The notes beneath the pieces were generated by a model. The model did not search any database and was not told the origin of the DNA. It saw only the letters and a program-made list of their open reading frames with translations. The translations under genes and the position numbers were made by a program. Positions 1 to 64,000 of a DNA stretch of 64,000 nt are shown here, piece after piece. This DNA is from Bilabrum cf. latius (Eukaryota), in NCBI GenBank assembly GCA_965178125.1, contig OZ237758.1:682001-746000 (forward strand), written 5' to 3'. Every line of letters begins with the position of its first letter. The stretch's first letter is position 1.

Positions 1-247
1 CATGCACAACGTGACCATCCCGCTGCTGGACGTGCTGGAGAACAAGTACAACGCGACGCACGTGCCCCAGTTCCATCCCCCCCCCGACTACCAATCTAAT
101 CCCGCCAAGTTCAACGGGTCTTGGACGCCTTGGCTGAAGGATGGGGAGTGCGCTGACGGGCACAGTCCTGCGGAGGGGGCCCCGAGGGAGTTCTGGCACC
201 TGGGATTCGAGGAGGCGGATGAGCTGCTGAGGAGGACCGGGGGGTGA
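1..247 (+). CDS. 3' end of a protein of unknown function (truncated by window start)
   Basis: GC3-rich open frame from the window edge, ending at TGA 245-247; no recognisable motif. Confidence 0.6.
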   Translation, partial: MHNVTIPLLDVLENKYNATHVPQFHPPPDYQSNPAKFNGSWTPWLKDGECADGHSPAEGAPREFWHLGFEEADELLRRTGG

Positions 248-439
248 TTGCTAGAGCGATGTTCTCGGGTGGTTTTGCTGCCCCTTGCTGCTTTGTCTAG
301 ACTCGGTGAAAACCGACTGACAGCGACCTCGTGCGACCGTTGGCGGCGCCGCGGTCGACCACAGACGGAACTAGTGCGAAGATGCCGTTGGAGTTTCTCT
401 CATGTTGCCACAAAAGACTACTCAAGTTTGCACACTACC

Positions 440-1831
440 ATGGATGGGTCACAATCTCAACGATATCTCAGGGATGCCAAGGCTAAGATGCGGGCAGAGG
501 AAGCGCAATTCGCGCAACGGCTGCGTCAAGGCCGCAAGCATCAGCTGTCTGTTGCAGCAGCTCGCATCTCGCAGATGAATGGTTGGGCGGAACAGCTCAA
601 AGATGACCGAAGGTTTGATATGAAGGTCGAATCGAACGGCAGCGACTCTGACGACTCTGACTCCGGGCGCACCTACCGAGCGATTGAATCATCGACAGGC
701 TAGCGGCCCATCCTAGCGATTGGGGCCCAGAGGGCCCATGTCATTATCAAGGCTCCCGATAGGCACCCCATCAAAATTAAGCTGGGTCCACAGTTTGACA
801 AGGAATACATGGCGATGCGGGACGCCATAAGCAAGCTTGAGCAGCGAAGGCGAGCATCTGGTGGCTCTAAATCGAGCTAGCCGGGCGGTGTAATCCTGAT
901 CGATGGGCTGCGACTGCCACGATCAACCTCCAAGCAAGACGATTCTGGCATTTCGAGCGAAACATCACCCCGTCTTGGACCAGGGTCTCACGATTACGGC
1001 CACGGTCAAAGTGCGGTTTCCGGCGGTGCCAGCAGCCGAAGCCCAGGCAGGGCAGGAGACGGAACCGGCGCTGCGGGCAGCAATGCAACGCAGGTCACGG
1101 AAGGCGGGGAACAACTGGGGAAGCAGGGAACCTTGCGTCAGATGAGGCACGTGCTAAGGGAGGTGGCGACTCTCACGCAGGTGCTTAGGGAGCAGGCCTC
1201 GGTGCTCCGATCGAGAGGCTGGAATGGTGCCTCACGAGGCGACCTTCAGGTGCAGCGGTAGCTGCCCTGGAGGCCACCATCCTCTGGGCATGGAGAGGGC
1301 AAGGCGGCAGGGGACGTGGGGGAAGGCGGAAGCAGGGCCAGTGCCAGTGGGGCTGTGGGTGGTGCTTGGAGTGGCAGCGACGGTGGTGGTACGGGTGAGG
1401 GCTGTGGGCCCTTGGGCTCTAGAACCGGGGGCGGGGCCGGGGGGACGCCCTGGACGGGGGGGAGGCGCGGACTGGGCCATTTTCCGGCCCAAGGTGCAGC
1501 ACAGGGCAGTGCGGAAGGGGGGAGGAGTGCTGACGAGAGCGAGGCAGGTAGCTAGGCGAGGTCGCTTCGCTCGAAGGCAAGTGCAGCGCACGGCAGTGCG
1601 GGCGGGCCCCCACCAGTAGGCATGGCTCGGCGCTTGCTGGTGGAGGCAGGCCACGAGATCGGATCACACCCTGATCCGCTACCGCAGGAGGTAGCAAAGG
1701 GTGCTGGTCTTCGGTCCGACGGTGAGGTGACGGCAGCTGTGGGGGGCTACAGGGCCACGCCGGAGCTCCTTGGCCAGATCCGGTCTACCCTGCGGTCGGC
1801 TGCGGAACAGTCCAGGGACGCTGAGCTGTGA
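440..1831 (+). CDS. Hypothetical low-complexity protein, 463 aa when TAG is read as Gln
   Basis: ATG 440. Track ORFs 248-703, 1316-1555 and 1622-1831 share one frame, separated only by TAG (701, 878, 1259, 1553). First TGA at 1829-1831. Confidence 0.65.
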
Positions 1832-2046
1832 GGCTTCCGGTGCATTGCATTGTACTGTGCTCTGCTGCAGCGGCACCGTCGCACGGTGATGGGCAGCTAC
1901 GTCCACGCGCAAGCGGTGCCATTTGGTCTGTTGTGATATTATCCTGCGTGATTCAGGAATAGAATGCGCGCATTGCTACAAAAACCAGAGCGTATCTCTC
2001 CCCGGAATCGCCGGGCGACAAGCGTTCAATGCCGTCTAGTGCCACG

Positions 2047-2576
2047 TCACAGCTCCTCGCTTTGGACCTCTTCTTCATCCTCCTCGCCCTATTTCTTATC
2101 AACTGATAGTACCTATACCCCACTCGGACTGATGGGTGTCGCTGCGTGCTCTTTCTCGTCACGGATACGGCGCAGAGCTTCTAGCATAGAATTCTGCCCA
2201 GCAGTGGCTTGGCTGCAATGCATGTTGTGCAAAAGACGAGAATCACGGTGTTCTAGCAACAGTATCGTGAAAACGGAGAATGCCAGCGACTCGTATCTGC
2301 TTACCTTCCGAGCTTCAGCCCAGGGATCTTTAAATTCTTCAAGGTCTCTTGCCTGCGCAAATGCAAACCCACGCTCAACCACGAGTAGAGCACGAAGATC
2401 ACAATCCCATTCTCATTGATGACAACCAATAGGCCTTACTTCTTGGCATTCTCCTCTTCCATCCTCTTTATTATCTTGTCGAGATCTAGCTGGTTGGCAT
2501 CGATAGCGCTGGCGGGTAATGCAATGAGCGCCAGCATCAGACAAGCGGCTAAGATCAAGCTGACCACCACCCTCAT
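2047..2576 (-). CDS. Small signal-peptide protein ending in an ER-retention-like SEEL; 2 introns
   Basis: N-terminus MRVVVSLILAACLMLALIALPASA. Two GTAAG...CAG introns give a continuous frame. The last exon reads through two TAGs to ...EEVQSEEL-TGA (2047-2049). Confidence 0.65.
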
Positions 2577-2757
2577 CGTTCGTCACCTGTAAATATTATC
2601 TATGTACCTCTGCTATCCCCTGCAAGCGCGTGGTAGCCCAGAATAACCCATCGGTGGGTTTTCCAGCTGGCTGTGCGGTTCATGAACGTTCCTCACTCGC
2701 GGATGGGTTCGAATTGGAAACTCGGGCAAATCGAGCATTTCTGTTCGTGCACGCTCA

Positions 2758-3944
2758 ATGTCATCCAAAGTGCTTCAAGCCTTCTCTAAAGATTAGGAAG
2801 AATTCTTAGGTAGAATCCGAAGAGAGTTGCGTGGTACCCTACAGAAGACAGCAAAGCGGCAAACCATCCAAGCTCTTCTAGAAGTCGAAGAAGCCAACAG
2901 AGAGCTATTTGACGACACTATCGAGCATGACTCAGCGAAGGATACCGAATTAGTTGAGGCAATCCAACGATCAGCGCAGGCTGGAAAGGACCTCATGCAG
3001 GCTCGGGCTCAGATCGATGCGACGGCAAGATGCACTATTGATATGGTTGCAGACAACGGGAAAGGGTTTGAAGCGGGCGAGGATGGCCAGTCTGCAGATG
3101 AAATCGTCACAGCATCCATGCGCGCTGCTGGCGCGATGGTATCGTAGGAACTGGAGCAGAAAACAACCTCGAGGGTCGTAGACATGCTCGACAAGGAAGC
3201 GAAGCGGTCCGTCCGGCTGCTGGAGCAGCAGGCCAAGATGCGGGACGACGCAGGCGGTGCTGCAGGAGGCGATGAAGACAGCGATGAGGACGACGATGAC
3301 GACGAGGAGCTGGAAGGTCAGGCAGTGGGCGGAGGTCCTGGCAAGGGCTTAGAGTGCTGCATCACCAAGGCCAGGTTCGTAGAGCCAGTGTTCAGGTAAG
3401 GAAAAGACTCGACCATGTCACGTTTTTGATGGTGTTTTTCGTATTGATGTGGATGTAATGCGCCTTTGCGAATGAGCCGTAGAGCCTGCCTACGGCGGTA
3501 GAAGACGCAGGCCTCACGATTGCACTGCACCTGCTCGCCATCACTTGCTCTCGCAGTGCGGTGTGCGGCCACCAGTTCTCGAAGCAGGCCGTGATGCGGC
3601 TCTTTGCAAGGTCCTCTTCCGTGCAATGTCCGGTGACGGGCTGCAAGAAAACGTTCACAAAAAGGGAGCTGTTCGACGACGACATCATGCAGGTGAGCGA
3701 GCACCGAGCAGTTGCCCGAGACCACCTTCCCTACTGTATGCTTCGTCTTCGGGGATTCGCTAGAATAAATGTTGATGCATGGTGATGTATCCGCAATACG
3801 TAGAACGCGCTCGTTTCTCAATTGTTATTATTTGAACCGCAGGCTCGATTAGAGGCAGACGAGGCGATGGCGAGGAAGGTAGGGGGCGCGGCTGGCGGCC
3901 GTGCTGGCGGGAAGGCGAGCAAGGCCTCTAAGCGGTCGAGGTGA
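2758..3944 (+). CDS. NSE2: E3 SUMO ligase NSE2/MMS21-like (SP-RING zinc finger, Smc5/6 subunit); 2 introns
   Basis: Helical N-terminus, acidic linker, then CCITKARFVEPVFS-AVCGHQFSKQAV...CPVTGC, matching the Nse2 SP-RING pattern. Introns 3396-3556 and 3693-3842. In-frame TAG at 2794 and 3145; TGA 3942-3944. Confidence 0.8.
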
Positions 3945-4344
3945 TACGAAGGGGGCTTGCTTGCATGCTTGCATCCAATATTGGAGTTTTCATAGGCACG
4001 GGCAGGCACAGATGTGCACAGGTACATCCAGATTTACACCTCCCCCTCAGAACAGTCTCCCATCATGATCGCTTCTAGTAGCATGATACAACGCCGTGAT
4101 GGTGACAAGAGCTCCTATCGATAGCTGCTGCACGAACATAGTTGAATGGAACTTGTCCAAGTATCTATCTGCGATCGCCAGGTCCAGGACCTGGACGCCA
4201 GGTCGCCCAGGTCGCCAGGCGTCGCCTGTTCTACAAACGCACCGTACAACAAAAACTATTACAGATAATAGCGCTCGCTTCGCGGTCTCGAAACCGACAC
4301 CTCTTTGCAGCCACACCAACCGCGTGCTCATTCCAAACGAAATA

Positions 4345-5799
4345 ATGAGAACTGCCTCATTCGTTTTTGCAACACTGCTTGCAGGAACTTATGCGCTGTG
4401 CCGTGAGAGCGAGCAGTCACGGTGCTGCTGCTGGAGGCGTTGGCTCGATTCCGTTGCACTCTGCTTACCCAAACGCTGCACCTAATCATGTAAACCGCAT
4501 TCGCCTGGACGCAGCCAACTCATGCTCAAATCATGGCAAGTGCAGCACCAAGGATGCTTGCGTTTGTGACCGGGGATTCAGCGGAGCGGATTGCTCGCTT
4601 GTGAGTCGCTTTGACGAGTGTACATGTGGATAGCCATGCCCTTGGAAACCGAAGTATTCAATGCACTGAAATAATACTTCTTAGCGCTTTCGCAGCGAAC
4701 TTGCCCGTTCGGCCTTGCGTGGGTGGACCAGCCGCTCGGCGACTTGAACCACGACGCCGCCATCACAGACGCCGAGGTGAACGTGCAGTGGTCCAACACA
4801 AACGTCAACGAGCTATGGCAAGGCGATGCCAGCGATGCCGAGGCAAACGATGAGGCGCATTTCTACGCGGAGTGCTCCAACCGGGGCGCGTGCAATGCCG
4901 GCACGGGCGAGTGCCAGTGCTTCCCCGGCTACACTGGGTCTGCCTGCCAGAGGTCGCTGTGCCCGAGCAGCTGCTCCGGGCACGGAGTGTGCCGTACCAT
5001 CTCTGAAATTGCTGCGAACAAGCTCACCAAGCATGAGGTTGGGTCTGCCAACGGGCAGAGGTACTACGAGGGTGTGGTGGATTCCTTCACGTACGGACTG
5101 TGGGACGCAGACATGAGCCAGGCGTGCGTGTGCGACCCTGGGTACACCGGGTACGACTGCTCCATGCGGGAGTGCCCCCGAGGCGATGACCCGCTCACCA
5201 GCGGGCAGCGCTACTGCGGCAACGAGGGCTGCGCCGACGCCAAGATGAGCTTCTCGCTCACCGCCGCGGCAAAGTCCACCATTCGATTCGGGTTCAAGGC
5301 CTGGGATAGCCGCACGTACTACACGTACGCCACAGTAGACGGGCTCAGCAATGCGGGCGGGGACATTTCGGGCACGCAGCTGCCCGGCCTCTCCACCAAC
5401 TCTGGGATCATGATGCAGGCCCTCCGCGCCATGCCTGGCGGCTTCCTCCTGAATGCCGAGGTCAACTCGAGGGACTTTTCGGACGACACGCAGGCCTGCA
5501 ACGCGGGCAACAAGTGCACCTACTACGTGGCGTACAAGGCCCCCGGCACGCAGGAGCTCATGTCTGTGAGTGTGGTGGAGGGGTCGGCTTTGGTGGACGA
5601 CGAGCAGTTCGTGATCGACAGCGGCGTGACGCTCGACGGAAACACCGAGAGAATCACCTGCTCCGGGCGCGGCATGTGCGACTATTCCTCCGGCCTGTGC
5701 AACTGCTTCGGCGGGTACTACGGAGGCGCGTGCGAGTATCAGAACGCGCTGTCTGGCGGCGGCTCTGCCTCTCGCGCTACCGTCCTGCCAACTCTGTGA
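4345..5799 (+). CDS. Tubular mastigoneme protein (stramenopile Mas/Ocm/Sig1 family), EGF-like repeats; 2 introns
   Basis: Signal peptide; CPNSCSNHGKC; RTCPFGLAWVD.PLGDLNHD; EAHFYAECSNRGAC...CQCFPGYTGSACQRSLCP; C-terminal CSGRGMCDYSSGLCNCF. Ends TGA. Confidence 0.85.
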
Positions 5800-6256
5800 G
5801 GGTCTTGGCCCGAACAAGATGGTGGGTTTGCGAGGTACAGATACAAGGAAAACACAATGCCGCGGTTGCAGTCGATGTGAGGCATCAGGAGACTGAGCGG
5901 CTCTGCTTCCAACCAACAGGCTGTATATGTACCTGGCATGGCCTCAAAAGCGATCGCACGACTTGGATACGCGTTTCGACTCATTCTTCCACAAGATGGC
6001 AGTCTTCATTGTATTATCAGTTATCAAGCCACCGGGCCATGCAGCAGCTAAAGGGGCCGCCAGCGCGGCCCAAGCCGGCTTGGCCCGGTGAAGCAAAAAC
6101 ACATTGGGTGAGCTGGCAGGCTGCCGCCGCCTTCACACCCGCTGAGTCACAGCTTAATCGCAGCGAGCAATCTGATCGATTGTGAATGGCTGCACTGCGA
6201 CGGAGCGAATGCTTAGGGCAAGCAGCAGCCACAGTCACCGCCGGAGCCAAAGCAGA

Positions 6257-7657
6257 TCACGACCCGGCGCCGCCGCTCGCAGCCCCGGCACCGCCCGGCA
6301 CCTCCTCATCGTCGTCGCCCGCAGGATCATCCTTGTCATCACTCACGGCCTTGCCCTCCTTCCTGGGATCGAAGGCCACATCCACGGGCTCCATGAACAC
6401 CTCCACCTTGAAATCTGGATCGAACTCGGCGCACTCCTTGTCCTTGCAGGCACGGTCCACGACCTCCTTGTGGAAGAGCAAGTAGTTGTTGGACACGAAG
6501 GCGGTGTTGAACCAGAAGTGCATGGCCTTGTCGTCGGCGCTGAAGCGGTCGTAATCGTAGAAGACGAACTTGACGTCTCCCCTCACGTACAGGGGCTTGG
6601 AGAGCTTGGTCAGGTCGAGGTCGGCGTACTTGTGCTTGGGCATGTAGTTCTTCACCTTTTTGCCCATCTCGTCGAAGTAGTTGTAGTACTTGATCATGTC
6701 GATGCCCTGCGTGGGGTCCGAGGCGTCCTTGGGTAGGCATGCTCGCACGTCAAAGTAGGGGTCGCAGCCGCCCATCACGTCGAGGTTGGGGATGGTGATG
6801 AGCCGGATGTGGGTCACGCGGTAGGTCTTGGGCTCGGGGATGGCGCCAATCTTGAGAGACTGCTCGTAGTAGTGCACGTACCGCATCTGGCTCGGGATGG
6901 TCACGCCCTTGCTGTTGCTCGTCCGCTTGTCGGCGAAGTACTTGAGGGCCTCCATCGCGCTCTTGCAGACCTCCAGGCGGCGCAGCAGGCAAGCGATCAT
7001 CATTCCAGTGCGACCCTTCCCTGCCTTGCAATGAATCGCCACCACGTGCGACTCGTCTTCCTCCAGAAAAGCCGCCATGTCTTCGCATGCTGCATGAATC
7101 ACGGACTGCGGTGGTGCACTCTCGGGGCGATCGAAAGCAGAAGAGCTCAGGCGCAAGCGGTCCACCCGCTCGACTCCAACTTTGTCAGGAAATAAGACGG
7201 TGCAAGGTATTGGCAGCATGCAATCTGCCCAAGATCGCGAACACAGGAATACAGTTAGTACGTCCGGAGACAGCAAACACAGCAAATGTACAAGTCTAAG
7301 GCAGTCAATGCAGCCGACCAGTGTCGCATATAGTACAGTCCCTGCGATATATCTTACCAGTGGAGCAGGGTTATGGTCATCAAACGGGTATCTGCACACG
7401 TGTTTGTCGCCTCCAAACTTGCTAGGTTCATAGGCACGCTCCGAGCACAAGTTGATGATCCTCATCTTGTCTCCCTCGTGGTACTGGTTAAAAAACTTCT
7501 GAACATCCTCCATCGGGTTACGATAGGCTGCTTCTGATCCCTCCGAAGGGAATCCCATGGCAATAATCCTAGGCGTGATGTACGTCAAGTCTAGATCAAA
7601 ACCATCCTTCTAGTACCTAATCTTCTTTTTCGATACAAGACCACGAATCAATGCCAT
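6257..7657 (-). CDS. PTEN: PTEN-type phosphoinositide 3-phosphatase (phosphatase + C2 domain); one 252-nt intron
   Basis: MALIRGLVSKKKIRY(TAG)KDGFDLDLTYITPRIIAMGFP; YPFDDHNPAPL; catalytic HCKAGKGRTG; GVTIPSQMRYV; C2 motif GDVKFVF...FWFNTAF. Intron 7106-7357; TGA 6257-6259. Confidence 0.95.
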
Positions 7658-7818
7658 ATTTTCCTTTCAGATTCGATGAGGATGCCACCCGATTCTCTCT
7701 CAAGAGTCAGGTATTTGCACGAGTCGTATTGGTAACCATAGGGTCTGGCTCATTGGCGCCGCGCATTAATGTACGGTGTTGTTCCGCACACGTTGAGCAT
7801 CTGCCATAATACGACCTA

Positions 7819-9572
7819 ATGGTTTCCTAGAAGCGCCGATCACAATAGTCTCCTCTGTATGCTGTAGTACGCTCTGTATGCTCTCGCAGCACAGCATGTG
7901 CGCTGCTATTATGCACTACGATATCACTTGTTTGGGTCAGCTTCCGGCTTGCAAGTGTGGACTGCACAAATGAAGGAGCAATACCGAATGTAAGAGTACT
8001 GCGTGGCCCGGTTATGAGCACCATCGAATAACCTGCTATGTTGTACGCGATTGTTTCCGTGAGGCACTGCAGGGGCATTTAAGACAGATGGGGAGTGCGC
8101 TACAAAGATTGCACTTGTCCCGGGCGGATTTGCTTGCAATACCAAAGGATGTGCGAGACGCAGCCGGACTCCAGTTACCGAGAGGCATAGACTTATCAGG
8201 GGAGGCTGCAGACGAGCAGGATCAGCTGCATCAGCGAATAATTGCTCTGCATCCATCTCCTTCGGCAACGAGGATAGGTTTGCAGCAGCCATCAACAGCG
8301 CCTGCCGCAACTATAAATAAAGTGCAGACAGACGACCCTTGGAGCGAAGGTCCTGCAGTCCCACAGAAACCTCGAGCTAAGATTTAGCGTGAGCCGTCTG
8401 AGCAGCAGCAGCAGCCGCAGGACCGAGCACCTCCCGTGCAAACCAAGGCAAACTCAGTGCAGCCAGCCCCCCGGCAGCGAACAGGCCCCCACAGAGTGCT
8501 CCTTTTGATCTGCTACAACCGGCCCTAGTACCTCCAGCGCACGCTGAACAAGGTGCTCGAGCACTACCCGCGGGACCCCGCCCAGCAACCTACCGTGGTG
8601 GTTTCCCAGGACGGTGGCGTGGACTCTGTCACCGAGGTGGCGCAGCGGTGGTCAAAGAAACTCAACGGATAGTTTCCGACGGCCAGGTTCGTGCACTGGC
8701 ACCATTCGCAGACGCACGAACCGGGCGACGACGGCTACACGAAGCTTGCCAGGCACTTTGGCTGGGCGCTGGGGAAGGCCTTTGGAGCGGATGGGGGGGA
8801 CGCCGGGGCCTACGGCGACGGCGGTGGACTTGGGGCCGATTGGGTGACCATCCTAGAGGACGACTTGGAAATTGCACCGGATTTCTTCGGGTACTTCCGA
8901 GCGATGGAGCGGGTGCTGGATGCTGACGACAGCCTCATGGCAGCGTCTGCGTACAACGACGTGGGGCAGGAAAACTTCGTGCGGGACCCGAAGCAGGTGC
9001 TCAGGAGCGATTTCTTTCCCGGTTTAGGCTGGATGCTAGGCAAGAAGACGTGGAAGGAGGTGGGTCCCAAGTGGCCCAGGGGGTACTGGGACGACTGGCT
9101 CCGTGAACCGGCGCAGCGAAAGGGCAGGGCTTTCGTGCGACCAGAGGTGTCCAGAACGCGAACGTTCGGCGAGAAGGGAGTGAGCATGGGGCAGTTCTAC
9201 AGGCAGTACTTGGCTAACATCAAGCTGAACGACCTTGCGGTGGACTGGGACCGGGAGGACGTGTCGTACCTACAGAAAGAATCGTACGACGCCTCCATGC
9301 AGGCGTTGGTCGCTAGCGCGAATGGCCTGCCCCCTAGGCAAGCCACATAGATATCGTGCACCAGCGGCTCGGTGCGGGGTGCAGCGGCGCAGGCTTACAA
9401 GGTAGGATACTAGGGGCTGGGGTCGCATGGGCAGGGGTATGTGGGGGTCACGGCGCCCTTCCACTTCCTCAGTGACGTGAAGGCCATGGTGCCGCGAACA
9501 GCGTACCAAGGGGTCGTCAGGATCCGGTACAATGGGTGCTTGCTCATGTTCGTACCGCAAGACATGATGTGA
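7819..9572 (+). CDS. MGAT1: Alpha-1,3-mannosyl-glycoprotein beta-1,2-N-acetylglucosaminyltransferase I (GnT-I, GT13), type II membrane protein; 1 intron
   Basis: N-terminal anchor exon, intron 7990-8072. Motifs ICYNRP(TAG)YL, VSQDG, ILEDDLEIAPDFF, RSDFFPGLGWML, WDDWLR, RPEVSRTRTFGEKGVSMGQFY. The C-terminal DVKAMVPRTAYQGVV is reached only by reading through TAG 9348. TGA 9570-9572. Confidence 0.92.
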
Positions 9573-9695
9573 TCGGCGTTGTCGGGTTTGAATTGATGGC
9601 TCCAGGGAGAGAGTGTGGGCACACGATTGCCAGGTGAATCGTCCGTACACGCATGATCAGGCGGAAACTATCATCTCCATCTACAAACTAAATCT

Positions 9696-11044
9696 TTACA
9701 CCAGGCTTGAAATTGATTCGCAACGCGTTCCGAAGAAGCCGGTGAAGCAGTTGCAGGTGCCCGACGAGTAGTCGCACATGCCGCGCCCAGAGCAGTCGAG
9801 GGCAGGCCCGCTGTTAGCTGCGGTCTTGCCAGCAATCTGACTGGAACCGTCGCCGCCGAATCCTCCGTACGGGTCGGGCCCGGACGCGCACTCGATCTCG
9901 CTACAGCTGTTGCCTCGGAAGCCGACATCGCACTGGCACCCGTAGTAGGACTGCGAGTCGAACGCAGCCGTGTATCCCGTGTACCCGGTGTCGGAGACCT
10001 GCTTGGACATCCGCTGCAGGGACTGGCAGACGCCATGACCCGAGCAGTCCTCCGGGCACAGAGTCCTGCCGCAGTTGTCGCCAGTGAAGCCGTCAAAGCA
10101 CTGGCAAGTGCCGGAGCCGCGGTCGCAGCTGCCCCTGCCCGAGCACTCGATGAACTGATGCGCCGAGTTGCCGTCGCTCTCCATGAAACGGTCGCCGCTG
10201 TTGTAAGTAACGTTTGCGTACCACTTGTCGCCCGCCTCGGGAACGTCGGTGATGGTGCCCTGCTCCCCGAAAAAGATAAACACGCCGGTTCGCTTCGTCC
10301 TGCCGTTCACCTTGGTCTTCATCTCGAAGGCGTTGGCCTTAGAAGAGCCCTCCTCCGTATCAGTGGCCAAGTTTACAGTCTGGGGCTGGGACCACAGCTT
10401 CTCAATGTCCCGCTTGTACTTGAACACGAGCGGGTACGGTGAGGCGGCGTTGTCATACGAGACAACCTCTACCTCAAAGTTGAAGTCAAACTCGACGCGA
10501 AGGCCGTCTGTCACAAACGCATTCATACCATCCTCCCACATGTCGCCGTTCTTTGAGACATATCCTACCGCCGTAGTCTCGAAGTTCTGCCCAGCAGTTT
10601 GGAGGGCATCGAACGCCTTACCGTACGGGCACACTCGCTGCGACAACAAACAGACTCATGGGCTCATTGGGAGATAAGTGTCGCGGTAAAGTATTAAAAT
10701 TGTGGATCTCATTGTATCGCTCGGTCAATGCGCCGTTGTGGCTAGCACGGGGCGACTCACCTGGCTGCAGTCGTATCCTGTGTACATGTCGCGGAGACCA
10801 CCACGGCCGTTCGACTGCTTGAAACAGATGCATCTGTCTACCTGCAATATGAAAACTATCACAATATGGATGCTTGCACGCTTTATCGCTACATTTGGAA
10901 GGCCCGAATCGAAGCGAGCACTCGGCGCGCGCTCATTGCTGGCTGCCTCACCTCATTGCATGCTCCATGACCAGAGCAGGAGTTTGGGCACGCTGCAAAT
11001 GCGGCAGTTGCCAAAATTAGAGTTGCTGCCGCTACAGTTCTCAT
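9696..11044 (-). CDS. Tubular mastigoneme protein (Mas family), EGF-like repeats; 2 introns
   Basis: MRTVAAATLILATAAFAACPNSCSGHGACNE; RVCPYGKAFD; AHQFIECSGRGSCDRGSGTCQCFDGF; DCSGRGMCDYSSGTCNCF. Ends at TAA 9696-9698. Confidence 0.85.
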
Positions 11045-11230
11045 TGCGGTGCTTGGTATGAACAATGCTGCTTCGGGCAGGTTAGAAGCGCCTCCAAAGT
11101 GAAACTCGAAAGGATCGGATCAAGGTTAAACGAATTTTGTGTCCGTGGGGTCGAGCGCCACTCCGGAGCGCTCGCTTCCTTCACTAGATTGAGGCCAGTA
11201 CCTCCATCGGCTCAGTTTATCGGCAGAATA

Positions 11231-12598
11231 ATGATTACTGTTGCCCTTGCTGTTGCCCTTGCCGGCGTGGCAATCGCTGCATGCCCTAATTCTTGCTCCG
11301 GCCACGGGCGGTGCAACCAGGTGAGCGAGCGAGCGAACGCCAGTGAATTGTCCAATCCTGCCGACAAAGATGCGATGCTTCCCCGATAGAAATTTGCGTA
11401 TAATGTACGTATGTAGCGGAAATCATGCTTATAATTTCGCAGTACGACCAGTGCGAGTGCTTTGAGTCTGCGGGCACGCCTTGGGGCCAGCGGTACGAGT
11501 GGACTGGGCCAGATTGCTCCATGCGAACCTGTCCTCTTGGCATCGGTAAGCATATTATACGTCGTATATTTCATCGTAACCATCCGAATGCGCGAAATGA
11601 GACCGTTGTAACGCAAAGCATCTACCCCGAATACTCTTGCAGCGTTCGGCGACATCTCATCGCATGGCACGGAGCTCGAGGGCGACTTCGTGGAGTTCCT
11701 GGTGCAAAAGAACTTTGATGGCACCAACAGAGCATCTTCCGATGCTTCAGCGATGTCGCTTGACATTGACGTGAACGACTATCCCTTGGCAACAACCAGG
11801 CGGTTCGAAGTGCGCGTACTGACCAACGACGAGACTGGCAGTGGCGAGGGAACCAAGATCCAGTGGAAGCTAGACAAATTTTCCTCCTTTTCGGCAGCCC
11901 GGGCGGTTGTGGTTGGTACAGACAACGCGATCGTGCTCGGCTCGCAAGGCGAGTCGCTCGAGTGGGCCGCGGAGCAGGGCGCTGGCGTTGACACCGGCAT
12001 CCGAGTATCGATCAAGTCCGCCGTCACCACTGCATCCAACAAGTACGTGGAAATCCAGCCAAACAACCTGTATCGCTTTGTAGTGTCCGGACGCGACGGC
12101 CGCCCATACAAGGTGGGTGACGCCAACACAGCCCACCAGCAGATCGAGTGCTCCGGCAAGGGCTCTTGCGACCGCTCTAACGGCCGCTGCTAGTGCTTCC
12201 CCGGGTACGGTGGCGAGGCGTGCCAGCGCAACGAGTGCCCCAACCAGTGCTCAAACCACGGCATCTGCCAGACGCTGACACGCTTCATCGACGACGGCGG
12301 GGTGGCCACCGTCAAGTACCCCGCGGCGGGGCAGGACGGTAGCGCCTATGACGGCGAGAAGATGATGAGCTGTCTTTGCGATGCAGGCTACCGAGGCCCC
12401 GACTGCTCCCAGATCGAGTGCCCCTCGTACCCCGACCCCCTGGGCGGGGCGGGCGGGGACGGCCTTGACGGAGGCGACAACGTGGCCGAGGTGCGCGACT
12501 GCTCCGGGCGCGGGATCTGCGACTATTCGTCGGGCACCTGCGGCTGCTTCGCTGGCTACTACGGTGAGGCGTGCGAGCAGCAGACCACGCTCGTTTGA
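11231..12598 (+). CDS. Tubular mastigoneme protein (Mas family), EGF-like repeats; 2 introns
   Basis: MITVALAVALAGVAIAACPNSCSGHGRCNQ; MRTCPLG; AHQQIECSGKGSCDRSNGRC(TAG 12191)CFPGY; DCSGRGICDYSSGTCGCF. TGA 12596-12598. Confidence 0.87.
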
Positions 12599-13169
12599 GC
12601 GGTGCGTCGCGATGATTCGGTGGATAGATTTAATCATATCGACAAGCACTTTCAATGGTACACACAGCGCGCAATGAAGCCCACATGCAACCGAAAAACC
12701 GCGGTATGCGTTACAGTAGTAACCAAAGGCATTGACTTCTTCCCAAAAAATGCTGGCGGAGCGGAAATTGCGCCGCTTGTGGCGCGCGGCGTTACCAGTA
12801 GTCAGGAGATCTGATGCGCTCGGACCGGACCACACGCAAGGCCCTGGATCCGCGACTCCATACCGTCAGTCCTGGTCTGTAATATCAGCCACGACGCCTT
12901 CCATGCAACTTCTGCTCCAAATATTCCCGCGATACTTGGCCCTGTTCCGACTGTACTCGCTCCGAGACAGGGCACCAGGGATGGGTGGGGCCCAGGACTC
13001 ACCGCGCAGCAGCTGGCTGAACGGGGCTACGAGCAGCACATCCGATAAATAGATTACGGGTTATCTCACACTGCTTGTGCACATGCTGGCAGCAACACTT
13101 CGCACTGGTTTGTCGACGTGGGGTTGAACCCCTTCTGATGCGTCCAAGATGGACCGCAACATGGCAGCA

Positions 13170-15688
13170 TCACCGCATCTGCAGCACCTCAACGATGCGC
13201 TCCTTGCTTAGTCGCATGAATCCAGCTGTCTTAGTCACCGCGTCGAAATGCCTGACAATGAACTGGAGGAACTCGCGCTGCAGACCCTCAGCTGATGGAT
13301 GCTGATCAGCCCGAGCAAGCAACTCTGCGGCAGTGTCGATGCGCAGGTGCCTGCACACATGCCTTTGCAGCGACTCAGCTAGCCCATGCAGCATGTACTC
13401 GTGTGCAAGTGCGAATGCGTCGATGAGAGTTGCCCCTACTTGCCCGCTATCGTCCCCAGCCGTGGCGTCCCCGCAACTACTATCCGTGGCAGCAGCGCTG
13501 GCTGGACCACTGGCAGGCGACACTTTTTTCTCGCTTGGGGTTGCTGTGCTGTCTAATGCAACTGCGCCTGCATCTTGGCCAGACGGCCCGCTTGGCCAGG
13601 CGCGTATCCCAGATACTAGCCCTGTGTACAAGTAGCCCAGCACGATTCGAAAGGCAGCAGGATTCACCCCATCCACGCGCACCTCGCCGCTGCTGGACTC
13701 TGCCATACCAGAGGCAAACATGGCCTGAAATCTCTCGCTTCTGGCAGACAATACTGCCTTATGGGCGTAAAACCGTACAGCAGCCGCAGTTGAGGTACCA
13801 GCGCCACTACTAGCAGACGGCTTGGCTGCTTGGCTGTCACCAGCACGAGCGGACACGACAAACGTGACATCCGAGTGATCGCCACTTTCCAGCAAGCCGC
13901 CCATATCGGACGACAGCTGGAACATCCCCCCGCCCCATGCATGTGGCCGCTTTCCGGGCGATGCACCGACGTATGGGGCAATTGAGCCTGCAGGCGATGA
14001 CGCAGCTAGACCGGTGGCTGCAGCAGCAGCCCGTATCGGTTTTGATCCTGCTAGAGCCTCCTCGGCGCTGCCGGTTTTCGATATAACAGCACCAGCGGTA
14101 CCACCCATGGGACGGCCAGCCAGCGAAAGCCCGGGCTCGCTCTCCTCGTCTACCAGCACGAGCGTGTGCTCGTTATACGAAGCAATCTGAAGCACGCGCT
14201 GCTTCTCCAGTCCCTTGACCTTCTGAGGAACAACAGCGCGTTCCCACGTACCCAGACCCAGCTTTCCGTGGTCACAATTCCCGCACGCGAACACGTTGCC
14301 CTGGTCCGTGAGAAATGCGCTGTGGGACCAGCCACATGCCACCGAGCTGACGCCCTCCCCGTCGAGAGACGAGACCTTTGTAGGCTGCAGCCGGTTGGAG
14401 CGGGTACCAAGCCCCAGCTGGCCGTGCTCCCCACCGCCCCACACCCACACCCTGCCTTTTGAATCGACGCAGGCGCTGTGAAAGCCCCCGCACGCCACCT
14501 CGACAACCACGCAATCCTCCGGGAAGTTGCTCACATGGGTGGGCACATCCTTGTCCTCCTCATCCCCGTGCCCCAACCTCCCGAATCTGCCCTCTCCGCA
14601 CGTCCACACCATGCCCTGGTCGCTTAAAAACGCAGAGTGGAATCCACACGCCGCGATACCAATGATTCGTTCACCGCGCAGAGTCACCACCTCAGCAGGC
14701 ACTGACTGGTTCCCACCTGCCGCAGCCCCCCCGGTCCCCTGCCCCACCTGGCCGCCGCTGCTCGTCCCACTGCCGGGTGCAGCGGAGCCGTCCGTGTCCA
14801 GTTCCCCGCTTGAAGACTCGAAATCCCGACTACCTGCACCGACAATGCTTGCACCTGTGTCCGGACCGGCACCACTGGCAGTGCGGGCTCCATGATGCCG
14901 CCTCCCAGATGTCCCGCTCGTGGCTTCGTACTCGCCTGCTGTACCACCGCCCCCAAGGCCGCATACCCCGCTTTCTAGATCTCCCCACGAGAAGACTTTT
15001 CCATCCTCGGAGAGTGCCAGGGTGTGCCTGCTGCCGCACGCCACTGCAGCAATACAAACTCCGCTCAGTGCCGCAACGGCTTTCGGAATGGCGATCCCTT
15101 TGTCGTTCCCGTGGCCTAATTTTCCGAAAAGGCCACCACCAAAGGTATAAACTGTTCCTGAACGTGATAAACACGCGGTGTGATAGCTTCCGCAAGTCAC
15201 CTGCGGTAATGTGCTCGTACAAATTGTGGGATTCGTCTGGGCGATCTCAAACTGCAGATCTAGTTGTAGCCTATCGCACTGTGCAACGATCTGCCGGCAA
15301 TCTCACCTGGGCTATAGGCACATCACACAGAAATTCTACGGGGCGGGGTACGTACTTCCAGCCGGAGTCGTCGCCATGGCCCAGTCGCCCATCATCACCT
15401 CGACCACAGCTGAACACTCGGCCATCTGCAGACAAGCAGCATGAATGACCAGACCCAGCAGCCACTCCAATCATTGGAGTTGTAACCAATATGTCGAGAA
15501 GCAATGGTGAGTTCTGATCGTTCGTATCCCCGAGCTGCGACTTGAGACAGAAACAGTAAGTGCAACTGCCGATTGAGAGGGCGTGGATACGTAGCGATGA
15601 AAGATTATATGCCGGGAATGGCAACGCGATGGTAATATCTTACACCAAGCTATCCGTCACCTCCTCTTCCCCATGCATAGAGCACCAT
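13170..15688 (-). CDS. RCC1-repeat and BTB/POZ domain protein; 2 introns near the 5' end
   Basis: Exon 1 MVLYAWGRGGDG(TAG)LG. Multiple RCC1 repeats (CGRGDDGRLGHG, VACGGFHS, WGGGEHGQLGLG). BTB motifs HSDVTFVV, FYAHKAVLSARSERFQAMF, FRIVLGYLYTG. TGA 13170-13172. Confidence 0.9.
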
Positions 15689-15833
15689 CCGACGCAGAAT
15701 TGCGAAGACGATTTTGTCCGATGAATTGTTGGGTGTGGTTTCGATCGCGGCGGGACCGCCGCCGCGCTGATATTTCCGTTGCGACGAGCTCGCATCCAGC
15801 TGGGTACCCCAGCCTTGTCACAACCCCGGCAAA

Positions 15834-18800
15834 ATGCCAACAATAGGAGATCAAATAGTTGTTATACACTGCGATCTGCAGGTTGTGTTCATCGGTGGGC
15901 ACATCGGATGCGTGGATGTTGTGCAGGTCAAGACGGGAGACTTGGTGCATCGGCTCACGGGACTTGCAGACACTGTTACAGGAATAGCAACCGATGGAGA
16001 TTCTATTGTGGCTGCAGCAGACGCTGCAGGAAATGTGGCAGTGTGGAATTGTAGGTCTGGGCGCCGTATGTGGCGAGCCCTGCTCCCGTGCAGACCAGCA
16101 ATTGTCGCAATACTGCCGCAAATACCGTCCACTAGCTTTTCTGCCCGATCAGCTGCGAAGCGGTCGTCGTGGTCCGGATTTGTTGATATTTTGGTAGTTG
16201 CATCGAAGAGCAGCGTATATGGAATTGACATGAAAGTGAGAAAACTGCTGGCAAAGGGACTGCATTGCTCTTGCTCGTAAGGATCACCACCCCTATTAAA
16301 ATGTACCTCGTTAAGTGCGCAGGTTGGTGCCATAGAATGGAAGTATGGCCGTGACGCTGACGATATAGGCGCTCCAGAGTTTGTCGCACTAGACGTCACG
16401 ATTGGCAACGATACGATTGTGCTGCTTCGCGACGATTCCCAGGCAGTCGGCATTGACGCTGCTGTGAGAGGCAACATGCGATACTCTACGACGCATACAA
16501 TCTAAGTTTTAGTACAACGTAGCCAATACGATCAGTAAGACTCTCTCTCTCGCAGTGCGGACGGCTGGTGTGGCGCCTGGCCATGCCTGGCTCCGGCTCC
16601 GCGCAGGCAGGCGATGCGCAAGTCCGCTCCATGCCAGGCAATCGGGCCGTTCTATCGGACGGACTCGGGAAACTTGTACTGCTTGAGGACACGGACAGCA
16701 GAACAGCGGTGCAGTGCAAGTGGACGTCTTCTGTCCAGTCCAAGCCAGCGAGGGCCACCTTGCCCGAGGGTCCAGCAAGAGGAGGACGAAGCTTCTCGCC
16801 CGGACCGACGAGGCTCGTTCGCAGACTCCCGCGGTAGTAGCTAGGAACTGAAGCGTTGGAGGATGACCACGTGCTGGTACACCGAGACAGTTTCATGTGG
16901 ACGGTAAGCCTGGAAGACGGAGCCGTGTCATCGCTCGCGGAATCCACGGACGCGACTCTGCCCGCTCGGGAGCACTGGGTGGCAGTGGCAGCCTACGACG
17001 AGCACCACAAGAGTGGAGGTCTTGTGTCAAGGCAACTCGTTGGGCTGACGTCCAAAGGCAAGCTCCGGTTCCGAAAGCAGACGGCGCGCACGCTGTCATC
17101 TGCCGGCGAGATGGAAGTGTGCGACCCAGCGATCCCCCTCATCCCGTTCCGGACAGCCCTGACTGCCTGCAACGGGGCTGCGTGGGTCATGGCCATGCAG
17201 TCGGTGGGCGAACAGGGGTCCTGGCAGGAAGGCACGCCTTGCTTTCGCGGAGCAACCTGGTCGCCCGAGCGAGCCGGCACTGCAACTGACACGGTGTCAG
17301 CCACGCCAGCGTACGCGCTCACAGGCAAACCAGTGTCAGCCACAGCCAGCTGTTCGCGTGACGGATCTACCTTCTTTGGGTACTCGAATGGAAGTATTGC
17401 ATCGTACAGCAATCGACTTGCGTCAGCTCGCTGGGTGTCATCGGCAGAAGGAGGCGACACAACGGCTGGAGCATCCTCTGCCTCTGCCTCGACCCTAGCC
17501 TCTTCAGAGAGCAAGCTTATGCGACGATACGAAATGACGGGCCCGTTTGGATTCGTAACAGCCACGTCAGCCGTTGAGCCGAACTCAGAGGCGATCCTTG
17601 CCAGTCTAGCACCGGACGGCGCGACAGCACCAAGACTGCTTGGTAGCTCGCAGGCTGGGTTGCGGCCGGGATCGAGGCCGCAGGCTTCTCAGCAGGAAGG
17701 CAGCTTTGGCTCCTCCGGCGAGATCACTGCCATGGCTCACATTTCCTCCGAAGAAAGCAAAGTTGTTGCGGTTGACTCGACCGGTAGCATCCGATGCCTA
17801 ACGGCACTCAGTGGGATGGAAAAATGGCGCATCGACAGCGATGACTTAGCCATGGCAGTGTTTGGGGGACGGCGGGAGGGGCTGTCTGGTATGATGGCAG
17901 CAATGGCTGTCAATGCGGCGACTGCAACGGTGTATGTTAGCCTGCTAGCGGTTCCATCGACCCACCCAGTACTCGTTGCGGTTGACGCTGCCACTGGTGC
18001 CATTGATTGGAGCTTTGCAGGTGCCAGCCAGCTGGGCGGTCTGATTCGGATTGACGGCGGAATAGCCACCGATGAAGCCTCTGGATAGCTGCTGGTTTGC
18101 GGTACAACTGGAACGGATGGCTACACGTCGGTGCTGATCAGCATTGACAGTCACACGGGCAAGCTGAAACACACCGTCGATCTGCAGTTTAGTGCTTGCG
18201 CTGACACGCTGCGAGTTTCGAAACGGTACGGGCGGATCATCCTGTATGACCGCACTGACAGACGAATTGTTGCCATGCCACTAGATCTCAGCGACGGAGA
18301 CATACAGTTCATCTGGCACCTGCAGGCAAGTTTGGCTGCCGCTGACGAGAGCGCGGTTGCAAAGACGATCCGAGGTCCCAACGGTCCCAAGCGCAGCGTG
18401 ACAGCCCGTGCACTGCAGGGGTCTGCAGACGGCAAGCCAAACAACGGAGCCTCAAGCGCAAGCGCAAGTGGCGCCGGTGCCGCTGCTCCGCCTCGTCGGG
18501 CGCCCAAGCTAGCTGTCGCCAGGGGTGGATTCTCCCGCCGCTCTGGCATGCAGAGCCAGAGGTCGCTTGGGTCCACAGTGATCAGCGGGCTGGACCTGGC
18601 AGAGATCCAGGCGAGATATTAGCACTGCTCCATAGAAATCGACGACTCGCAGGGCGTGGCAGTGTGCCTACTGGGCACCACTGGTGTGATGGTGTCGATA
18701 GACGTGATTGGCGGAGCGGTCGTGGGTAGGGAGGTCATCACGGGAGACGAAGGCATCAAGGGCGCCACCCTCAGTCGAAAGAGCCAGCACGTGGGGCGAG

Positions 18801-20587
18801 ATGATGAGGACACGGGAACGGTTCCATTGCTGTCCGCAGGCAACGGAGTGGTGGCGGTGGGACAGGCCAGCAGCATCCGAGTGTTCCGCAGCCGGGATCT
18901 CGAGGAGGCGCTAGCACTGCCCGTTGAAACCGGGTGCACAATTGCGGAGATCAAGCACTTTGGCGCCGGCAATGTCTTTGATCCGTGCGGGACCAGAAAC
19001 CCGCTACTGCTGCGGCTGCAGGGCGCGCTACCACCTGGAGGAGGCGACGATCCCATCAACCTCAAGGAACTAGCCATTGCCAAGGCAAGCAGCGGACGGT
19101 CCATGTCGCAGTCGCATCGATAGCTCTCTTTTAGGCAGGTGGGCAACTACCAGACACTTGCCACGGATGGAGCCAGCGGACCTCTCCCCACGGCGGTGGG
19201 CTCCTACGGAATCGTGGTGGTGGGAGCCGCGGGTGAGATCAAGCGGATCCTCCTCCCAGAACTTCTTGGCCCCCTAAAAATAGTGACCGACAATGACGTC
19301 AACCAGCACGTCAAGTGCGGGATGCCAATTCAAGAGTTTGAACAGCAACAGGACAGCAACACTGCGCGTCAGCACTGCTGCTGCTGCTGCTGCAGTCCAA
19401 GCCCTGGTATCGTTGCGGCTGTGCAGGCCTGGCGTCCGTACGTCGGAGCTCTCTTCGCAGTGACATTACTGATCATGGAGTGGTGCCAGATGGCTGGATT
19501 GGCCATAAGTACCGCTGCAGTGTCACCCACTCTACAGTACACGTCTGTGGGCCTCCTACGAGCTACTTTCTTTGGACTGGAGACGGGAACGTTCTGGACT
19601 CCGGCAGCCATTGCGACAGCGCTCATCTGTGTCATCGTGCTACTGACGGTGTCCAAGGAGGCACTGTCGCGATGGTACACGGCCAATACCACGTCAGCAT
19701 TTGCGAACGCTGTAAGAGTCACCGCCGATGCCTTCGCCCTTGCATCCACGACGGTCCTCATCACCCCGATCGCGGGGGTGCTTGCGTCGGCTGTCGACTG
19801 CACAGAACGGGACGATGGACAGCTCCACTGGGACAGGAATCCAGAGGTGATCTGCGCAACCAACATAGAGCATCAAATCGCCGCGGGGCTGGCGCTCGTG
19901 GTGGGGCTGCTGTGGTGCGCGGCAATGCTCAGGCTTGTGCGAGTTGGAGGTCGGTTGGACAGGCTGCGGATCGCAGGCAACCCCCTGTCGTGGTCCAAAG
20001 ATGACACGCTCTCTGCAAGCAGGAACAAGCACGTGCTCGGGGTGAGAGGGGCTTCCAGGTGGCACCTCGCAGCACTCGTAGTCAAGATCGTGGGAACTGC
20101 GATGGTCACCCTGTTTGGGGCCAGGCGGCCATTGCTTGCTGCACTGGTTGTGCTGGTGCTAGACCTCGGCATGCTGGGGGTGGGTGTCAGGTTCCCGCCC
20201 TTCCCCACTCCGATCGCGAACCATTTCAGGTTCGGGTTTGACGCTGCCCTGGTGTGGATTCAGCTCGTAGGCGTGATTGCAGCCTCCTTGCGGCCGGACG
20301 GAATAGAGAGCGAGCGGGAGATATCGATGGCGCTGGACTACACACTCGGAATGCTGCCGATTCTAGGTCTGGTGCCGTTCATCGCGGGAGTCTACCTGTC
20401 CAATTCTGGCTGGCTAGACCGGTTCAGGGAAGCAGAGAAACGGGTCTCGCTCTAGCTGTCGGACGACTTGTTCTCGAGTTCGGGTGGGATCACGATGCTA
20501 GAAGGGAGCTCCAGGAGCGTCGGCGGGGGCGGAAGCAGGCACAATTTGCAGGCCTCCAGGAGGTCACTCGGAGCTCTTAGCGACTGA
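15834..20587 (+). CDS. Large WD40/PQQ-like beta-propeller protein with a C-terminal multi-pass (about 7 TM) membrane domain; at least 2 introns; start uncertain
   Basis: Propeller-like blades (VAVWNCRSGRRMW, VDAATGAIDWSF, IDSHTGKLKHTV). Track ORFs 16568, 16856, 18131, 18656 and 19139 share one frame separated only by TAG. Hydrophobic helices in 19440-20410 with a DC...P.VIC...H loop. TGA 20585-20587. Confidence 0.7.
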
Positions 20588-20735
20588 TAGAAATACAAGA
20601 TACGGGATGGAGGAATCTATATTATGCTTGCCCATATACAATCGCATGCTCTGTGGGTGTGTGTTGCACCAGCAGAAACGAAAAACAGATCTAATCTCTG
20701 TCGCATCCCAAATGATATCCCACAACAACCAAGGA

Positions 20736-23700
20736 TCAACGTTCCTGGATCACGTGCAGCCAAGGTTCCAGCTACGCCATTCCGGGAAATGGCAACTCTG
20801 CTCCAGCACCAATTTCACTACTTCCTCTCTCTCCACCGCTGGAACGGACGAGCTCCAATTTGCTTCTGTCCTGGTGCAGCCCAGCGAGGTATGGCCGGAG
20901 TGCCACCTGGAGCGCGTGCGTTCGGCCCATAGTGTGAGTCATGGTAGGCGCACCTGATCCCCCCGAGCCCCTTTTTGCAAACAATGGCACCGGAAGCACA
21001 GCCACCGTTGCTCCCATGAGCGACAGTCGGGCCAGGTACTCGTGGTCTTCCCTCCCAACACCCCACTCTTCATGGTATGGACCGGCCTCTGCCACCACAT
21101 CCGCGCTCACCATGAATCTCGAAGGCCCAAACACGTTGTCCTATACCCCAGGGCCGACACCCACTCCAATGAAACCATAGTCTGCTTTCATTGACCAAAG
21201 ATCTTCACCATATGCTGGCTACAGCAAGTGTTCGGGCAGTCCCGGCGTATCGAAATACTGAACATAGGACGAGACTACGTCAACCTTTCCAGTGTGCAAA
21301 GCACACAGCAGCAGCTCAAGCTCATTTGGCAGACCGATGTCGTCGTCATCCACGAAGAAAAGGTACTTACCCCTTGCGCGCTAGATGCCAGCGTTCCTCG
21401 AGTGACCAAGGTACCTGCCATCAGACAGTCGAAGCAGAGTCCATCCACGCGGCTCGATGAAGCTCTCCTCCAAATTGTCGAGGGCCTGCACTGCCTCATC
21501 TGACTGGCTTGAATCGTCTACTACGATCACCTCAAAATCACGGAACGTCTGTCGATCCAGAGCCTAGAGTGCCTGCCGCAATAGGTTGGGCCGCTCGTAG
21601 TGTGCCATGATCACGGAGAGCAGAGGAGGGTCCTTGCCAACTCCCCGGCACGCAGCTCTGCTGTGGCAATTTCGGTTGCTGAATTTGCAATCCCTGGAGC
21701 GGGCGCTCTCAGTCGCTGCTTCGACAGCCTTCGTAAGCGTGCTTCGGGCTGGGCTGAGCAACGGCCGCACCTCGCACACTGGCAAGGCCGACCCGTTGTC
21801 ACTCGCTACAGACCAGCTTCGTTTTGCTTGTCGCTGGCCTGTTGCAAGCCCTGACTGCGAGCGAGGCACAATACCTAGTAGCTTATCTGCAAGCGCATCT
21901 GGAAATGGCACGACGGCTACGTACTGCGCAGCCAACGTGTCCATGGTTGCAAATGCGTCATCAGGTTCTAGCGCACAAGCAGAAGCACCGTTGGGCACCA
22001 CCAGTGGCTGCCACGGACGCACCGAAGGAAGCTAGTGCAGGACAGCAACCGCGTTTACATCGATGCTTGTTCCAACTCCCTTCTCTTGGATAATCCCTTG
22101 GAAGCTGCTTGATGCGAGCTTACTTGCTCCGTCGACCCCAGCTTGGCCCCTGCCCAGCCGCAGCAGCACAGGCAGATACCCCTGCCCCTGAGCCTGTGAC
22201 ACGATCTCTGTAGCGGAACGAAGAGTTCCGTATTCATCATCTCCAGCGGAGGGCACGAAGGTAATGCGCAGTTCGGGCAATGGCAGCCTGCCTGGCGTGC
22301 TTTCCGTCATACGGAACACGGCCCGGCGACTCCCGTCCGGTAGCCCCCCGCCGAGATTGCTCTAGCTAGTTGAGACTTCCCATGATATTTCAACGCTATC
22401 CAGATGCGCATTTCGGTTATCATGCTCCTGTGTTCCCGCTGATAACATGCTTACCTCTTTTCCAAGTGCTTGTAAAAGCGCAGCAACCTGACCGGTAGTC
22501 CGCGGAACGGGCCACCTGGCATGAGCAGCCCGCGCGGCAGAGAGCAAACCATCGTGCGCTGCACCCAGCTCATGGCTAGGCAGTATGCACACTATTTTCA
22601 CGTCTAGCGATCTGGATATCGCTGGTTGCTCCTGTCTTCTTTCAGAATTTCTGTGCTCCGTGTGCTACCGCAGTCGGTCCGCTTTGCCACGCCACGCTGC
22701 AGCCATGCGTTGTGGCAGTCGCAGCAGTGCTTGAGCCAGCTACGAGTATCCATCGGAGGTGTCGCTTCCCCAGGCAAAAACATGAACCCTGCCTTTCGAC
22801 CCCACGGCAGGGCCAGGGCCAGCACCAGGGCCAGGCTTGGGCTTGGAGCCAGTGTGCTGTTTTGACGACGGTGCGTGGAGCAGACCGGCTGGTATCCTGC
22901 GTCTCCAAGACTGGAACTGGAACTATCGCGCGTGACGATGATGTCTAGCAGTGCCAAGAAAATTTCCTATGGTAACATCTTCGGGCTGCTTTGCTGTGCT
23001 GCCGCTTTGTGGCAAGCCCGCTTTGGCAGCTGTGTCGCCCCATGGCCCTCCAGCCACAGCGGATTCACGCGAGCCATCGGAAGAGGAAGGACCCAACCTT
23101 CCCTGCCCACCCACGGAACTGTGCCGTGCATCTCGAGGTGCTTGTATTGCCGGCCACAGGCGCGCGTATTCGTCACCGTCTCGCTGCACCCCGATGCGGT
23201 GCTGCTCCGCAGACCAGGCGTGGGACCCCCTGTCCGTGTACAGGACGCTATCCGAGAGAGCGAGGGAGGAGCGGGCGAGTGCTTGCTCCTGAACTGCTTC
23301 AGAGGATACGGGCTGCAACGATACGTACTGGTGCCACCACTGCGGCACCTCTGACGTTGAAATGACGGGCGGTAATTCGATCGCAATGCCCGGCAGAAGG
23401 CCTGCTTGTGCAGTGGCATGACCGAAGCCCATTCGATCGCTGAATACGATTGATTCGATGCGCGCGCCCTCAGACTTAGCCACATCACAAATTTCTTTAA
23501 TAGCGAATAAAACAGCAAGTGATCTCGAACCAGAGAGGCTCAATCCGTCTAGCTTGCTTATAGGCACGACATCAACAGCTCGATGTCTTGGATCCCCCTA
23601 CGCGGTATCAGAGACGCCAACAACGACTACGCGACGCTGTCTGGCATTTGATCTGTGACTCATGATCGCGTCTTGCGCTACAAGCTTTTGGCAACCCAGG

Positions 23701-24014
23701 TAATTATCTTCGATGCACACTACTGTGGTTGTACCAAGTACTCCGACGCTCGCGGAAAAACGGACGGCATATCTCCCAGAGGAAGCCAGCCGGAATCGAA
23801 TCTATTCGAGACACGACTTAAATGTGTTTGCTTCACCGCGGATGCAACGGATTGAGGTGGATTCCGGCTAGCGAATCCGAGCTGCAAACTGCAATGAGGC
23901 AACAGCCACGAGCAATACAAGAGCTACGATTCTACATCGCCAAGAAGAACTTTTCCAGACGCCAGTCAAGTACTAAATTAAGTTCACTTTCCGCACTCTG
24001 CGCCTCGGGGGCAT
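20736..24014 (-). CDS. Type II membrane glycosyltransferase with a C-terminal GT2 (GT-A) domain, 1092 aa with TAG=Gln
   Basis: Anchor RIVALVLLVAVASLQF. Track ORFs 22923, 22362, 22032, 21564 and 20772 are one frame joined by TAG. GT2 motifs LLSVIMAHYERP, DFEVIVVDDSS, YLGHSRNAGI(TAG 21381)RARGKYLFFVDDDD, EDHEYLARL. TGA 20736-20738. Confidence 0.8.
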
Positions 24015-24238
24015 TATTTGTGTGCATGTTGCAGTATTGTGCTGCACTGCGATGCATTCCAACGGATGCGACCAGTCGGCACCAAGCCCACCGCTTCGCG
24101 ACCCCTCCAGTAGCACAATACGCCTCGCAAGGCGCCACAGTGTCGCAGACTTTCAGGCTTAAATTTCTCTTTTACTTGCGTTCTGGCTGAGACCAGACCT
24201 TCTGAAGTAGCTTGACTAGCGGGGGCGCGCGCTCTGCA

Positions 24239-27200
24239 ATGATGGATGCCGCTGCGCTTCGCCTCGTCAATCTGATGGCATTTACTTTCTTTTTGCTGCT
24301 AGTTGCTGGCGCTGATGCTGACTTGTCTGGGGCAGGATACTCTTTGAATTTACGGGATGGAACTTGGGCATAGGTTTCGCAGTTCAGAGACGCGTCGCTA
24401 CAGTCATTTTCGATAGAGTTTTTTGTCTCTTTATGCCACACTGGACCAACGGTTTCGCAACCGCAGCCTGCTCGAGACAGAAGCAGACAATCAGTTCTAG
24501 CTGAAAAGCGAGATGGTTCAACCGGGGCTGCCTTTGGTGTCGCTCTTGTAGACCCTGCGGCAAGAGCGAGTGCTCAGTTGCAACAATCCAATCGGTCTGC
24601 TGCTTTTCAGCTTGTAGAGAGTGCATCTGATCTTTCTGGCAAATAGTACGGCAAGTATTCCTTACATTCGTACGTCACTCTGCCAGCAAGCCCGAGTGCG
24701 AGCGCCTCCTCAGCAGTGAATACTGCAGAATTTCGATCTGCCCACATTTTTTCGCTTCCTCTGGAGCGAGTTGCAGAGTCCAGGCTGATGCATATCAGCG
24801 TATCAGTAAACCCAATACCAGTTAATGCAAGTGAGAGACACCAGCTCTTGCTGGACCCGTCTGGCAGGAAAGTTCTGGACGAACGGCTGCTCGACCCCTC
24901 AGCAGGAACGTGTGGCGTTCTGGAGCTTGCAGTGAACGGAAAGCCAGCTGCAAGGTAGTTGCTCGATAGGAATCTGTGTGATGCATCGATAGGCTTGCGA
25001 CAAAATGGGATGCATATCACCTCGCTGTCCAATCCGTGGACACTAGGCGCGAAGCTGTCAAAGCAAGCAAACGGGGCGGTAGCTCCCGAGTAGCTGCTTC
25101 AGTGCGCCCGCATAGATGAGTTCAGAGTGTGGGAAGGTAGTCATAGCAATCCGTCTGTATTGCACACTGGTGCCTTTGCCACAACAGCCCACCTGGGTGA
25201 TGCCTTACATCCCGATGTATGGTCGGCACGGCAGGAGGAGGAGGCACATAGGCTGGCTGCGGTCCCTGTCGCCATGCGAACACTGCTGCGCCCATTGCTG
25301 CCGCGGTCTTTCGAACTCAACATGCGTTATTCCAAGCCGTCGTTGTTTGCAATGTCGCTAAGGACGCCCTCCAGATACGTTTTGCCGCTCACTGACCGAA
25401 CCGCGTGGAGGAGGGCATCGGTTGCGACCGGGGCAGGCGTACTGTCAAATTTTGGCAACGCAGACCTGGATGGCAGAGTGAGGAGCTTGTTTCATGATAG
25501 AGAGCTGCAATCGTACCACAGCCGCCCCGTCGGTTTCTGTCCCTCATTGCTGAGTGCCAGAGAGAGAGCCGCGGTGGAGGCCCGCTTCCCGCCTTCCTGC
25601 AGGGTGGGGGATCTGCTGGACGCGTACGGGGCGGCGATGGAAGCTGGACAGCAGGCCATTCTCTCGCTAGACCGAAAGTCTATGCCAGAGAACGACTTAA
25701 TAACAGCCTTTCGAAATGCCGCTTGGGGCGAGTTGGTGCGTCGGTAGAGCCTCCTCGCGGCTCCTCATGCCGCGACACGTCTCGACGTGCATGTGGGCGG
25801 CCTTCGGAATTAGAGCAGCTGCAGCAGCTGCAATGCATCTGTGTACCCAGCTGTGGTCATGAATGTATGCCCATCTCTGCTGGTGGCGCACAGTTTCCCT
25901 GATAGTGTTGGGACACGTGTGCCATCAGATTCCACACCTCTTGCCATGTTGTGGATGCACCCGCACATGGCACTTTGGAGTGAAGACCTCAACAGCACTC
26001 AGCTAGCTCCCGGGGCCAATTTCACGCGTGCTGGATCTATTGGTATTGGTTCACCCTCTGCGTCGACAAGTCGTGATGCTCTATGTGCCAGCAGGTGGGC
26101 GGTCGAGTCATGGGCCCGGCAAACAGATGGCTGGAAACAGAGAGCGGTAGGACTTCAGAACACCGTTTCGTCCTTGCTTGGGGATCCATTGCAAGGAGAA
26201 AGCTCAATTTTTTCGAATTTGACCGGTAGAATAGATTGGTTGAATGCCGCGATCGCTCCTCGATCGACGATTGGGTCCAGGCTACAAGGGTTCCCAACCA
26301 TAGGCAGCTTGGTGCCGAGCACCCGTAGCACCGCAGAGATTCAAAGCGGATTCCACGGAAGCAGTGCAATGCCGCCTCCATTGTACATTCGCGAAGGGGA
26401 TGGAAGCACGCCGGTACTGATTCCTACAACCGGATTAAACAGCGGTGGCCCGCTTGCGTTCAGCACCGTCCCGACCCACGGGATAGCCGCGTTCCACCTC
26501 GGGAGGCAGCACTGGGTGCAGGAAGGCAGCCTCGCTTCGCCGTTGAGGAACAGCTCGCTTGTGACCTCTAACACAGCAGACATTACATCCAAGTACATCG
26601 ATAGGATCATACACCAGCCCATGCAACTAGGAGTGACAAACGAGACGATCGATGGTCTGAGAGACCTCGCGCCGGTGCTTTCGGGGATCGAGACCATGAT
26701 TCCTCTGATTGAGACCCACCTTCGGGGTGTTCCACCGGAGGCGTGGTGCAGGCTGGAAGCGGAGGCGCTGCTCAAAGAGGAGGCAGCAGAGTAGATCCAC
26801 GTTCTTTATCACGACTCTGACATCGAGCTGTTCTATGCGACGTACAGCGAACTGATGGATGCATTCGCACGGGCTGACGAACAGGATCCTAGTGCCACGT
26901 TTCTGAGCGAGGACTTGTCGGCACCTGCATATCTCGAGATCTTCTCTGTCATGATGAGCGACACGGTGACTGCTGAAGGCGACACAACTGGAGTGGGTGA
27001 TGGCACTGCCAGCGGCGATTCCACGGTATCCGAGATGTTCTTCTCTAGCATCGTGGAGGGGCTGGCAGGGCTCAGCGATGTAATTGAATCCCAATCTAGT
27101 ATCACGTGCCGGCGTGCATTATTTGCGGCGACAGATACGGCCATTGACCTATTTCCTGACGTGCTGGATCTGCACTTGGCGAGGTACATGCAAAGCCGTG

Positions 27201-30200
27201 GTCTGCTGCACGCTGTGGGCCACACGCCTGCTGCGCTGCCAATAGGGGTGCAGTTTTTGGTGGCTGTTCGTAGGAACGAGACCGGGTTCATTGCTGCTCG
27301 GCAGGACGATTTCCCATTTTCGCAGATGTCGGGGCTTGCGCTTGCCTCAGAATCTCGGCACCAGGTCTCTGTGCAATACTGCAACTCGAGTATCGCTGGA
27401 GCTTGTGCTCGTAACTTGTCGACGCCGTCTCGGAATATGGCGGGAGGGGCACTTGAGTACCACAGGCCAGTCCATCATCAAATCGTCAGCATTCGTAGGG
27501 ATCCCCCACCCACGCAAGCTGGTCTCAACTCTGCGATGCGCTTCAGCGGCGATGGCTCATTCGTGACGATGCCCCTGTTCAGGATGCTGTCATCTTTCTC
27601 TCTGGACATGTGGCTGATGATGAAATCCACGGATGGAAACACTCACACTTTCGTCTCGAAGCAGGGCTTCTCAGGCCGCGTTGATTTCGCCGTGCGAGTC
27701 ACGAAGTCGGATGCCGTATGCGGTACGGGAGGACAGAGCTGCCTCGTCGCACAGGCGGGTAGCACCTCTGTTACGGTCTGGAAACCTACTTAGGGCGTCG
27801 GAAATGGTGGAATGCTGCCTGGCTAGCGGATGTTTGTTGCCATCGGTGTCGATGCGCTTTAGATGGTCGATGGGCAGAGGCTAGACATCGGTGCTGTCCT
27901 GCAGGACCGGGGCTGCAAGTAGGTGCAGCACCATGTGCACCCAGACACGATGTCTCGCGCTGCAGCTGGCGCAGAGGTTATCATCGTGAAAGTGATCATG
28001 AATGGAGACCTATTTGCATGCGCAGCACTGCCATTTGCCGAACCCGGTGGTGAGCTGTTTGCGGAGCGCGTATCTGTCGGGCTTCCGTGGGTGCTCGGGG
28101 CAGAGCTTGATGAGGTGACACTTAAGCCAGTGGCGTGCATCCGGGGTGAGATAGACGAGCCCAGATTTTACACTGGTATCGTCACTGAAGAATATTCGCG
28201 TCTTCGAATGCGCGGAGCATTCGTATATGACTCCATTATCTGGAATCCACTGTTGTTTGCGGTGCGCGGAAGGGGCGACAGTGACAATGAGCATCTTGGC
28301 AACCTGACTTCTGGTTCGGTTGGGCAGGGTTCTGCTGGCAGCTTCCATGATTCGTCTAGGCCACAGGATCCGTGGGCAGAAGACAGGGTCCCTTTGCAAC
28401 TACTGGGCCATGTACAGGCTGACAATGCCCCGCGCAAACTGGGCGAGCCGGAGCAGCAGTTGCTCCAAGCCGCACTCTTGTTCAAGTGCAGTGGTCCCGC
28501 CACGTGCGTACATGCTGGTGGTAGCGGAGACGATGACTTGGTTCACACGCCATTTCAGAGGTCCCTGCGTGGGACCACGAAGTATCTGCGAAATTCGACC
28601 TTGAACGAGTCAGCACTGCCCCGACCTCGTAGCGTCAGAATTGAGGAGGGTCTGACCGTCGCAATTGCAGAAACGTGGCTACCTGCCGATGGAAGTATGG
28701 CTTCAGATGCCTATTTGACCACTAGACACGTTGTATTGGGCCATTAGCTTGATGACGATCGGCCCATTGGGTTGGACATGAGTTCAGTTCCAGCCGTTGA
28801 TGGTATTATCGACAGCGATGACCCGCAGGCATCATCGAAAGACAGTGTCAACTATGATGCAGTCAAGTAGTTCATAGAGGCCGATACAGCTGCCTTTCGA
28901 GTGGTCGCATCTGCGACGAATTGGGGCTTGGAGCTGCTCCGACCAGTTGGACCGCAAGGGATCAAGGAGAGATTGGACCGCGTTCGAGGGTCCAGGGGTA
29001 GCGAGAACTCCCAACTGTTTTAGCCATCATTTCTGACCGCAGCAGTGAATCAACCGCAATGGATGCTCTTTGAGCTCACTGGCGGGCTACACAACGTCGA
29101 TCTTGTTCCGAGCAATTTCCCAAGACAGCACCCAACATAGGCAACCATTCAGGTTCCGGCCAACAAGACAACTAGGTTGTGCCTTTCGGCTAGCTCAAGC
29201 GGCATAACAAACCAGGTCTGGCTCGGCCTTGACCCGACACAGGAAGTGCGCATCATCGGCGGCTTGGCCTTGGGACAAAGCGGAACGCAGCCTCGGAGTG
29301 GCGGGCCCTATGACTTCTAGCAGTTGTACGATTCTCTTGCTGCTCGGTAGCCGATGGCGAATTCGACCGGGCAACTCAGACTCTAGCCGGTCAAGGAAGT
29401 GCTGGAGCGGGTTTCAGGTGCGATTCTGTCTTGGCAATTTGATAGCATCGGCTCCGACGTGCTTGGGGCGCTATACGATGAGTAGCAAGATGTCATTGAC
29501 CAGCAGTCTGGTTAGCTAGAGATCATTTCCCTTGCTCAACCTGATCTGGGATCGGCTTCGGCAATCTTGGATTCAAAAGGCTTGTGGGCGTCTTTCTTTG
29601 GCTACCCTACAAGCATGCGAACATGTATAGACTACAGTGCCCCGCCCCTTGCGCAGGCAAGGGAGCAGGGGTATGTGGATGGACTTCTCGATGTCATTTA
29701 GTACGCAGTTGAAGATCCTTTCTGCGCTGATCAAAGGTTGTCCACTGGTATTCCGTGCGACTTCAGTACCGATGAGAGCTAGCGAAGGACAGTGGTCGGT
29801 GTTGACATCCTGGACACGTGTCCCCATCCGCTATCCGCTGTTGCATATGGCCCAAGTGGGACTTCCGGCCTAACGGTAGGCGATACAATAACGATTGAGT
29901 TCTCAGATGCCACGGATATGCCAGTTCTCTAGAAACAGATTGACACTGGCGGGGCTATAGCGGGGAGTGGGCTGGACACCCGCGTCTTGAGGTTCGACCC
30001 GCCACTACCAGGCTAGCAAGCAGCGACGTGGGTGTCGCCAACTCGGCTCGAAGTGGTCTTCACGAGCGTATCTCTCGTCGATTCTGGACCGCCGGTGATC
30101 CTTGGAGATGACGGCGGGGAGATCCACCAGTCGACAGGGCAGCAGAATGGATTTAGTCCCACGGATGGCGATGATGGATTGCTGCGATCGCCAGCACTCG

Positions 30201-33200
30201 ACGGAAGTCAAACTCTCACGATCCGTGGTGGGGTTGCGTTTCGGCAAAGGCAGTGCATTGCTCAGTCAGTCACCATTCCACTGACCGGTACATGGTCGGA
30301 GGAGCTATCGAATCAGATCCCTTGGCTGATTGTAATTCTTTCGTGCCTCGCTTTCATCGTCCTGTGTGTTGCTGTTTCTGCGCTGATAGTGTTCTGGATT
30401 AGTGAACGGGAGCGTGCAGCAGCTGAGCTGCAGACAGCCAAGGACATGGCTTCGTTTGAGCACGAGCAGAATGAGAGGCACGTGACCCGCACGCGGTACG
30501 TCCTGCACGAGCTCAAGCAGCCCTTCGCCTCCGTGGTCATGGGCCTGGACCAGATGGACGAGACTCTGGTGGAGATTTAGGAGAAGCTTGGGCCTATCGG
30601 CAACGGCGGCAAGCAAGCCGTTGATCCAGCTTTCCTCGAGGACGCTCGTGAGGAGATGGAGTCCACTGTGCGCATCATGCGGTCCAGCAGCGTGGCGATG
30701 CACCACATCATCACGGACGTGTTGCTGATGGCTCAGATCGAGGCGCAGGGTCTGCAGCTGAAGATGAGGCCTTGCACCATCGCATCGGCAGTGAGGGGTG
30801 CTCTTATCACGGTGATCCACCAGGCCGAGGAGAGCGGCGTGCAGATGCAGCTGCAGTTCTTCGATTGCAGAGAAGAAACGCACCGTGCGTAGTCTGTGCA
30901 GAAGCAAATGTCGATGCTGCAGGCTGGTGAGCTTCACCCGGACGCTCAGAAATTCATTCAAGCAACTCCAACAAGCCGAGCGATGGTGCTTGGAACCAAG
31001 CAGTTTAGGCGCATTGCGTCGACTAGAAGGCCGTCCTAGCAGCTGTCTACCGATGCCAAAGCAGCCGGTCAGGCTGGCGTAGCTGCGGCGTCCTATGCCG
31101 TTGCGGGCCGACGCGGCAGCGATGCACATCACGTGGCAGTGCTGGCGCAGGGCGGCAGGATGGGTGACCCGGGGGCGCAGGGGGGCTTTTCAGACGGGGA
31201 TGAGTCAGACTCCAGTGACGTGGTAATTGAGGATGGTGCTGCTGGAAACCATAGCAGGCATGGCAGGCAAGCCCCGAACGGCTCGGCCAAGGTTGCGCCA
31301 GAGGCCAAGAAGATGCATGACCCAGGCTCCAGGAGACAGTTCGATTTCGATGCTGACGCGGTGGCTGTCGCAGAAGGCACGTCCGACACAGATGACAGTT
31401 CCGATTTCAGAAACATGGACCAGGTTGATGAGGGCAAAGCAGCATACGATGACGATGGACTGCAGGCCCTGGAGGAAGTGCCGCCCGTGGTGGCCGACAC
31501 GCAGAGGCTGGCGCAGTGCGTGAGGAACTACCTGGCCAATGCCATCCGATTTGCGCGCGAGGGTTCATGCATCGACGTGCAGGTGGCGGTGCTGCGGCCA
31601 GTGCAGGCAATCCGTCTTGCCAAGCGCGCCCCTCGGTCACTGGACACGAGCAGGAGGCCACCGGACCCGCCGCTGAGGATCACGTTCCCGCCTGGTCACA
31701 CCTTTGACACATCGTCTAGTGCCAGCAACAGCAGCACCAGGAGACGACAGCGCACAGTCGACCCCGAAACGAAGAAGGTGGTCGCACCGACGGGGATGTT
31801 CGTCTCAAGCAGGCTTAGCTCACGGCGACTGGGCAAGAAGAGGAGGCAGAGGCGCTGGTCTGTGGCAGCTGTGGTGATCGACGGCAGCAGCCTGCAGCAG
31901 GGTACCACGTAGGGTGGGGGCCTTGACGACGTACATGCGACTGAGGTGGAGAACGCTGGTTCTGGGGGTCGAGTCACAGGCAGTGACCAGCAGCTGACGG
32001 GTTCGTATCAGAGCGACATCATGCAGGCTGGGCTGCCCGCGCAGCAAGGCAGTACGCACAGCAGCAACAGGGATCTGCTTAGACAAGGCGCTCAGCAGCA
32101 AGGTTCCCTTGCATCTGAGGGATTCGGCAGTGGTATCTGGAACGGTGCCCAAAATAGCAGAGACAGCGGGCCGGCAGGGGTCCCTCGACCGTCAGAACAC
32201 TCCACTGACGCCACTATGCGAGCACTGGCTGTGCAAGGATCTTCCAAGGGCTCGCAATCCTCCTCATAGAGGCCACGCCGCCACTCCATTGCTGCCGTGC
32301 GTGGTGTTTCCGCACTGCATGCCAGCACTGGCAGTAGCGACTCTGAGGGTTCGCGAGCTGATGGGTCTTAGGGTGCCACGACTGCGGCAGGCTCCACGCA
32401 ACGCAAGGGGCTCAGACGCCCCCCGCGTCTGGCAGAATTGGCCATGGCAGATAACAACAGAGAAGAAAGCACTAGAATGCAGAGGCAGACTGACCTGGGC
32501 ATCTTCCAGCCCCTGCCCTCAGACACGTATCGCCCGACGACGGAGGGCGGCAAGAGGCCCATTCGTGTGCTGGAGGACACCGGTTGGTTCTTCCACGAGA
32601 GGCTGGAGCGAGATCCAGAGCAGGGCAAGAAGCGCAGGCTAAGCGCAGTTTCACACCACCACGACAAGCAGGGCGGGTCAACACGCGGCATCTTGCGAAA
32701 TTCGCGGCGGTCTCTCGTCGTCGACAACAGCGAAGACGCAAGGGCTGAGACGAGTGCGAGCGGAGTAGCTTCCCGCTAGAAACAACCGGACACGCCACCA
32801 GGTCCCCGTATTCAGTTCCGGCCGCCGTCTCACGAAGACCTGCCAGATGATGACCCGCCTTGCGCTGCCGTCACAGAGTGTTGCTATTCGTGTGGTGACT
32901 GGTGGTACTGGCTTTGCAACTGCTGCAGCTCAGTGGTCGATGACGAATATGGAGAAGACGACGGGAAACAGGGCAGCAGCGGTCAGAACGAGAGGATGGA
33001 CAGCTCGGGGAGCGCTGCATCTGATTCGAGCAGCGTTGCATCGAGCACGACCGATGGAGCAGTAGCAGCCGCACCCTCTTCGGGAGGTGCTTCAGTCGCG
33101 GGAGGCAGCGATGACTCTTCTGGCGGCGATGACCTCAGGGATGTTTCATTTTGCGAGTACGTCTTCTGTTGCAAGAGACAGGACACTTCCGAGATAGCAA

Positions 33201-35221
33201 GACGAGAGGCTGAGAAGCACGTGCGCTAGCTGGAGAAAGAAGCAGCGTCGCAACGGCCCGATCAGGTGTCTGCCAACACTACGGTAATCAAGCACTTGTC
33301 AGCTGTCAGCCCCACGATCCGAGCTCGTCTGAATGCGCGCACCGCGAAAGCACAATTCAAGAAAGATTCAAGCAATACCAAGAGATCCTGCAGACTGGAG
33401 AAGCGCCTGCCCATCCTCATCCGGGTCATCGACCAAGGGCCAGGGGTGTCGAAGTCGGACTCCAAGAAGCTCTTCCAGCCGTTCCAGCAAGTCAATGCAG
33501 CGGCTGACAAGAAGCAGGGTGGCACTGGGCTGGGCCTAGCGCTGGTGCGGTACTTGGCGCGAGAGCACAAGGGCATTGCGTGGCTGGAGTGGAGCCGGGA
33601 GGGTAAGGGCAGCTGCTTCAGCTTGCTGCTTCCTCTAGAGTAGGCAGCTGAGCTGCCTGAGGAGGAGGATCTAGCCAGCGGCGGGCAGCAACCTGACAAG
33701 CTGTTTGGGGTAAGGAAGAGGTCGAACCCCTCGGCGCGACAGGGCAAGTCCAAGTCTCAAGAGTAGTACGGTAAGCTCGGCATCACGTCGGTGGATGCGT
33801 CCGTTTACGGCCTGAAATCGAAGAGGAGGGAGAAGAGGGAGAAGGCGAAGAGAGGGAGCAACAGGAGGATCGACGAACAGGAAGCACACCCGTCTCCTAA
33901 CCGCACTGATAGCTATGACAGAACACTAAAGGGGGTGTCGCGCGTCATTGTGGTGGACCGCACCGGCAATGGCAAGTTTATGCAGTCATCAAGGGCACTG
34001 CAGGCGGATGCTAGGAGCACAGGCAGCAGGCGCAGCCACAGAAAGAGTAGCTCTGTGCATGAAGTTACCGGCAGTGGAAGTCGACCAAGAGCTGCGTCGA
34101 TCGGTCTGAAAGAAACAGCCCCGGGCATGGTTGCTGGGGACTCCATGGGTGCAGATGGTACCGCCATCAATGCAACAAATGAAGGGGGTGACGATGGAGA
34201 CGCGGTCGTGCGCGAGCTTGAGTCGTCGAGCAAGTCGGGCGGAGACACCGAACCTGCGGTGAACACTGCAGGTGTTTCAGAGGGCGCTCGATCGAGGACT
34301 GTGCACACTAACGACACGGCGTCATCTGATTCGTCGAGCGGGGGCAGGAACCGACTACATGAGCGGGGCAGCACTGGCCGCCGCCGGAGCAAGGGCAGTG
34401 GAGGGACTGGCAACGGCTCTAAAAAGCGGCGGCCAATTCTGCCAGTAGGACCGGCGGATGAGAGCCGTGGATTGGCAGTTCCCTCCAGGCTGCCTGCACT
34501 GCCAGGGGCTCTGTTGGACGGCAACGGTGATGGCACCGCTGGTGATGACGACGTGCTTCCCAGCGGCATGAGAGGGAGTGATGGAGATGGAGAGGCACGT
34601 GGATCCTCATCCGCCTCTGGTATAAACTCAACGAGCAGCGTGATCAAGTCCACCACGACAGGCACGGCAGGCGAAGGCGACGGCGACGGCACCTCGCCCT
34701 CCTCCGCTCTGATGGGGTCATCCCCATCGGGAGCCGCAGCCAAGCGCAGCTTGCAGACCCAGGATGGTCCTCAGGTGCTCGTGATTGAAGACGACCGCTC
34801 GATCGCGAAGGCGCTGTCAAAGCAGCTGAGGAAGAAGGGGTACAGGTGCGCTGTGGCAGGGACCCTCGCGGATGCTGTGGCGTTCGTTGAGGGGCTCGCC
34901 AAGGAGAGGGGCGGAAAGGGCTCTGCAGACGCAGCTCAAGGGGGGTCTGGAGCCAGCATAAGGTCCGGAGACAGCCTAGTCGCACTCGTCACATGCGATC
35001 TCAACCTACCGGACGGGCAGGGGCCCTCGGCGGTGCTGCGCATTCGAGACATTTGCACTGGTTGTGGATGCACTCCCCCGGTTGTGGTCGGAATTACTGG
35101 CGCGGCTTCTCCTGAGGAATTGAAGGCGTTCAGGGATGTCGGGATATCTGATATCTGCATGAAGGGTGACCCCACCAAAGGCAAGCTAGTGGACCAGGTC
35201 TTGCGTTGCTTCCCGGGATGA
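24239..35221 (+). CDS. Giant membrane hybrid histidine kinase HK1 (signal peptide, LamG-like ectodomain, 1 TM, HisKA, split HATPase, receiver), 3660 aa with TAG=Gln
   Basis: Twelve-plus track ORFs from 24716 to 33791 are in one frame; the gaps I translated contain only TAG. H-box YVLHELKQPF (His 30506); N-box DTQRLAQCVRNYLANAIRF; G1 DQGPG; F LFQPFQQV; G2 GGTGLGLAL; receiver VLVIEDD...VTCDLNLP...CMKG. TGA 35219-35221. Confidence 0.88.
25516..25647 (+). repeat. About 130-160 bp near-identical block shared by the HK1, HK2 and HK3 ectodomains (other copies about 36914-37073 and 47121-47280)
   Basis: gccgccccgtcggtttctgtccct.attgctgagtgccagagagagagccgcggtggaggcccg.ttcccgcct... recurs with most synonymous sites identical, while flanking DNA is highly diverged. 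Confidence 0.9.
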
Positions 35222-35567
35222 AGCGGCGATTTTTGTGCGTGAGTGTGCACCGCATATAGTGTTTATTTGTTTTAGCAGCTCTAGCACGAATTGAGGCCAA
35301 GAATGTAAATGTCTGCACACCTAAGCCACTGTTTCCTCAAGCACAATTAGGTTCCGCTGGGACTGCGCGGCGAACAGCTATTGCGACCAGTTGCGACCAG
35401 AATTCAGCCGCCCGATCAGCAACAGTGGAAACACATTCTGCGATTCCAGCAGACCCAAGGCGACATTATAAGCCTTCGATAGGGCTTACTTCATCAATCT
35501 TACGTTAAACGTTCGATCCCTTGCGTTGCTCCTCGGGGGCTGACGTACATAAGGGTTCGAAACAGCC

Positions 35568-38500
35568 ATGTGCGAGTAGTGTCGTGGGCGGGCAGCTTTG
35601 GTCGTATATGTCGCTGTTCTAGCTTCGATAGTCGCATCACATGAATCTATGCATCAGCAAGCATATCTCGGTGGTCAGGACTACGCCCTCAGACTAGAAG
35701 GTGGCAAGTGGGGACGGTTCTACGAGCCAACACTTGATAGCGCAGCGGATATCGGGCTAGAATCGTGGGTGTCTGTGTGTTCACTTGGCATCATTGAGTA
35801 TTTTCACGAGTTGTAGAGTGGCCCAGCACACATTCAGATGCTCGCCTAGCGCCAAGTGCAAGGCTCTGGGCAGGAGTGGGGCGTGATGCTCGTTGCACGG
35901 GCCCAGGGCAGCACCAGCTTCGCAGCAGGTGCATTTGCGCAAAATTTTGAGCTTCTGACGCACGACATTTAGAGCGATTTGAGCGGGTCAGATTCAGGTG
36001 ACTTGAGAGTGCGGGTGGAAGTCTACATCGGCGCATAGGGTTTGCTTGGCCAGAATACGAGCCAGGCCTCCCATCGAGGCACGTTTGTGGTTGCCGAAAC
36101 CCTGCCACTGGAACAGGTCACCTAGCATAGGCAATTCCATGTTGCCATTGGCATGCGCAGACTTCCGCTTGGTGCCACTGAACTGCAACAGCTGCGAAAA
36201 TCCCCGCTAGGCGAGATTGTGTTTGCTGAAGATGTGCTCGAGTCATGCGCATGCCTTGAGATTGCCGTGAACGGGATCCCAGCGGCAAGGACCTTTCTAT
36301 CTACGTTACAGTGCATGCAGCTTGGTCTCCATGGGCGCACCCAGGGTAGCGAAGATTCGCTGTCCTCACTCCCGTCGGGAGTAGGTGCCTCATGGACAAT
36401 CGGGAGCGGCCAGCACCGAGGGGGAGAGGGTGCATCCACATCGAGCATCGGCCAGCAAACCGGATCACTGTCTGCAGCGTCGCATTTCCTTGAGTGCGGA
36501 ATCGTTGACGAGTTCAGGGTGTGGAAGAACTTTCGACAGGCTCCAGGCGAGCTGTACACTGGTTGCCTGCAGTCCACAGCCAGGCTGGCAGACTCCCTGC
36601 ATCCAGCGGTCGCTGAGATGCTGGCAGTAGAGGAGAGCATGCGAATAGCATCAATCCCAGACATTCTCCGGGCCGTGACGCGACCAGTTACTCCCAGAAG
36701 CCGCCAGCTGAATTCTGCTCGAGCGACGCCACCCATGCTGGGCTACCCGCTTCGGTCCCCTTCGCGGTTTGTGCTGCCTTCTGCGGATCTATCCGTATGG
36801 TCTAGGGTGATGATGCAGTAGAATGCGCCCCCAATGATTGGTAGGCTGTTCTCTCGCGACGATATGCATGCTAGACTTGCTGAGCTGACCTCGGGATCGG
36901 GTGTGCAAGGCATCCACGGCCGCCCCGTCGGTTTCTGTCCCTTATTGCTGAGTGCCAGAGAGAGAGCCGCGGTGGAGGCCCGATTCCCGCCTGCTTGCAG
37001 GGTGGGGGATCTGCTGGACGCGTACGGGGCGGCGATGGAAGCTGGCAGGCTGGCTGTGACAGAGGGCGGGGATACACAGTCGTTTCTGTCCGCAGCACTT
37101 GGTTCCTTTGCCGCTCACACCAGCGATGGAACCCAGACGATCGGGAGCAATTTTCTCGTAGATGCGGTTGATCTCAGGATAAGCTTGCCCGGGAATGGAC
37201 CGGTCAATGCAACCCTGGCGATTGTAAACGTGTGCCCTGACCTCCTCTCTGGGTTCAGCTTCTCGCAAGGGGTTGGCGACGTGATGCGCTCAGATGCACT
37301 GCCGCTCGCTGGCGTGTGGCTGCACCCCTTCGCCGCTAATCCGAATGGATCATTTAATGCAAGCAGCATCCTTGGTATTGGGATGGACCAGCAACGGTCG
37401 CTGCAGGCCGCATTGTGCGCCAGTGCCGTCGTACAGGATGACTGGAGGCCCAGCCCCAGGGGCTCTTCTCTTGCACGAGCCAGCACGGGCGCGCTGGGTT
37501 CTTCGGGTTCGAATCCTGGGATTGAGGCGGTACTGCAAGCAAGGCTATCCAACGCTTCTGTCATTGCGGTATCGTTTCGACCTGAGGTGGTGCTATCTGG
37601 CGCAGGGCTCAGAACCAGATGGGTCCTTCGGTAGCGGTTTGCACTCAACTCAACCAGGCCGCAATACACTGCAGCTGCACCCGTGGGACCGCCCATGCGT
37701 CTATTTGGGTTCACGACGGGCTCCGATCACATCGCTAATGCACTGATTTCATCACCTTTCCCCGGTAGCCAAGGGGTTGCAGTTGCGCCGCCAGCTCACC
37801 ATAGCGGTCTAGGTTTGGCAGATCTGTTTTATGGCACTAGGCTGCAACCAACGTTACGACGCAACGCTTCAGAGGCGTCGCTACCGACCGTTATGGAGGC
37901 TATGCTTTCAATGTCAGATTCGATGCAGCCGTTTCGTGCCCCAGTGACAAGCCGGCTTATCGTCGCCTTGCTGGGCATATCCGGGATGTCAAGCGATGTG
38001 TAGAGATTTACGGAATTCGCGACACACGGGGCACCTATGCAGACCGCTTGTTTATTTGCATGGGCAAAGGAGCAGCAGCGACTCATCGACGAGAACTCTC
38101 CTTCAAAGATGGCACGCCAGCACGTGCTCGCAGGAGCGCTGCCAGAGGGACACAAGCTGTACTCCATTAGTTTGAGCGACCTAGCCGACCGATTGGCTCA
38201 ATCAGGCGGCAGCGTGCCGGAGCTTTCAGGACTTCCAACCGCTTACTCATACGTGCTCGATTCCATGTATTCATTGACTGTATCGTCCAGGAGGTTCTGG
38301 ACAGGCGATGTGCCCGAGACAGGCGGTGAGCCCGGTCTCCCTGCAGTTGCGCAGGTGGGTCGCATCGGTCAGTCGCTCGCCGCAAGGTCGTGCGCTGATG
38401 TGCTCTACCGTACGTCGAGCACGCTGCCGAAGTCGGCTCATGATGAAGTGTCGATTTCAAGAGCCCTGAGGTGGGGAATCAGCCAAGGCCTGGCCGAGGA

Positions 38501-41500
38501 AGTCGGCCAGCTGCCGGCTGTTCTGCCTGCTGGTCCTCGCGTGCTGCTATTGGATGCCGAGGAGGGAATCGCGGGGGATATATCGGAGGATGAAGACGAG
38601 TACATTGCAAGGGCAGAGGATTGGCGCCTGCGCTAGGTGGCTGGAAGCATTCTGCTTCAGTTATGCGACAGCGACATCGCAGGCCACTGCCAGCCACCCT
38701 GGGTGAACAGCAGTAACCCTGCTCACCCTGAGCGTACCGAGCCCGTATCATCCATGGCAGTCTCAGTACCGATGGTCCATGATCCTCCTGTAAGCAGTTA
38801 GAACGGTGCGGTGCAATTTGATGGGGCCTCGAGTTTTCTGGAAGTGCATCCCTTCCGGGTGATCACCGGCCTTACTGTGATGATGTGGATCAAACCCAGG
38901 CACGTGCGCAGCACGCAGACAATCTTTGTGAAGCAGTCTTCGAACCTGCATTCTGTGCTTGCCGCGAGGCTCTCAGTATCATCGGAATCGTGCAGGTAGG
39001 TGTCAGATGTGTGCATTTCTGTGCAGCTTGGGCGGGTGATCGTCCCGATAGTGTACCCGCTTCGTTTCGTGGATGGCTACAATCACACCACAGGGGCAGG
39101 TGTGCGCGGCTCCTCGCCCACGAGTCTTGCAGGGCACCAAATGCACATGACTGTGGCGATAAACATCGTGTAGCGGTTCACCCCAGTCTATGGCGATGCA
39201 GGCGGTGCATCGGTGGCTAGCATCATGACTAGCTAGGGCTGTGGCGATGCAGCTTGGACGCAGGAAGAAGACGGCGTGGGAGACGCCTTTCAGGCTGGCT
39301 TTGACGTTGCAATCCTGCATACGTTTGTGAACGGGGGACCGCATTCATGCGTTGCAGTGCCCTACGCTGGGTGGGAGAGCGGTCGGTTGGCAACGCATTT
39401 GTCAGAGGGTTTGCCTTGGCTGTTCGGAGCACAACTGAGCCGGTTTTCGTACGATCCTCAGGCTGCTTTTGAGGGCACAATGGACGAGATTTACATTTTG
39501 GCGGGCGGCGCGGTACAATATGACGTGTCGAAGCTTATAGACGGCGTGCCTGAGCCACTGATGCAGTACACGAACGCGATCGAGTTTGCTCGGCTGACTA
39601 GCGACGCGGACCGATGCGATGTGATTCCGTCCCCCGGCATACCTAGATGTCCAGCCGGCAAGACCCTTCGAACACAGTCTTCGATCCCCACAGCTGGATC
39701 TAGTGGCAGCGGTGCCGCCAGCCTACCTGATCCGTTCGACCCCTAGCGGCTCGGGCTGCAGTACGTCGCCGTGCTCGGTCTGGACACGCCCCCTTTTACC
39801 CTGGACGCTACTTAGCAGCAGAAGCTCCTCCGGGCAAACGGCATGGAGCGCGCACTGAGGCCAAGCAACACTGGTTTGAATGAAACAGTCGATAGAACCC
39901 CCCCAAACTCGGTCTTGTCGTGGTCAGGGTTTCAAAGGTCTTTATAGCGCTGGATCAACACCACGAATCCTGGGATTTGGAACCCTGACGTGATCAACAT
40001 TCCAGCCGACCCCGCCCTCTCCACCCTAATGACAACGGAGGAGGAGATATACCTTGTCGGTGCAGCCACCGACCTTCTTCTCGGTGGTGCCGATCTCTCG
40101 AACCGGGAATCGGGCGAAGGCAGGCGTGTGGACGAGAGGATCACCAACCTAGTGCGAGCGTCTGTGTCCTCGCCGAGGTTCCAAGTCATGGCCCAGAACT
40201 GGGGCCTTGAAGTTCTCAGGCCGCTCCCGCCTGGCGGATTCTAGGAGCACCTAGCAGACATTGAGACATCAACAGCCTTTAATACCACTTCGGTGCTGCC
40301 TTCGCAGCTTGTGGGAACGAGTACGCGACGAATCTCCGTGTCTGTGTCACTGTCAGCTGCTGCACACGGGGGCGCCAAATGGATCTCAAGCCCATTCCCG
40401 CGGCTTCGCCTGACCTACGCCGCAGCATCACTGCCATAGAATCGAACGTCGAGGATGTGCTTTGCTTCGTCTGACCACACAAGCGCCGGAGTTTCTGCAG
40501 TTAGCCTAGATCCGGTGGTGCAACCGCAAGCCTTTGTACTTCCAGCAGAGCTTCTGCTCTCTGACAGTTTCGTGTAGAACGACCTCGAGGAGGCGAGAAA
40601 CTTCATTGCCGGTGGCTTCATCAGTCAATTTCTGGAAAGGGTTGCTATCGACGATGCTGACCCAGCCGAGAGCATTGCAGTAGTGAATGGCGCAGCCGCA
40701 GCCCCAGTGGTGGTAGGGGCGGAAAACGACCTCATAGAGGCGTTTAGGGCACTGCTGAGAAACGAAGCAGTTGATGCTGACATAATCGTGGACCAGTCAC
40801 CCCAGTCCGGGGCGGTGCGTTAGCTGTTCCGTGAGGTCGGCACGTTTGCTGCCCTCCTTGGTATGCAAACAAGCCTGAGCTCTTGCGTCGATCTTCCTAG
40901 CCGAACAGATGAAGAAGTTAGGACAGTCGGTCCAGTCGGCGATGCTTTAGTTTACGCTTTGGAGGATCCGTTGTGTGCAGAGTAGAGGCTGTACAAGCGC
41001 AAGTCGTGCTCTCTTGTCAGCCCACGGGGCTCTAGGCTTGGGACCACCGTGGCTTTCAGACCAAGGCAGTGTCCCGTGTTAGTATCGGCCACGGCTGTGG
41101 GATAGAAGGGGCAGCCAAACCTTGACATTGGGGACCAGATCATCTTGCGATTCTCAGAGGAGACAGCCACACCGCCCGTTCGGATCGGGTCGCGCGGCAG
41201 GACGGAAGAACTCTTATCCGACCTTAGCTTTGCCGACGTTGGCAATGCCGACATTATCGTGTTTGATCCACCATTGCCTGGAACTCATACTGCGTTCTGG
41301 GCAAGCCCTTCGGAGCTCAGAGTAGTATTCACGTCGATCGAAGCAACCGGCGACGAGTACATTGACAGGCTACGGTTGGCCGCCGGCTTGGCACAAGAAG
41401 GGGAAGACAAGCTTGAGGCGCAGGCACAATTCAGGCAGGACTACGGACTCGCAGGAGCAGACGGCCTCATGGATTCCGAACGATCTCATGGGGATGGGAC

Positions 41501-44500
41501 TACGGAGTCGTCTGCCCGACGTACGGTACTGCTTGATGGTTCTCAGCAGGTTCTGGTGCAAGGTCATCTGCCTGGGCTTGGCATCTCCTGCGATCCGATA
41601 GATGTATCCGTCACACTGCGCGGCAGCTGGGGTGCTCCAGTAGAACCCGAGCCAGTACCGTGGCATATCATCGCACCTGTTGTCGTTGGCTTCGTGCTGC
41701 TTGTGGTGCTTGCCCTCTGGGGCGTATCGAGCTACAGACAGGAACGAAGAAAGAACGCAGAGGAACTCCGTGCTGCAGAAATAAAGGCTGAGCAGGAGCA
41801 TGAGCAGAATGAGAGGCACGTGACCCGCACCCGGTACGTCCTGCACGAGCTCAAGCAGCCCTTTGCCTCCGTGGTCATGGGCCTGGACCAGATGGACGAG
41901 ACTCTGGTGGAGCTGCAGCAGCAGATGGTAGAGAGCCAGCAGCAGGGCGAGGGGTTGGACCAGGCATCCATCGAGGAAGCCCGTGAGGAGATGGAGTCCA
42001 CTGTGCGCATCATGCGGTCCAGCAGCGTGGCGATGCATCATATCATCACGGACGTGTTGCTGATGGCTCAGATCGAGGCACAGGGTCTGCAGCTGAAGAT
42101 GAGGCCTTGCACACTGGCATCCTCGATTCGTTCAGCGTTAGTGACGCTGATCCACCAGGCCGAGGAGGGCGGCGTGACGATGCGTCTGTCGTTCTACGAC
42201 TGCAGGGAGCAGCATGAGCGGACCCGGTCGCTGGCCGAGAAGCGAGCGATGCTGGAGAATGGGGAGCTGCCGCCGGAAGCCGCTGGTTTCCTGTCTCCGA
42301 CAAATCGAGTGCGATCTGGTGCTTCAGCCGAGGCAAAGCATGTCGCCACCGGCACTAGGCGTGTTGGGGAAAAGGGAAGCAATCGCGAAAGGCTTATATC
42401 AGCCCCTCCCGCCTTCGCCTCACCCTCAGCCAGGATGGTCAAACGGCGTCAGTCCACCTCAAACTCCAGACAAAGAGAGAGTCGAAAGGCACGCTAGTCG
42501 GAGGCAAAAAGTTTTGAGTTCAGCGGCGCTGAGACAGGATCTGTGCTAGACGCGGAGACCAAATCAGAATGCTCGAGCAAAGGCAAGGAAGGCAGGCCTG
42601 CAGAAACACACGGTACGGTAGCAGCAGCCCTGCTACCAACCTCTGAAACGGATGGTCCCGTGCAAGTGGACGAGGGCAAAGCAGCGTACGATGACGACGG
42701 ACTGCAGGCCCTGGAGGAAGTGCCGCCCGTGGTGGCCGACACACAGAGGCTGGCGCAGTGCGTGAGGAACTACCTGGCCAATGCCATCCGGTTTGCCGGA
42801 TCTGGCAGCAGCATCGACGTGCAGGTGGCGGTGCTCCGGCCAGTGCAGGCAGCTAGGCTGGCTCGGCGCGCCCCCAAGTCTCTGGACACGAGCAAGGATC
42901 CGCCGGAGCCTCCGTTGCGCATCAACCTGTCCCGAGTGCGAGCGGAGGGCGAGAGCAAGACACAGCAGGTGAGCGCGAAGGCGGGCCGCTTCATCGCCTC
43001 GCAGCTGTCGTCGCGTCGACTGGGTCAGCCGCGGAGGCAGCGGCGGTGGTCCATGACTGGGCTTGTTGTGCAGGAAGAGGAGAGACAGAATGCAGAGGAC
43101 GAAGGTGCTGCTACCAATGTGAATGCTGGTGCAGGTGGACAAGCGCTTAGCGAGGATGATGCAAGCCGTCAGCTGCTACGAGCTAATGGGGTCACGAAAC
43201 AAGACTCGACCACATCGAACGAAGGGAGTGAAGCTGAGGGTGGTAGCGCCACCTATAGGCCCACTGTGGCAGACGGCCGCCGCACGATCCGGGTGATCGA
43301 GGACACGGGCACGATCGTGACGGAGAGAGCAGAGAGGGACCTGGCTGCCACCAGGAGACGCAGGATGAGCGCGCAGAGCAGGCACAGGGATGATACGTTG
43401 CAGAGGTCCACGAGGAGCATACTTAAGAAGAAACCAGCGGATACTCCACGCACCAGAAGAGTCTCAGAGATTCGTGCCAGCGGTCTTGACACCGCAGCTG
43501 AGCTTTCCGCAGGCGCAGATGTCGAAATCGACGATGGCACATCGCCACGTTCAGTGGCTAGCACTGACAGTGATCGTAGCCTAGCGGGTGGCTTTGATGA
43601 TGACGACTACGACGATTCAAGTGGCATATGCGCATCCCTTAGCAGGAATCTCCGATTTTGGCTGTGCTGCGGCTGCTTGCAGAATAGTCGGAGCAACGAT
43701 CCGCGAGAGGAGGAGCTCGCACGGCCATAGGACGCCACAGCTCTCTCCGAGGACGCCAAGAAGGACGCCGCAGCCAAATCAGAGGCCAAGGAGACGAGAC
43801 GGCAGTTCAGGAAGGATGCCAGCTCTGCACGGCGGGCCTGTCGGCTACAGACCCGACTGCCCATCCTCATCCGGGTCATCGACCAAGGGCCTGGGGTGTC
43901 GAAGTCGGACTCCAAGAAGCTCTTCCAGCCGTTCCAGCAAGTCAATGCAGCGGCTGACAAGAAGCAGGGTGGCACTGGGCTGGGCCTAGCGCTGGTGCGG
44001 TACTTGGCGCGAGAGCACAAGGGCATTGCGTGGCTGGAGTGGAGCCGTGAGGGTAAGGGCAGCTGCTTCAGCTTGCTGCTTCCGCTGCGACTGGCTGACG
44101 AGCTGCCTGAGGAGGAGGAGGACGTGCATGGGACAGCAAGGGCCCAGCTGTTTGGCCGTCGGGGAAGCAAAGACAGCGGCCGGGGAGACTCGGGTGGGAT
44201 GCAATCGACAGAAGATACTCATGTTGGTGGCTCTAGCAGGCTCGCACCTACTCTTGCGCAGCAGGCCAAGCAGGTATCTAGAGTATTCGTCGTCGATTCT
44301 AGCCTGCCGAGAAACAAGCCGTATGACGAACAGGCGTATGATTTTATTCCAGGGAGGGGATCGCCGAACGCTTCGCAAACGAACGGGTCAGCTGTCAGCA
44401 GGGCGCTTCGGATGGCACCGCGTGCGACCACGGCTACTAGCAGGACCGGCTCCAGCTCTGGCAAATCAACGGGGTCGATGTCCAAGATAAGGAGGCAAAA

Positions 44501-44930
44501 ATTTGAAGAATTCGCAGGAACTAGAGTGCTGGTGATCGAGGACGACCGCTCGCTGGCCAAGATGCTGAGCAAGCAGCTGCGCAGGAACGGCTTTGAGGTA
44601 ACGTGCGCAGGAACCGGGAGCGATGCCCTGCGGCTGCTCGGGGTGAGCGAGAACACTGATACTGCTGCAAGAGGAGATGAAGGGTTCGATTTTGTGACGT
44701 GCGATTATCATCTCCCGGACATGACCGGGATTGATATTCTGCGCCAGCTTCGCAGCTCTGGGCATCCAATGGCGCATGTGCCGGTGCTGGCGCTGACAGG
44801 AGATGGAAGCAAGCTGGCATAGCAAGACTTCATGGAGGCAGGTGCTACTGATGTGGCAATCAAGGGAAGCACCGACATGAAGCTGATCGACGTGCTGAGG
44901 ATGTTTGCCAGGAAAAATCTGATCCGTTGA
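35568..44930 (+). CDS. Giant membrane hybrid histidine kinase HK2 (same architecture), 3120 aa with TAG=Gln
   Basis: ATG 35568 followed by a hydrophobic leader. Track ORFs 35598-43896 share one frame. TM IIAPVVVGFVLLVVLALW. H/N/G boxes as in HK1. Receiver VLVIEDD...VTCDYHLP; its conserved Lys (VAIKG) lies after TAG 44820. TGA 44928-44930. Confidence 0.87.
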
Positions 44931-45807
44931 TGTTCTTATCAATGTCGTCAGAGGACTCCGCCGGGGAGGGATACAGCGGCAGAGTGCAGGCAGGTGGAGG
45001 ACAGCAGCGATGGGAAGAGACAGCAGAGCGGCAAGGCTTGGCGAGCAGAGGTGAACATGAGTGATTGGTGGGGTGGTGACAGGAGCAGACGGGATGCGAT
45101 GGGCAGCAGGTGGTGTGAGATCGAGAGCGGGGGAGAGAGGGCAAGAGGACACTGGGGGATTCCAAGATACACGGAGGCAAGGGAGGATGGCGAGGATCAG
45201 GCCCTGAGGGCGCGATACCAGAGGCGTGCCTGGGACGACGGAGGGGCAAAGACAGGCCCGATCCAGCCATTTGGGCTCGTGAGCGTAAAGGCCCAAGGGA
45301 GACGGAGGGATGGGAAGTGGGCGCAGCCGAGTGGGTCCAGAGCACGAGGGCGCAGAGGATTCCTGACGAGGGCTGACAGTACGTAGGATGACAGCAGATC
45401 AGATCGGGGTTCGGAGTTGACAGGGAGGCGCTGGAGCGGGCCTGAAAACAGACGGATATGGGTAGCGTGTACATCTGGGACGAGTGTGGTATATCATGTG
45501 CGAGACGTGTGGAGGGGACTGTCCCTGGGGGAAAGCGAGGTGCGGGGTGGGAGGAGGGAAGTCTTCTTATAAATGGATCTATTTCCCATTGTGGAGGTGG
45601 ATCCGTGATTTGGTCATTGGGCATGTAGAAGGACCTCTGAGTGTTGCAGAATTCAATTATTTGAAGATGAAGATACTACTAGACTAGAATCTAGGGCATC
45701 GACACTTCCAAGCGAGGTAGTGGTCCCAGTAGCGATTACTGCAGAATACAATCAACTAGACCATTTGAAACACACGTTTTATGCATCATATCAGTGCCAG
45801 CTACGTT

Positions 45808-48800
45808 ATGCGGCGGACCAGGCACGGATTGTGCTGGCGCAATTGGCTTTAGTTGGCGGCGTGTATTTCCTTGCTAGTGATGCAGACTCCGGTCTATTCA
45901 AGGCAACCACTTGCTGGCTCTTCTGATTACAGCTTATCAACCTTTGTGGGAAGGTGGGCAGAGTTTGAAGATGATGCTCAGGTGGCAAGTAACACATTGC
46001 TACTCGAGATGTGGTTGCTCATGTGCTCGAGGTTTGGCATTCTAGATAGACCAAGGGGGGAAGCTGTTGAGCCGTCAGTCTATTCATTGTTGTCAATGAT
46101 GACAACTAGTGGAGATTCACAGTTATCTGTCGCCCTCCTCGACAGGTTCTAGAAGGATGAAACGGAAAAATCAGCCTTTTCCGCAAACTTTCGACTGAAC
46201 GAATCTGAGCTAGGAAATGACCTCAACGGCAGGTACTTCGGTTCTCATCGAATTTTGGTTGAATTTAAGTCGGCAAGACGCGGCTTTGGCTCTGGTAGCC
46301 GAGATTCTGCGAATCTCACGAATCAGCCAAGGTCTCTTCGCATTGAAACTGAACAATTGCGGGCAATTACTGGGCGGCGACTTGCTCACATTGCCGTGTC
46401 TGTTCGGTAGATATATCGAAATACACCTCGGCTGGAAGAACTGCTCCTAGATGCTGACGGGAACCAGGTCTTCGATAGGATGGTGCTCAAGTCGTGTGCT
46501 GTTGCCGAGGTCGCAGTGGACGGTATCGTGGTCGCACGAACATTTTTGCAAGAGTCGCAATGTATATATGTCGGCATATTGCAGCAGATGACGGCGGAAC
46601 AACCCCGTGAAAAGCGTCATTGGATATTGGGTGGTCGAAGAGCAGCTGCGAACAAACCGGGTGGAAGTAGCAGCGGCGCTGTTACCGGTTTCATGGAGTG
46701 CGGGGTTCTGGACGAGGTGCGCTTGTGGGCGTACCATCCTCAGAATGTATCTATGATGGACGTGTACAGGGGCTCCATGCGCACAACTGCTCGAATGGGC
46801 GACTCGCTGCATCCCTCGATCCGACAGGCCGTGGAGGCGGAGGAGTCGCACAGGCTAGCAGCAGTCCCCGAGGCACTCAGGGCCATGGCCAGGCCGCCAG
46901 GGGACAAGGGCACCAGGATGAATGACAGGGCACTGACGCCAGCCCTGCTCGCGCCCCCCCTGCGCACCCCCTCCCGGTTCATCCTCCCCGGCACCGACCT
47001 GACGCCGTGGAGGAGGGCTCGCATGAGACAGCACGCCAGGAGACCCATCCCGGGGTATACAGCAGTGGCCGTGAAAGAGAGGGTCAGGGGACTGGCCAGC
47101 TTGGATTCGTTGGATGCCTACCACGGCCGCCCCGTCGGTTTCTGTCCCTCATTGCTGAGTGCCAGAGAGAGAGCCGCGGTGGAGGCCCGATTCCCGCCTG
47201 CATGCAGGGTGGGGGATCTGCTGGATGCGTACGGGTCGGCGATGGAGGCTGGCAGGCTGGCTGTGACAGAGGGTGGGGATGAAGCTGCATTCCAGTCTGC
47301 TGCTGTCTAGTATTTGCTTGGTGATCGCATCGACGGACAGGGCGCCTCGCCGCACTTGCTGGCTGTCCTCGACTTTCCACTGCGTTTGGATGGTCTTGGT
47401 GCTGGTGCGGTGAATGCCAGCCTCGCAGCTGTGAGCGTGTGCCCCGGACTGACCAAGGCATTTAGTTTTTCGTAGGGCGTGGGAGATCTAATTGTCTCGG
47501 ACGCACCGGCTGCGGTAGGACTGTGGCTGCATCCTTCGGCTGGCATGCCAGTCAATGGGTCGGATCAAAACAGCTCTCTAGGCTGGTGGGAGGGGCTGAA
47601 CAGGAGTGGGATGTCGCTGATAGACAGTGAAATGGAGTCGTTGCGCGACTCGATTTGTGCATCTCGGGTGTTGCCAGCTGCTTGGAATAGCACCGGCCAG
47701 CTTACTGCCCTCGGGAGCAGAGCGCTTCCCGTCGACTATATGCAGGCCACGCAAGACGCATGGTCCAGATCAGGCAGTGTATCTGTTGTGCGTCCGCCAC
47801 GAGTGGTAGTCGTGGGCGAGCAAGATGAGCTGGGTCCACAAGTGGCGGACTACCTTGCCAATCGGCAGTACGGCACACAAGAAGCACAGTCATCTGCTCG
47901 CAGACGTCCAGCAGGAGGGCCCATCGAGCCACCCTTGCGCATCATGACGTCAGGTGGAGACTACCAAACTCAACTCACAGGTCTGGTTGCAAGTTCAGTG
48001 CCAGGTAGGGGCGGTGTTGCCGTCCAGGACCGGGCACGATCAGGCAGTCTCGCGGTGCGCGACATGTTTGAGACGCTGAGGCTGAATAGAGAGGATGGTG
48101 TGCACGGATTCAATTCAAGCGACAACATGCCTCTCATTGGAAGGGCAACTCGTTTTGTCGAACCGTTTCTCCCCTTGTTCCGGTCCCCCGTCATCCCACT
48201 CTTGGACGTATCTCGTACAGTGACGGCTAGCGTATTCACGGAAGAAGGCGTCGTCTACACCGACTCACAGCAGCGCGGCATCAGCCGATACTTCATGTGC
48301 GCGATCGCGGAAGAGATTATCGGGTATGGACCATCCAAGAGGATACAATTGCTTGCATCGCCTGGTGAGGGCGTCAAGCTGTACCAGGTGAACTTCCTGG
48401 ATGCATTGCGCGAGCTGCAAGCAGCAGTCGATCGAGTAGCTCAAGGCACAATTCAGGACGGAGATACGTTCGATTTGACTGACATGGCCGCTAGCGAGTC
48501 ATTTGAAGCAACGGTCGAGTACATTGGCGACGTTGCGAACGGATTTCTCGAGTTTCTGGTCCAGGACGGTGACACTGCTGGCAACGCTGGCATTGATCAG
48601 CAAGAGGCTATCCGCACGATTGCAGATGCGGCGGGTGCGCTGACCATAATGACCACGGTATCATGCTCTGATCAGGTGCTGCAAGACATGCCAGGCACCG
48701 TTAAGACTCAGGTTCGAAAAGCTAATCTTGACAGGTTTGCCCATTGGATGCGGCGAAAAGACCTGTGGCGCGAAGTAGGACCACCACCTGCCGTGCTGCT

Positions 48801-51800
48801 GCCAGACAACCCCTTCTTGATTGCTGTCATCGACACCGATGCCGTTAATGCAGGCAGTTCCAGCTGGGACGAGGCTGACTTTGAATTCGGCAGACTGGAC
48901 CCTGACCCCCTGGCCCTGTAGGCAAGCGCTGGCCTCGTGCTGCAGGAGTGCTCCTCTGCCATCCCCGGCGCTTGTGCCCCCGAGTGGATGGGACTGAACG
49001 TGTCCCTGCCTGCTGGATTCGATCGGTCCACCGTGCAACGAGAACCAATATCTTCTATGGTGATGCAGATGCCCCGCGCTTTGGATATTCCTCGGGCTGG
49101 CATGAACGGGGCAGTGCAGCTCGACGGGGCTCGCTCCCATGTGGTGCTGCCCTCCTTCCGGATCGTGACTGGGTTCACCCTGCAGGCCTGGATCCAGCCG
49201 TTCCACGCCAGCTCCACGCAGACGATTTTTGCCAAGCAGAGCGCCATTGGAAACGTTGTATTTGCGCTCAGACTGAGCGCGTCACCGGGTGCGTGTCCTG
49301 AAGGGGTGGATGCATGCCTCACGGCTCAGCTAGGACGGTCCATGGTGCCAGTACTGCTACCATTCGTCCCAAAGTAGGGTGTTCCCGGCAATATTGCCAG
49401 TGAAAACTCAGAACTGCAGTGGAATATTGCAGGAGCTTAGCAGCATCTGGCGGTGTCTGTTGACATTTTACAGCGATTCTCGCCAATTTAGGTGGTCCGC
49501 GACGAACCTGATTTTGAGGAATTGCTGAGGTCAAGAAATTGCACACACTCGCAATTGATGATCATATCAAGTGGATCGTAGGAAGCCTTCATGCGTGGTT
49601 TCGATGTTGTCCTTCTGAAGACGATGCGGAATGGCCAGGTCAGCTCCTGCCACGTCTTGCCCTACACCAGCTGGGAGGGCGGCCGCCTAGCCACAGAGCT
49701 GTCCCGTGGCCTGCCGTGGATCCTGGGCGCAGAGCTGGCTACAAGTGAATATAAGCCATAGGCAGGATTCAGAGGTCTAGTAGACGACGTGAGGATGCAT
49801 GCTGGCGTGGTGCCAGACGCGCAGATCAGGCGAGATTTGCGTGGACAGCCGCCCTTCCTGCAGAATTATCAGCACCCGTCACGATTCGCGCGACTGACTC
49901 GATGTGGGATTGACTACAGTGGCTAGCCTATCGCCTGTAGTCTCAATTCCACCACGAACGGCAGTTCTTATGCTCAGCAGGTTGGCTGGAAGGCGGCCTT
50001 TGCACATGTCAAGCGAGCCTCGCATTTGCTCACTGCTTTCAACTTTGACAACTCGCCGACGTACGAGTCCTCAGAAAGCATGGAAGCCATGCTTTCAAAT
50101 AACCCATTCCGGAGCGCATTCGACGAAGCCATGGGTAGAGTAGCCGATCCACCGGTGGAGCACCTCGGCTGGACTGGCATGCAGCGGTCACTCAGGCAAT
50201 GGATCAACGAGAGCAGCCCAGGGAGGTGGGACGAGGGCAGCGTCAACCTGCCTTCAGACCTGGTGGTATCTTCTGGCCGGCGACATGGAGGTGAACTTTC
50301 ATCGCCATTCAGCGCAACCGCGCTGCTTACGTCCTAGCTGCGGGAAACCAGGAATGCGGTAAGTGCTGGTGATGTGTCGCCAGAGGATGATCTGTTGCCG
50401 CGGCAGTTTCACTTTCTGCTCAGGCAAGCCATCGAGAGCCCCTCGTCGTTTGGCACAGTATCAGACTGGGGTGTGCAATTGTTAAGGCCCATGCCTGAGG
50501 GTGGGTATCAGCAGCGTCTGTCCGAGTACCGCAGCAGCTCTATCGATGAAGATATCGAGGTGTACCCGAGCTATGTCACAGGTGTAGGGGTTGTGGTACC
50601 ACCAGCAGTTCCAGCCTTAGTTGCGACGTACTTGGGCGGGGCTCGCTGGGTACCCAGCCGCTTTCCCAAGGTTGCCCTTGATGCTGCGACGGTTGTCGTC
50701 CCCCCGAATCGCACGTCAAGGATATGTCTCCCGGTCCTGAACTCTGCAGTCGGCAGCTTCGATGAATCGAAAATCGACCCCGCTTTGGGAGTGAACCACT
50801 TCCGGCTACCTGCAGGCGGATTCGACTAGAGTACAGTGCTGTCAGGCGTGAGTCAGGCCATGCTTCTTCTCGGATCGAACCCCATAGCCGCTCGATCTCT
50901 CCCACCTGGTCGTGGCACCGTGGATAGGGTCTCAGGCGATAGCGCGATTTCCTCTGCTCTCGAGTAGATGCTTCTGGAGCTAACAGGCGAGAATGTCCTA
51001 AGGGGCAGCTCAAATCCGCTCGTGCAAATACTTGTCAGCTAGCTGGGCCCTGATCGACCCCTTGCCGCTCAACAGGGCACCCTGAAGCGAGACGCGGCCA
51101 TGGTGCTGATCAACTCTGGTGCCTTTTCTTCTTACCTCGGCTACACGTCCAGTCTGGGTGCCTGCTTTGACTTCGATCCGCCCCCGACGAACGATCCAGG
51201 CCGAGAAGAAGTCAGCAGTGTTTCGATTGTTGGGTATGGATTGACAGATCCCGAATGTGAGAACAGCATGGAACACAGAGGCTTGGTATGCGACACAGTG
51301 TCAGAGACGCACAGCAGGATCGGGATAGCCTTTGTTGTTGTTGCGGTGTCGTGCCCAAGCCTGATCAGTGCAGAGGCCAGCGGTGAAAATGGGAATGCTG
51401 GTTTCAATGCTGGCGATAGTATCACCCTGCGGTTCGATAGCGATACGGCGATGCCAGATATCAGTATCGCCAGCAGCAGCTACAGCTCCAACCAGACGCG
51501 GCCCTCGGACATGCTGCCACTATCAAGTGTTGCTGGTTAGGACGTGATCGAGTTTGATCCGCCGCTGCCAGGCAAGCACATCTCGTTCTGGGTCAATCCA
51601 AGGGAGCTTCGAATCGTCTTTACATCCACCACGGATGAACAGAACGACATCCTGAGCTTGCTTCGAAGTCAGGATGCAATCGTAGATGGCCAGACGGAGA
51701 TCGTAGACGACACCATTGAGGATGTCCTTGGGCTGTCATCACAGCAGCTGGCGAGGCAGCGCGACGCCGCAGCTCAGCTGGGCCTTGCAAATGCCGACGG

Positions 51801-54800
51801 AAGTCTGCCAAAGGGGATTTCTGGAACGATTTACATTAGGCATGGCTTGGATCAGAGGCCTGCCTCACAGTCACAGCCACAAGGAGACGATGACGACATT
51901 TCTCCCAAGTTGGACGGAAGCCAGCGAGTGCGTGTCGTTGGAAGTCTTCGGAGTGATAGCAACAACTGTATTCTGCAGCCGAGTCAGGTTGTGCTGACTG
52001 GCTCGTGGGGCGTGGCGCCGAAGCCAACCCCGCTGCCATGGGCATTAATCCTTGGAGTACTGTGTGCAAGCATGCTTGTGATTGCTCTGGTGTGGTACCT
52101 AGTGACGGCCTATGTCGAGCAGCGTACAGCTGAGGCAGAGGCCATTCGAACCATAAACGCAAAGGTGCAGATGGAGCAAGAACAGAATGAGAGGCACGTG
52201 ACCCGCACCCGGTACGTCCTGCACGAGCTCAAGCAGCCCTTCGCCTCCGTGGTCATGGGCCTGGACCAGATGGACGAGACTCTGGTGGAGCTGCAGCAGC
52301 AGATGGTAGAGAGCCAGCAGCAGGGCGAGGGGTTGGACCAGGCATCCATCGAGGAAGCCCGCGAGGAGATGGAGTCTACTGTGCGCATCATGCGGTCCAG
52401 CAGCGTGGCGATGCACCACATCATCACGGACGTGCTGCTGATGGCTCAGATCGAGGCACAGGGTCTGCAGCTGAAGATGAGGCCTTGCACGCTGGCATCA
52501 TCGATTCGTTCTGCGTTGGTGACGCTGATCCACCAGGCCGAGGAGGGCGGCGTGACGATGCGTCTGTCGTTCTACGACTGCAGGGAGCAGCATGAGCGGA
52601 CCCGGTCGCTAGCTGAGAAGCGAGCGATGCTGGAGAACGGAGAGCTGCCGCCGGAAGCTCTCGAATTTGTGCGTGCCACAAGCACGCGGGATGCAGCTGC
52701 AGGTGTTGAGGAAGATGGCAAGCAGGCCACGCAGGGTCCATCGCTGGTGCAGGTGGCCACTGGTCTGGATGAGGCCTCGGGTACAGAGGGCTCTGAGTCG
52801 CTGAGTGATCGAGAGGATGGGTATGATCGTGTCGATGAGGGCAAAGCAGCGTACGATGACGACGGACTGCAGGGTCTGGAGGAAGTGCCTCCAGTGGTGG
52901 CTGACACACAGAGGCTGGCGCAGTGCGTGAGGAACTACCTGGCCAATGCCATCCGATTTGCCGGATCCGGCAGCAGTATCGACGTGCAGGTGGCGGTGCT
53001 CCGGCCAGTGCAGGCAGCCAGGCTGGCTCGGCGCGCCCCCAAGTCTCTGGACACGAGCAAGGATCCGCCAGAGCCTCCGTTGCGCATCAACCTGTCCCGA
53101 GTGCGAGAGGAGGGCGAGAGCAAGACACAGCAGGTGAGCGCGAAGGCGGGCCGCTTCATCGCCTCGCAGCTGTCGTCGCGTCGACTGGGTCAGCCGCGGA
53201 GGCAGCGGCGGTGGTCCATGACTGGGTTGGTGCTGGGCAAGGACGACACAGGCGGGGAGCAGATGGCGGCTGGTGCAGACTCTGCCGGAGACTCCTGGGC
53301 CTCCCCGCGGCGCACCCGCCGGGCATCGATTGCCACACGTGTGCCAGTCACAGGCCGTGGCGCGAACGGAATGAAGGATCCGCTGAATGGCGATAATGGA
53401 TACCAGCAGACAGGCTCAGTGGATGTGTATCGCCCTACTATGGAAGACGGCCGCCGCACGATCCGGGTGATCGAGGACACGGGCACGATCGTGACGGAGA
53501 GAGCAGAGAGGGACCTGGCTGCCACCAGGAGACGCAGGATGGGCGCGCAGAGCAGGCACAGGGATGATACGTTGCAGAGGTCCACGAGGAGCATACTCAA
53601 GAAGCGAGGCGAGGAGAATGCGATCGGCCATTCTAGCAAGTCATCAGCAGGTATTCTGCTCGGGTAGCGCAGCACAAGTGTGGGGCAAAGCCGTAGTGGC
53701 AGCGAGAGGGAAAAACACCGCGTGGCAACGTCACCCAGTTAGTCAGCGCATGAGTCAACGGCAGGTTCCGTATCCACGCCCAGTAAGACTGATGGATACT
53801 CCGATACTGACTCAGTCAGGTCTATTTCAAGTTCTGGAGAGACTGCATCGGCTCCAACCTGGGAGCAAGCAACGGATCGTGGCTCCAAGAAGTATCATGA
53901 GCCATCTATCGGTGGACAGGATTGCTGTTCTTTCGTCTCCGGGCTCTTGATCTGCGTCTCCAGGTTCTGCGGATGCGGCGAGAGCGGCCGTGCTCGAGCA
54001 AATCAAGTTGCTCCAGAGGAGAACGATCCAATGGCCAGTGGCGGCGCCTTATCCCAGGATGACCACGCGAAGTCATCGCGGCGCCAGTTCCGCAAAGATT
54101 CAAAGGCGACCCGCAGGGCCTGCCGGCTGCAGACCCGCCTGCCCATCCTCATCCGGGTCATCGACCAAGGGCCTGGGGTGTCGAAGTCGGACTCCAAGAA
54201 ACTCTTCCAGCCGTTCCAGCAAGTCAATGCAGCGGCTGACAAGAAGCAGGGCGGCACTGGGCTGGGCCTGGCGCTGGTGCGGTACTTGGCGCGAGAGCAC
54301 AAGGGCATTGCGTGGCTGGAGTGGAGCCGGGAGGGTAAGGGCAGCTGCTTCAGCTTGCTGCTTCCGCTGCGACTGGCTGACGAGCTGCCTGAGGAGGAGC
54401 AGGACGTGCACGGGACAGCGAGGGCCCAGCTGTTTGGCCGGCAGTCCAGAAAGACGGGCCCGCAGCACCTTCATGCAGGCCAGGCAAGCGGATCCAACTA
54501 CGCATCTCTTGGGCTAAGCCAGACAGAGGCGTCCGTGTACGGCATTCGAGGGCTTCGGAGACAGGAGACAAGCGGGATGGCCGCGGGAAGTCCGTTGCGT
54601 GGGTCGACCCGCAGGCTGTCGGGAGGAGCGCGGGAGCCTAGGCTGTCGGAGCAGGGCAAGAGTGTGTCCCGGGTGTTCAAGCTCTAGCAGCAGCACGCGT
54701 AGAAGTAGCAGCAGCAGGAGGAACCGGAGCAACCGGAGCAAACGGAGCAGCAGGAATGGCGAGCAGGAGGCATAGTACTGCAATCGAGCGCACCACAAGG

Positions 54801-55851
54801 ACAGTCAGGATTGGTAGCAGACGCTGATGAGCCGGTTGATATGCAAGGTCTTCTTGCTACCACCACCAGCGACTCGCAAGCTCGTTCCAGTCAACCGAGA
54901 GGAACTTTAAAGCAGCCGGGTCGCGTATCTCAGACTGGCAGTGAAGCATCTAGCGGGGTTGACTCGCAGCTGAGCCATACCACGGGCACAAAAAAGAGGC
55001 GCAAAGTGGTGAAGAGAAAGAAGAAGAGAGACAGCAGCAGGGGCAGCAGCAGCGGATCCACAACCGGCCCCGTCGGTGCTTCAAGCGCGACCGCAAGCAC
55101 GAAAACATTGGGACACGACCAAACGAATGGGAAGAGTGAGAAAAATGCCCAAACGGATGGTCGACAAAGTGAGATCGCAGCAGCAGCTGGGTCTCGCCCA
55201 ATTGCTCTCGTACACGATCTAATTGCAGGTGCCAGTGCGCACCAGCGAAGCGATAGAAAGGCCCGTCGCGAGGAGTTCAAGGGGAAGCGCGTGCTTGTAA
55301 TCGAAGACGATAGGTCCCAGTCCATGTTCCTCACGCGCCAGCTGCAGAAGAGGGGCTTCGAGACGGTCGCGGCGCTCAACGGAGCCGACGCAGTCAAGCT
55401 GCTCGTCCCCCCAGAGCACTTGCCCGAGGACGTGCTCGCCTTCCCGAGCCGGCTGGCAGAGGCCACGAGCACTCCCCAGCGATTCGATCTGGTGACATGC
55501 GACTACACGTTGCCAGGGCTGCTGGGCCCGCAGATTATGGAGCTGCTGCGTTCTGTGGGGCTGCAGCGGGAGCTGCCTGTGATCGGGCTGACTGCAAACG
55601 TGATCGCGCTGGACCTGGAGCGATTCAACGCGAGCGGGGTGGACCGTGTGTGTCACAAGGCGGATGCGACAAAGAAGAGCCAGATCGACCGAGTGCTCGA
55701 TTTCGCGAGGGAGCATCTGCATCCGGGCAGTGGTGGTGCAGCTGTCGCTGCACACGAGAGCGTGGGAGGCGGTATGCCGGCTGTTGGCAGCTCCGCCAGC
55801 GCTGGGGTAGCAACGGGCGGCTCTATCCACCATGATGGCATCGGCTAGTGA
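45808..55851 (+). CDS. Giant membrane hybrid histidine kinase HK3 (same architecture), about 3347 aa with TAG=Gln
   Basis: ATG 45808 (in-frame alternative at 45781). Track ORFs 45853-54811 share one frame. LamG-like GAVQLDG...GFTLQAWIQP; TM WALILGVLCASMLVIALVWYLV; H/N/G boxes; receiver VTCDYTLP. Ends TAG-TGA, with TGA at 55849-55851. Confidence 0.87.
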
Positions 55852-56048
55852 GGAATATCGACTTGTCCTTCAGCCAAAGATCACTTGAAGCTTGCAATGC
55901 ACTGCAATCAAATTTTGCGTGTGAGGTATGCCTGGCTGTACATTGCTGATGACAAAATACACGAACCAAACTTGACACCCCCGAAGACCCCAAACACAGC
56001 CAGCTCTGCACATCAAAGCAACGTTCCAGACCGCCCTGCTCGCCAACC

Positions 56049-57342
56049 TCATAGCTAGGACTTCCACTCCGCGATGTTCTTGTCGAGGCAACTCAGCGGC
56101 ACCGTGCAATCCACCCCCTTGACCTTGTTGAGCTCCTGGTACAGGGGCAGCACGATAGCATTGATGAATCCAAGCTGGAATTTGGGCAACGGGATGGGCT
56201 TGTGGCGGTTGAAAATGGGAGTCACAGGGAGGTTGGCCTCGGCCTCCTTGTCCCCCTGGTCGTAAAACTCGGCGATCACGCGCTCCGTCCACTTGATGTA
56301 CAAGTCCCAGGGCTTGGCCGGGTTGCTGACGTCTGCCGCGTGAAGGGCCAGGAGCATCACCAGCTGCTGCACCTCGGGGTCAGCCTTCACGTCCAGCCCG
56401 ATGCCGGCAGAACTGCCCCTCCTAGAGGCGAGCATGGACCGCCTCCTCGACTTGGTGCCTGCTCCCACCTTGGGTGGGCTCGATCCGCCCGCCTTGCCGC
56501 CGCCTGCCCGCGCGGCATCACTTGCGGATGCACCACCCTTGGCTGGGGTTGGGGATGCCGGCGCACTGGCAGCGAGCGAGGCTGCCTTGTCCGCCTGGGC
56601 CGCCTCCAGCTTGCTGGTGAGCCTCCCGAGGTTCTTGAAGTGGAGGGCGTTATCCGTGCCCAGAATGAGCGCGATCATGTCCTTCCTGACGGAGCTCCTG
56701 TCCACACCAGACAGCGAGCTCAGCACGTCGTGCCCAGGCTTGCGCATCGTCGCGAAAGCAGTGGCAGCGTGCATGTTCTCCAATGGACTCTGGTCGTTGT
56801 AACGGATCGCCAGGGGGTGCTGGGTTGCGACCAAGAAGGCGTTGTTCACACCAACGTGGCCCGCGTCATGCGCCACCGCAGAGAGGACCATGGCCAGGCG
56901 CTGCGTGTCAGACATCCAACCCTGCATGCCGCCGCCTGACGTAGATATGAGGAAGTGACAGGACTGAGTGACGTCAGCCACATGTGTCCTGGTGTGGTAC
57001 AGGTTGTCCTTGTACGTGTTCTCGATGGCGAGCACCCATTGCGCCGCGTGCTGCCTGTCCAGGTTCAGCCTGAGCGGGAGTGCTTGACGATTCAAGACCC
57101 GCTGGGCCACGATGCTGAGTATGCGGGCCGGTGCAAACTCGGCCGCGGCAAACACGTTGAAGTCCCACCGATCGATGTCGTTGAGCAGCTTGCCCAGCAT
57201 ATCGGCCTGTGACATGGAGCCCAGCCTCTCCTAGCTCCTGCCGAATACGGAAAAGGTGGGGCAGCTCGCAGATCGAATCAGCTGAGCAGGGACTGGGGCC
57301 TCATCTGTCTGCGTCTTCGGCTGGACCACCTGCTCATCGGGT

Positions 57343-57373
<31 letters not shown>

Positions 57374-59051
57374 CAGTAGAAGCAGCCTCTGCGCCCACAG
57401 CTGCGGCTCCGCCCGCGCCACTGCTTGCTACAAGCGTCGCGGCGGGGGAAGATTGTCCTGTTCCCTGAGACTGTGTTCCCTAGCTCGCCCGTTGATCAGC
57501 CGGCCGGATGCCAAGCTTGACAGCAGAGGGCGGGAGGGGCAGCTGCCGCATTGACATGGACATGGCAGGCATGCTGCCCTTGAGCCCCTCGCGACCTGCT
57601 CCCTCCTTCCTGCTGGCGCCCTTACGAGAAAGCCAAGCCCCTTTCTGCACCTGCTGGTGACCCGCCGCAGCTGCGTGCTGCCTGGGCAAGCCCACTGTGG
57701 CATCTGCGGTTCTCGATCTTCGCCTCTCGACCTGCAATTCGTCCACATTGTCCACCCCAATCCCCCCCTCACCAGCGTCCCCCGGGAACTCCTGACCGGA
57801 CTAACCTGCATTCCCCGCGCGACCGATCCCCGCAACCCCAAACCCAGTTGCCGAGTCTTCAGCTCCTCTCCTGCTCCAATCAGGCCCCTACCCCTGGCCC
57901 TTGCCCTTGCCCTTGCCGCTCGATCGAGAACCCACAGCTCCGGCAACACCGGGATCGGACGGTGCTGCAGAGACGGAGGCAAGAGGCGGCGGCCCTATTC
58001 CCGTGGCTGCGATCACGTCAGACTCTCTCGGGGGCCCGTCTTCTTGTTCCACCCCGGCTGGCCGTTCGGAGCCACCATCCGGCGCCGCGCCGTCGCCGGC
58101 AGCGGAACCTAGCGCGTCCTTCGCGGCGGCGGGTTGGATGTCACCTGCCGACAGAGAGCCCGCGTGCCTGGATCCAAATGCCCTCGTCGTGCCCCTGGCA
58201 GATCCAGGCGCCTTTGCATACCCGCCCAGCGGCGCCCTGAGACCGCCCGCGGCAGCGAGAGCTCTGACTGTCCTCTGCTTCTGCGAGGTTCCGAAGGAAC
58301 CCACGGCGCCGTGGTGGGGGATGTACTGCGCCATGAGGTAGGATTTGACCTCCGGGTCGTCAAACACGTCTGGATTATGCACGAAGTGCTGCGTCATCGC
58401 ATGTTCGAACGTTCCCTGGTCTGCAGCGCCGTACGCGACCCCCTGCACGATGTTGGTCAGAATATCGAGGTCCTCCAACCCGATCTCGGCCTTGCCTCCG
58501 GTCAGCGCCGCAATATTGCGAAGTCTCCTTAGCATTGATACGGCTGCGACTGCATCTGACCCGGAAGCGTCGTCCTGATCATCCGAGAGCCCGTCGTGAA
58601 GGTACGAATCAGAATCAGAATCGCTCGTATCGGGAGACGGGCGGGCGCCGCTGCTTGAGGCTCCAGACGCAGCCGCATTAGATGGTGCGGCTGCATCACT
58701 TCGACCAACTCTTCGTTTTGAGGGATGCCGCGATGACTGTGTGACAGATCCGGATGCCAAACCGACCTTTCGTGCCAGCTCGCTGGCAACCAAGAGGAGG
58801 TCTCTTTCTGGAACAGAGGCGGTCCTCCGCCTCATTCCTCTTGCTGCCACATCAGCAGCTTCCGATGCAACCATGCGAAATGACTCTTTCGAGCCGGCTG
58901 CTTGGCTGTCACCAGACGTGGATGGCGTGCCTATGGCTGTCGTAGTCCGAACCGGGGGATTCGGCCGCTAAGGGGGTACCGGCGGCGGCTACACCCCAAC
59001 ACTTGACCCTATGGACGCCTTCGCAGCTTGTTTTCCGGCAGTTCCTGACAT
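56049..59051 (-). CDS. Class I cyclic-nucleotide phosphodiesterase with a long low-complexity N-terminus, 1000 aa with TAG=Gln
   Basis: PDEase_I motifs YHTRTHVADV, HDAGHVGVNNAF, LENMH, ILGTD, LHAADVSNPAKPW, EFYDQGD, FQLGFI. Track ORFs 57888, 57480 and 56055 are one frame joined by TAG. TGA 56049-56051. Confidence 0.9.
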
Positions 59052-59318
59052 AGTAGCGACAAGGTCTGCTGCAGCTGTGGGTCAAGTGGACCAAATAAGC
59101 TTACTCAGCTTACAATTGAAGTCTACCCCGCGCTTCAGGTGAGCTCAAATGGTTAGTTACAGATGTATACGAAACTAACAGACCAATTGTGCCGTGATTA
59201 TGTCGTAGAGGGCGAGAGGGTGCACAGCACCGAAAAAAAGTATTTCTGTATAAAAACACGGTACAATAAAATTATGGATTTCTGGCCACCGCGAACTACA
59301 TTTGCCCAACTCAAGACA

Positions 59319-59971
59319 ATGGCAGCAGCGGCCGGTGGGCGGGATGATGCAAGGGGGGAATCTGATGATGTGGAGCTCATGTCTAAGCAGGTGACTGCTG
59401 AGTCCAAGCGTATCTATTTGAACTTGCGCCAGAATCCGAGGGGCCGGTACTTGAAGGTGCGTATATTGGATCCTTTGCAGCATGCGCTGTTGGCTGCGTC
59501 CATCTTTCAGCTATTATATGCTCTATGAAGAATATTCCCGCTATTGTTGTTGCTGTACGTGCGCAGATCGCTGAGGTGAGCCGCAGCGGACGAAGCACCG
59601 TGATCATCCCGGAGAGCGGATGGATCGCATTCCGTGACCAGCTGAACGGCTTCATCTCTGGAAGTCACCAAACGTCTGCCGGAATCAAGCCTGCACCAGC
59701 CCCGGTACCGAGGGAGGAGAGTTCCAGCGGGCAGCAGGTTTGGGTTGAGAACCTGCCGTGGTCCACGACCTCGGAGGAGCTTGCGGCTTACTTCAAGCAG
59801 TGCGGCACCGTGGAGCACTGCGAAATCAACACAGAGCGCAGTGGAAGGTCCCGCGGCACCGCTGTGGTCCGTTTTTCGGACTCCAAGGGCGCCGATGAGG
59901 CAATCGCAAAGCTGCATGATACTGAGGTGGAGGACCGCCGCATCAGGGTGCGTCTGGACCGCTTCGGCTAA
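59319..59971 (+). CDS. Nucleic-acid-binding protein: single PUR (Pur-alpha) repeat plus RRM; 1 intron
   Basis: ELMSKQVTAESKRIYLNLRQNPRGRYLK|IAEVSRSGRSTVIIPESGWIAFRDQL matches a PUR repeat across intron 59457-59566. RRM VWVENLPW...GRSRGTAVVRF. Ends TAA 59969-59971. Confidence 0.85.
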
Positions 59972-60113
59972 GCTATTATCTGCCGTTTTTGGGGCAGTTT
60001 ATGCGTTGAAGCCGATTGTGAATGGAGTCGTACTTAAGGCTGCAGAGATTCGGTTTGCGATTAGGCCTAGCATAGATATAGGCTTCGACATGTCAAATTG
60101 CCTTCCAAAAAAT

Positions 60114-63100
60114 TCACGCCATTCCACCTACTGGCTGTGCTCTCCTGAACTCATCTGCTGATTTCCCAGCTGGCCCAGCCATAGGTGCGCCCGAAGCGAC
60201 TCCGCCGGAAGCAACATCTCGCCTGAGCCTGAGATGCTCCCTCGCGAAATCGAGCACTCGGTCGATCTGGCTCTTCTTTGTCGCATCCGCCTTGTGACAA
60301 ACACGGTCCACCCCGCTCGCGTTGAATCGCTCCAGGTCCAGTGCGATCACGTTTGCAGTCAGCCCGATCACAGGCAGCTCCCGCTGCAGCCCCACAGAAC
60401 GCAGCAGCTCCATAATCTGTGGGCCCAGCAGCCCAGGCAACGTGTAGTCGCATGTCACCAGATCGAATCGCTGGGGAGTGCTCGTGGCCTCTGCCAGCCG
60501 GCTCGGGAAGGCGAGCACGTCCTCGGGCAAGTGCTCCGAGGGGACGAGCAGCTTCACGGCGTCGGCTCCGTTGAGCGCCGCGACCGTCTCGAAGCCCCTC
60601 TTCTGCAGCTGGCGCGTGAGAAACATGGACTGGGACCTGTCGTCTTCGATCACAAGCACGCGCTTCCCCTTGAACTCATCGCGACGGGCCTTCCGGTTGC
60701 TCCTAGACACAGACTCAGACACTGGGGGCCTGCTGCTACACGCGTGCTTGGCTTGCTGCTAGCCGTCGGCGCTGTCATCCGTGTCTTTGCTGGCAGGGGA
60801 CATCGATCGCGCAAACATGGAAGATTTGCTCATTGATCTGCCGCTTGACGTGCCCCTGCCTCGTGGAGGGGAGTGTTTCGTCGCAAAGATGCCCCGCAAA
60901 GTGCTGGCCCCGCTCAGCGACCCAACCGAGTCCGACGTGTGGACGCGAGGACCAGGAGACGACGGCACAGGCAAAGCGGCTGGACGTGCGCTGTTCTCAT
61001 CAGGGTGACGCGCACCACTCACGACAGTGCGATCAACGCTCTTGGTAGTGCGACCCAGGAGTGCGCGAGGCGAAGAATCTGCGGGGCTGCCAGCCAGTGC
61101 CTATTTCGTTGCAGCGGTTGTACCATCCTGGCACTCCCTGCCTCGCTTCCGCACAACCCTCCGCTTCTTCTTCAAGCCCTCACCCAGCTGTCCCGGTGGC
61201 GATGGCTTGGAGTCTCTTCGATCAATAGAGCCGTTGCTATCGCCTTCAGGGCGCTCCCAAGGCTCATCTTCTTTTTGTTCACCTGGTGTCGTTGCCGGAC
61301 TGTCCCCAGCAGTGTCAGTCATAGGTGCTGGGCCAGGGCTTGCTGCTGCAGCGATTGCAGACGAACGGCTAGTACTCTGGTCATCTTCGTGCTGCTGCTG
61401 CTGCTGCTCCTGCTGCCTCCTCTACGCGTGCTGCTGCTAGAGCTTGAACACCCGGGACACACTCTTGCCCTGCTCCGACAGCCTAGGCGCCCGCACTCCT
61501 CCCGACAGCCTGCGGGTCGACCCACGCAACGGACTTCCCGCGGCCATCCCGCTTGTCTCCTGTCTCCGAAGCCCTCGAATGCCGTACACGGATGCCTCTG
61601 TCTGGCTTAGCCCAAGAGATGCGTAGTTGGATCCGCTTGCCTGGCCTGCATGAAGGTGCTGCGGGCCCGTCTTTCTGGACTGCCGGCCAAACAGCTGGGC
61701 CCTCGCTGTCCCATGCACGTCCTCCTCCTCCTCCGGCAGCTCGTCTGCCAGTCGCAGCGGAAGCAGCAAGCTGAAGCAGCTGCCCTTACCCTCCCGGCTC
61801 CACTCCAGCCACGCAATGCCCTTGTGCTCTCGCGCCAAGTACCGCACCAGCGCCAGGCCCAGCCCAGTGCCGCCCTGCTTCTTGTCAGCCGCTGCATTGA
61901 CTTGCTGGAACGGCTGGAAGAGCTTCTTGGAGTCCGACTTCGACACCCCAGGCCCTTGGTCGATGACCCGGATGAGGATGGGCAGTCGGGTCTGCAGCCG
62001 GCAGGCCCGCCGTGCAGCACTCGCATCCTTCCGGAACTGCCTTCGCTGCTCCTTGGCAGGATCTTTGGGCTAGTTCTGCTCCTTCTACTTGGGCTCACTT
62101 TTCTCCGGTGCCACCTTGCTTGACTTCTCCGAGCAGCAACAGGAGCAGCACAGCATCGACAGCAAGCAGGATGTCCAGCCCAAGTTCGGCTGGCTGTCTT
62201 CGTCATCATCATTGTAGGTCTAGTGAATGTCCAAGGCACTCCCAGCGCTGTCATTCATGCCCGAGTTGCTGGAATCGCTGGATATGAAGGCGTCAACACC
62301 AGCACCAGCAGTAGAGGCTACAGTGTCCATTTGAGGAGTGGGGGCGTTCAGGGCATCGTGACGGCTGCCTGCCCTCGGACTTGCCTGCACTGGCCAAGCA
62401 CCGCGGGTCGAAGCATCGCGATTGGAATCCGCTCCAGGTCCCTTCTTGAGTATGCTCCTCGTGGACCTCTGCAACGTATCATCCCTGTGCCTGCTCTGCG
62501 CGCTCATCCTACGTCTCCTGGTGGCAGCCAGGTCCCTCTCTGCTCTCTCCGTCACGATCGTGCCCGTGTCCTCGATCACCCGGATCGTGCGGCGGCCGTC
62601 TGCCACAGTGGGCCTATAGGTGGCGCTACCACCCTCAGCTTCACCCCCCTCGTTCGATGTGGTAGACCCTTGCCTCGTGAGACTCATGGAACTTTGTGGA
62701 GCAGGCGCATTGGGTGCACTTGGCTAGCCAGACCCACTATCGCCGTTCAACGGATCCTTCATTCCGTTTGCGTCACGGCCTGCGACTGGCACACTCGTGG
62801 CAATCGATGCCCGGCGGGTGCGCCGCGGGGAGGCCCAAGAGTCTCCGGCAGAGTCTGCACCAGCCGCCATCTGCTCCCCGCCTGCGTCGTCCTTGCCCAG
62901 CACCAGCCCAGTCATGGACCAACGCCGCTGCCTCCTCGGCTGACCCAGTCGACGCGACGACAGCTGCGAGGCGATGAAGCGGCCCGCCTTCGCGCTCACC
63001 TGCTGCGTCTTGCCCTCGCCCTCCTCTCGCACTCGGGACAGGTTGATGCGCAACGGAGGCTCAGGCGGATCCTTGCTCGCGTCCAGAGACTTGGGGGCGC

Positions 63101-64000
63101 GCCGAGCCAGCCTGGCTGCCTGCACTGGCCTGAGTACTGCCACCTGCACGTCAATACTACTACCAGATCCGGCAAATCGGATGGCATTGGCAAGGTAGTT
63201 CCTCACGCACTGCGCCAGCCTCTGTGTGTCGGCCACCACGGGTGGCACTTCCTCAAGGGCCTGCAGTCCGTCGTCATCGTACGCTGCTTTGCCCTCATCA
63301 ACAAGATCATACCCATCCTCTCGATCACTCAGCGACTCAGAGCCCTCTGTACCCAATGCCTCGTCTAGACCAGTGGCCACCTGCACCAGCGATGGACCCT
63401 GCGTGCCCTGCTTGCCATCTTCCTCAATTCCTGCAGCTGCATTCCGCGTGCTTGTGGCACGCACAAATTCGAGCGCTTCCGGCGGCAGCTCCCCATTCTC
63501 CAGCATCGCTCGTTTCTCGGCCAGCGACCGGGTCCGCTCATGCTGCTCCCTGCAGTCGTAGAACGACAGACGCATCGTCACGCCGCCCTCCTCGGCCTGG
63601 TGGATCAGCGTCACCAACGCAGAACGAATCGAGGATGCCAGCGTGCAAGGCCTCATCTTCAGCTGCAGACCCTGCGCCTCGATCTGAGCCATCAGCAGCA
63701 CGTCCGTGATGATGTGGTGCATCGCCACGCTGCTGGACCGCATGATGCGCACAGTAGACTCCATCTCCTCGCGGGCTTCCTCGATGGATGCCTGGTCCAA
63801 CCCCTCGCCCTGCTGCTGGCTCTCTACCATCTGCTGCTGCAGCTCCACCAGAGTCTCGTCCATCTGGTCCAGGCCCATGACCACGGAGGCGAAGGGCTGC
63901 TTGAGCTCGTGCAGGACGTACCGGGTGCGGGTCACGTGCCTCTCATTCTGTTCTTGCTCCATCTGCACCTTTGCGTTTATGGTTCGAATGGCCTCTGCCT
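60114..64000 (-). CDS. Hybrid histidine kinase HK4, cytoplasmic part (5' portion lies beyond the window)
   Basis: Track ORFs 62724, 62220, 61437, 61101, 60759 and 60114 share one frame joined by TAG. HisKA, HATPase and receiver are nearly identical to HK3. TGA 60114-60116. Confidence 0.9.

What the first reader, a model, noticed from the sequence alone, without database searches (positions are those of the whole stretch)
440..64000. Non-standard nuclear genetic code: TAG read as glutamine
Seen directly: in-frame TAGs interrupt most genes without changing frame and sit where homologs or paralogs have Gln. (1) PTEN KKIRY*KDGFDLDLTYI (7610-7612, minus), where the PTEN consensus is RYQ[EK]DGFDLDLTYI. 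(2) RCC1 repeat WGRGGDG*LG (15650-15652, minus), where the consensus is GQLG and the same protein has WGGGEHGQLG. (3) Mastigoneme EGF GRC*CFPGY (12191) versus paralogs GECQCFPGY and GTCQCFDGF in this window. (4) HK1 ETLVEI*EK (30578) versus ETLVELQQQ in HK2-4. Essential C-terminal parts, such as the GnT-I tail and the HK2 receiver Lys, lie beyond TAGs. Established knowledge: nuclear UAG=Gln with UAA still a stop corresponds to NCBI table 15 and is rare, reported for example in the fornicate Iotanema. Inference: this may be an independent reassignment in a stramenopile; I cannot check whether it is already published for this organism.
Basis: partly seen in the sequence, partly recalled or inferred. 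Interest (0 to 1): 0.97.

Follow-up and report, generated by a model that had tools for sequence, protein, structure and literature searches.

The report
TAG read as glutamine, nuclear genes
In this protist nuclear DNA the usual stop codon TAG sits inside almost every gene and is most likely read as glutamine, while TGA and TAA still end genes, a rare kind of genetic-code change.

Summary
Under the standard code the longest ORF is 710 codons. With TAG as sense the window gives ORFs of 3671, 3360, 3125, 1376, 1294, 1138 and 1010 codons. Fourteen ORF segments with Pfam or RNA support hold 126 in-frame TAG, 0 TAA and 0 TGA in 17,530 codons.

Spliced, polyadenylated RNA contigs from three runs of two other studies carry the TAGs unchanged. 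Twelve TAGs are directly covered. This rules out assembly error, editing and splicing-out for those sites.

Two separate likelihood tests put Gln first: paralogues and outside homologues with TAG masked. Gln is the commonest homologue residue at 3 of 8 TAG sites, against 24 of 834 columns overall (P=0.0012).

Of 14 genes, 13 end in TGA, 1 in TAA at a homologous C-terminus, and none in TAG.

Best reading: UAG=Gln with UAA and UGA as stops (NCBI table 15 type), in a probable heterotrophic stramenopile. Most TAGs lie at variable positions, and they are scarce in conserved parts and in highly expressed genes.

The tRNA-Gln(CUA) and eRF1 could not be examined because no genome is held. Seven literature searches found no stramenopile case.

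The parts
6257..7666 (-). PTEN-like phosphatase gene. Intron 7106-7357; TGA stop 6257-6259; one in-frame TAG at 7610-7612.
   Evidence: PDB PTEN, E 1e-61; joint 7105/7358 in X5, X6 and X7, and RNA contigs over 7358-7719 with 0 other letters.
7610..7612 (-). In-frame TAG aligned to Gln17 of human PTEN.
   Evidence: The column is Q in 72 of 120 homologues, and in 62 of the 94 that have the motif.
8073..9569 (+). GnT-I (GT13) main exon, ending in TGA at 9570-9572. Five in-frame TAG start at 8385, 8526, 8670, 9348 and 9411. The Pfam GNT-I match spans four of them.
   Evidence: (PF03071, 3.3e-93). RNA contigs over 8073-9644 and 8073-10530 with 0 other letters.
9696..10637 (-). EGF-bearing mastigoneme-like gene Mas_b (last exon). 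No TAG. TAA stop at 9696-9698.
   Evidence: Of the 149 homologues aligned, 59 alignments reach the query's C-end, and 56 of those 59 also reach the homologue's own C-end.
11642..12598 (+). EGF-bearing mastigoneme-like gene Mas_c (last exon). TAG at 12191-12193, TGA stop, poly(A) at about 12660.
   Evidence: loose end of A's at 12660 in X7, and RNA contigs over 11642-12660 with 0 other letters.
4696..5799 (+). EGF-bearing mastigoneme-like gene Mas_a (last exon). Highly covered in RNA runs. No TAG, TGA stop.
13170..15688 (-). RCC1-repeat/BTB-like gene. Introns 15197-15302 and 15535-15643. TAG at 15650-15652 in the first exon. TGA stop.
   Evidence: One search gives the joints. Cover of the TAG by the X5 contig is inferred from the record coordinates.
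16457..20587 (+). ORF of 1376 codons for a multi-pass membrane protein with a weak PQQ_2 match. Seven in-frame TAG, TGA stop.
   Evidence: the X5 contig over 16556-20000 has 0 other letters and covers 5 TAG.
20736..24152 (-). ORF of 1138 codons with a C-terminal GT2 glycosyltransferase domain. Fourteen in-frame TAG, four of them inside the domain (for example 21381-21383). TGA stop.
24206..35221 (+). HK1, a giant hybrid histidine kinase (3671-codon ORF). 34 in-frame TAG, including 30578-30580. TGA stop.
35553..44930 (+). HK2, a paralogue (3125 codons). 26 in-frame TAG, one inside the receiver domain. TGA stop.
   Evidence: Response_reg at residues 2992-3115, 2e-15.
45769..55851 (+). HK3, a paralogue (3360 codons). 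23 in-frame TAG. The last sense codon is TAG (55846-55848), directly followed by TGA.
56049..59081 (-). Cyclic-nucleotide phosphodiesterase gene (1010-codon ORF). Seven in-frame TAG. One at 56055-56057 lies one sense codon (CTA) before the TGA stop.
   Evidence: (PF00233, 5.1e-69).
60114..63998 (-). HK4, a paralogue cut by the window end. Eight in-frame TAG, TGA stop.

Best explanation
This is nuclear DNA of a eukaryote with spliceosomal GT-AG introns and polyadenylated mRNAs, probably a heterotrophic stramenopile. In it UAG is a sense codon, most likely glutamine, while UGA (dominant) and UAA still terminate. That is the NCBI table 15 type of code.

Shown: TAG is in frame in nearly all genes, is kept in mRNA, and lies inside conserved domains. 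TAA and TGA are absent in frame. Genes end in TGA or TAA. Gln is statistically the best meaning.

Inferred from what is known of other UAG-only reassignments (PMC5304391): a tRNA-Gln with anticodon CUA reads UAG but not UAA, and eRF1 has weakened UAG recognition.

In this window UAG is a minor Gln codon, about 14% of presumed Gln codons. It is scarce in highly expressed genes and in conserved segments, as expected if it is decoded less efficiently or arose recently.
For: ORF structure:
- The standard code gives a longest ORF of 710 codons.
- TAG as sense gives 3671, 3360, 3125, 1376, 1294, 1138 and 1010 codons.
- TAA as sense changes nothing at the top. TGA as sense gives at most 839.

Codon counts: 126 TAG, 0 TAA and 0 TGA in 17,530 codons of 14 supported segments. 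TAG at 0.72% is about its out-of-frame frequency of 0.73-0.85%.

Domains span TAGs: GNT-I, Glycos_transf_2 and Response_reg.

RNA:
- 14 of the 15 joints shown have GT..AG or CT..AC ends. All 15 are seen in the RNA-like runs X5-X7 and none in X1.
- There is a poly(A) end at 12660.
- No differing letters were reported. The listed RNA pieces cover 12 TAGs: PTEN 1, GnT-I 5, Mas_c 1 and the membrane protein 5.

Meaning of TAG:
- Paralogue likelihood, 50 observations: Q best, E -6.5 nats, K -7.6 nats. The matched control on 52 codons recovered the right residue in 96% of resamples.
- Outside homologues with TAG masked as X, 8 sites: Q 7.3, E 3.6, K 3.0. The control on 30 codons recovered 92%.
- Gln is the commonest residue at 3 of 8 TAG sites against 24 of 834 columns, P=0.0012.
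- At the 24 Gln-top columns the window uses CAG 17, TAG 3 and other codons 4.
- Paralogue pairs share a TAG at the same column 7 times, against about 0.6 expected.
- The base after TAG is C in 40%. This is like CAG (34%, P=0.23) and unlike all other codons (23%, P=5e-5).

Stops: 13 TGA, 1 TAA and 0 TAG among 14 genes. The TAA of Mas_b coincides with the C-end of 56 homologues.
Against: - Most TAGs are at variable positions. Gln is opposite only 8 of 50 paralogue observations.
- A first strict tally gave Q in 2 of 17.
- In the most conserved contexts only 1 of 5 TAG observations faces Gln; the others face T, L, R and P.
- At 5 of the 8 outside sites the commonest residue is D, S or E.
- Glu and Lys are the runners-up, and at low conservation GAG and AAG face Gln about as often as TAG does. 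The separation of Q from E and K therefore rests on modest numbers and on the PTEN site.
- TAA as a stop rests on one gene plus its absence in frame.
- No tRNA gene lies in the window. No eRF1, no peptides and no whole genome are available.
- Two genes carry TAG 0-1 codons before their TGA, so some residual stop function of TAG is not excluded.
- The X5 contig that covers the five membrane-protein TAGs may be DNA, by the tool's own flag.
Confidence: 0.82

Rival explanations
1. TAG is a sense codon but not, or not only, glutamine. It could be Glu or Lys through a dedicated tRNA. It could also be mixed insertion by near-cognate tRNAs (Gln, Lys, Tyr) without a dedicated suppressor, tolerated because TAG sits at unconstrained positions.
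For: - E and K are second and third in both likelihood tests.
- TAG is strongly under-represented in conserved contexts: 5 of 53 observations in the top bin, against 173 of 322 for CAG.
- Only 3 of 8 outside sites have Gln as the top residue.
Against: - Q leads by 6.5-7.6 nats (paralogues) and 3.7-4.3 (outside homologues), in independent data with controls at 92-96% recovery.
- The PTEN column has Q 72, K 12 and E at most 1 of 120.
- At Gln-top columns TAG makes up 3 of the 20 CAG-or-TAG codons. This matches its overall share of about 14% of presumed Gln codons.
Confidence: 0.1
2. UAG has two meanings: Gln inside genes and stop near the 3' end of some mRNAs. This would be a context-dependent code like those of some ciliates and Blastocrithidia.
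For: HK3 ends GGC TAG TGA and the phosphodiesterase ends TCC TAG CTA TGA. That is two genes of 14 with TAG in the last two sense codons, where about 0.2 would be expected from 0.72% per codon (my arithmetic).
Against: - The same pattern is expected if these are former TAG stops now read through to a nearby back-up TGA.
- No gene in the window needs TAG as its stop; all 14 have TGA or TAA.
- The sample is small.
Confidence: 0.1
3. Both UAA and UAG are glutamine (table 6 type), and TAA is simply rare in this GC-rich genome.
For: TAA is the rarest stop triplet in all six frames, 51-90 per frame. Only one gene in the window ends in TAA.
Against: - There are 0 TAA in 17,530 in-frame codons against 126 TAG. 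The A-ending synonymous shares (CAA 182 to CAG 607, GAA 252 to GAG 644, AAA 109 to AAG 392) would predict roughly 38 TAA.
- Allowing TAA as sense lengthens the long ORFs by at most 3 codons.
- Mas_b stops at TAA where 56 homologues end.
Confidence: 0.03
4. The TAGs are not translated: they are assembly errors, edited to CAG in the RNA, spliced out, or the genes are pseudogenes.
For: None found.
Against: - One DNA run (possibly the source of the assembly) and three RNA-like runs from two other studies match with no differing letters. They are contigs, which can hide rare variants.
- The mapped introns do not remove the TAGs.
- 126 TAG with 0 TGA or TAA in 17,530 codons is not what decay would give.
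Confidence: 0.01

Closest known systems
Iotanema spirale (Fornicata): nuclear UAG=Gln with UAA kept as stop (PMC5304391, passages read)
   Same: Only UAG is reassigned, to Gln, and UAA still terminates. A tRNA-Gln(CUA) is the predicted decoder.
   Different: A different supergroup. In passages of that paper UAA is described as the dominant stop in that taxon, whereas here TGA ends 13 of 14 genes. The Iotanema eRF1 has a T32G change in its GTS motif; eRF1 could not be examined here.
Phyllopharyngean ciliates Hartmannula sinica and Trochilia petrani, and Protocruzia tuzeti: UAG=Gln only (PMC11687900, passages read)
   Same: Table 15 type code, and the reassignment arose independently several times.
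   Different: In those ciliates 58-70% of internal UAGs lie where Gln is highly conserved, and genes end mostly in UAA. Here most TAGs lie at variable positions and TGA is the main stop.
Uncultured rhizarian exLh (UAG=Leu) and Scotinosphaera (UAG=Ser) (PMC5304391 and PMC11687900, passages read)
   Same: UAG and UAA are uncoupled: UAG is sense and UAA is stop.
   Different: A different amino acid. In one search neither Leu nor Ser is among the six best-scoring residues (Q, E, K, H, R, N). In one search neither is among Q, E, K, N, A, D.
UAR=Gln codes (table 6: many ciliates, hexamitid diplomonads, some ulvophytes, Streblomastix, Amoeboaphelidium; list as given in PMC11687900)
   Same: A stop codon turned into Gln.
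   Different: Those read TAA as Gln too. Here TAA is absent in frame and ends a gene.
Code 15 in crAss-like and Lak phages (search listing only)
   Same: TAG read as Gln.
   Different: Those are phage genomes using suppressor tRNAs in bacterial hosts. This is a eukaryotic nuclear genome with introns and poly(A).

Membership tests
Table 15 type nuclear code (UAG=Gln; UAA and UGA stop) | In-frame UAG in genuine protein-coding genes | tested here: met
   126 TAG in 17,530 codons of 14 supported ORF segments. Pfam domains span TAGs.
Table 15 type nuclear code (UAG=Gln; UAA and UGA stop) | UAG present in mature mRNA (not edited, not spliced out) | tested here: met
   spliced, polyadenylated contigs of X5-X7 cover 12 TAGs with no differing letters. 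These are contigs, not raw reads, so rare variants could be hidden.
Table 15 type nuclear code (UAG=Gln; UAA and UGA stop) | UAG corresponds to glutamine in alignments | tested here: met
   Q ranks first in two independent likelihood tests with matched controls. Gln is the top residue at 3 of 8 sites against 24 of 834 columns, P=0.0012. The margin over E and K is moderate.
Table 15 type nuclear code (UAG=Gln; UAA and UGA stop) | UAA not used as a sense codon and used as a terminator | tested here: met
   0 TAA in frame against about 38 expected. Mas_b ends in TAA at the homologous C-end. Only one TAA-terminated gene is available.
Table 15 type nuclear code (UAG=Gln; UAA and UGA stop) | UAG no longer terminates genes | tested here: inconclusive
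   0 of 14 genes end in TAG, but two have TAG 0-1 codons before TGA.
Table 15 type nuclear code (UAG=Gln; UAA and UGA stop) | tRNA-Gln with CUA anticodon encoded in the genome | not testable with these tools
   No whole genome is held. No tRNA in the window by ARAGORN or Rfam.
Table 15 type nuclear code (UAG=Gln; UAA and UGA stop) | eRF1 N-domain altered in stop-recognition motifs (GTS, NIKS, YxCxxxF) | not testable with these tools
   eRF1 is not in the window, and no genome or transcriptome could be searched.
Table 6 type code (UAA and UAG = Gln) | In-frame UAA at sense positions | tested here: not met
Codes with all three stops reassigned or context-dependent | In-frame UGA in coding sequence | tested here: not met
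   0 TGA in 17,530 codons, and 13 of 14 genes end in TGA.
Stramenopiles (taxon of the host genome) | Phylogenetic placement among stramenopiles | tested here: inconclusive
GnT-I best named hits are Cafeteria roenbergensis (50%) and MAST-4 (49%). The quick single-gene tree puts the query in a 29-row clade with Cafeteria (SH-aLRT 87), apart from the ochrophytes and MAST-4. The careful tree search did not finish. The PTEN best named hits are a chlorarachniophyte and a haptophyte.

The most novel reading that the evidence does not exclude
This would be the first nuclear genetic-code change known in stramenopiles: an independent UAG-to-Gln reassignment with UAA and UGA kept as stops.

It appears to be at a stage where UAG is still a disfavoured codon. 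UAG is scarce at conserved positions and in highly expressed genes. Possible former TAG stops now sit directly in front of back-up TGA codons.

A DNA run and three RNA-like runs of it are already public. It could therefore serve to study how UAG is uncoupled from UAA.
Probability: 0.4. Interest if true: 0.85.

Novelty: new member of a known kind. Interest (0 to 1): 0.75.

Why it matters
Nuclear codes in which UAG and UAA have different meanings are rare. The passages read in PMC11687900 name one fornicate, one rhizarian, one green algal genus and a few ciliates.

A case in a stramenopile would add a new supergroup. It would give another independent test of how UAG recognition by eRF1 is lost while UAA recognition is kept.

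There is also a practical consequence. Gene calling with the standard code breaks nearly every gene of this organism: 11 of the 13 genes examined here. Any annotation, protein database entry or phylogenomic matrix built that way would be truncated.

Tried and rejected
- Strict paralogue tally (flank identity at least 0.5): only 17 pairs, Q in 2, too few to use. It was replaced by a likelihood test with matched controls.
- Test of whether TAG clusters with Gln codons (neighbours at +-1 and +-2): no enrichment, so uninformative.
- The +4 base after TAG resembles that after CAG. This is weak support only.
- Whole genome: none is held, so there was no genome-wide tally, tRNA search or eRF1.
It was not pursued.
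Whether the 61-64% identical environmental relatives P0127 and P0128 also carry in-frame TAG therefore stays open.
- The listing of cluster members gave no organism names for the closest hits.
- The look-up of sequencing runs: no RNA holder listed, and the run kinds are guesses.
- The careful tree search did not finish, so the quick tree was used.
- The Pfam call on all three kinases exceeded the size limit. It was repeated with two of the three, HK1 and HK2.
- Supplementary files of the papers are closed. The lists of known code variants there were not seen.

Full report
**What is in the sequence.**
The window is 58% G+C. Under the standard code its longest ORF is 710 codons. If TAG alone is read as sense, ORFs of 3671, 3360, 3125, 1376, 1294, 1138 and 1010 codons appear. 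Reading TAA alone as sense changes nothing at the top, and reading TGA as sense gives at most 839. Each of the three giant ORFs holds 23-34 TAG, no TAA and no TGA, and each ends in TGA. In random frames of this window TGA plus TAA make up about 1.7% of codons, so such ORFs cannot be chance.

Pfam finds the following, with domain matches running across TAGs:
- GnT-I
- a GT2 glycosyltransferase
- a cyclic-nucleotide phosphodiesterase
- EGF-bearing proteins
- four paralogous hybrid histidine kinases

The PDB search identifies a PTEN (E 1e-61). In 14 ORF segments with Pfam or RNA support I count 17,530 codons: TAG 126, TAA 0, TGA 0, CAG 607, CAA 182. The zero for TAA and TGA is partly by construction, because ORFs were delimited by them. 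The meaningful point is that complete domain architectures fit inside these ORFs, and that allowing TAA as sense adds at most 3 codons.

**The four named sites.**
- The PTEN TAG aligns to Gln17 of human PTEN. In the 120 best homologues the column is Q in 72. By motif matching it is Q in 62 of 94, with 26 of 120 lacking the motif. It is not invariant: T, K and V occur, and the Ciona voltage-sensor phosphatase has R.
- The RCC1 TAG sits in WGRGGDG*LG. Sister repeats of the same protein have Q, K or R there.
- The EGF TAG faces CQC in both window paralogues. In 149 outside homologues Q is the commonest residue but reaches only 26-27.
- The HK1 TAG faces Q in HK2-4.

**RNA evidence.**
One run (X1) holds the whole stretch in one contig and may be the source of the assembly. 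Three other runs, X5-X7, come from two other studies. They show 15 listed joints that are absent from X1. Fourteen of the 15 have GT..AG or CT..AC ends. There is also a poly(A) tail at 12660 and there are adapter ends. So X5-X7 behave as RNA, although no holder is on record as RNA.

No differing letters were reported over 1-20000. The listed RNA pieces cover 12 TAGs with 0 other letters: PTEN 1, GnT-I 5, Mas_c 1 and the membrane protein 5. The X5 contig over the membrane protein may be DNA by the tool's own flag. The RCC1 TAG is covered by inference from the record coordinates.

The mapped introns (for example PTEN 7106-7357, GnT-I 7990-8072, RCC1 15535-15643) do not remove the TAGs. This rules out assembly error, bulk editing and splicing-out for these sites. 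Because these are contigs, rare variants could still be hidden.

**Which amino acid.**
A first strict paralogue tally was too small and looked mixed, with Q in 2 of 17. I then ran two likelihood tests.

(a) Kinase paralogues. There is one observation per TAG, taken from the best-flanked paralogue, with BLOSUM62-based conditional probabilities. For the 50 observations with flank identity of at least 0.17, Q is best, E is -6.5 nats and K is -7.6 nats. The same procedure on 52 sense codons, resampled to the same conservation bins, recovered the right residue in 96% of resamples.

(b) Outside homologues of GnT-I, GT2, PTEN and Mas_c, with TAG masked as X before alignment. Across 8 sites the log-odds are Q 7.3, E 3.6 and K 3.0. 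A control on 30 codons at similarly variable columns recovered 92%.

Further observations:
- Gln is the commonest homologue residue at 3 of 8 TAG sites, against 24 of 834 columns overall, P=0.0012.
- At the 24 Gln-top columns the window uses CAG 17 times, TAG 3 times and other codons 4 times. That matches TAG's overall share of about 14% of presumed Gln codons.
- Paralogue pairs share a TAG at the same column 7 times, against about 0.6 expected.

Against this reading:
- Most TAGs sit at variable positions.
- Only 8 of 50 paralogue observations face Gln.
- In the most conserved contexts 1 of 5 does.
- At low conservation GAG and AAG face Gln about as often as TAG does.

I put Gln at roughly 85%.

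**Stops.**
Of 14 genes, 13 end in TGA, 1 in TAA and none in TAG. The TAA of the EGF gene Mas_b lies where the homologues end. Of the 149 homologues aligned, 59 alignments reach the query's C-end, and 56 of those also reach the homologue's own C-end. From the A-ending shares of the Gln, Glu and Lys codons, about 38 in-frame TAA would be expected if TAA were Gln too, and none is seen. This fits table 15, not table 6.

Two genes have TAG immediately before TGA: HK3 (TAG TGA) and the phosphodiesterase (TAG CTA TGA). These are either former TAG stops now read through to a back-up stop, or a hint of residual stop function. The window cannot tell which.

**Usage pattern.**
TAG is nearly absent from the three highly covered EGF genes, with 1 in 998 codons. 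It is also scarce in conserved kinase segments: 5 of 53 observations fall in the top bin, against 173 of 322 for CAG. The base after TAG is C in 40%. This is like CAG (34%) and unlike all other codons taken together (23%).

**Mechanism.**
The mechanism is inferred, not shown. A tRNA-Gln(CUA) would pair with UAG but not with UAA, and eRF1 would have weakened UAG recognition, as argued for Iotanema in PMC5304391 (passages read). No tRNA is in the window, and no genome is held.

**Whose genome.**
Spliceosomal introns and poly(A) show a nuclear genome. The best named GnT-I hits are Cafeteria roenbergensis (50%) and MAST-4 (49%). A quick single-gene tree puts the query in a clade with Cafeteria (SH-aLRT 87), apart from the ochrophytes and MAST-4. 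The careful search did not finish. The PTEN best named hits are from other groups. A heterotrophic stramenopile is therefore likely but not established. No protein closer than 64% identity was found.

**Known or new.**
Passages of PMC11687900 (Dec 2024) list UAG=Gln-only codes in Iotanema spirale, Protocruzia tuzeti, Hartmannula sinica and Trochilia petrani. They list UAG=Leu in a rhizarian and some phyllopharyngean ciliates, and UAG=Ser in Scotinosphaera. No stramenopile is listed.

Seven full-text searches found only mitochondrial code changes for stramenopiles. This was checked in PMC12574857 and PMC12152300. The library lacks most subscription journals, and supplements are closed, so prior publication is not excluded. 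I rate this a new member of a known kind.

Noticed in passing
24206-55851 (+) and 60114-63998 (-): Four paralogous giant hybrid histidine kinases with long extracellular-looking N-terminal parts: three in tandem and one inverted. HK2, HK3 and HK4 are 69-79% identical over their aligned parts and nearly identical in the C-terminal kinase half. HK1 is 37-46% identical to the others. This suggests recent duplication or gene conversion.
   Followed up: partly
55846-55851 (+) and 56049-56057 (-): TAG lies directly before the TGA stop in HK3, and one sense codon (CTA) before it in the phosphodiesterase gene. These may be former TAG stops with back-up TGA.
   Followed up: partly
They have the highest RNA contig depths in the laid stretch and almost no TAG. 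Their N-terminal parts have no Pfam match.
   Followed up: partly
8073-10530 and 11642-15196: Single RNA contigs of X5 run across convergent gene pairs: GnT-I (+) with Mas_b (-), and Mas_c (+) with RCC1 (-). The 3' ends are very close or overlap, which points to a compact genome.
   Followed up: no
8399-8422: A CAG-rich stretch coding for a Gln run in GnT-I attracts loose ends in all runs. It also attracts two odd joints: 8422 to 10112 with CC..GC ends, and 8420 to 14869 with 37 extra letters. These are most likely assembly chimeras at a short repeat.
   Followed up: no
20742-21695 (-): Two environmental proteins (P0127 at 64% and P0128 at 61% identity, JGI metagenomes) are the closest relatives of the GT2 domain found anywhere. 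P0127 lacks the N-terminal nucleotide-binding part of the domain. Its gene call may itself have been cut by an in-frame stop or by an intron. The DNA could not be fetched.
   Followed up: partly
2212-3839: RNA joints define two further small spliced genes with no Pfam match: minus-strand introns 2213-2304 and 2352-2438, and plus-strand introns 3393-3553 and 3689-3838.
   Followed up: no

Follow-up and report, generated by a model that had tools for sequence, protein, structure and literature searches.

Genes and in-frame TAG codons of the window

The window, by which we mean the whole 64-kb stretch of DNA that was analysed, is about 58% G+C and carries approximately 16 genes (Table 1). These include four paralogous kinases (HK1 to HK4), a cyclic-nucleotide phosphodiesterase (PDE), two glycosyltransferases (GnT-I and GT2), and the EGF-repeat gene MAS2 with its paralogues MAS1 and MAS3, all putative mastigoneme genes.

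Table 1. Positions, introns, in-frame TAG and TAA codons, and ends of the genes in the window
Feature	Position	Strand	Introns	In-frame codons	End
Unknown ORF, 527 codons	248..1831	+		4 TAG	TGA
Candidate gene, codon usage coding-like	2686..3399	+			TAA (candidate)
MAS1, MAS2/MAS3 paralogue, 415 aa	4310..5957	+	4403-4514, 4601-4695		TGA 5797-5799
PTEN-like phosphatase	6004..7719	-	7106-7357		TGA 6257-6259
GnT-I glycosyltransferase	7819..9644	+	7990-8072	5 TAG	TGA 9570-9572
MAS2, EGF-repeat (mastigoneme-like), 371 aa	9652..11049	-	10638-10760, 10840-10949		TAA 9696-9698
MAS3, MAS2 paralogue	11205..12660	+	11318-11439, 11545-11641	TAG at 12191	TGA 12596-12598
RCC1-BTB	13170..15643	-	15197-15302, 15535-15643	0 TAG	TGA 13170-13172
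PQQ, beta-propeller/transmembrane	16235..20633	+	16236-16322, 16464-16555	6 TAG	GAC TGA TAG
GT2 glycosyltransferase ORF	20736..24152	-		14 TAG, at least 2 within GT2 domain	TGA
HK1, giant hybrid histidine kinase ORF, 3671 codons	24206..35221	+		34 TAG, 0 TAA	TGA
HK2, hybrid histidine kinase ORF, 3125 codons	35553..44930	+		26 TAG, 0 TAA	TGA
HK3, hybrid histidine kinase ORF, 3360 codons	45769..55851	+		23 TAG, 0 TAA	...GGC TAG TGA
PDE, cyclic-nucleotide phosphodiesterase ORF	56049..59081	-		7 TAG	...TCC TAG CTA TGA
PUR-RRM	59049..59971	+	putative (two frames)		TAA 59969-59971
HK4, fourth kinase, C-terminal part, extends past window	60114..63998	-		8 TAG	TGA

Across 12 ORFs of the window, comprising approximately 17,400 codons, TAG occurred in frame 125 times (0.72% of codons), close to its counts in the two off frames (159 and 142), and neither TAA nor TGA occurred internally. 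The sample is a single window, and 91 of its 125 TAGs lie in the four paralogous kinases. Conserved HATPase_c, receiver, PDEase_I, GNT-I and GT2 domains were located downstream of or around TAGs; in HK1, for instance, HATPase_c and Response_reg follow most of the TAGs, the receiver domain of HK2 contains one (aa 3090), and six of the seven TAGs in PDE precede its PDEase_I domain.

Gene ends and the residue at TAG

Fifteen gene ends could be placed, 13 of them TGA and two TAA (MAS2 and PUR-RRM), with the candidate TAA end of ORF 2686-3399 as an extra. The sequence-only reading had counted 18 ends, 16 TGA and two TAA; the dominance of TGA and the two TAA ends were recovered, whereas the totals were not. 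No gene end requires TAG as a terminator, since TGA or TAA lies within two codons in each. The ends of HK3 (TAG-TGA) and PDE (TAG-CTA-TGA) are nevertheless ambiguous with regard to true TAG ends, which the sequence-only reading had named as refuting. They place TAG within the last two codons of 2 of 15 genes where about 0.2 would be expected (Poisson P ~ 0.02), a pattern that would arise if TAG still terminated translation in some genes at ends such as these. However, former TAG stops past which translation later came to continue, as far as a back-up TGA close by, would leave the same pattern, and TAGs are present 12 codons (GT2) and 44 codons (PQQ) before the stop, as well as inside C-terminal receiver domains. 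With 15 genes, the power to detect a depletion of TAG near 3' ends is very low. Taken together, we consider continued termination at TAG in a subset of genes improbable.

Regarding the residue that TAG specifies, the most informative comparisons came from close relatives of the kinases, for which database matches were fragments of 55-306 residues. Where fragments matched HK1 or HK2 at 80% identity or more, glutamine stood at 10 of 12 TAG sites, the other two being serine and arginine. Glutamine was present opposite three TAG sites of HK2 in P0135 (94% identical) and opposite one in P0140 (88%), and the more distant P0127 (68% identical) had glutamine at three of three TAG sites. A search with residues 1-1500 of HK2 against shorter proteins returned at least one match. 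In a syntenic metagenome contig from a related species (L001), five of eight TAG sites paired with glutamine, the rest being threonine, glutamate and one site in a gapped stretch. The single TAG of MAS3 falls within a C-Q-C-F EGF motif at a position that is glutamine in MAS1, MAS2 and L001. These shares compare with a background glutamine frequency of 4.7%. No other residue recurred in the close fragments and orthologues, and the alignments indicate that TAG encodes glutamine, a residue that the sequence-only reading had not named for it.

Some observations would fit a different amino acid, such as glutamate, leucine or serine, or a mixture. One column among the kinase paralogues pairs TAG with leucine (CTG in three paralogues, with 16 of 20 flanking residues identical), and serine, arginine, threonine and glutamate each appear at single sites; among the TAG columns of the four kinases, in which few sites are informative, glutamine was found in three, leucine in one, and single residues in six. 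Likewise, at the GnT-I TAG site (NRP-x-YL), glutamine is present in 4 of the 12 closest matches, but aspartate (20/60) and glutamate (11/60) are more common than glutamine (9/60) in the wider family. Leucine and serine remain unsupported, with one site each as opposed to glutamine at 15 of 20, and a sense assignment other than glutamine is highly improbable. Distant homologues were uninformative at most TAG sites: with GnT-I homologues that shared no more than about 50% identity, one of four TAG sites could be aligned, and in PDB alignments of GnT-I, PDE and GT2 the TAGs fell at variable or unaligned positions. A neighbour-residue statistic, in which RCC1 was read out of frame, yielded a glutamine share beside TAG of 0.048, equal to background and thus without enrichment.

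TAA as a stop and TAG in RNA

The absence of TAA from reading frames was pronounced, in agreement with the proposal that TAA and TAG have become uncoupled, TAG being sense while TAA and TGA stay stops. TAA occurred 63 and 54 times in the two off frames of the same 12 ORFs, and the ratios of A-ending to G-ending (NNA/NNG) codons in these genes predict 23-49 in-frame occurrences for a TAA employed as TAG is (P <= 7e-11), so that its lack exceeds chance. The claim that the 9-11 kb kinase ORFs are free of in-frame TAA also held: HK1, HK2 and HK3 together contain 83 TAGs in frame and no TAA or TGA, whereas TAA occurs in their off frames 17 and 10, 9 and 8, and 12 and 10 times, respectively (66 in total, or on average 33 in each off frame).

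At the gene level, the TAA of MAS2, whose ORF covers 9696-10655 on the minus strand, is well supported. Its C-terminus, ...CESISSLV followed by TAA, matches MAS3, ...CEQQTTLV followed by TGA, column for column, as the sequence-only reading had stated, and 69 of the 84 homologues with the final EGF motif end exactly seven residues past the last cysteine, as MAS2 does. An RNA contig extends 44 nt past this TAA, and the MAS3 transcript is polyadenylated at 12660, 62 nt past its TGA stop. In at least one gene, then, TAA is the terminator, at a protein end conserved across the family. A search of the ESM Atlas with MAS2 gave no usable match. For PUR-RRM a TAA end is plausible; its position directly after the RRM was borne out, the stop lying seven residues past an RRM_1 match that spans residues 113-182 of the 189-residue ORF. 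The TAA of ORF 2686-3399 is a candidate: the codon-usage log-likelihood ratio of 0.164 per codon is as in real genes (-0.039 for the overlapping frame), and neither a Pfam match nor a homologue was found for it.

These results bear on the idea that TAA and TAG were both reassigned, as in the ciliate-type table 6, with TAA rare through GC-richness and TGA the sole true stop. In its favor, TAA is scarce across the whole window, with 184 copies on one strand and 236 on the other (529 and 481 for TAG), and an in-frame TGA lies 39 nt after the MAS2 TAA, inside the transcript. The in-frame absence of TAA against its off-frame and expected counts, and the placement of the MAS2 TAA at the conserved protein end, where MAS3 has TGA in the same column, leave only a very faint chance for this reading.

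Three runs (X5, X6 and X7), which are not recorded as RNA, were taken to be RNA from their contigs, which are spliced at GT..AG introns and in one case end in poly(A), at 12660. They were compared over window positions 4000-23999. Within it, 12 in-frame TAGs (five in GnT-I, six in PQQ and one in MAS3) were present in spliced RNA contigs with no differing letters. TAG is an ordinary, expressed and unedited sense codon. That TAGs are edited in RNA or spliced out, or that the genes are pseudogenes, can practically be dismissed given these unchanged codons, the location of all mapped introns elsewhere, the 9-11 kb frames that are open save for TAG, and the retention of the genes, TAGs included, in the related species.

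Lineage and comparison with known codes

The best explanation for these observations, to which we assign a probability of roughly 0.85, is that the window is nuclear DNA of a protist with a GC-rich genome, related most closely, among named organisms, to what appear to be stramenopiles, and that its cytoplasmic translation decodes UAG as glutamine and retains UAA and UGA as the only stops (NCBI table 15), with UGA the usual one. Under this code, a tRNA-Gln with anticodon CUA, whose C34 forms no pair with the final A of UAA, would decode UAG, and eRF1 would have lost recognition of UAG while keeping that of UAA and UGA. A CUA tRNA together with an altered eRF1, which the sequence-only reading had proposed as well, is the argument made for known UAG-only cases in the available part of PMC5304391. 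ARAGORN detected no tRNA genes in the window, which also contains no eRF1 gene.

The host lineage is apparently stramenopile-like. The closest named proteins to GnT-I came from Cafeteria (50-55% identity) and MAST-4 (48%), and an Ochromonas transcript provided the only legible taxon name among the MAS homologues; in a quick single-gene tree of GnT-I the query fell in no strongly supported set. The L001 contig shares 70-77% amino-acid identity with the window and ~72% nucleotide identity over the aligned syntenic genes. It too contains in-frame TAGs, and both of its observable gene ends are TGA; the UAG trait is shared with this related species. In the literature available to us, in part, which included PMC12152300, PMC12560768 and PMC11412368 and had subscription journals outside its range, we found no nuclear UAG reassignment in a stramenopile. 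Tentatively, and at somewhat less than even odds, this may be the first nuclear code change in the stramenopile lineage, a trait of a clade (at least two species) with a GC-rich genome that uses mainly UGA stops, and in which the TAG-TGA and TAG-NNN-TGA ends would be relics of former TAG stops that record the course of the reassignment.

The split between UAA and UAG is indeed uncommon, as had been proposed from the sequence, but its rarity was overstated: the available part of PMC11687900 describes UAG-only reassignment in at least six lineages, and the cases given there and in the accessible portion of PMC5304391 include Iotanema, Protocruzia, phyllopharyngean ciliates, a rhizarian and Scotinosphaera. 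In Iotanema spirale (Fornicata), as far as that portion of PMC5304391 describes it, UAG encodes glutamine, UAA (the primary stop) and UGA terminate, and eRF1 carries a T32G change. The window shares with Iotanema the reassignment of UAG alone, to glutamine, and the retention of UAA as a terminator, and a tRNA-Gln(CUA) and an altered eRF1, predicted there, would be involved here too; it differs in belonging to another supergroup and in ending 13 of 15 genes with TGA.

The ciliates Hartmannula sinica and Trochilia petrani (both phyllopharyngean) and Protocruzia tuzeti use the same codon table, with UAG as glutamine (table 15), according to the available part of PMC11687900. There, UAG is a minority glutamine codon (18.5-31.8%), as it is in the window genes (125 of 925 glutamine codons, 13.5%), and 93.5-100% of C-terminal alignments end in UAA, whereas the genes here end mostly in TGA. 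Unlike these ciliates, the present lineage appears stramenopile-like and has spliceosomal introns of ~85-250 nt.

Other codes share some of these features. UAG is likewise uncoupled from UAA, with a different amino acid, in the rhizarian exLh and the TARA phyllopharyngean MAGs (leucine) and in Scotinosphaera (serine), as given in the accessible parts of PMC5304391 and PMC11687900. Table 6 codes, in which UAA and UAG both encode glutamine, are listed in the available part of PMC11687900 for many ciliates, hexamitin diplomonads, Ulvophyceae, oxymonads and an aphelid; they have UAG as glutamine in common with the present code, in which TAA is not a sense codon (none in ~17,400 codons) and terminates MAS2. 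In Condylostoma-type ambiguous codes one codon is both sense and the regular stop, its two uses being distinguished by closeness to the 3' end. Each of the 15 ends here has TGA or TAA, with TAG one to two codons upstream in two of them. A UAG-only code was already known, and the window provides another case, GC-rich and mostly TGA-ending.

UAA and UAG nearly always change meaning together. Each lineage that has split them independently is a natural experiment on two questions: by what route eRF1 can give up UAG without losing UAA and UGA, and how charging of a tRNA-Gln(CUA) becomes possible. The present case adds a GC-rich, TGA-dominated, intron-carrying lineage with public DNA and RNA data and a sister species in metagenomes, which makes changes in tRNA, eRF1 and GlnRS accessible. 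Gene callers that assume the standard code truncate the proteins of this organism at each TAG, and its annotation, together with metagenome bins of its relatives, needs table 15.

In-frame TAG and transcript contigs

Once TAG is read as a sense codon, the window (base composition 56-62% GC, ~58% overall) holds approximately 16 genes. These comprise four paralogous giant hybrid histidine kinases (HK1-HK4), a cyclic-nucleotide phosphodiesterase (PDE), a GT2 glycosyltransferase, a beta-propeller/transmembrane gene (PQQ), RCC1-BTB, the glycosyltransferase GnT-I, a PTEN-like phosphatase, three EGF-repeat paralogues (MAS1-3, the "mastigoneme" genes of the sequence-only reading), PUR-RRM, and two ORFs without a family. 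The spacers between genes are very short throughout, with, for example, 123 nt from the GnT-I TGA to the MAS2 TAA.

Across 12 ORFs (~17,400 codons), we identified 125 in-frame TAG and no internal TAA or TGA, with 159 and 142 TAG in the other two frames. The three complete kinase ORFs carried 34 (HK1), 26 (HK2), and 23 (HK3). HATPase_c and receiver domains lay downstream of or around TAG in all four kinases, the HK2 receiver itself containing one, and the same was observed for PDEase_I, the C-terminal third of GnT-I, and GT2. TAG is thus a sense codon in these genes.

Features of the window, with coordinates in window positions
Feature	Coordinates	Strand	Description
Candidate ORF	2686-3399		ends in TAA; 237 codons
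Frame overlapping the candidate ORF	2564-3475		contains 6 TAG
MAS1 and PTEN 3' ends	5638-6259	+ (MAS1), - (PTEN)	convergent
Short repeat in GnT-I	8399-8420		encodes poly-Gln (EQQQQPQ)
MAS2 C-terminus	9696-9719		ends in TAA
Stretch syntenic with L001	9889-13364		RCC1-BTB end, MAS3, MAS2
MAS3 C-terminus	12575-12598		ends in TGA
Poly(A) run	12660		terminates one X5-X7 contig
PQQ end	20582-20590		GAC TGA TAG
HK1	24206-35221		giant hybrid histidine kinase; 3,671 codons
HK2	35553-44930		giant hybrid histidine kinase; 3,125 codons
HK3	45769-55851		giant hybrid histidine kinase; 3,360 codons
HK3 end	55843-55851		GGC TAG TGA
PDE end	56049-56060		TCC TAG CTA TGA
HK4	60114-63998	-	giant hybrid histidine kinase; continues past window edge

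In the kinase paralogues, which run to 3,100-3,700 residues, the N-terminal halves are very large and little conserved (30-36% identity). The C-terminal signaling halves are much more alike, with identities of 79% (880 residues) and 92% (173 residues) between HK3 and the inverted HK4. Judged from these identities, the 3' halves of the kinase genes have likely been homogenized, e.g., by gene conversion.

One set of public DNA runs (X1-X4) covered the stretch completely, and three runs from two studies (X5, X6, and X7) contained 70-86% of its sampled words. Contigs of X1, X5, X6, and X7 were placed on positions 4000-23999. Twelve short GT..AG segments (83-252 nt) were skipped in the X5-X7 contigs and kept in the X1 DNA contig. 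Because of these skipped segments and the contig that terminates in a poly(A) run, we read the X5-X7 contigs as mRNA, the RNA nature of the runs being listed only as a guess. Gene models with transcript support were MAS1, PTEN, GnT-I, MAS2, MAS3, RCC1-BTB, and PQQ; the 3' UTRs seen in the contigs measure roughly 45-250 nt. The spliced RNA contigs contained 12 in-frame TAG (five in GnT-I, six in PQQ, and one in MAS3), with no differing letter and none located in a mapped intron. RNA editing of TAG, its removal by splicing, and pseudogenes as its source are therefore excluded.

MAS1 and PTEN are convergent and their 3' ends overlap in the RNA contigs, that of MAS1 extending to 5957 and one of PTEN down to 5638. 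Several DNA and RNA contigs broke or joined chimerically at the poly-Gln repeat in GnT-I, which looks like an assembly artifact at a low-complexity CAG-type repeat.

Glutamine at TAG positions

Distant homologues were mostly uninformative on the meaning of TAG, which sits at variable positions, and kinase paralogue columns at TAG (Q in three, Leu in one, and six single residues) were too few to decide. HK1 residues 1150-2150, used as query in a full HMMER search, recovered 19 proteins, every one a short fragment (55-306 residues), as would be expected if a standard-code gene caller cut a relative's genes at TAG. Six close fragments had Q at 10 of 12 TAG sites: P0121 (87% identity; S, Q), P0122 (81%; Q, R), P0123 (89%; Q, Q), and P0126 (93%; Q, Q) against HK1, and P0135 (94%; Q, Q, Q) and P0140 (88%; Q) against HK2. 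P0127, at 68% identity, had Q at all three of its sites.

A related species gave a second comparison through L001, a JGI metagenome contig (3,751 nt, 52.6% GC) that shares the window's gene order at 70-77% amino-acid and ~71-73% nucleotide identity. The TAG in the window's MAS3 falls within a C-Q-C-F EGF motif; L001 has Q at this position, as do MAS1 and MAS2. L001 also carries in-frame TAG of its own, opposite window residues Q and Q in RCC1-BTB, Q, Q, and T in MAS3, and E in MAS2, where one further site lies in a gapped stretch. Both of its observable orthologue ends are TGA. The presence of in-frame TAG in this species indicates that the code variant predates a single species.

Over the close fragments and L001 pairs, Q occupied 15 of 20 sites versus a background frequency of 4.7%, and no other residue recurred. 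These alignments resolve the meaning of TAG as glutamine; so read, TAG makes up 13.5% of Gln codons (125/925).

TAA termination and gene ends

The sequence-only reading had proposed that TAA and TAG are uncoupled, with TAA still terminating and TGA dominant, and this split is confirmed. Based on the A-ending/G-ending ratios of CAR, GAR, AAR, TTR, and CTR codons in the same genes, 23-49 in-frame TAA would be expected in the 12 ORFs if TAA were used like TAG, versus the zero observed (P(0) ≤ 7e-11). The absence of in-frame TAA that had been reported for the long kinase ORFs also held. The argument from expected counts escapes circularity in the three complete kinases, because their ORFs extend from hydrophobic leaders at the N-terminus to receiver domains at the C-terminus and their off frames contain 8-17 TAA each.

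TAA terminates, and the positive evidence is best at MAS2, one of the two genes originally put forward. Its spliced ORF (371 residues) ends ...C-ESISSLV-TAA, aligning column for column with MAS3 ...C-EQQTTLV-TGA. The final EGF motif is present in 84 of 85 database homologues (P0141-P0225), 69 of which end exactly seven residues past the last Cys (their tails include ESISSLI, ESITTLV, and EEQTTLI). The MAS C-terminus is strikingly fixed, its tail resembling E-x-Q-T-x-[FL]-[VI]; MAS1 departs from this with a 21-residue tail. In PUR-RRM, TAA follows seven residues past a complete RRM_1 match, an end placed from the window sequence alone. The candidate ORF ending in TAA is acidic and coiled-coil-like, with no Pfam family found, and has gene-like codon usage (0.164 per codon versus -0.039 for the overlapping frame, which looks non-coding).

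TGA dominance and the existence of TAA ends stood up in the count of gene ends, although the earlier tally of 18 ends with 16 TGA did not: 15 ends were placed, 13 TGA and two TAA. In two genes, HK3 and PDE, TAG occupies one of the last two codons, versus ~0.2 expected in 15 genes from a TAG share of 0.72% among codons; the excess is weak (P about 0.02). We favor the interpretation that both genes once stopped at TAG and that translation now continues to a back-up TGA close by. Some residual termination at TAG may occur in both genes, whose ends are ambiguous with TAG within two codons of TGA. Together with the TAG following the PQQ stop, these TAG may be remnants of old terminators that had a second stop in reserve, or places where some termination at TAG persists.

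Decoding and comparison with other UAG-only codes

Reading UAG as Gln while UAA remains a stop would require a decoder able to pair with G, and unable to pair with A, in the third position of the codon, and therefore a CUA anticodon, together with a release factor that does not compete at UAG and still reads UAA and UGA. A CUA decoder with an altered eRF1 would be the standard interpretation. The same decoder and release-factor argument has been made by Panek et al. for Iotanema and the rhizarian exLh, where eRF1 T32G (Iotanema) and L69A (exLh) were implicated and the anticodon was noted as an identity element for GlnRS (PMC5304391). ARAGORN detected no tRNA genes in the 64-kb window.

UAG-only reassignments include those of exLh (Leu) and Iotanema (Gln) (PMC5304391), as well as Scotinosphaera (Ser), Protocruzia (Gln), Hartmannula and Trochilia (Gln), and TARA phyllopharyngean MAGs (Leu) (PMC11687900). 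The code of the window matches that of the Gln group, read with NCBI table 15 in PMC11687900, but differs from known members in lineage, base composition (~58% GC), and stop usage, with TGA rather than TAA dominant. Regarding placement, Cafeteria and MAST-4 supply the nearest GnT-I relatives that carry a name, and a single-gene GnT-I tree gave no strong placement of the organism. Among the MAS homologues, the sole legible taxon name is Ochromonas, attached to a transcript. The literature searched, which left out most subscription journals, contained no account of a stramenopile with a changed nuclear code; the data behind the window are from 2025, so one may already have been published or be under way. 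The case adds to the UAG-only code variants already described, and would gain weight if the stramenopile placement and a clade-level distribution hold.
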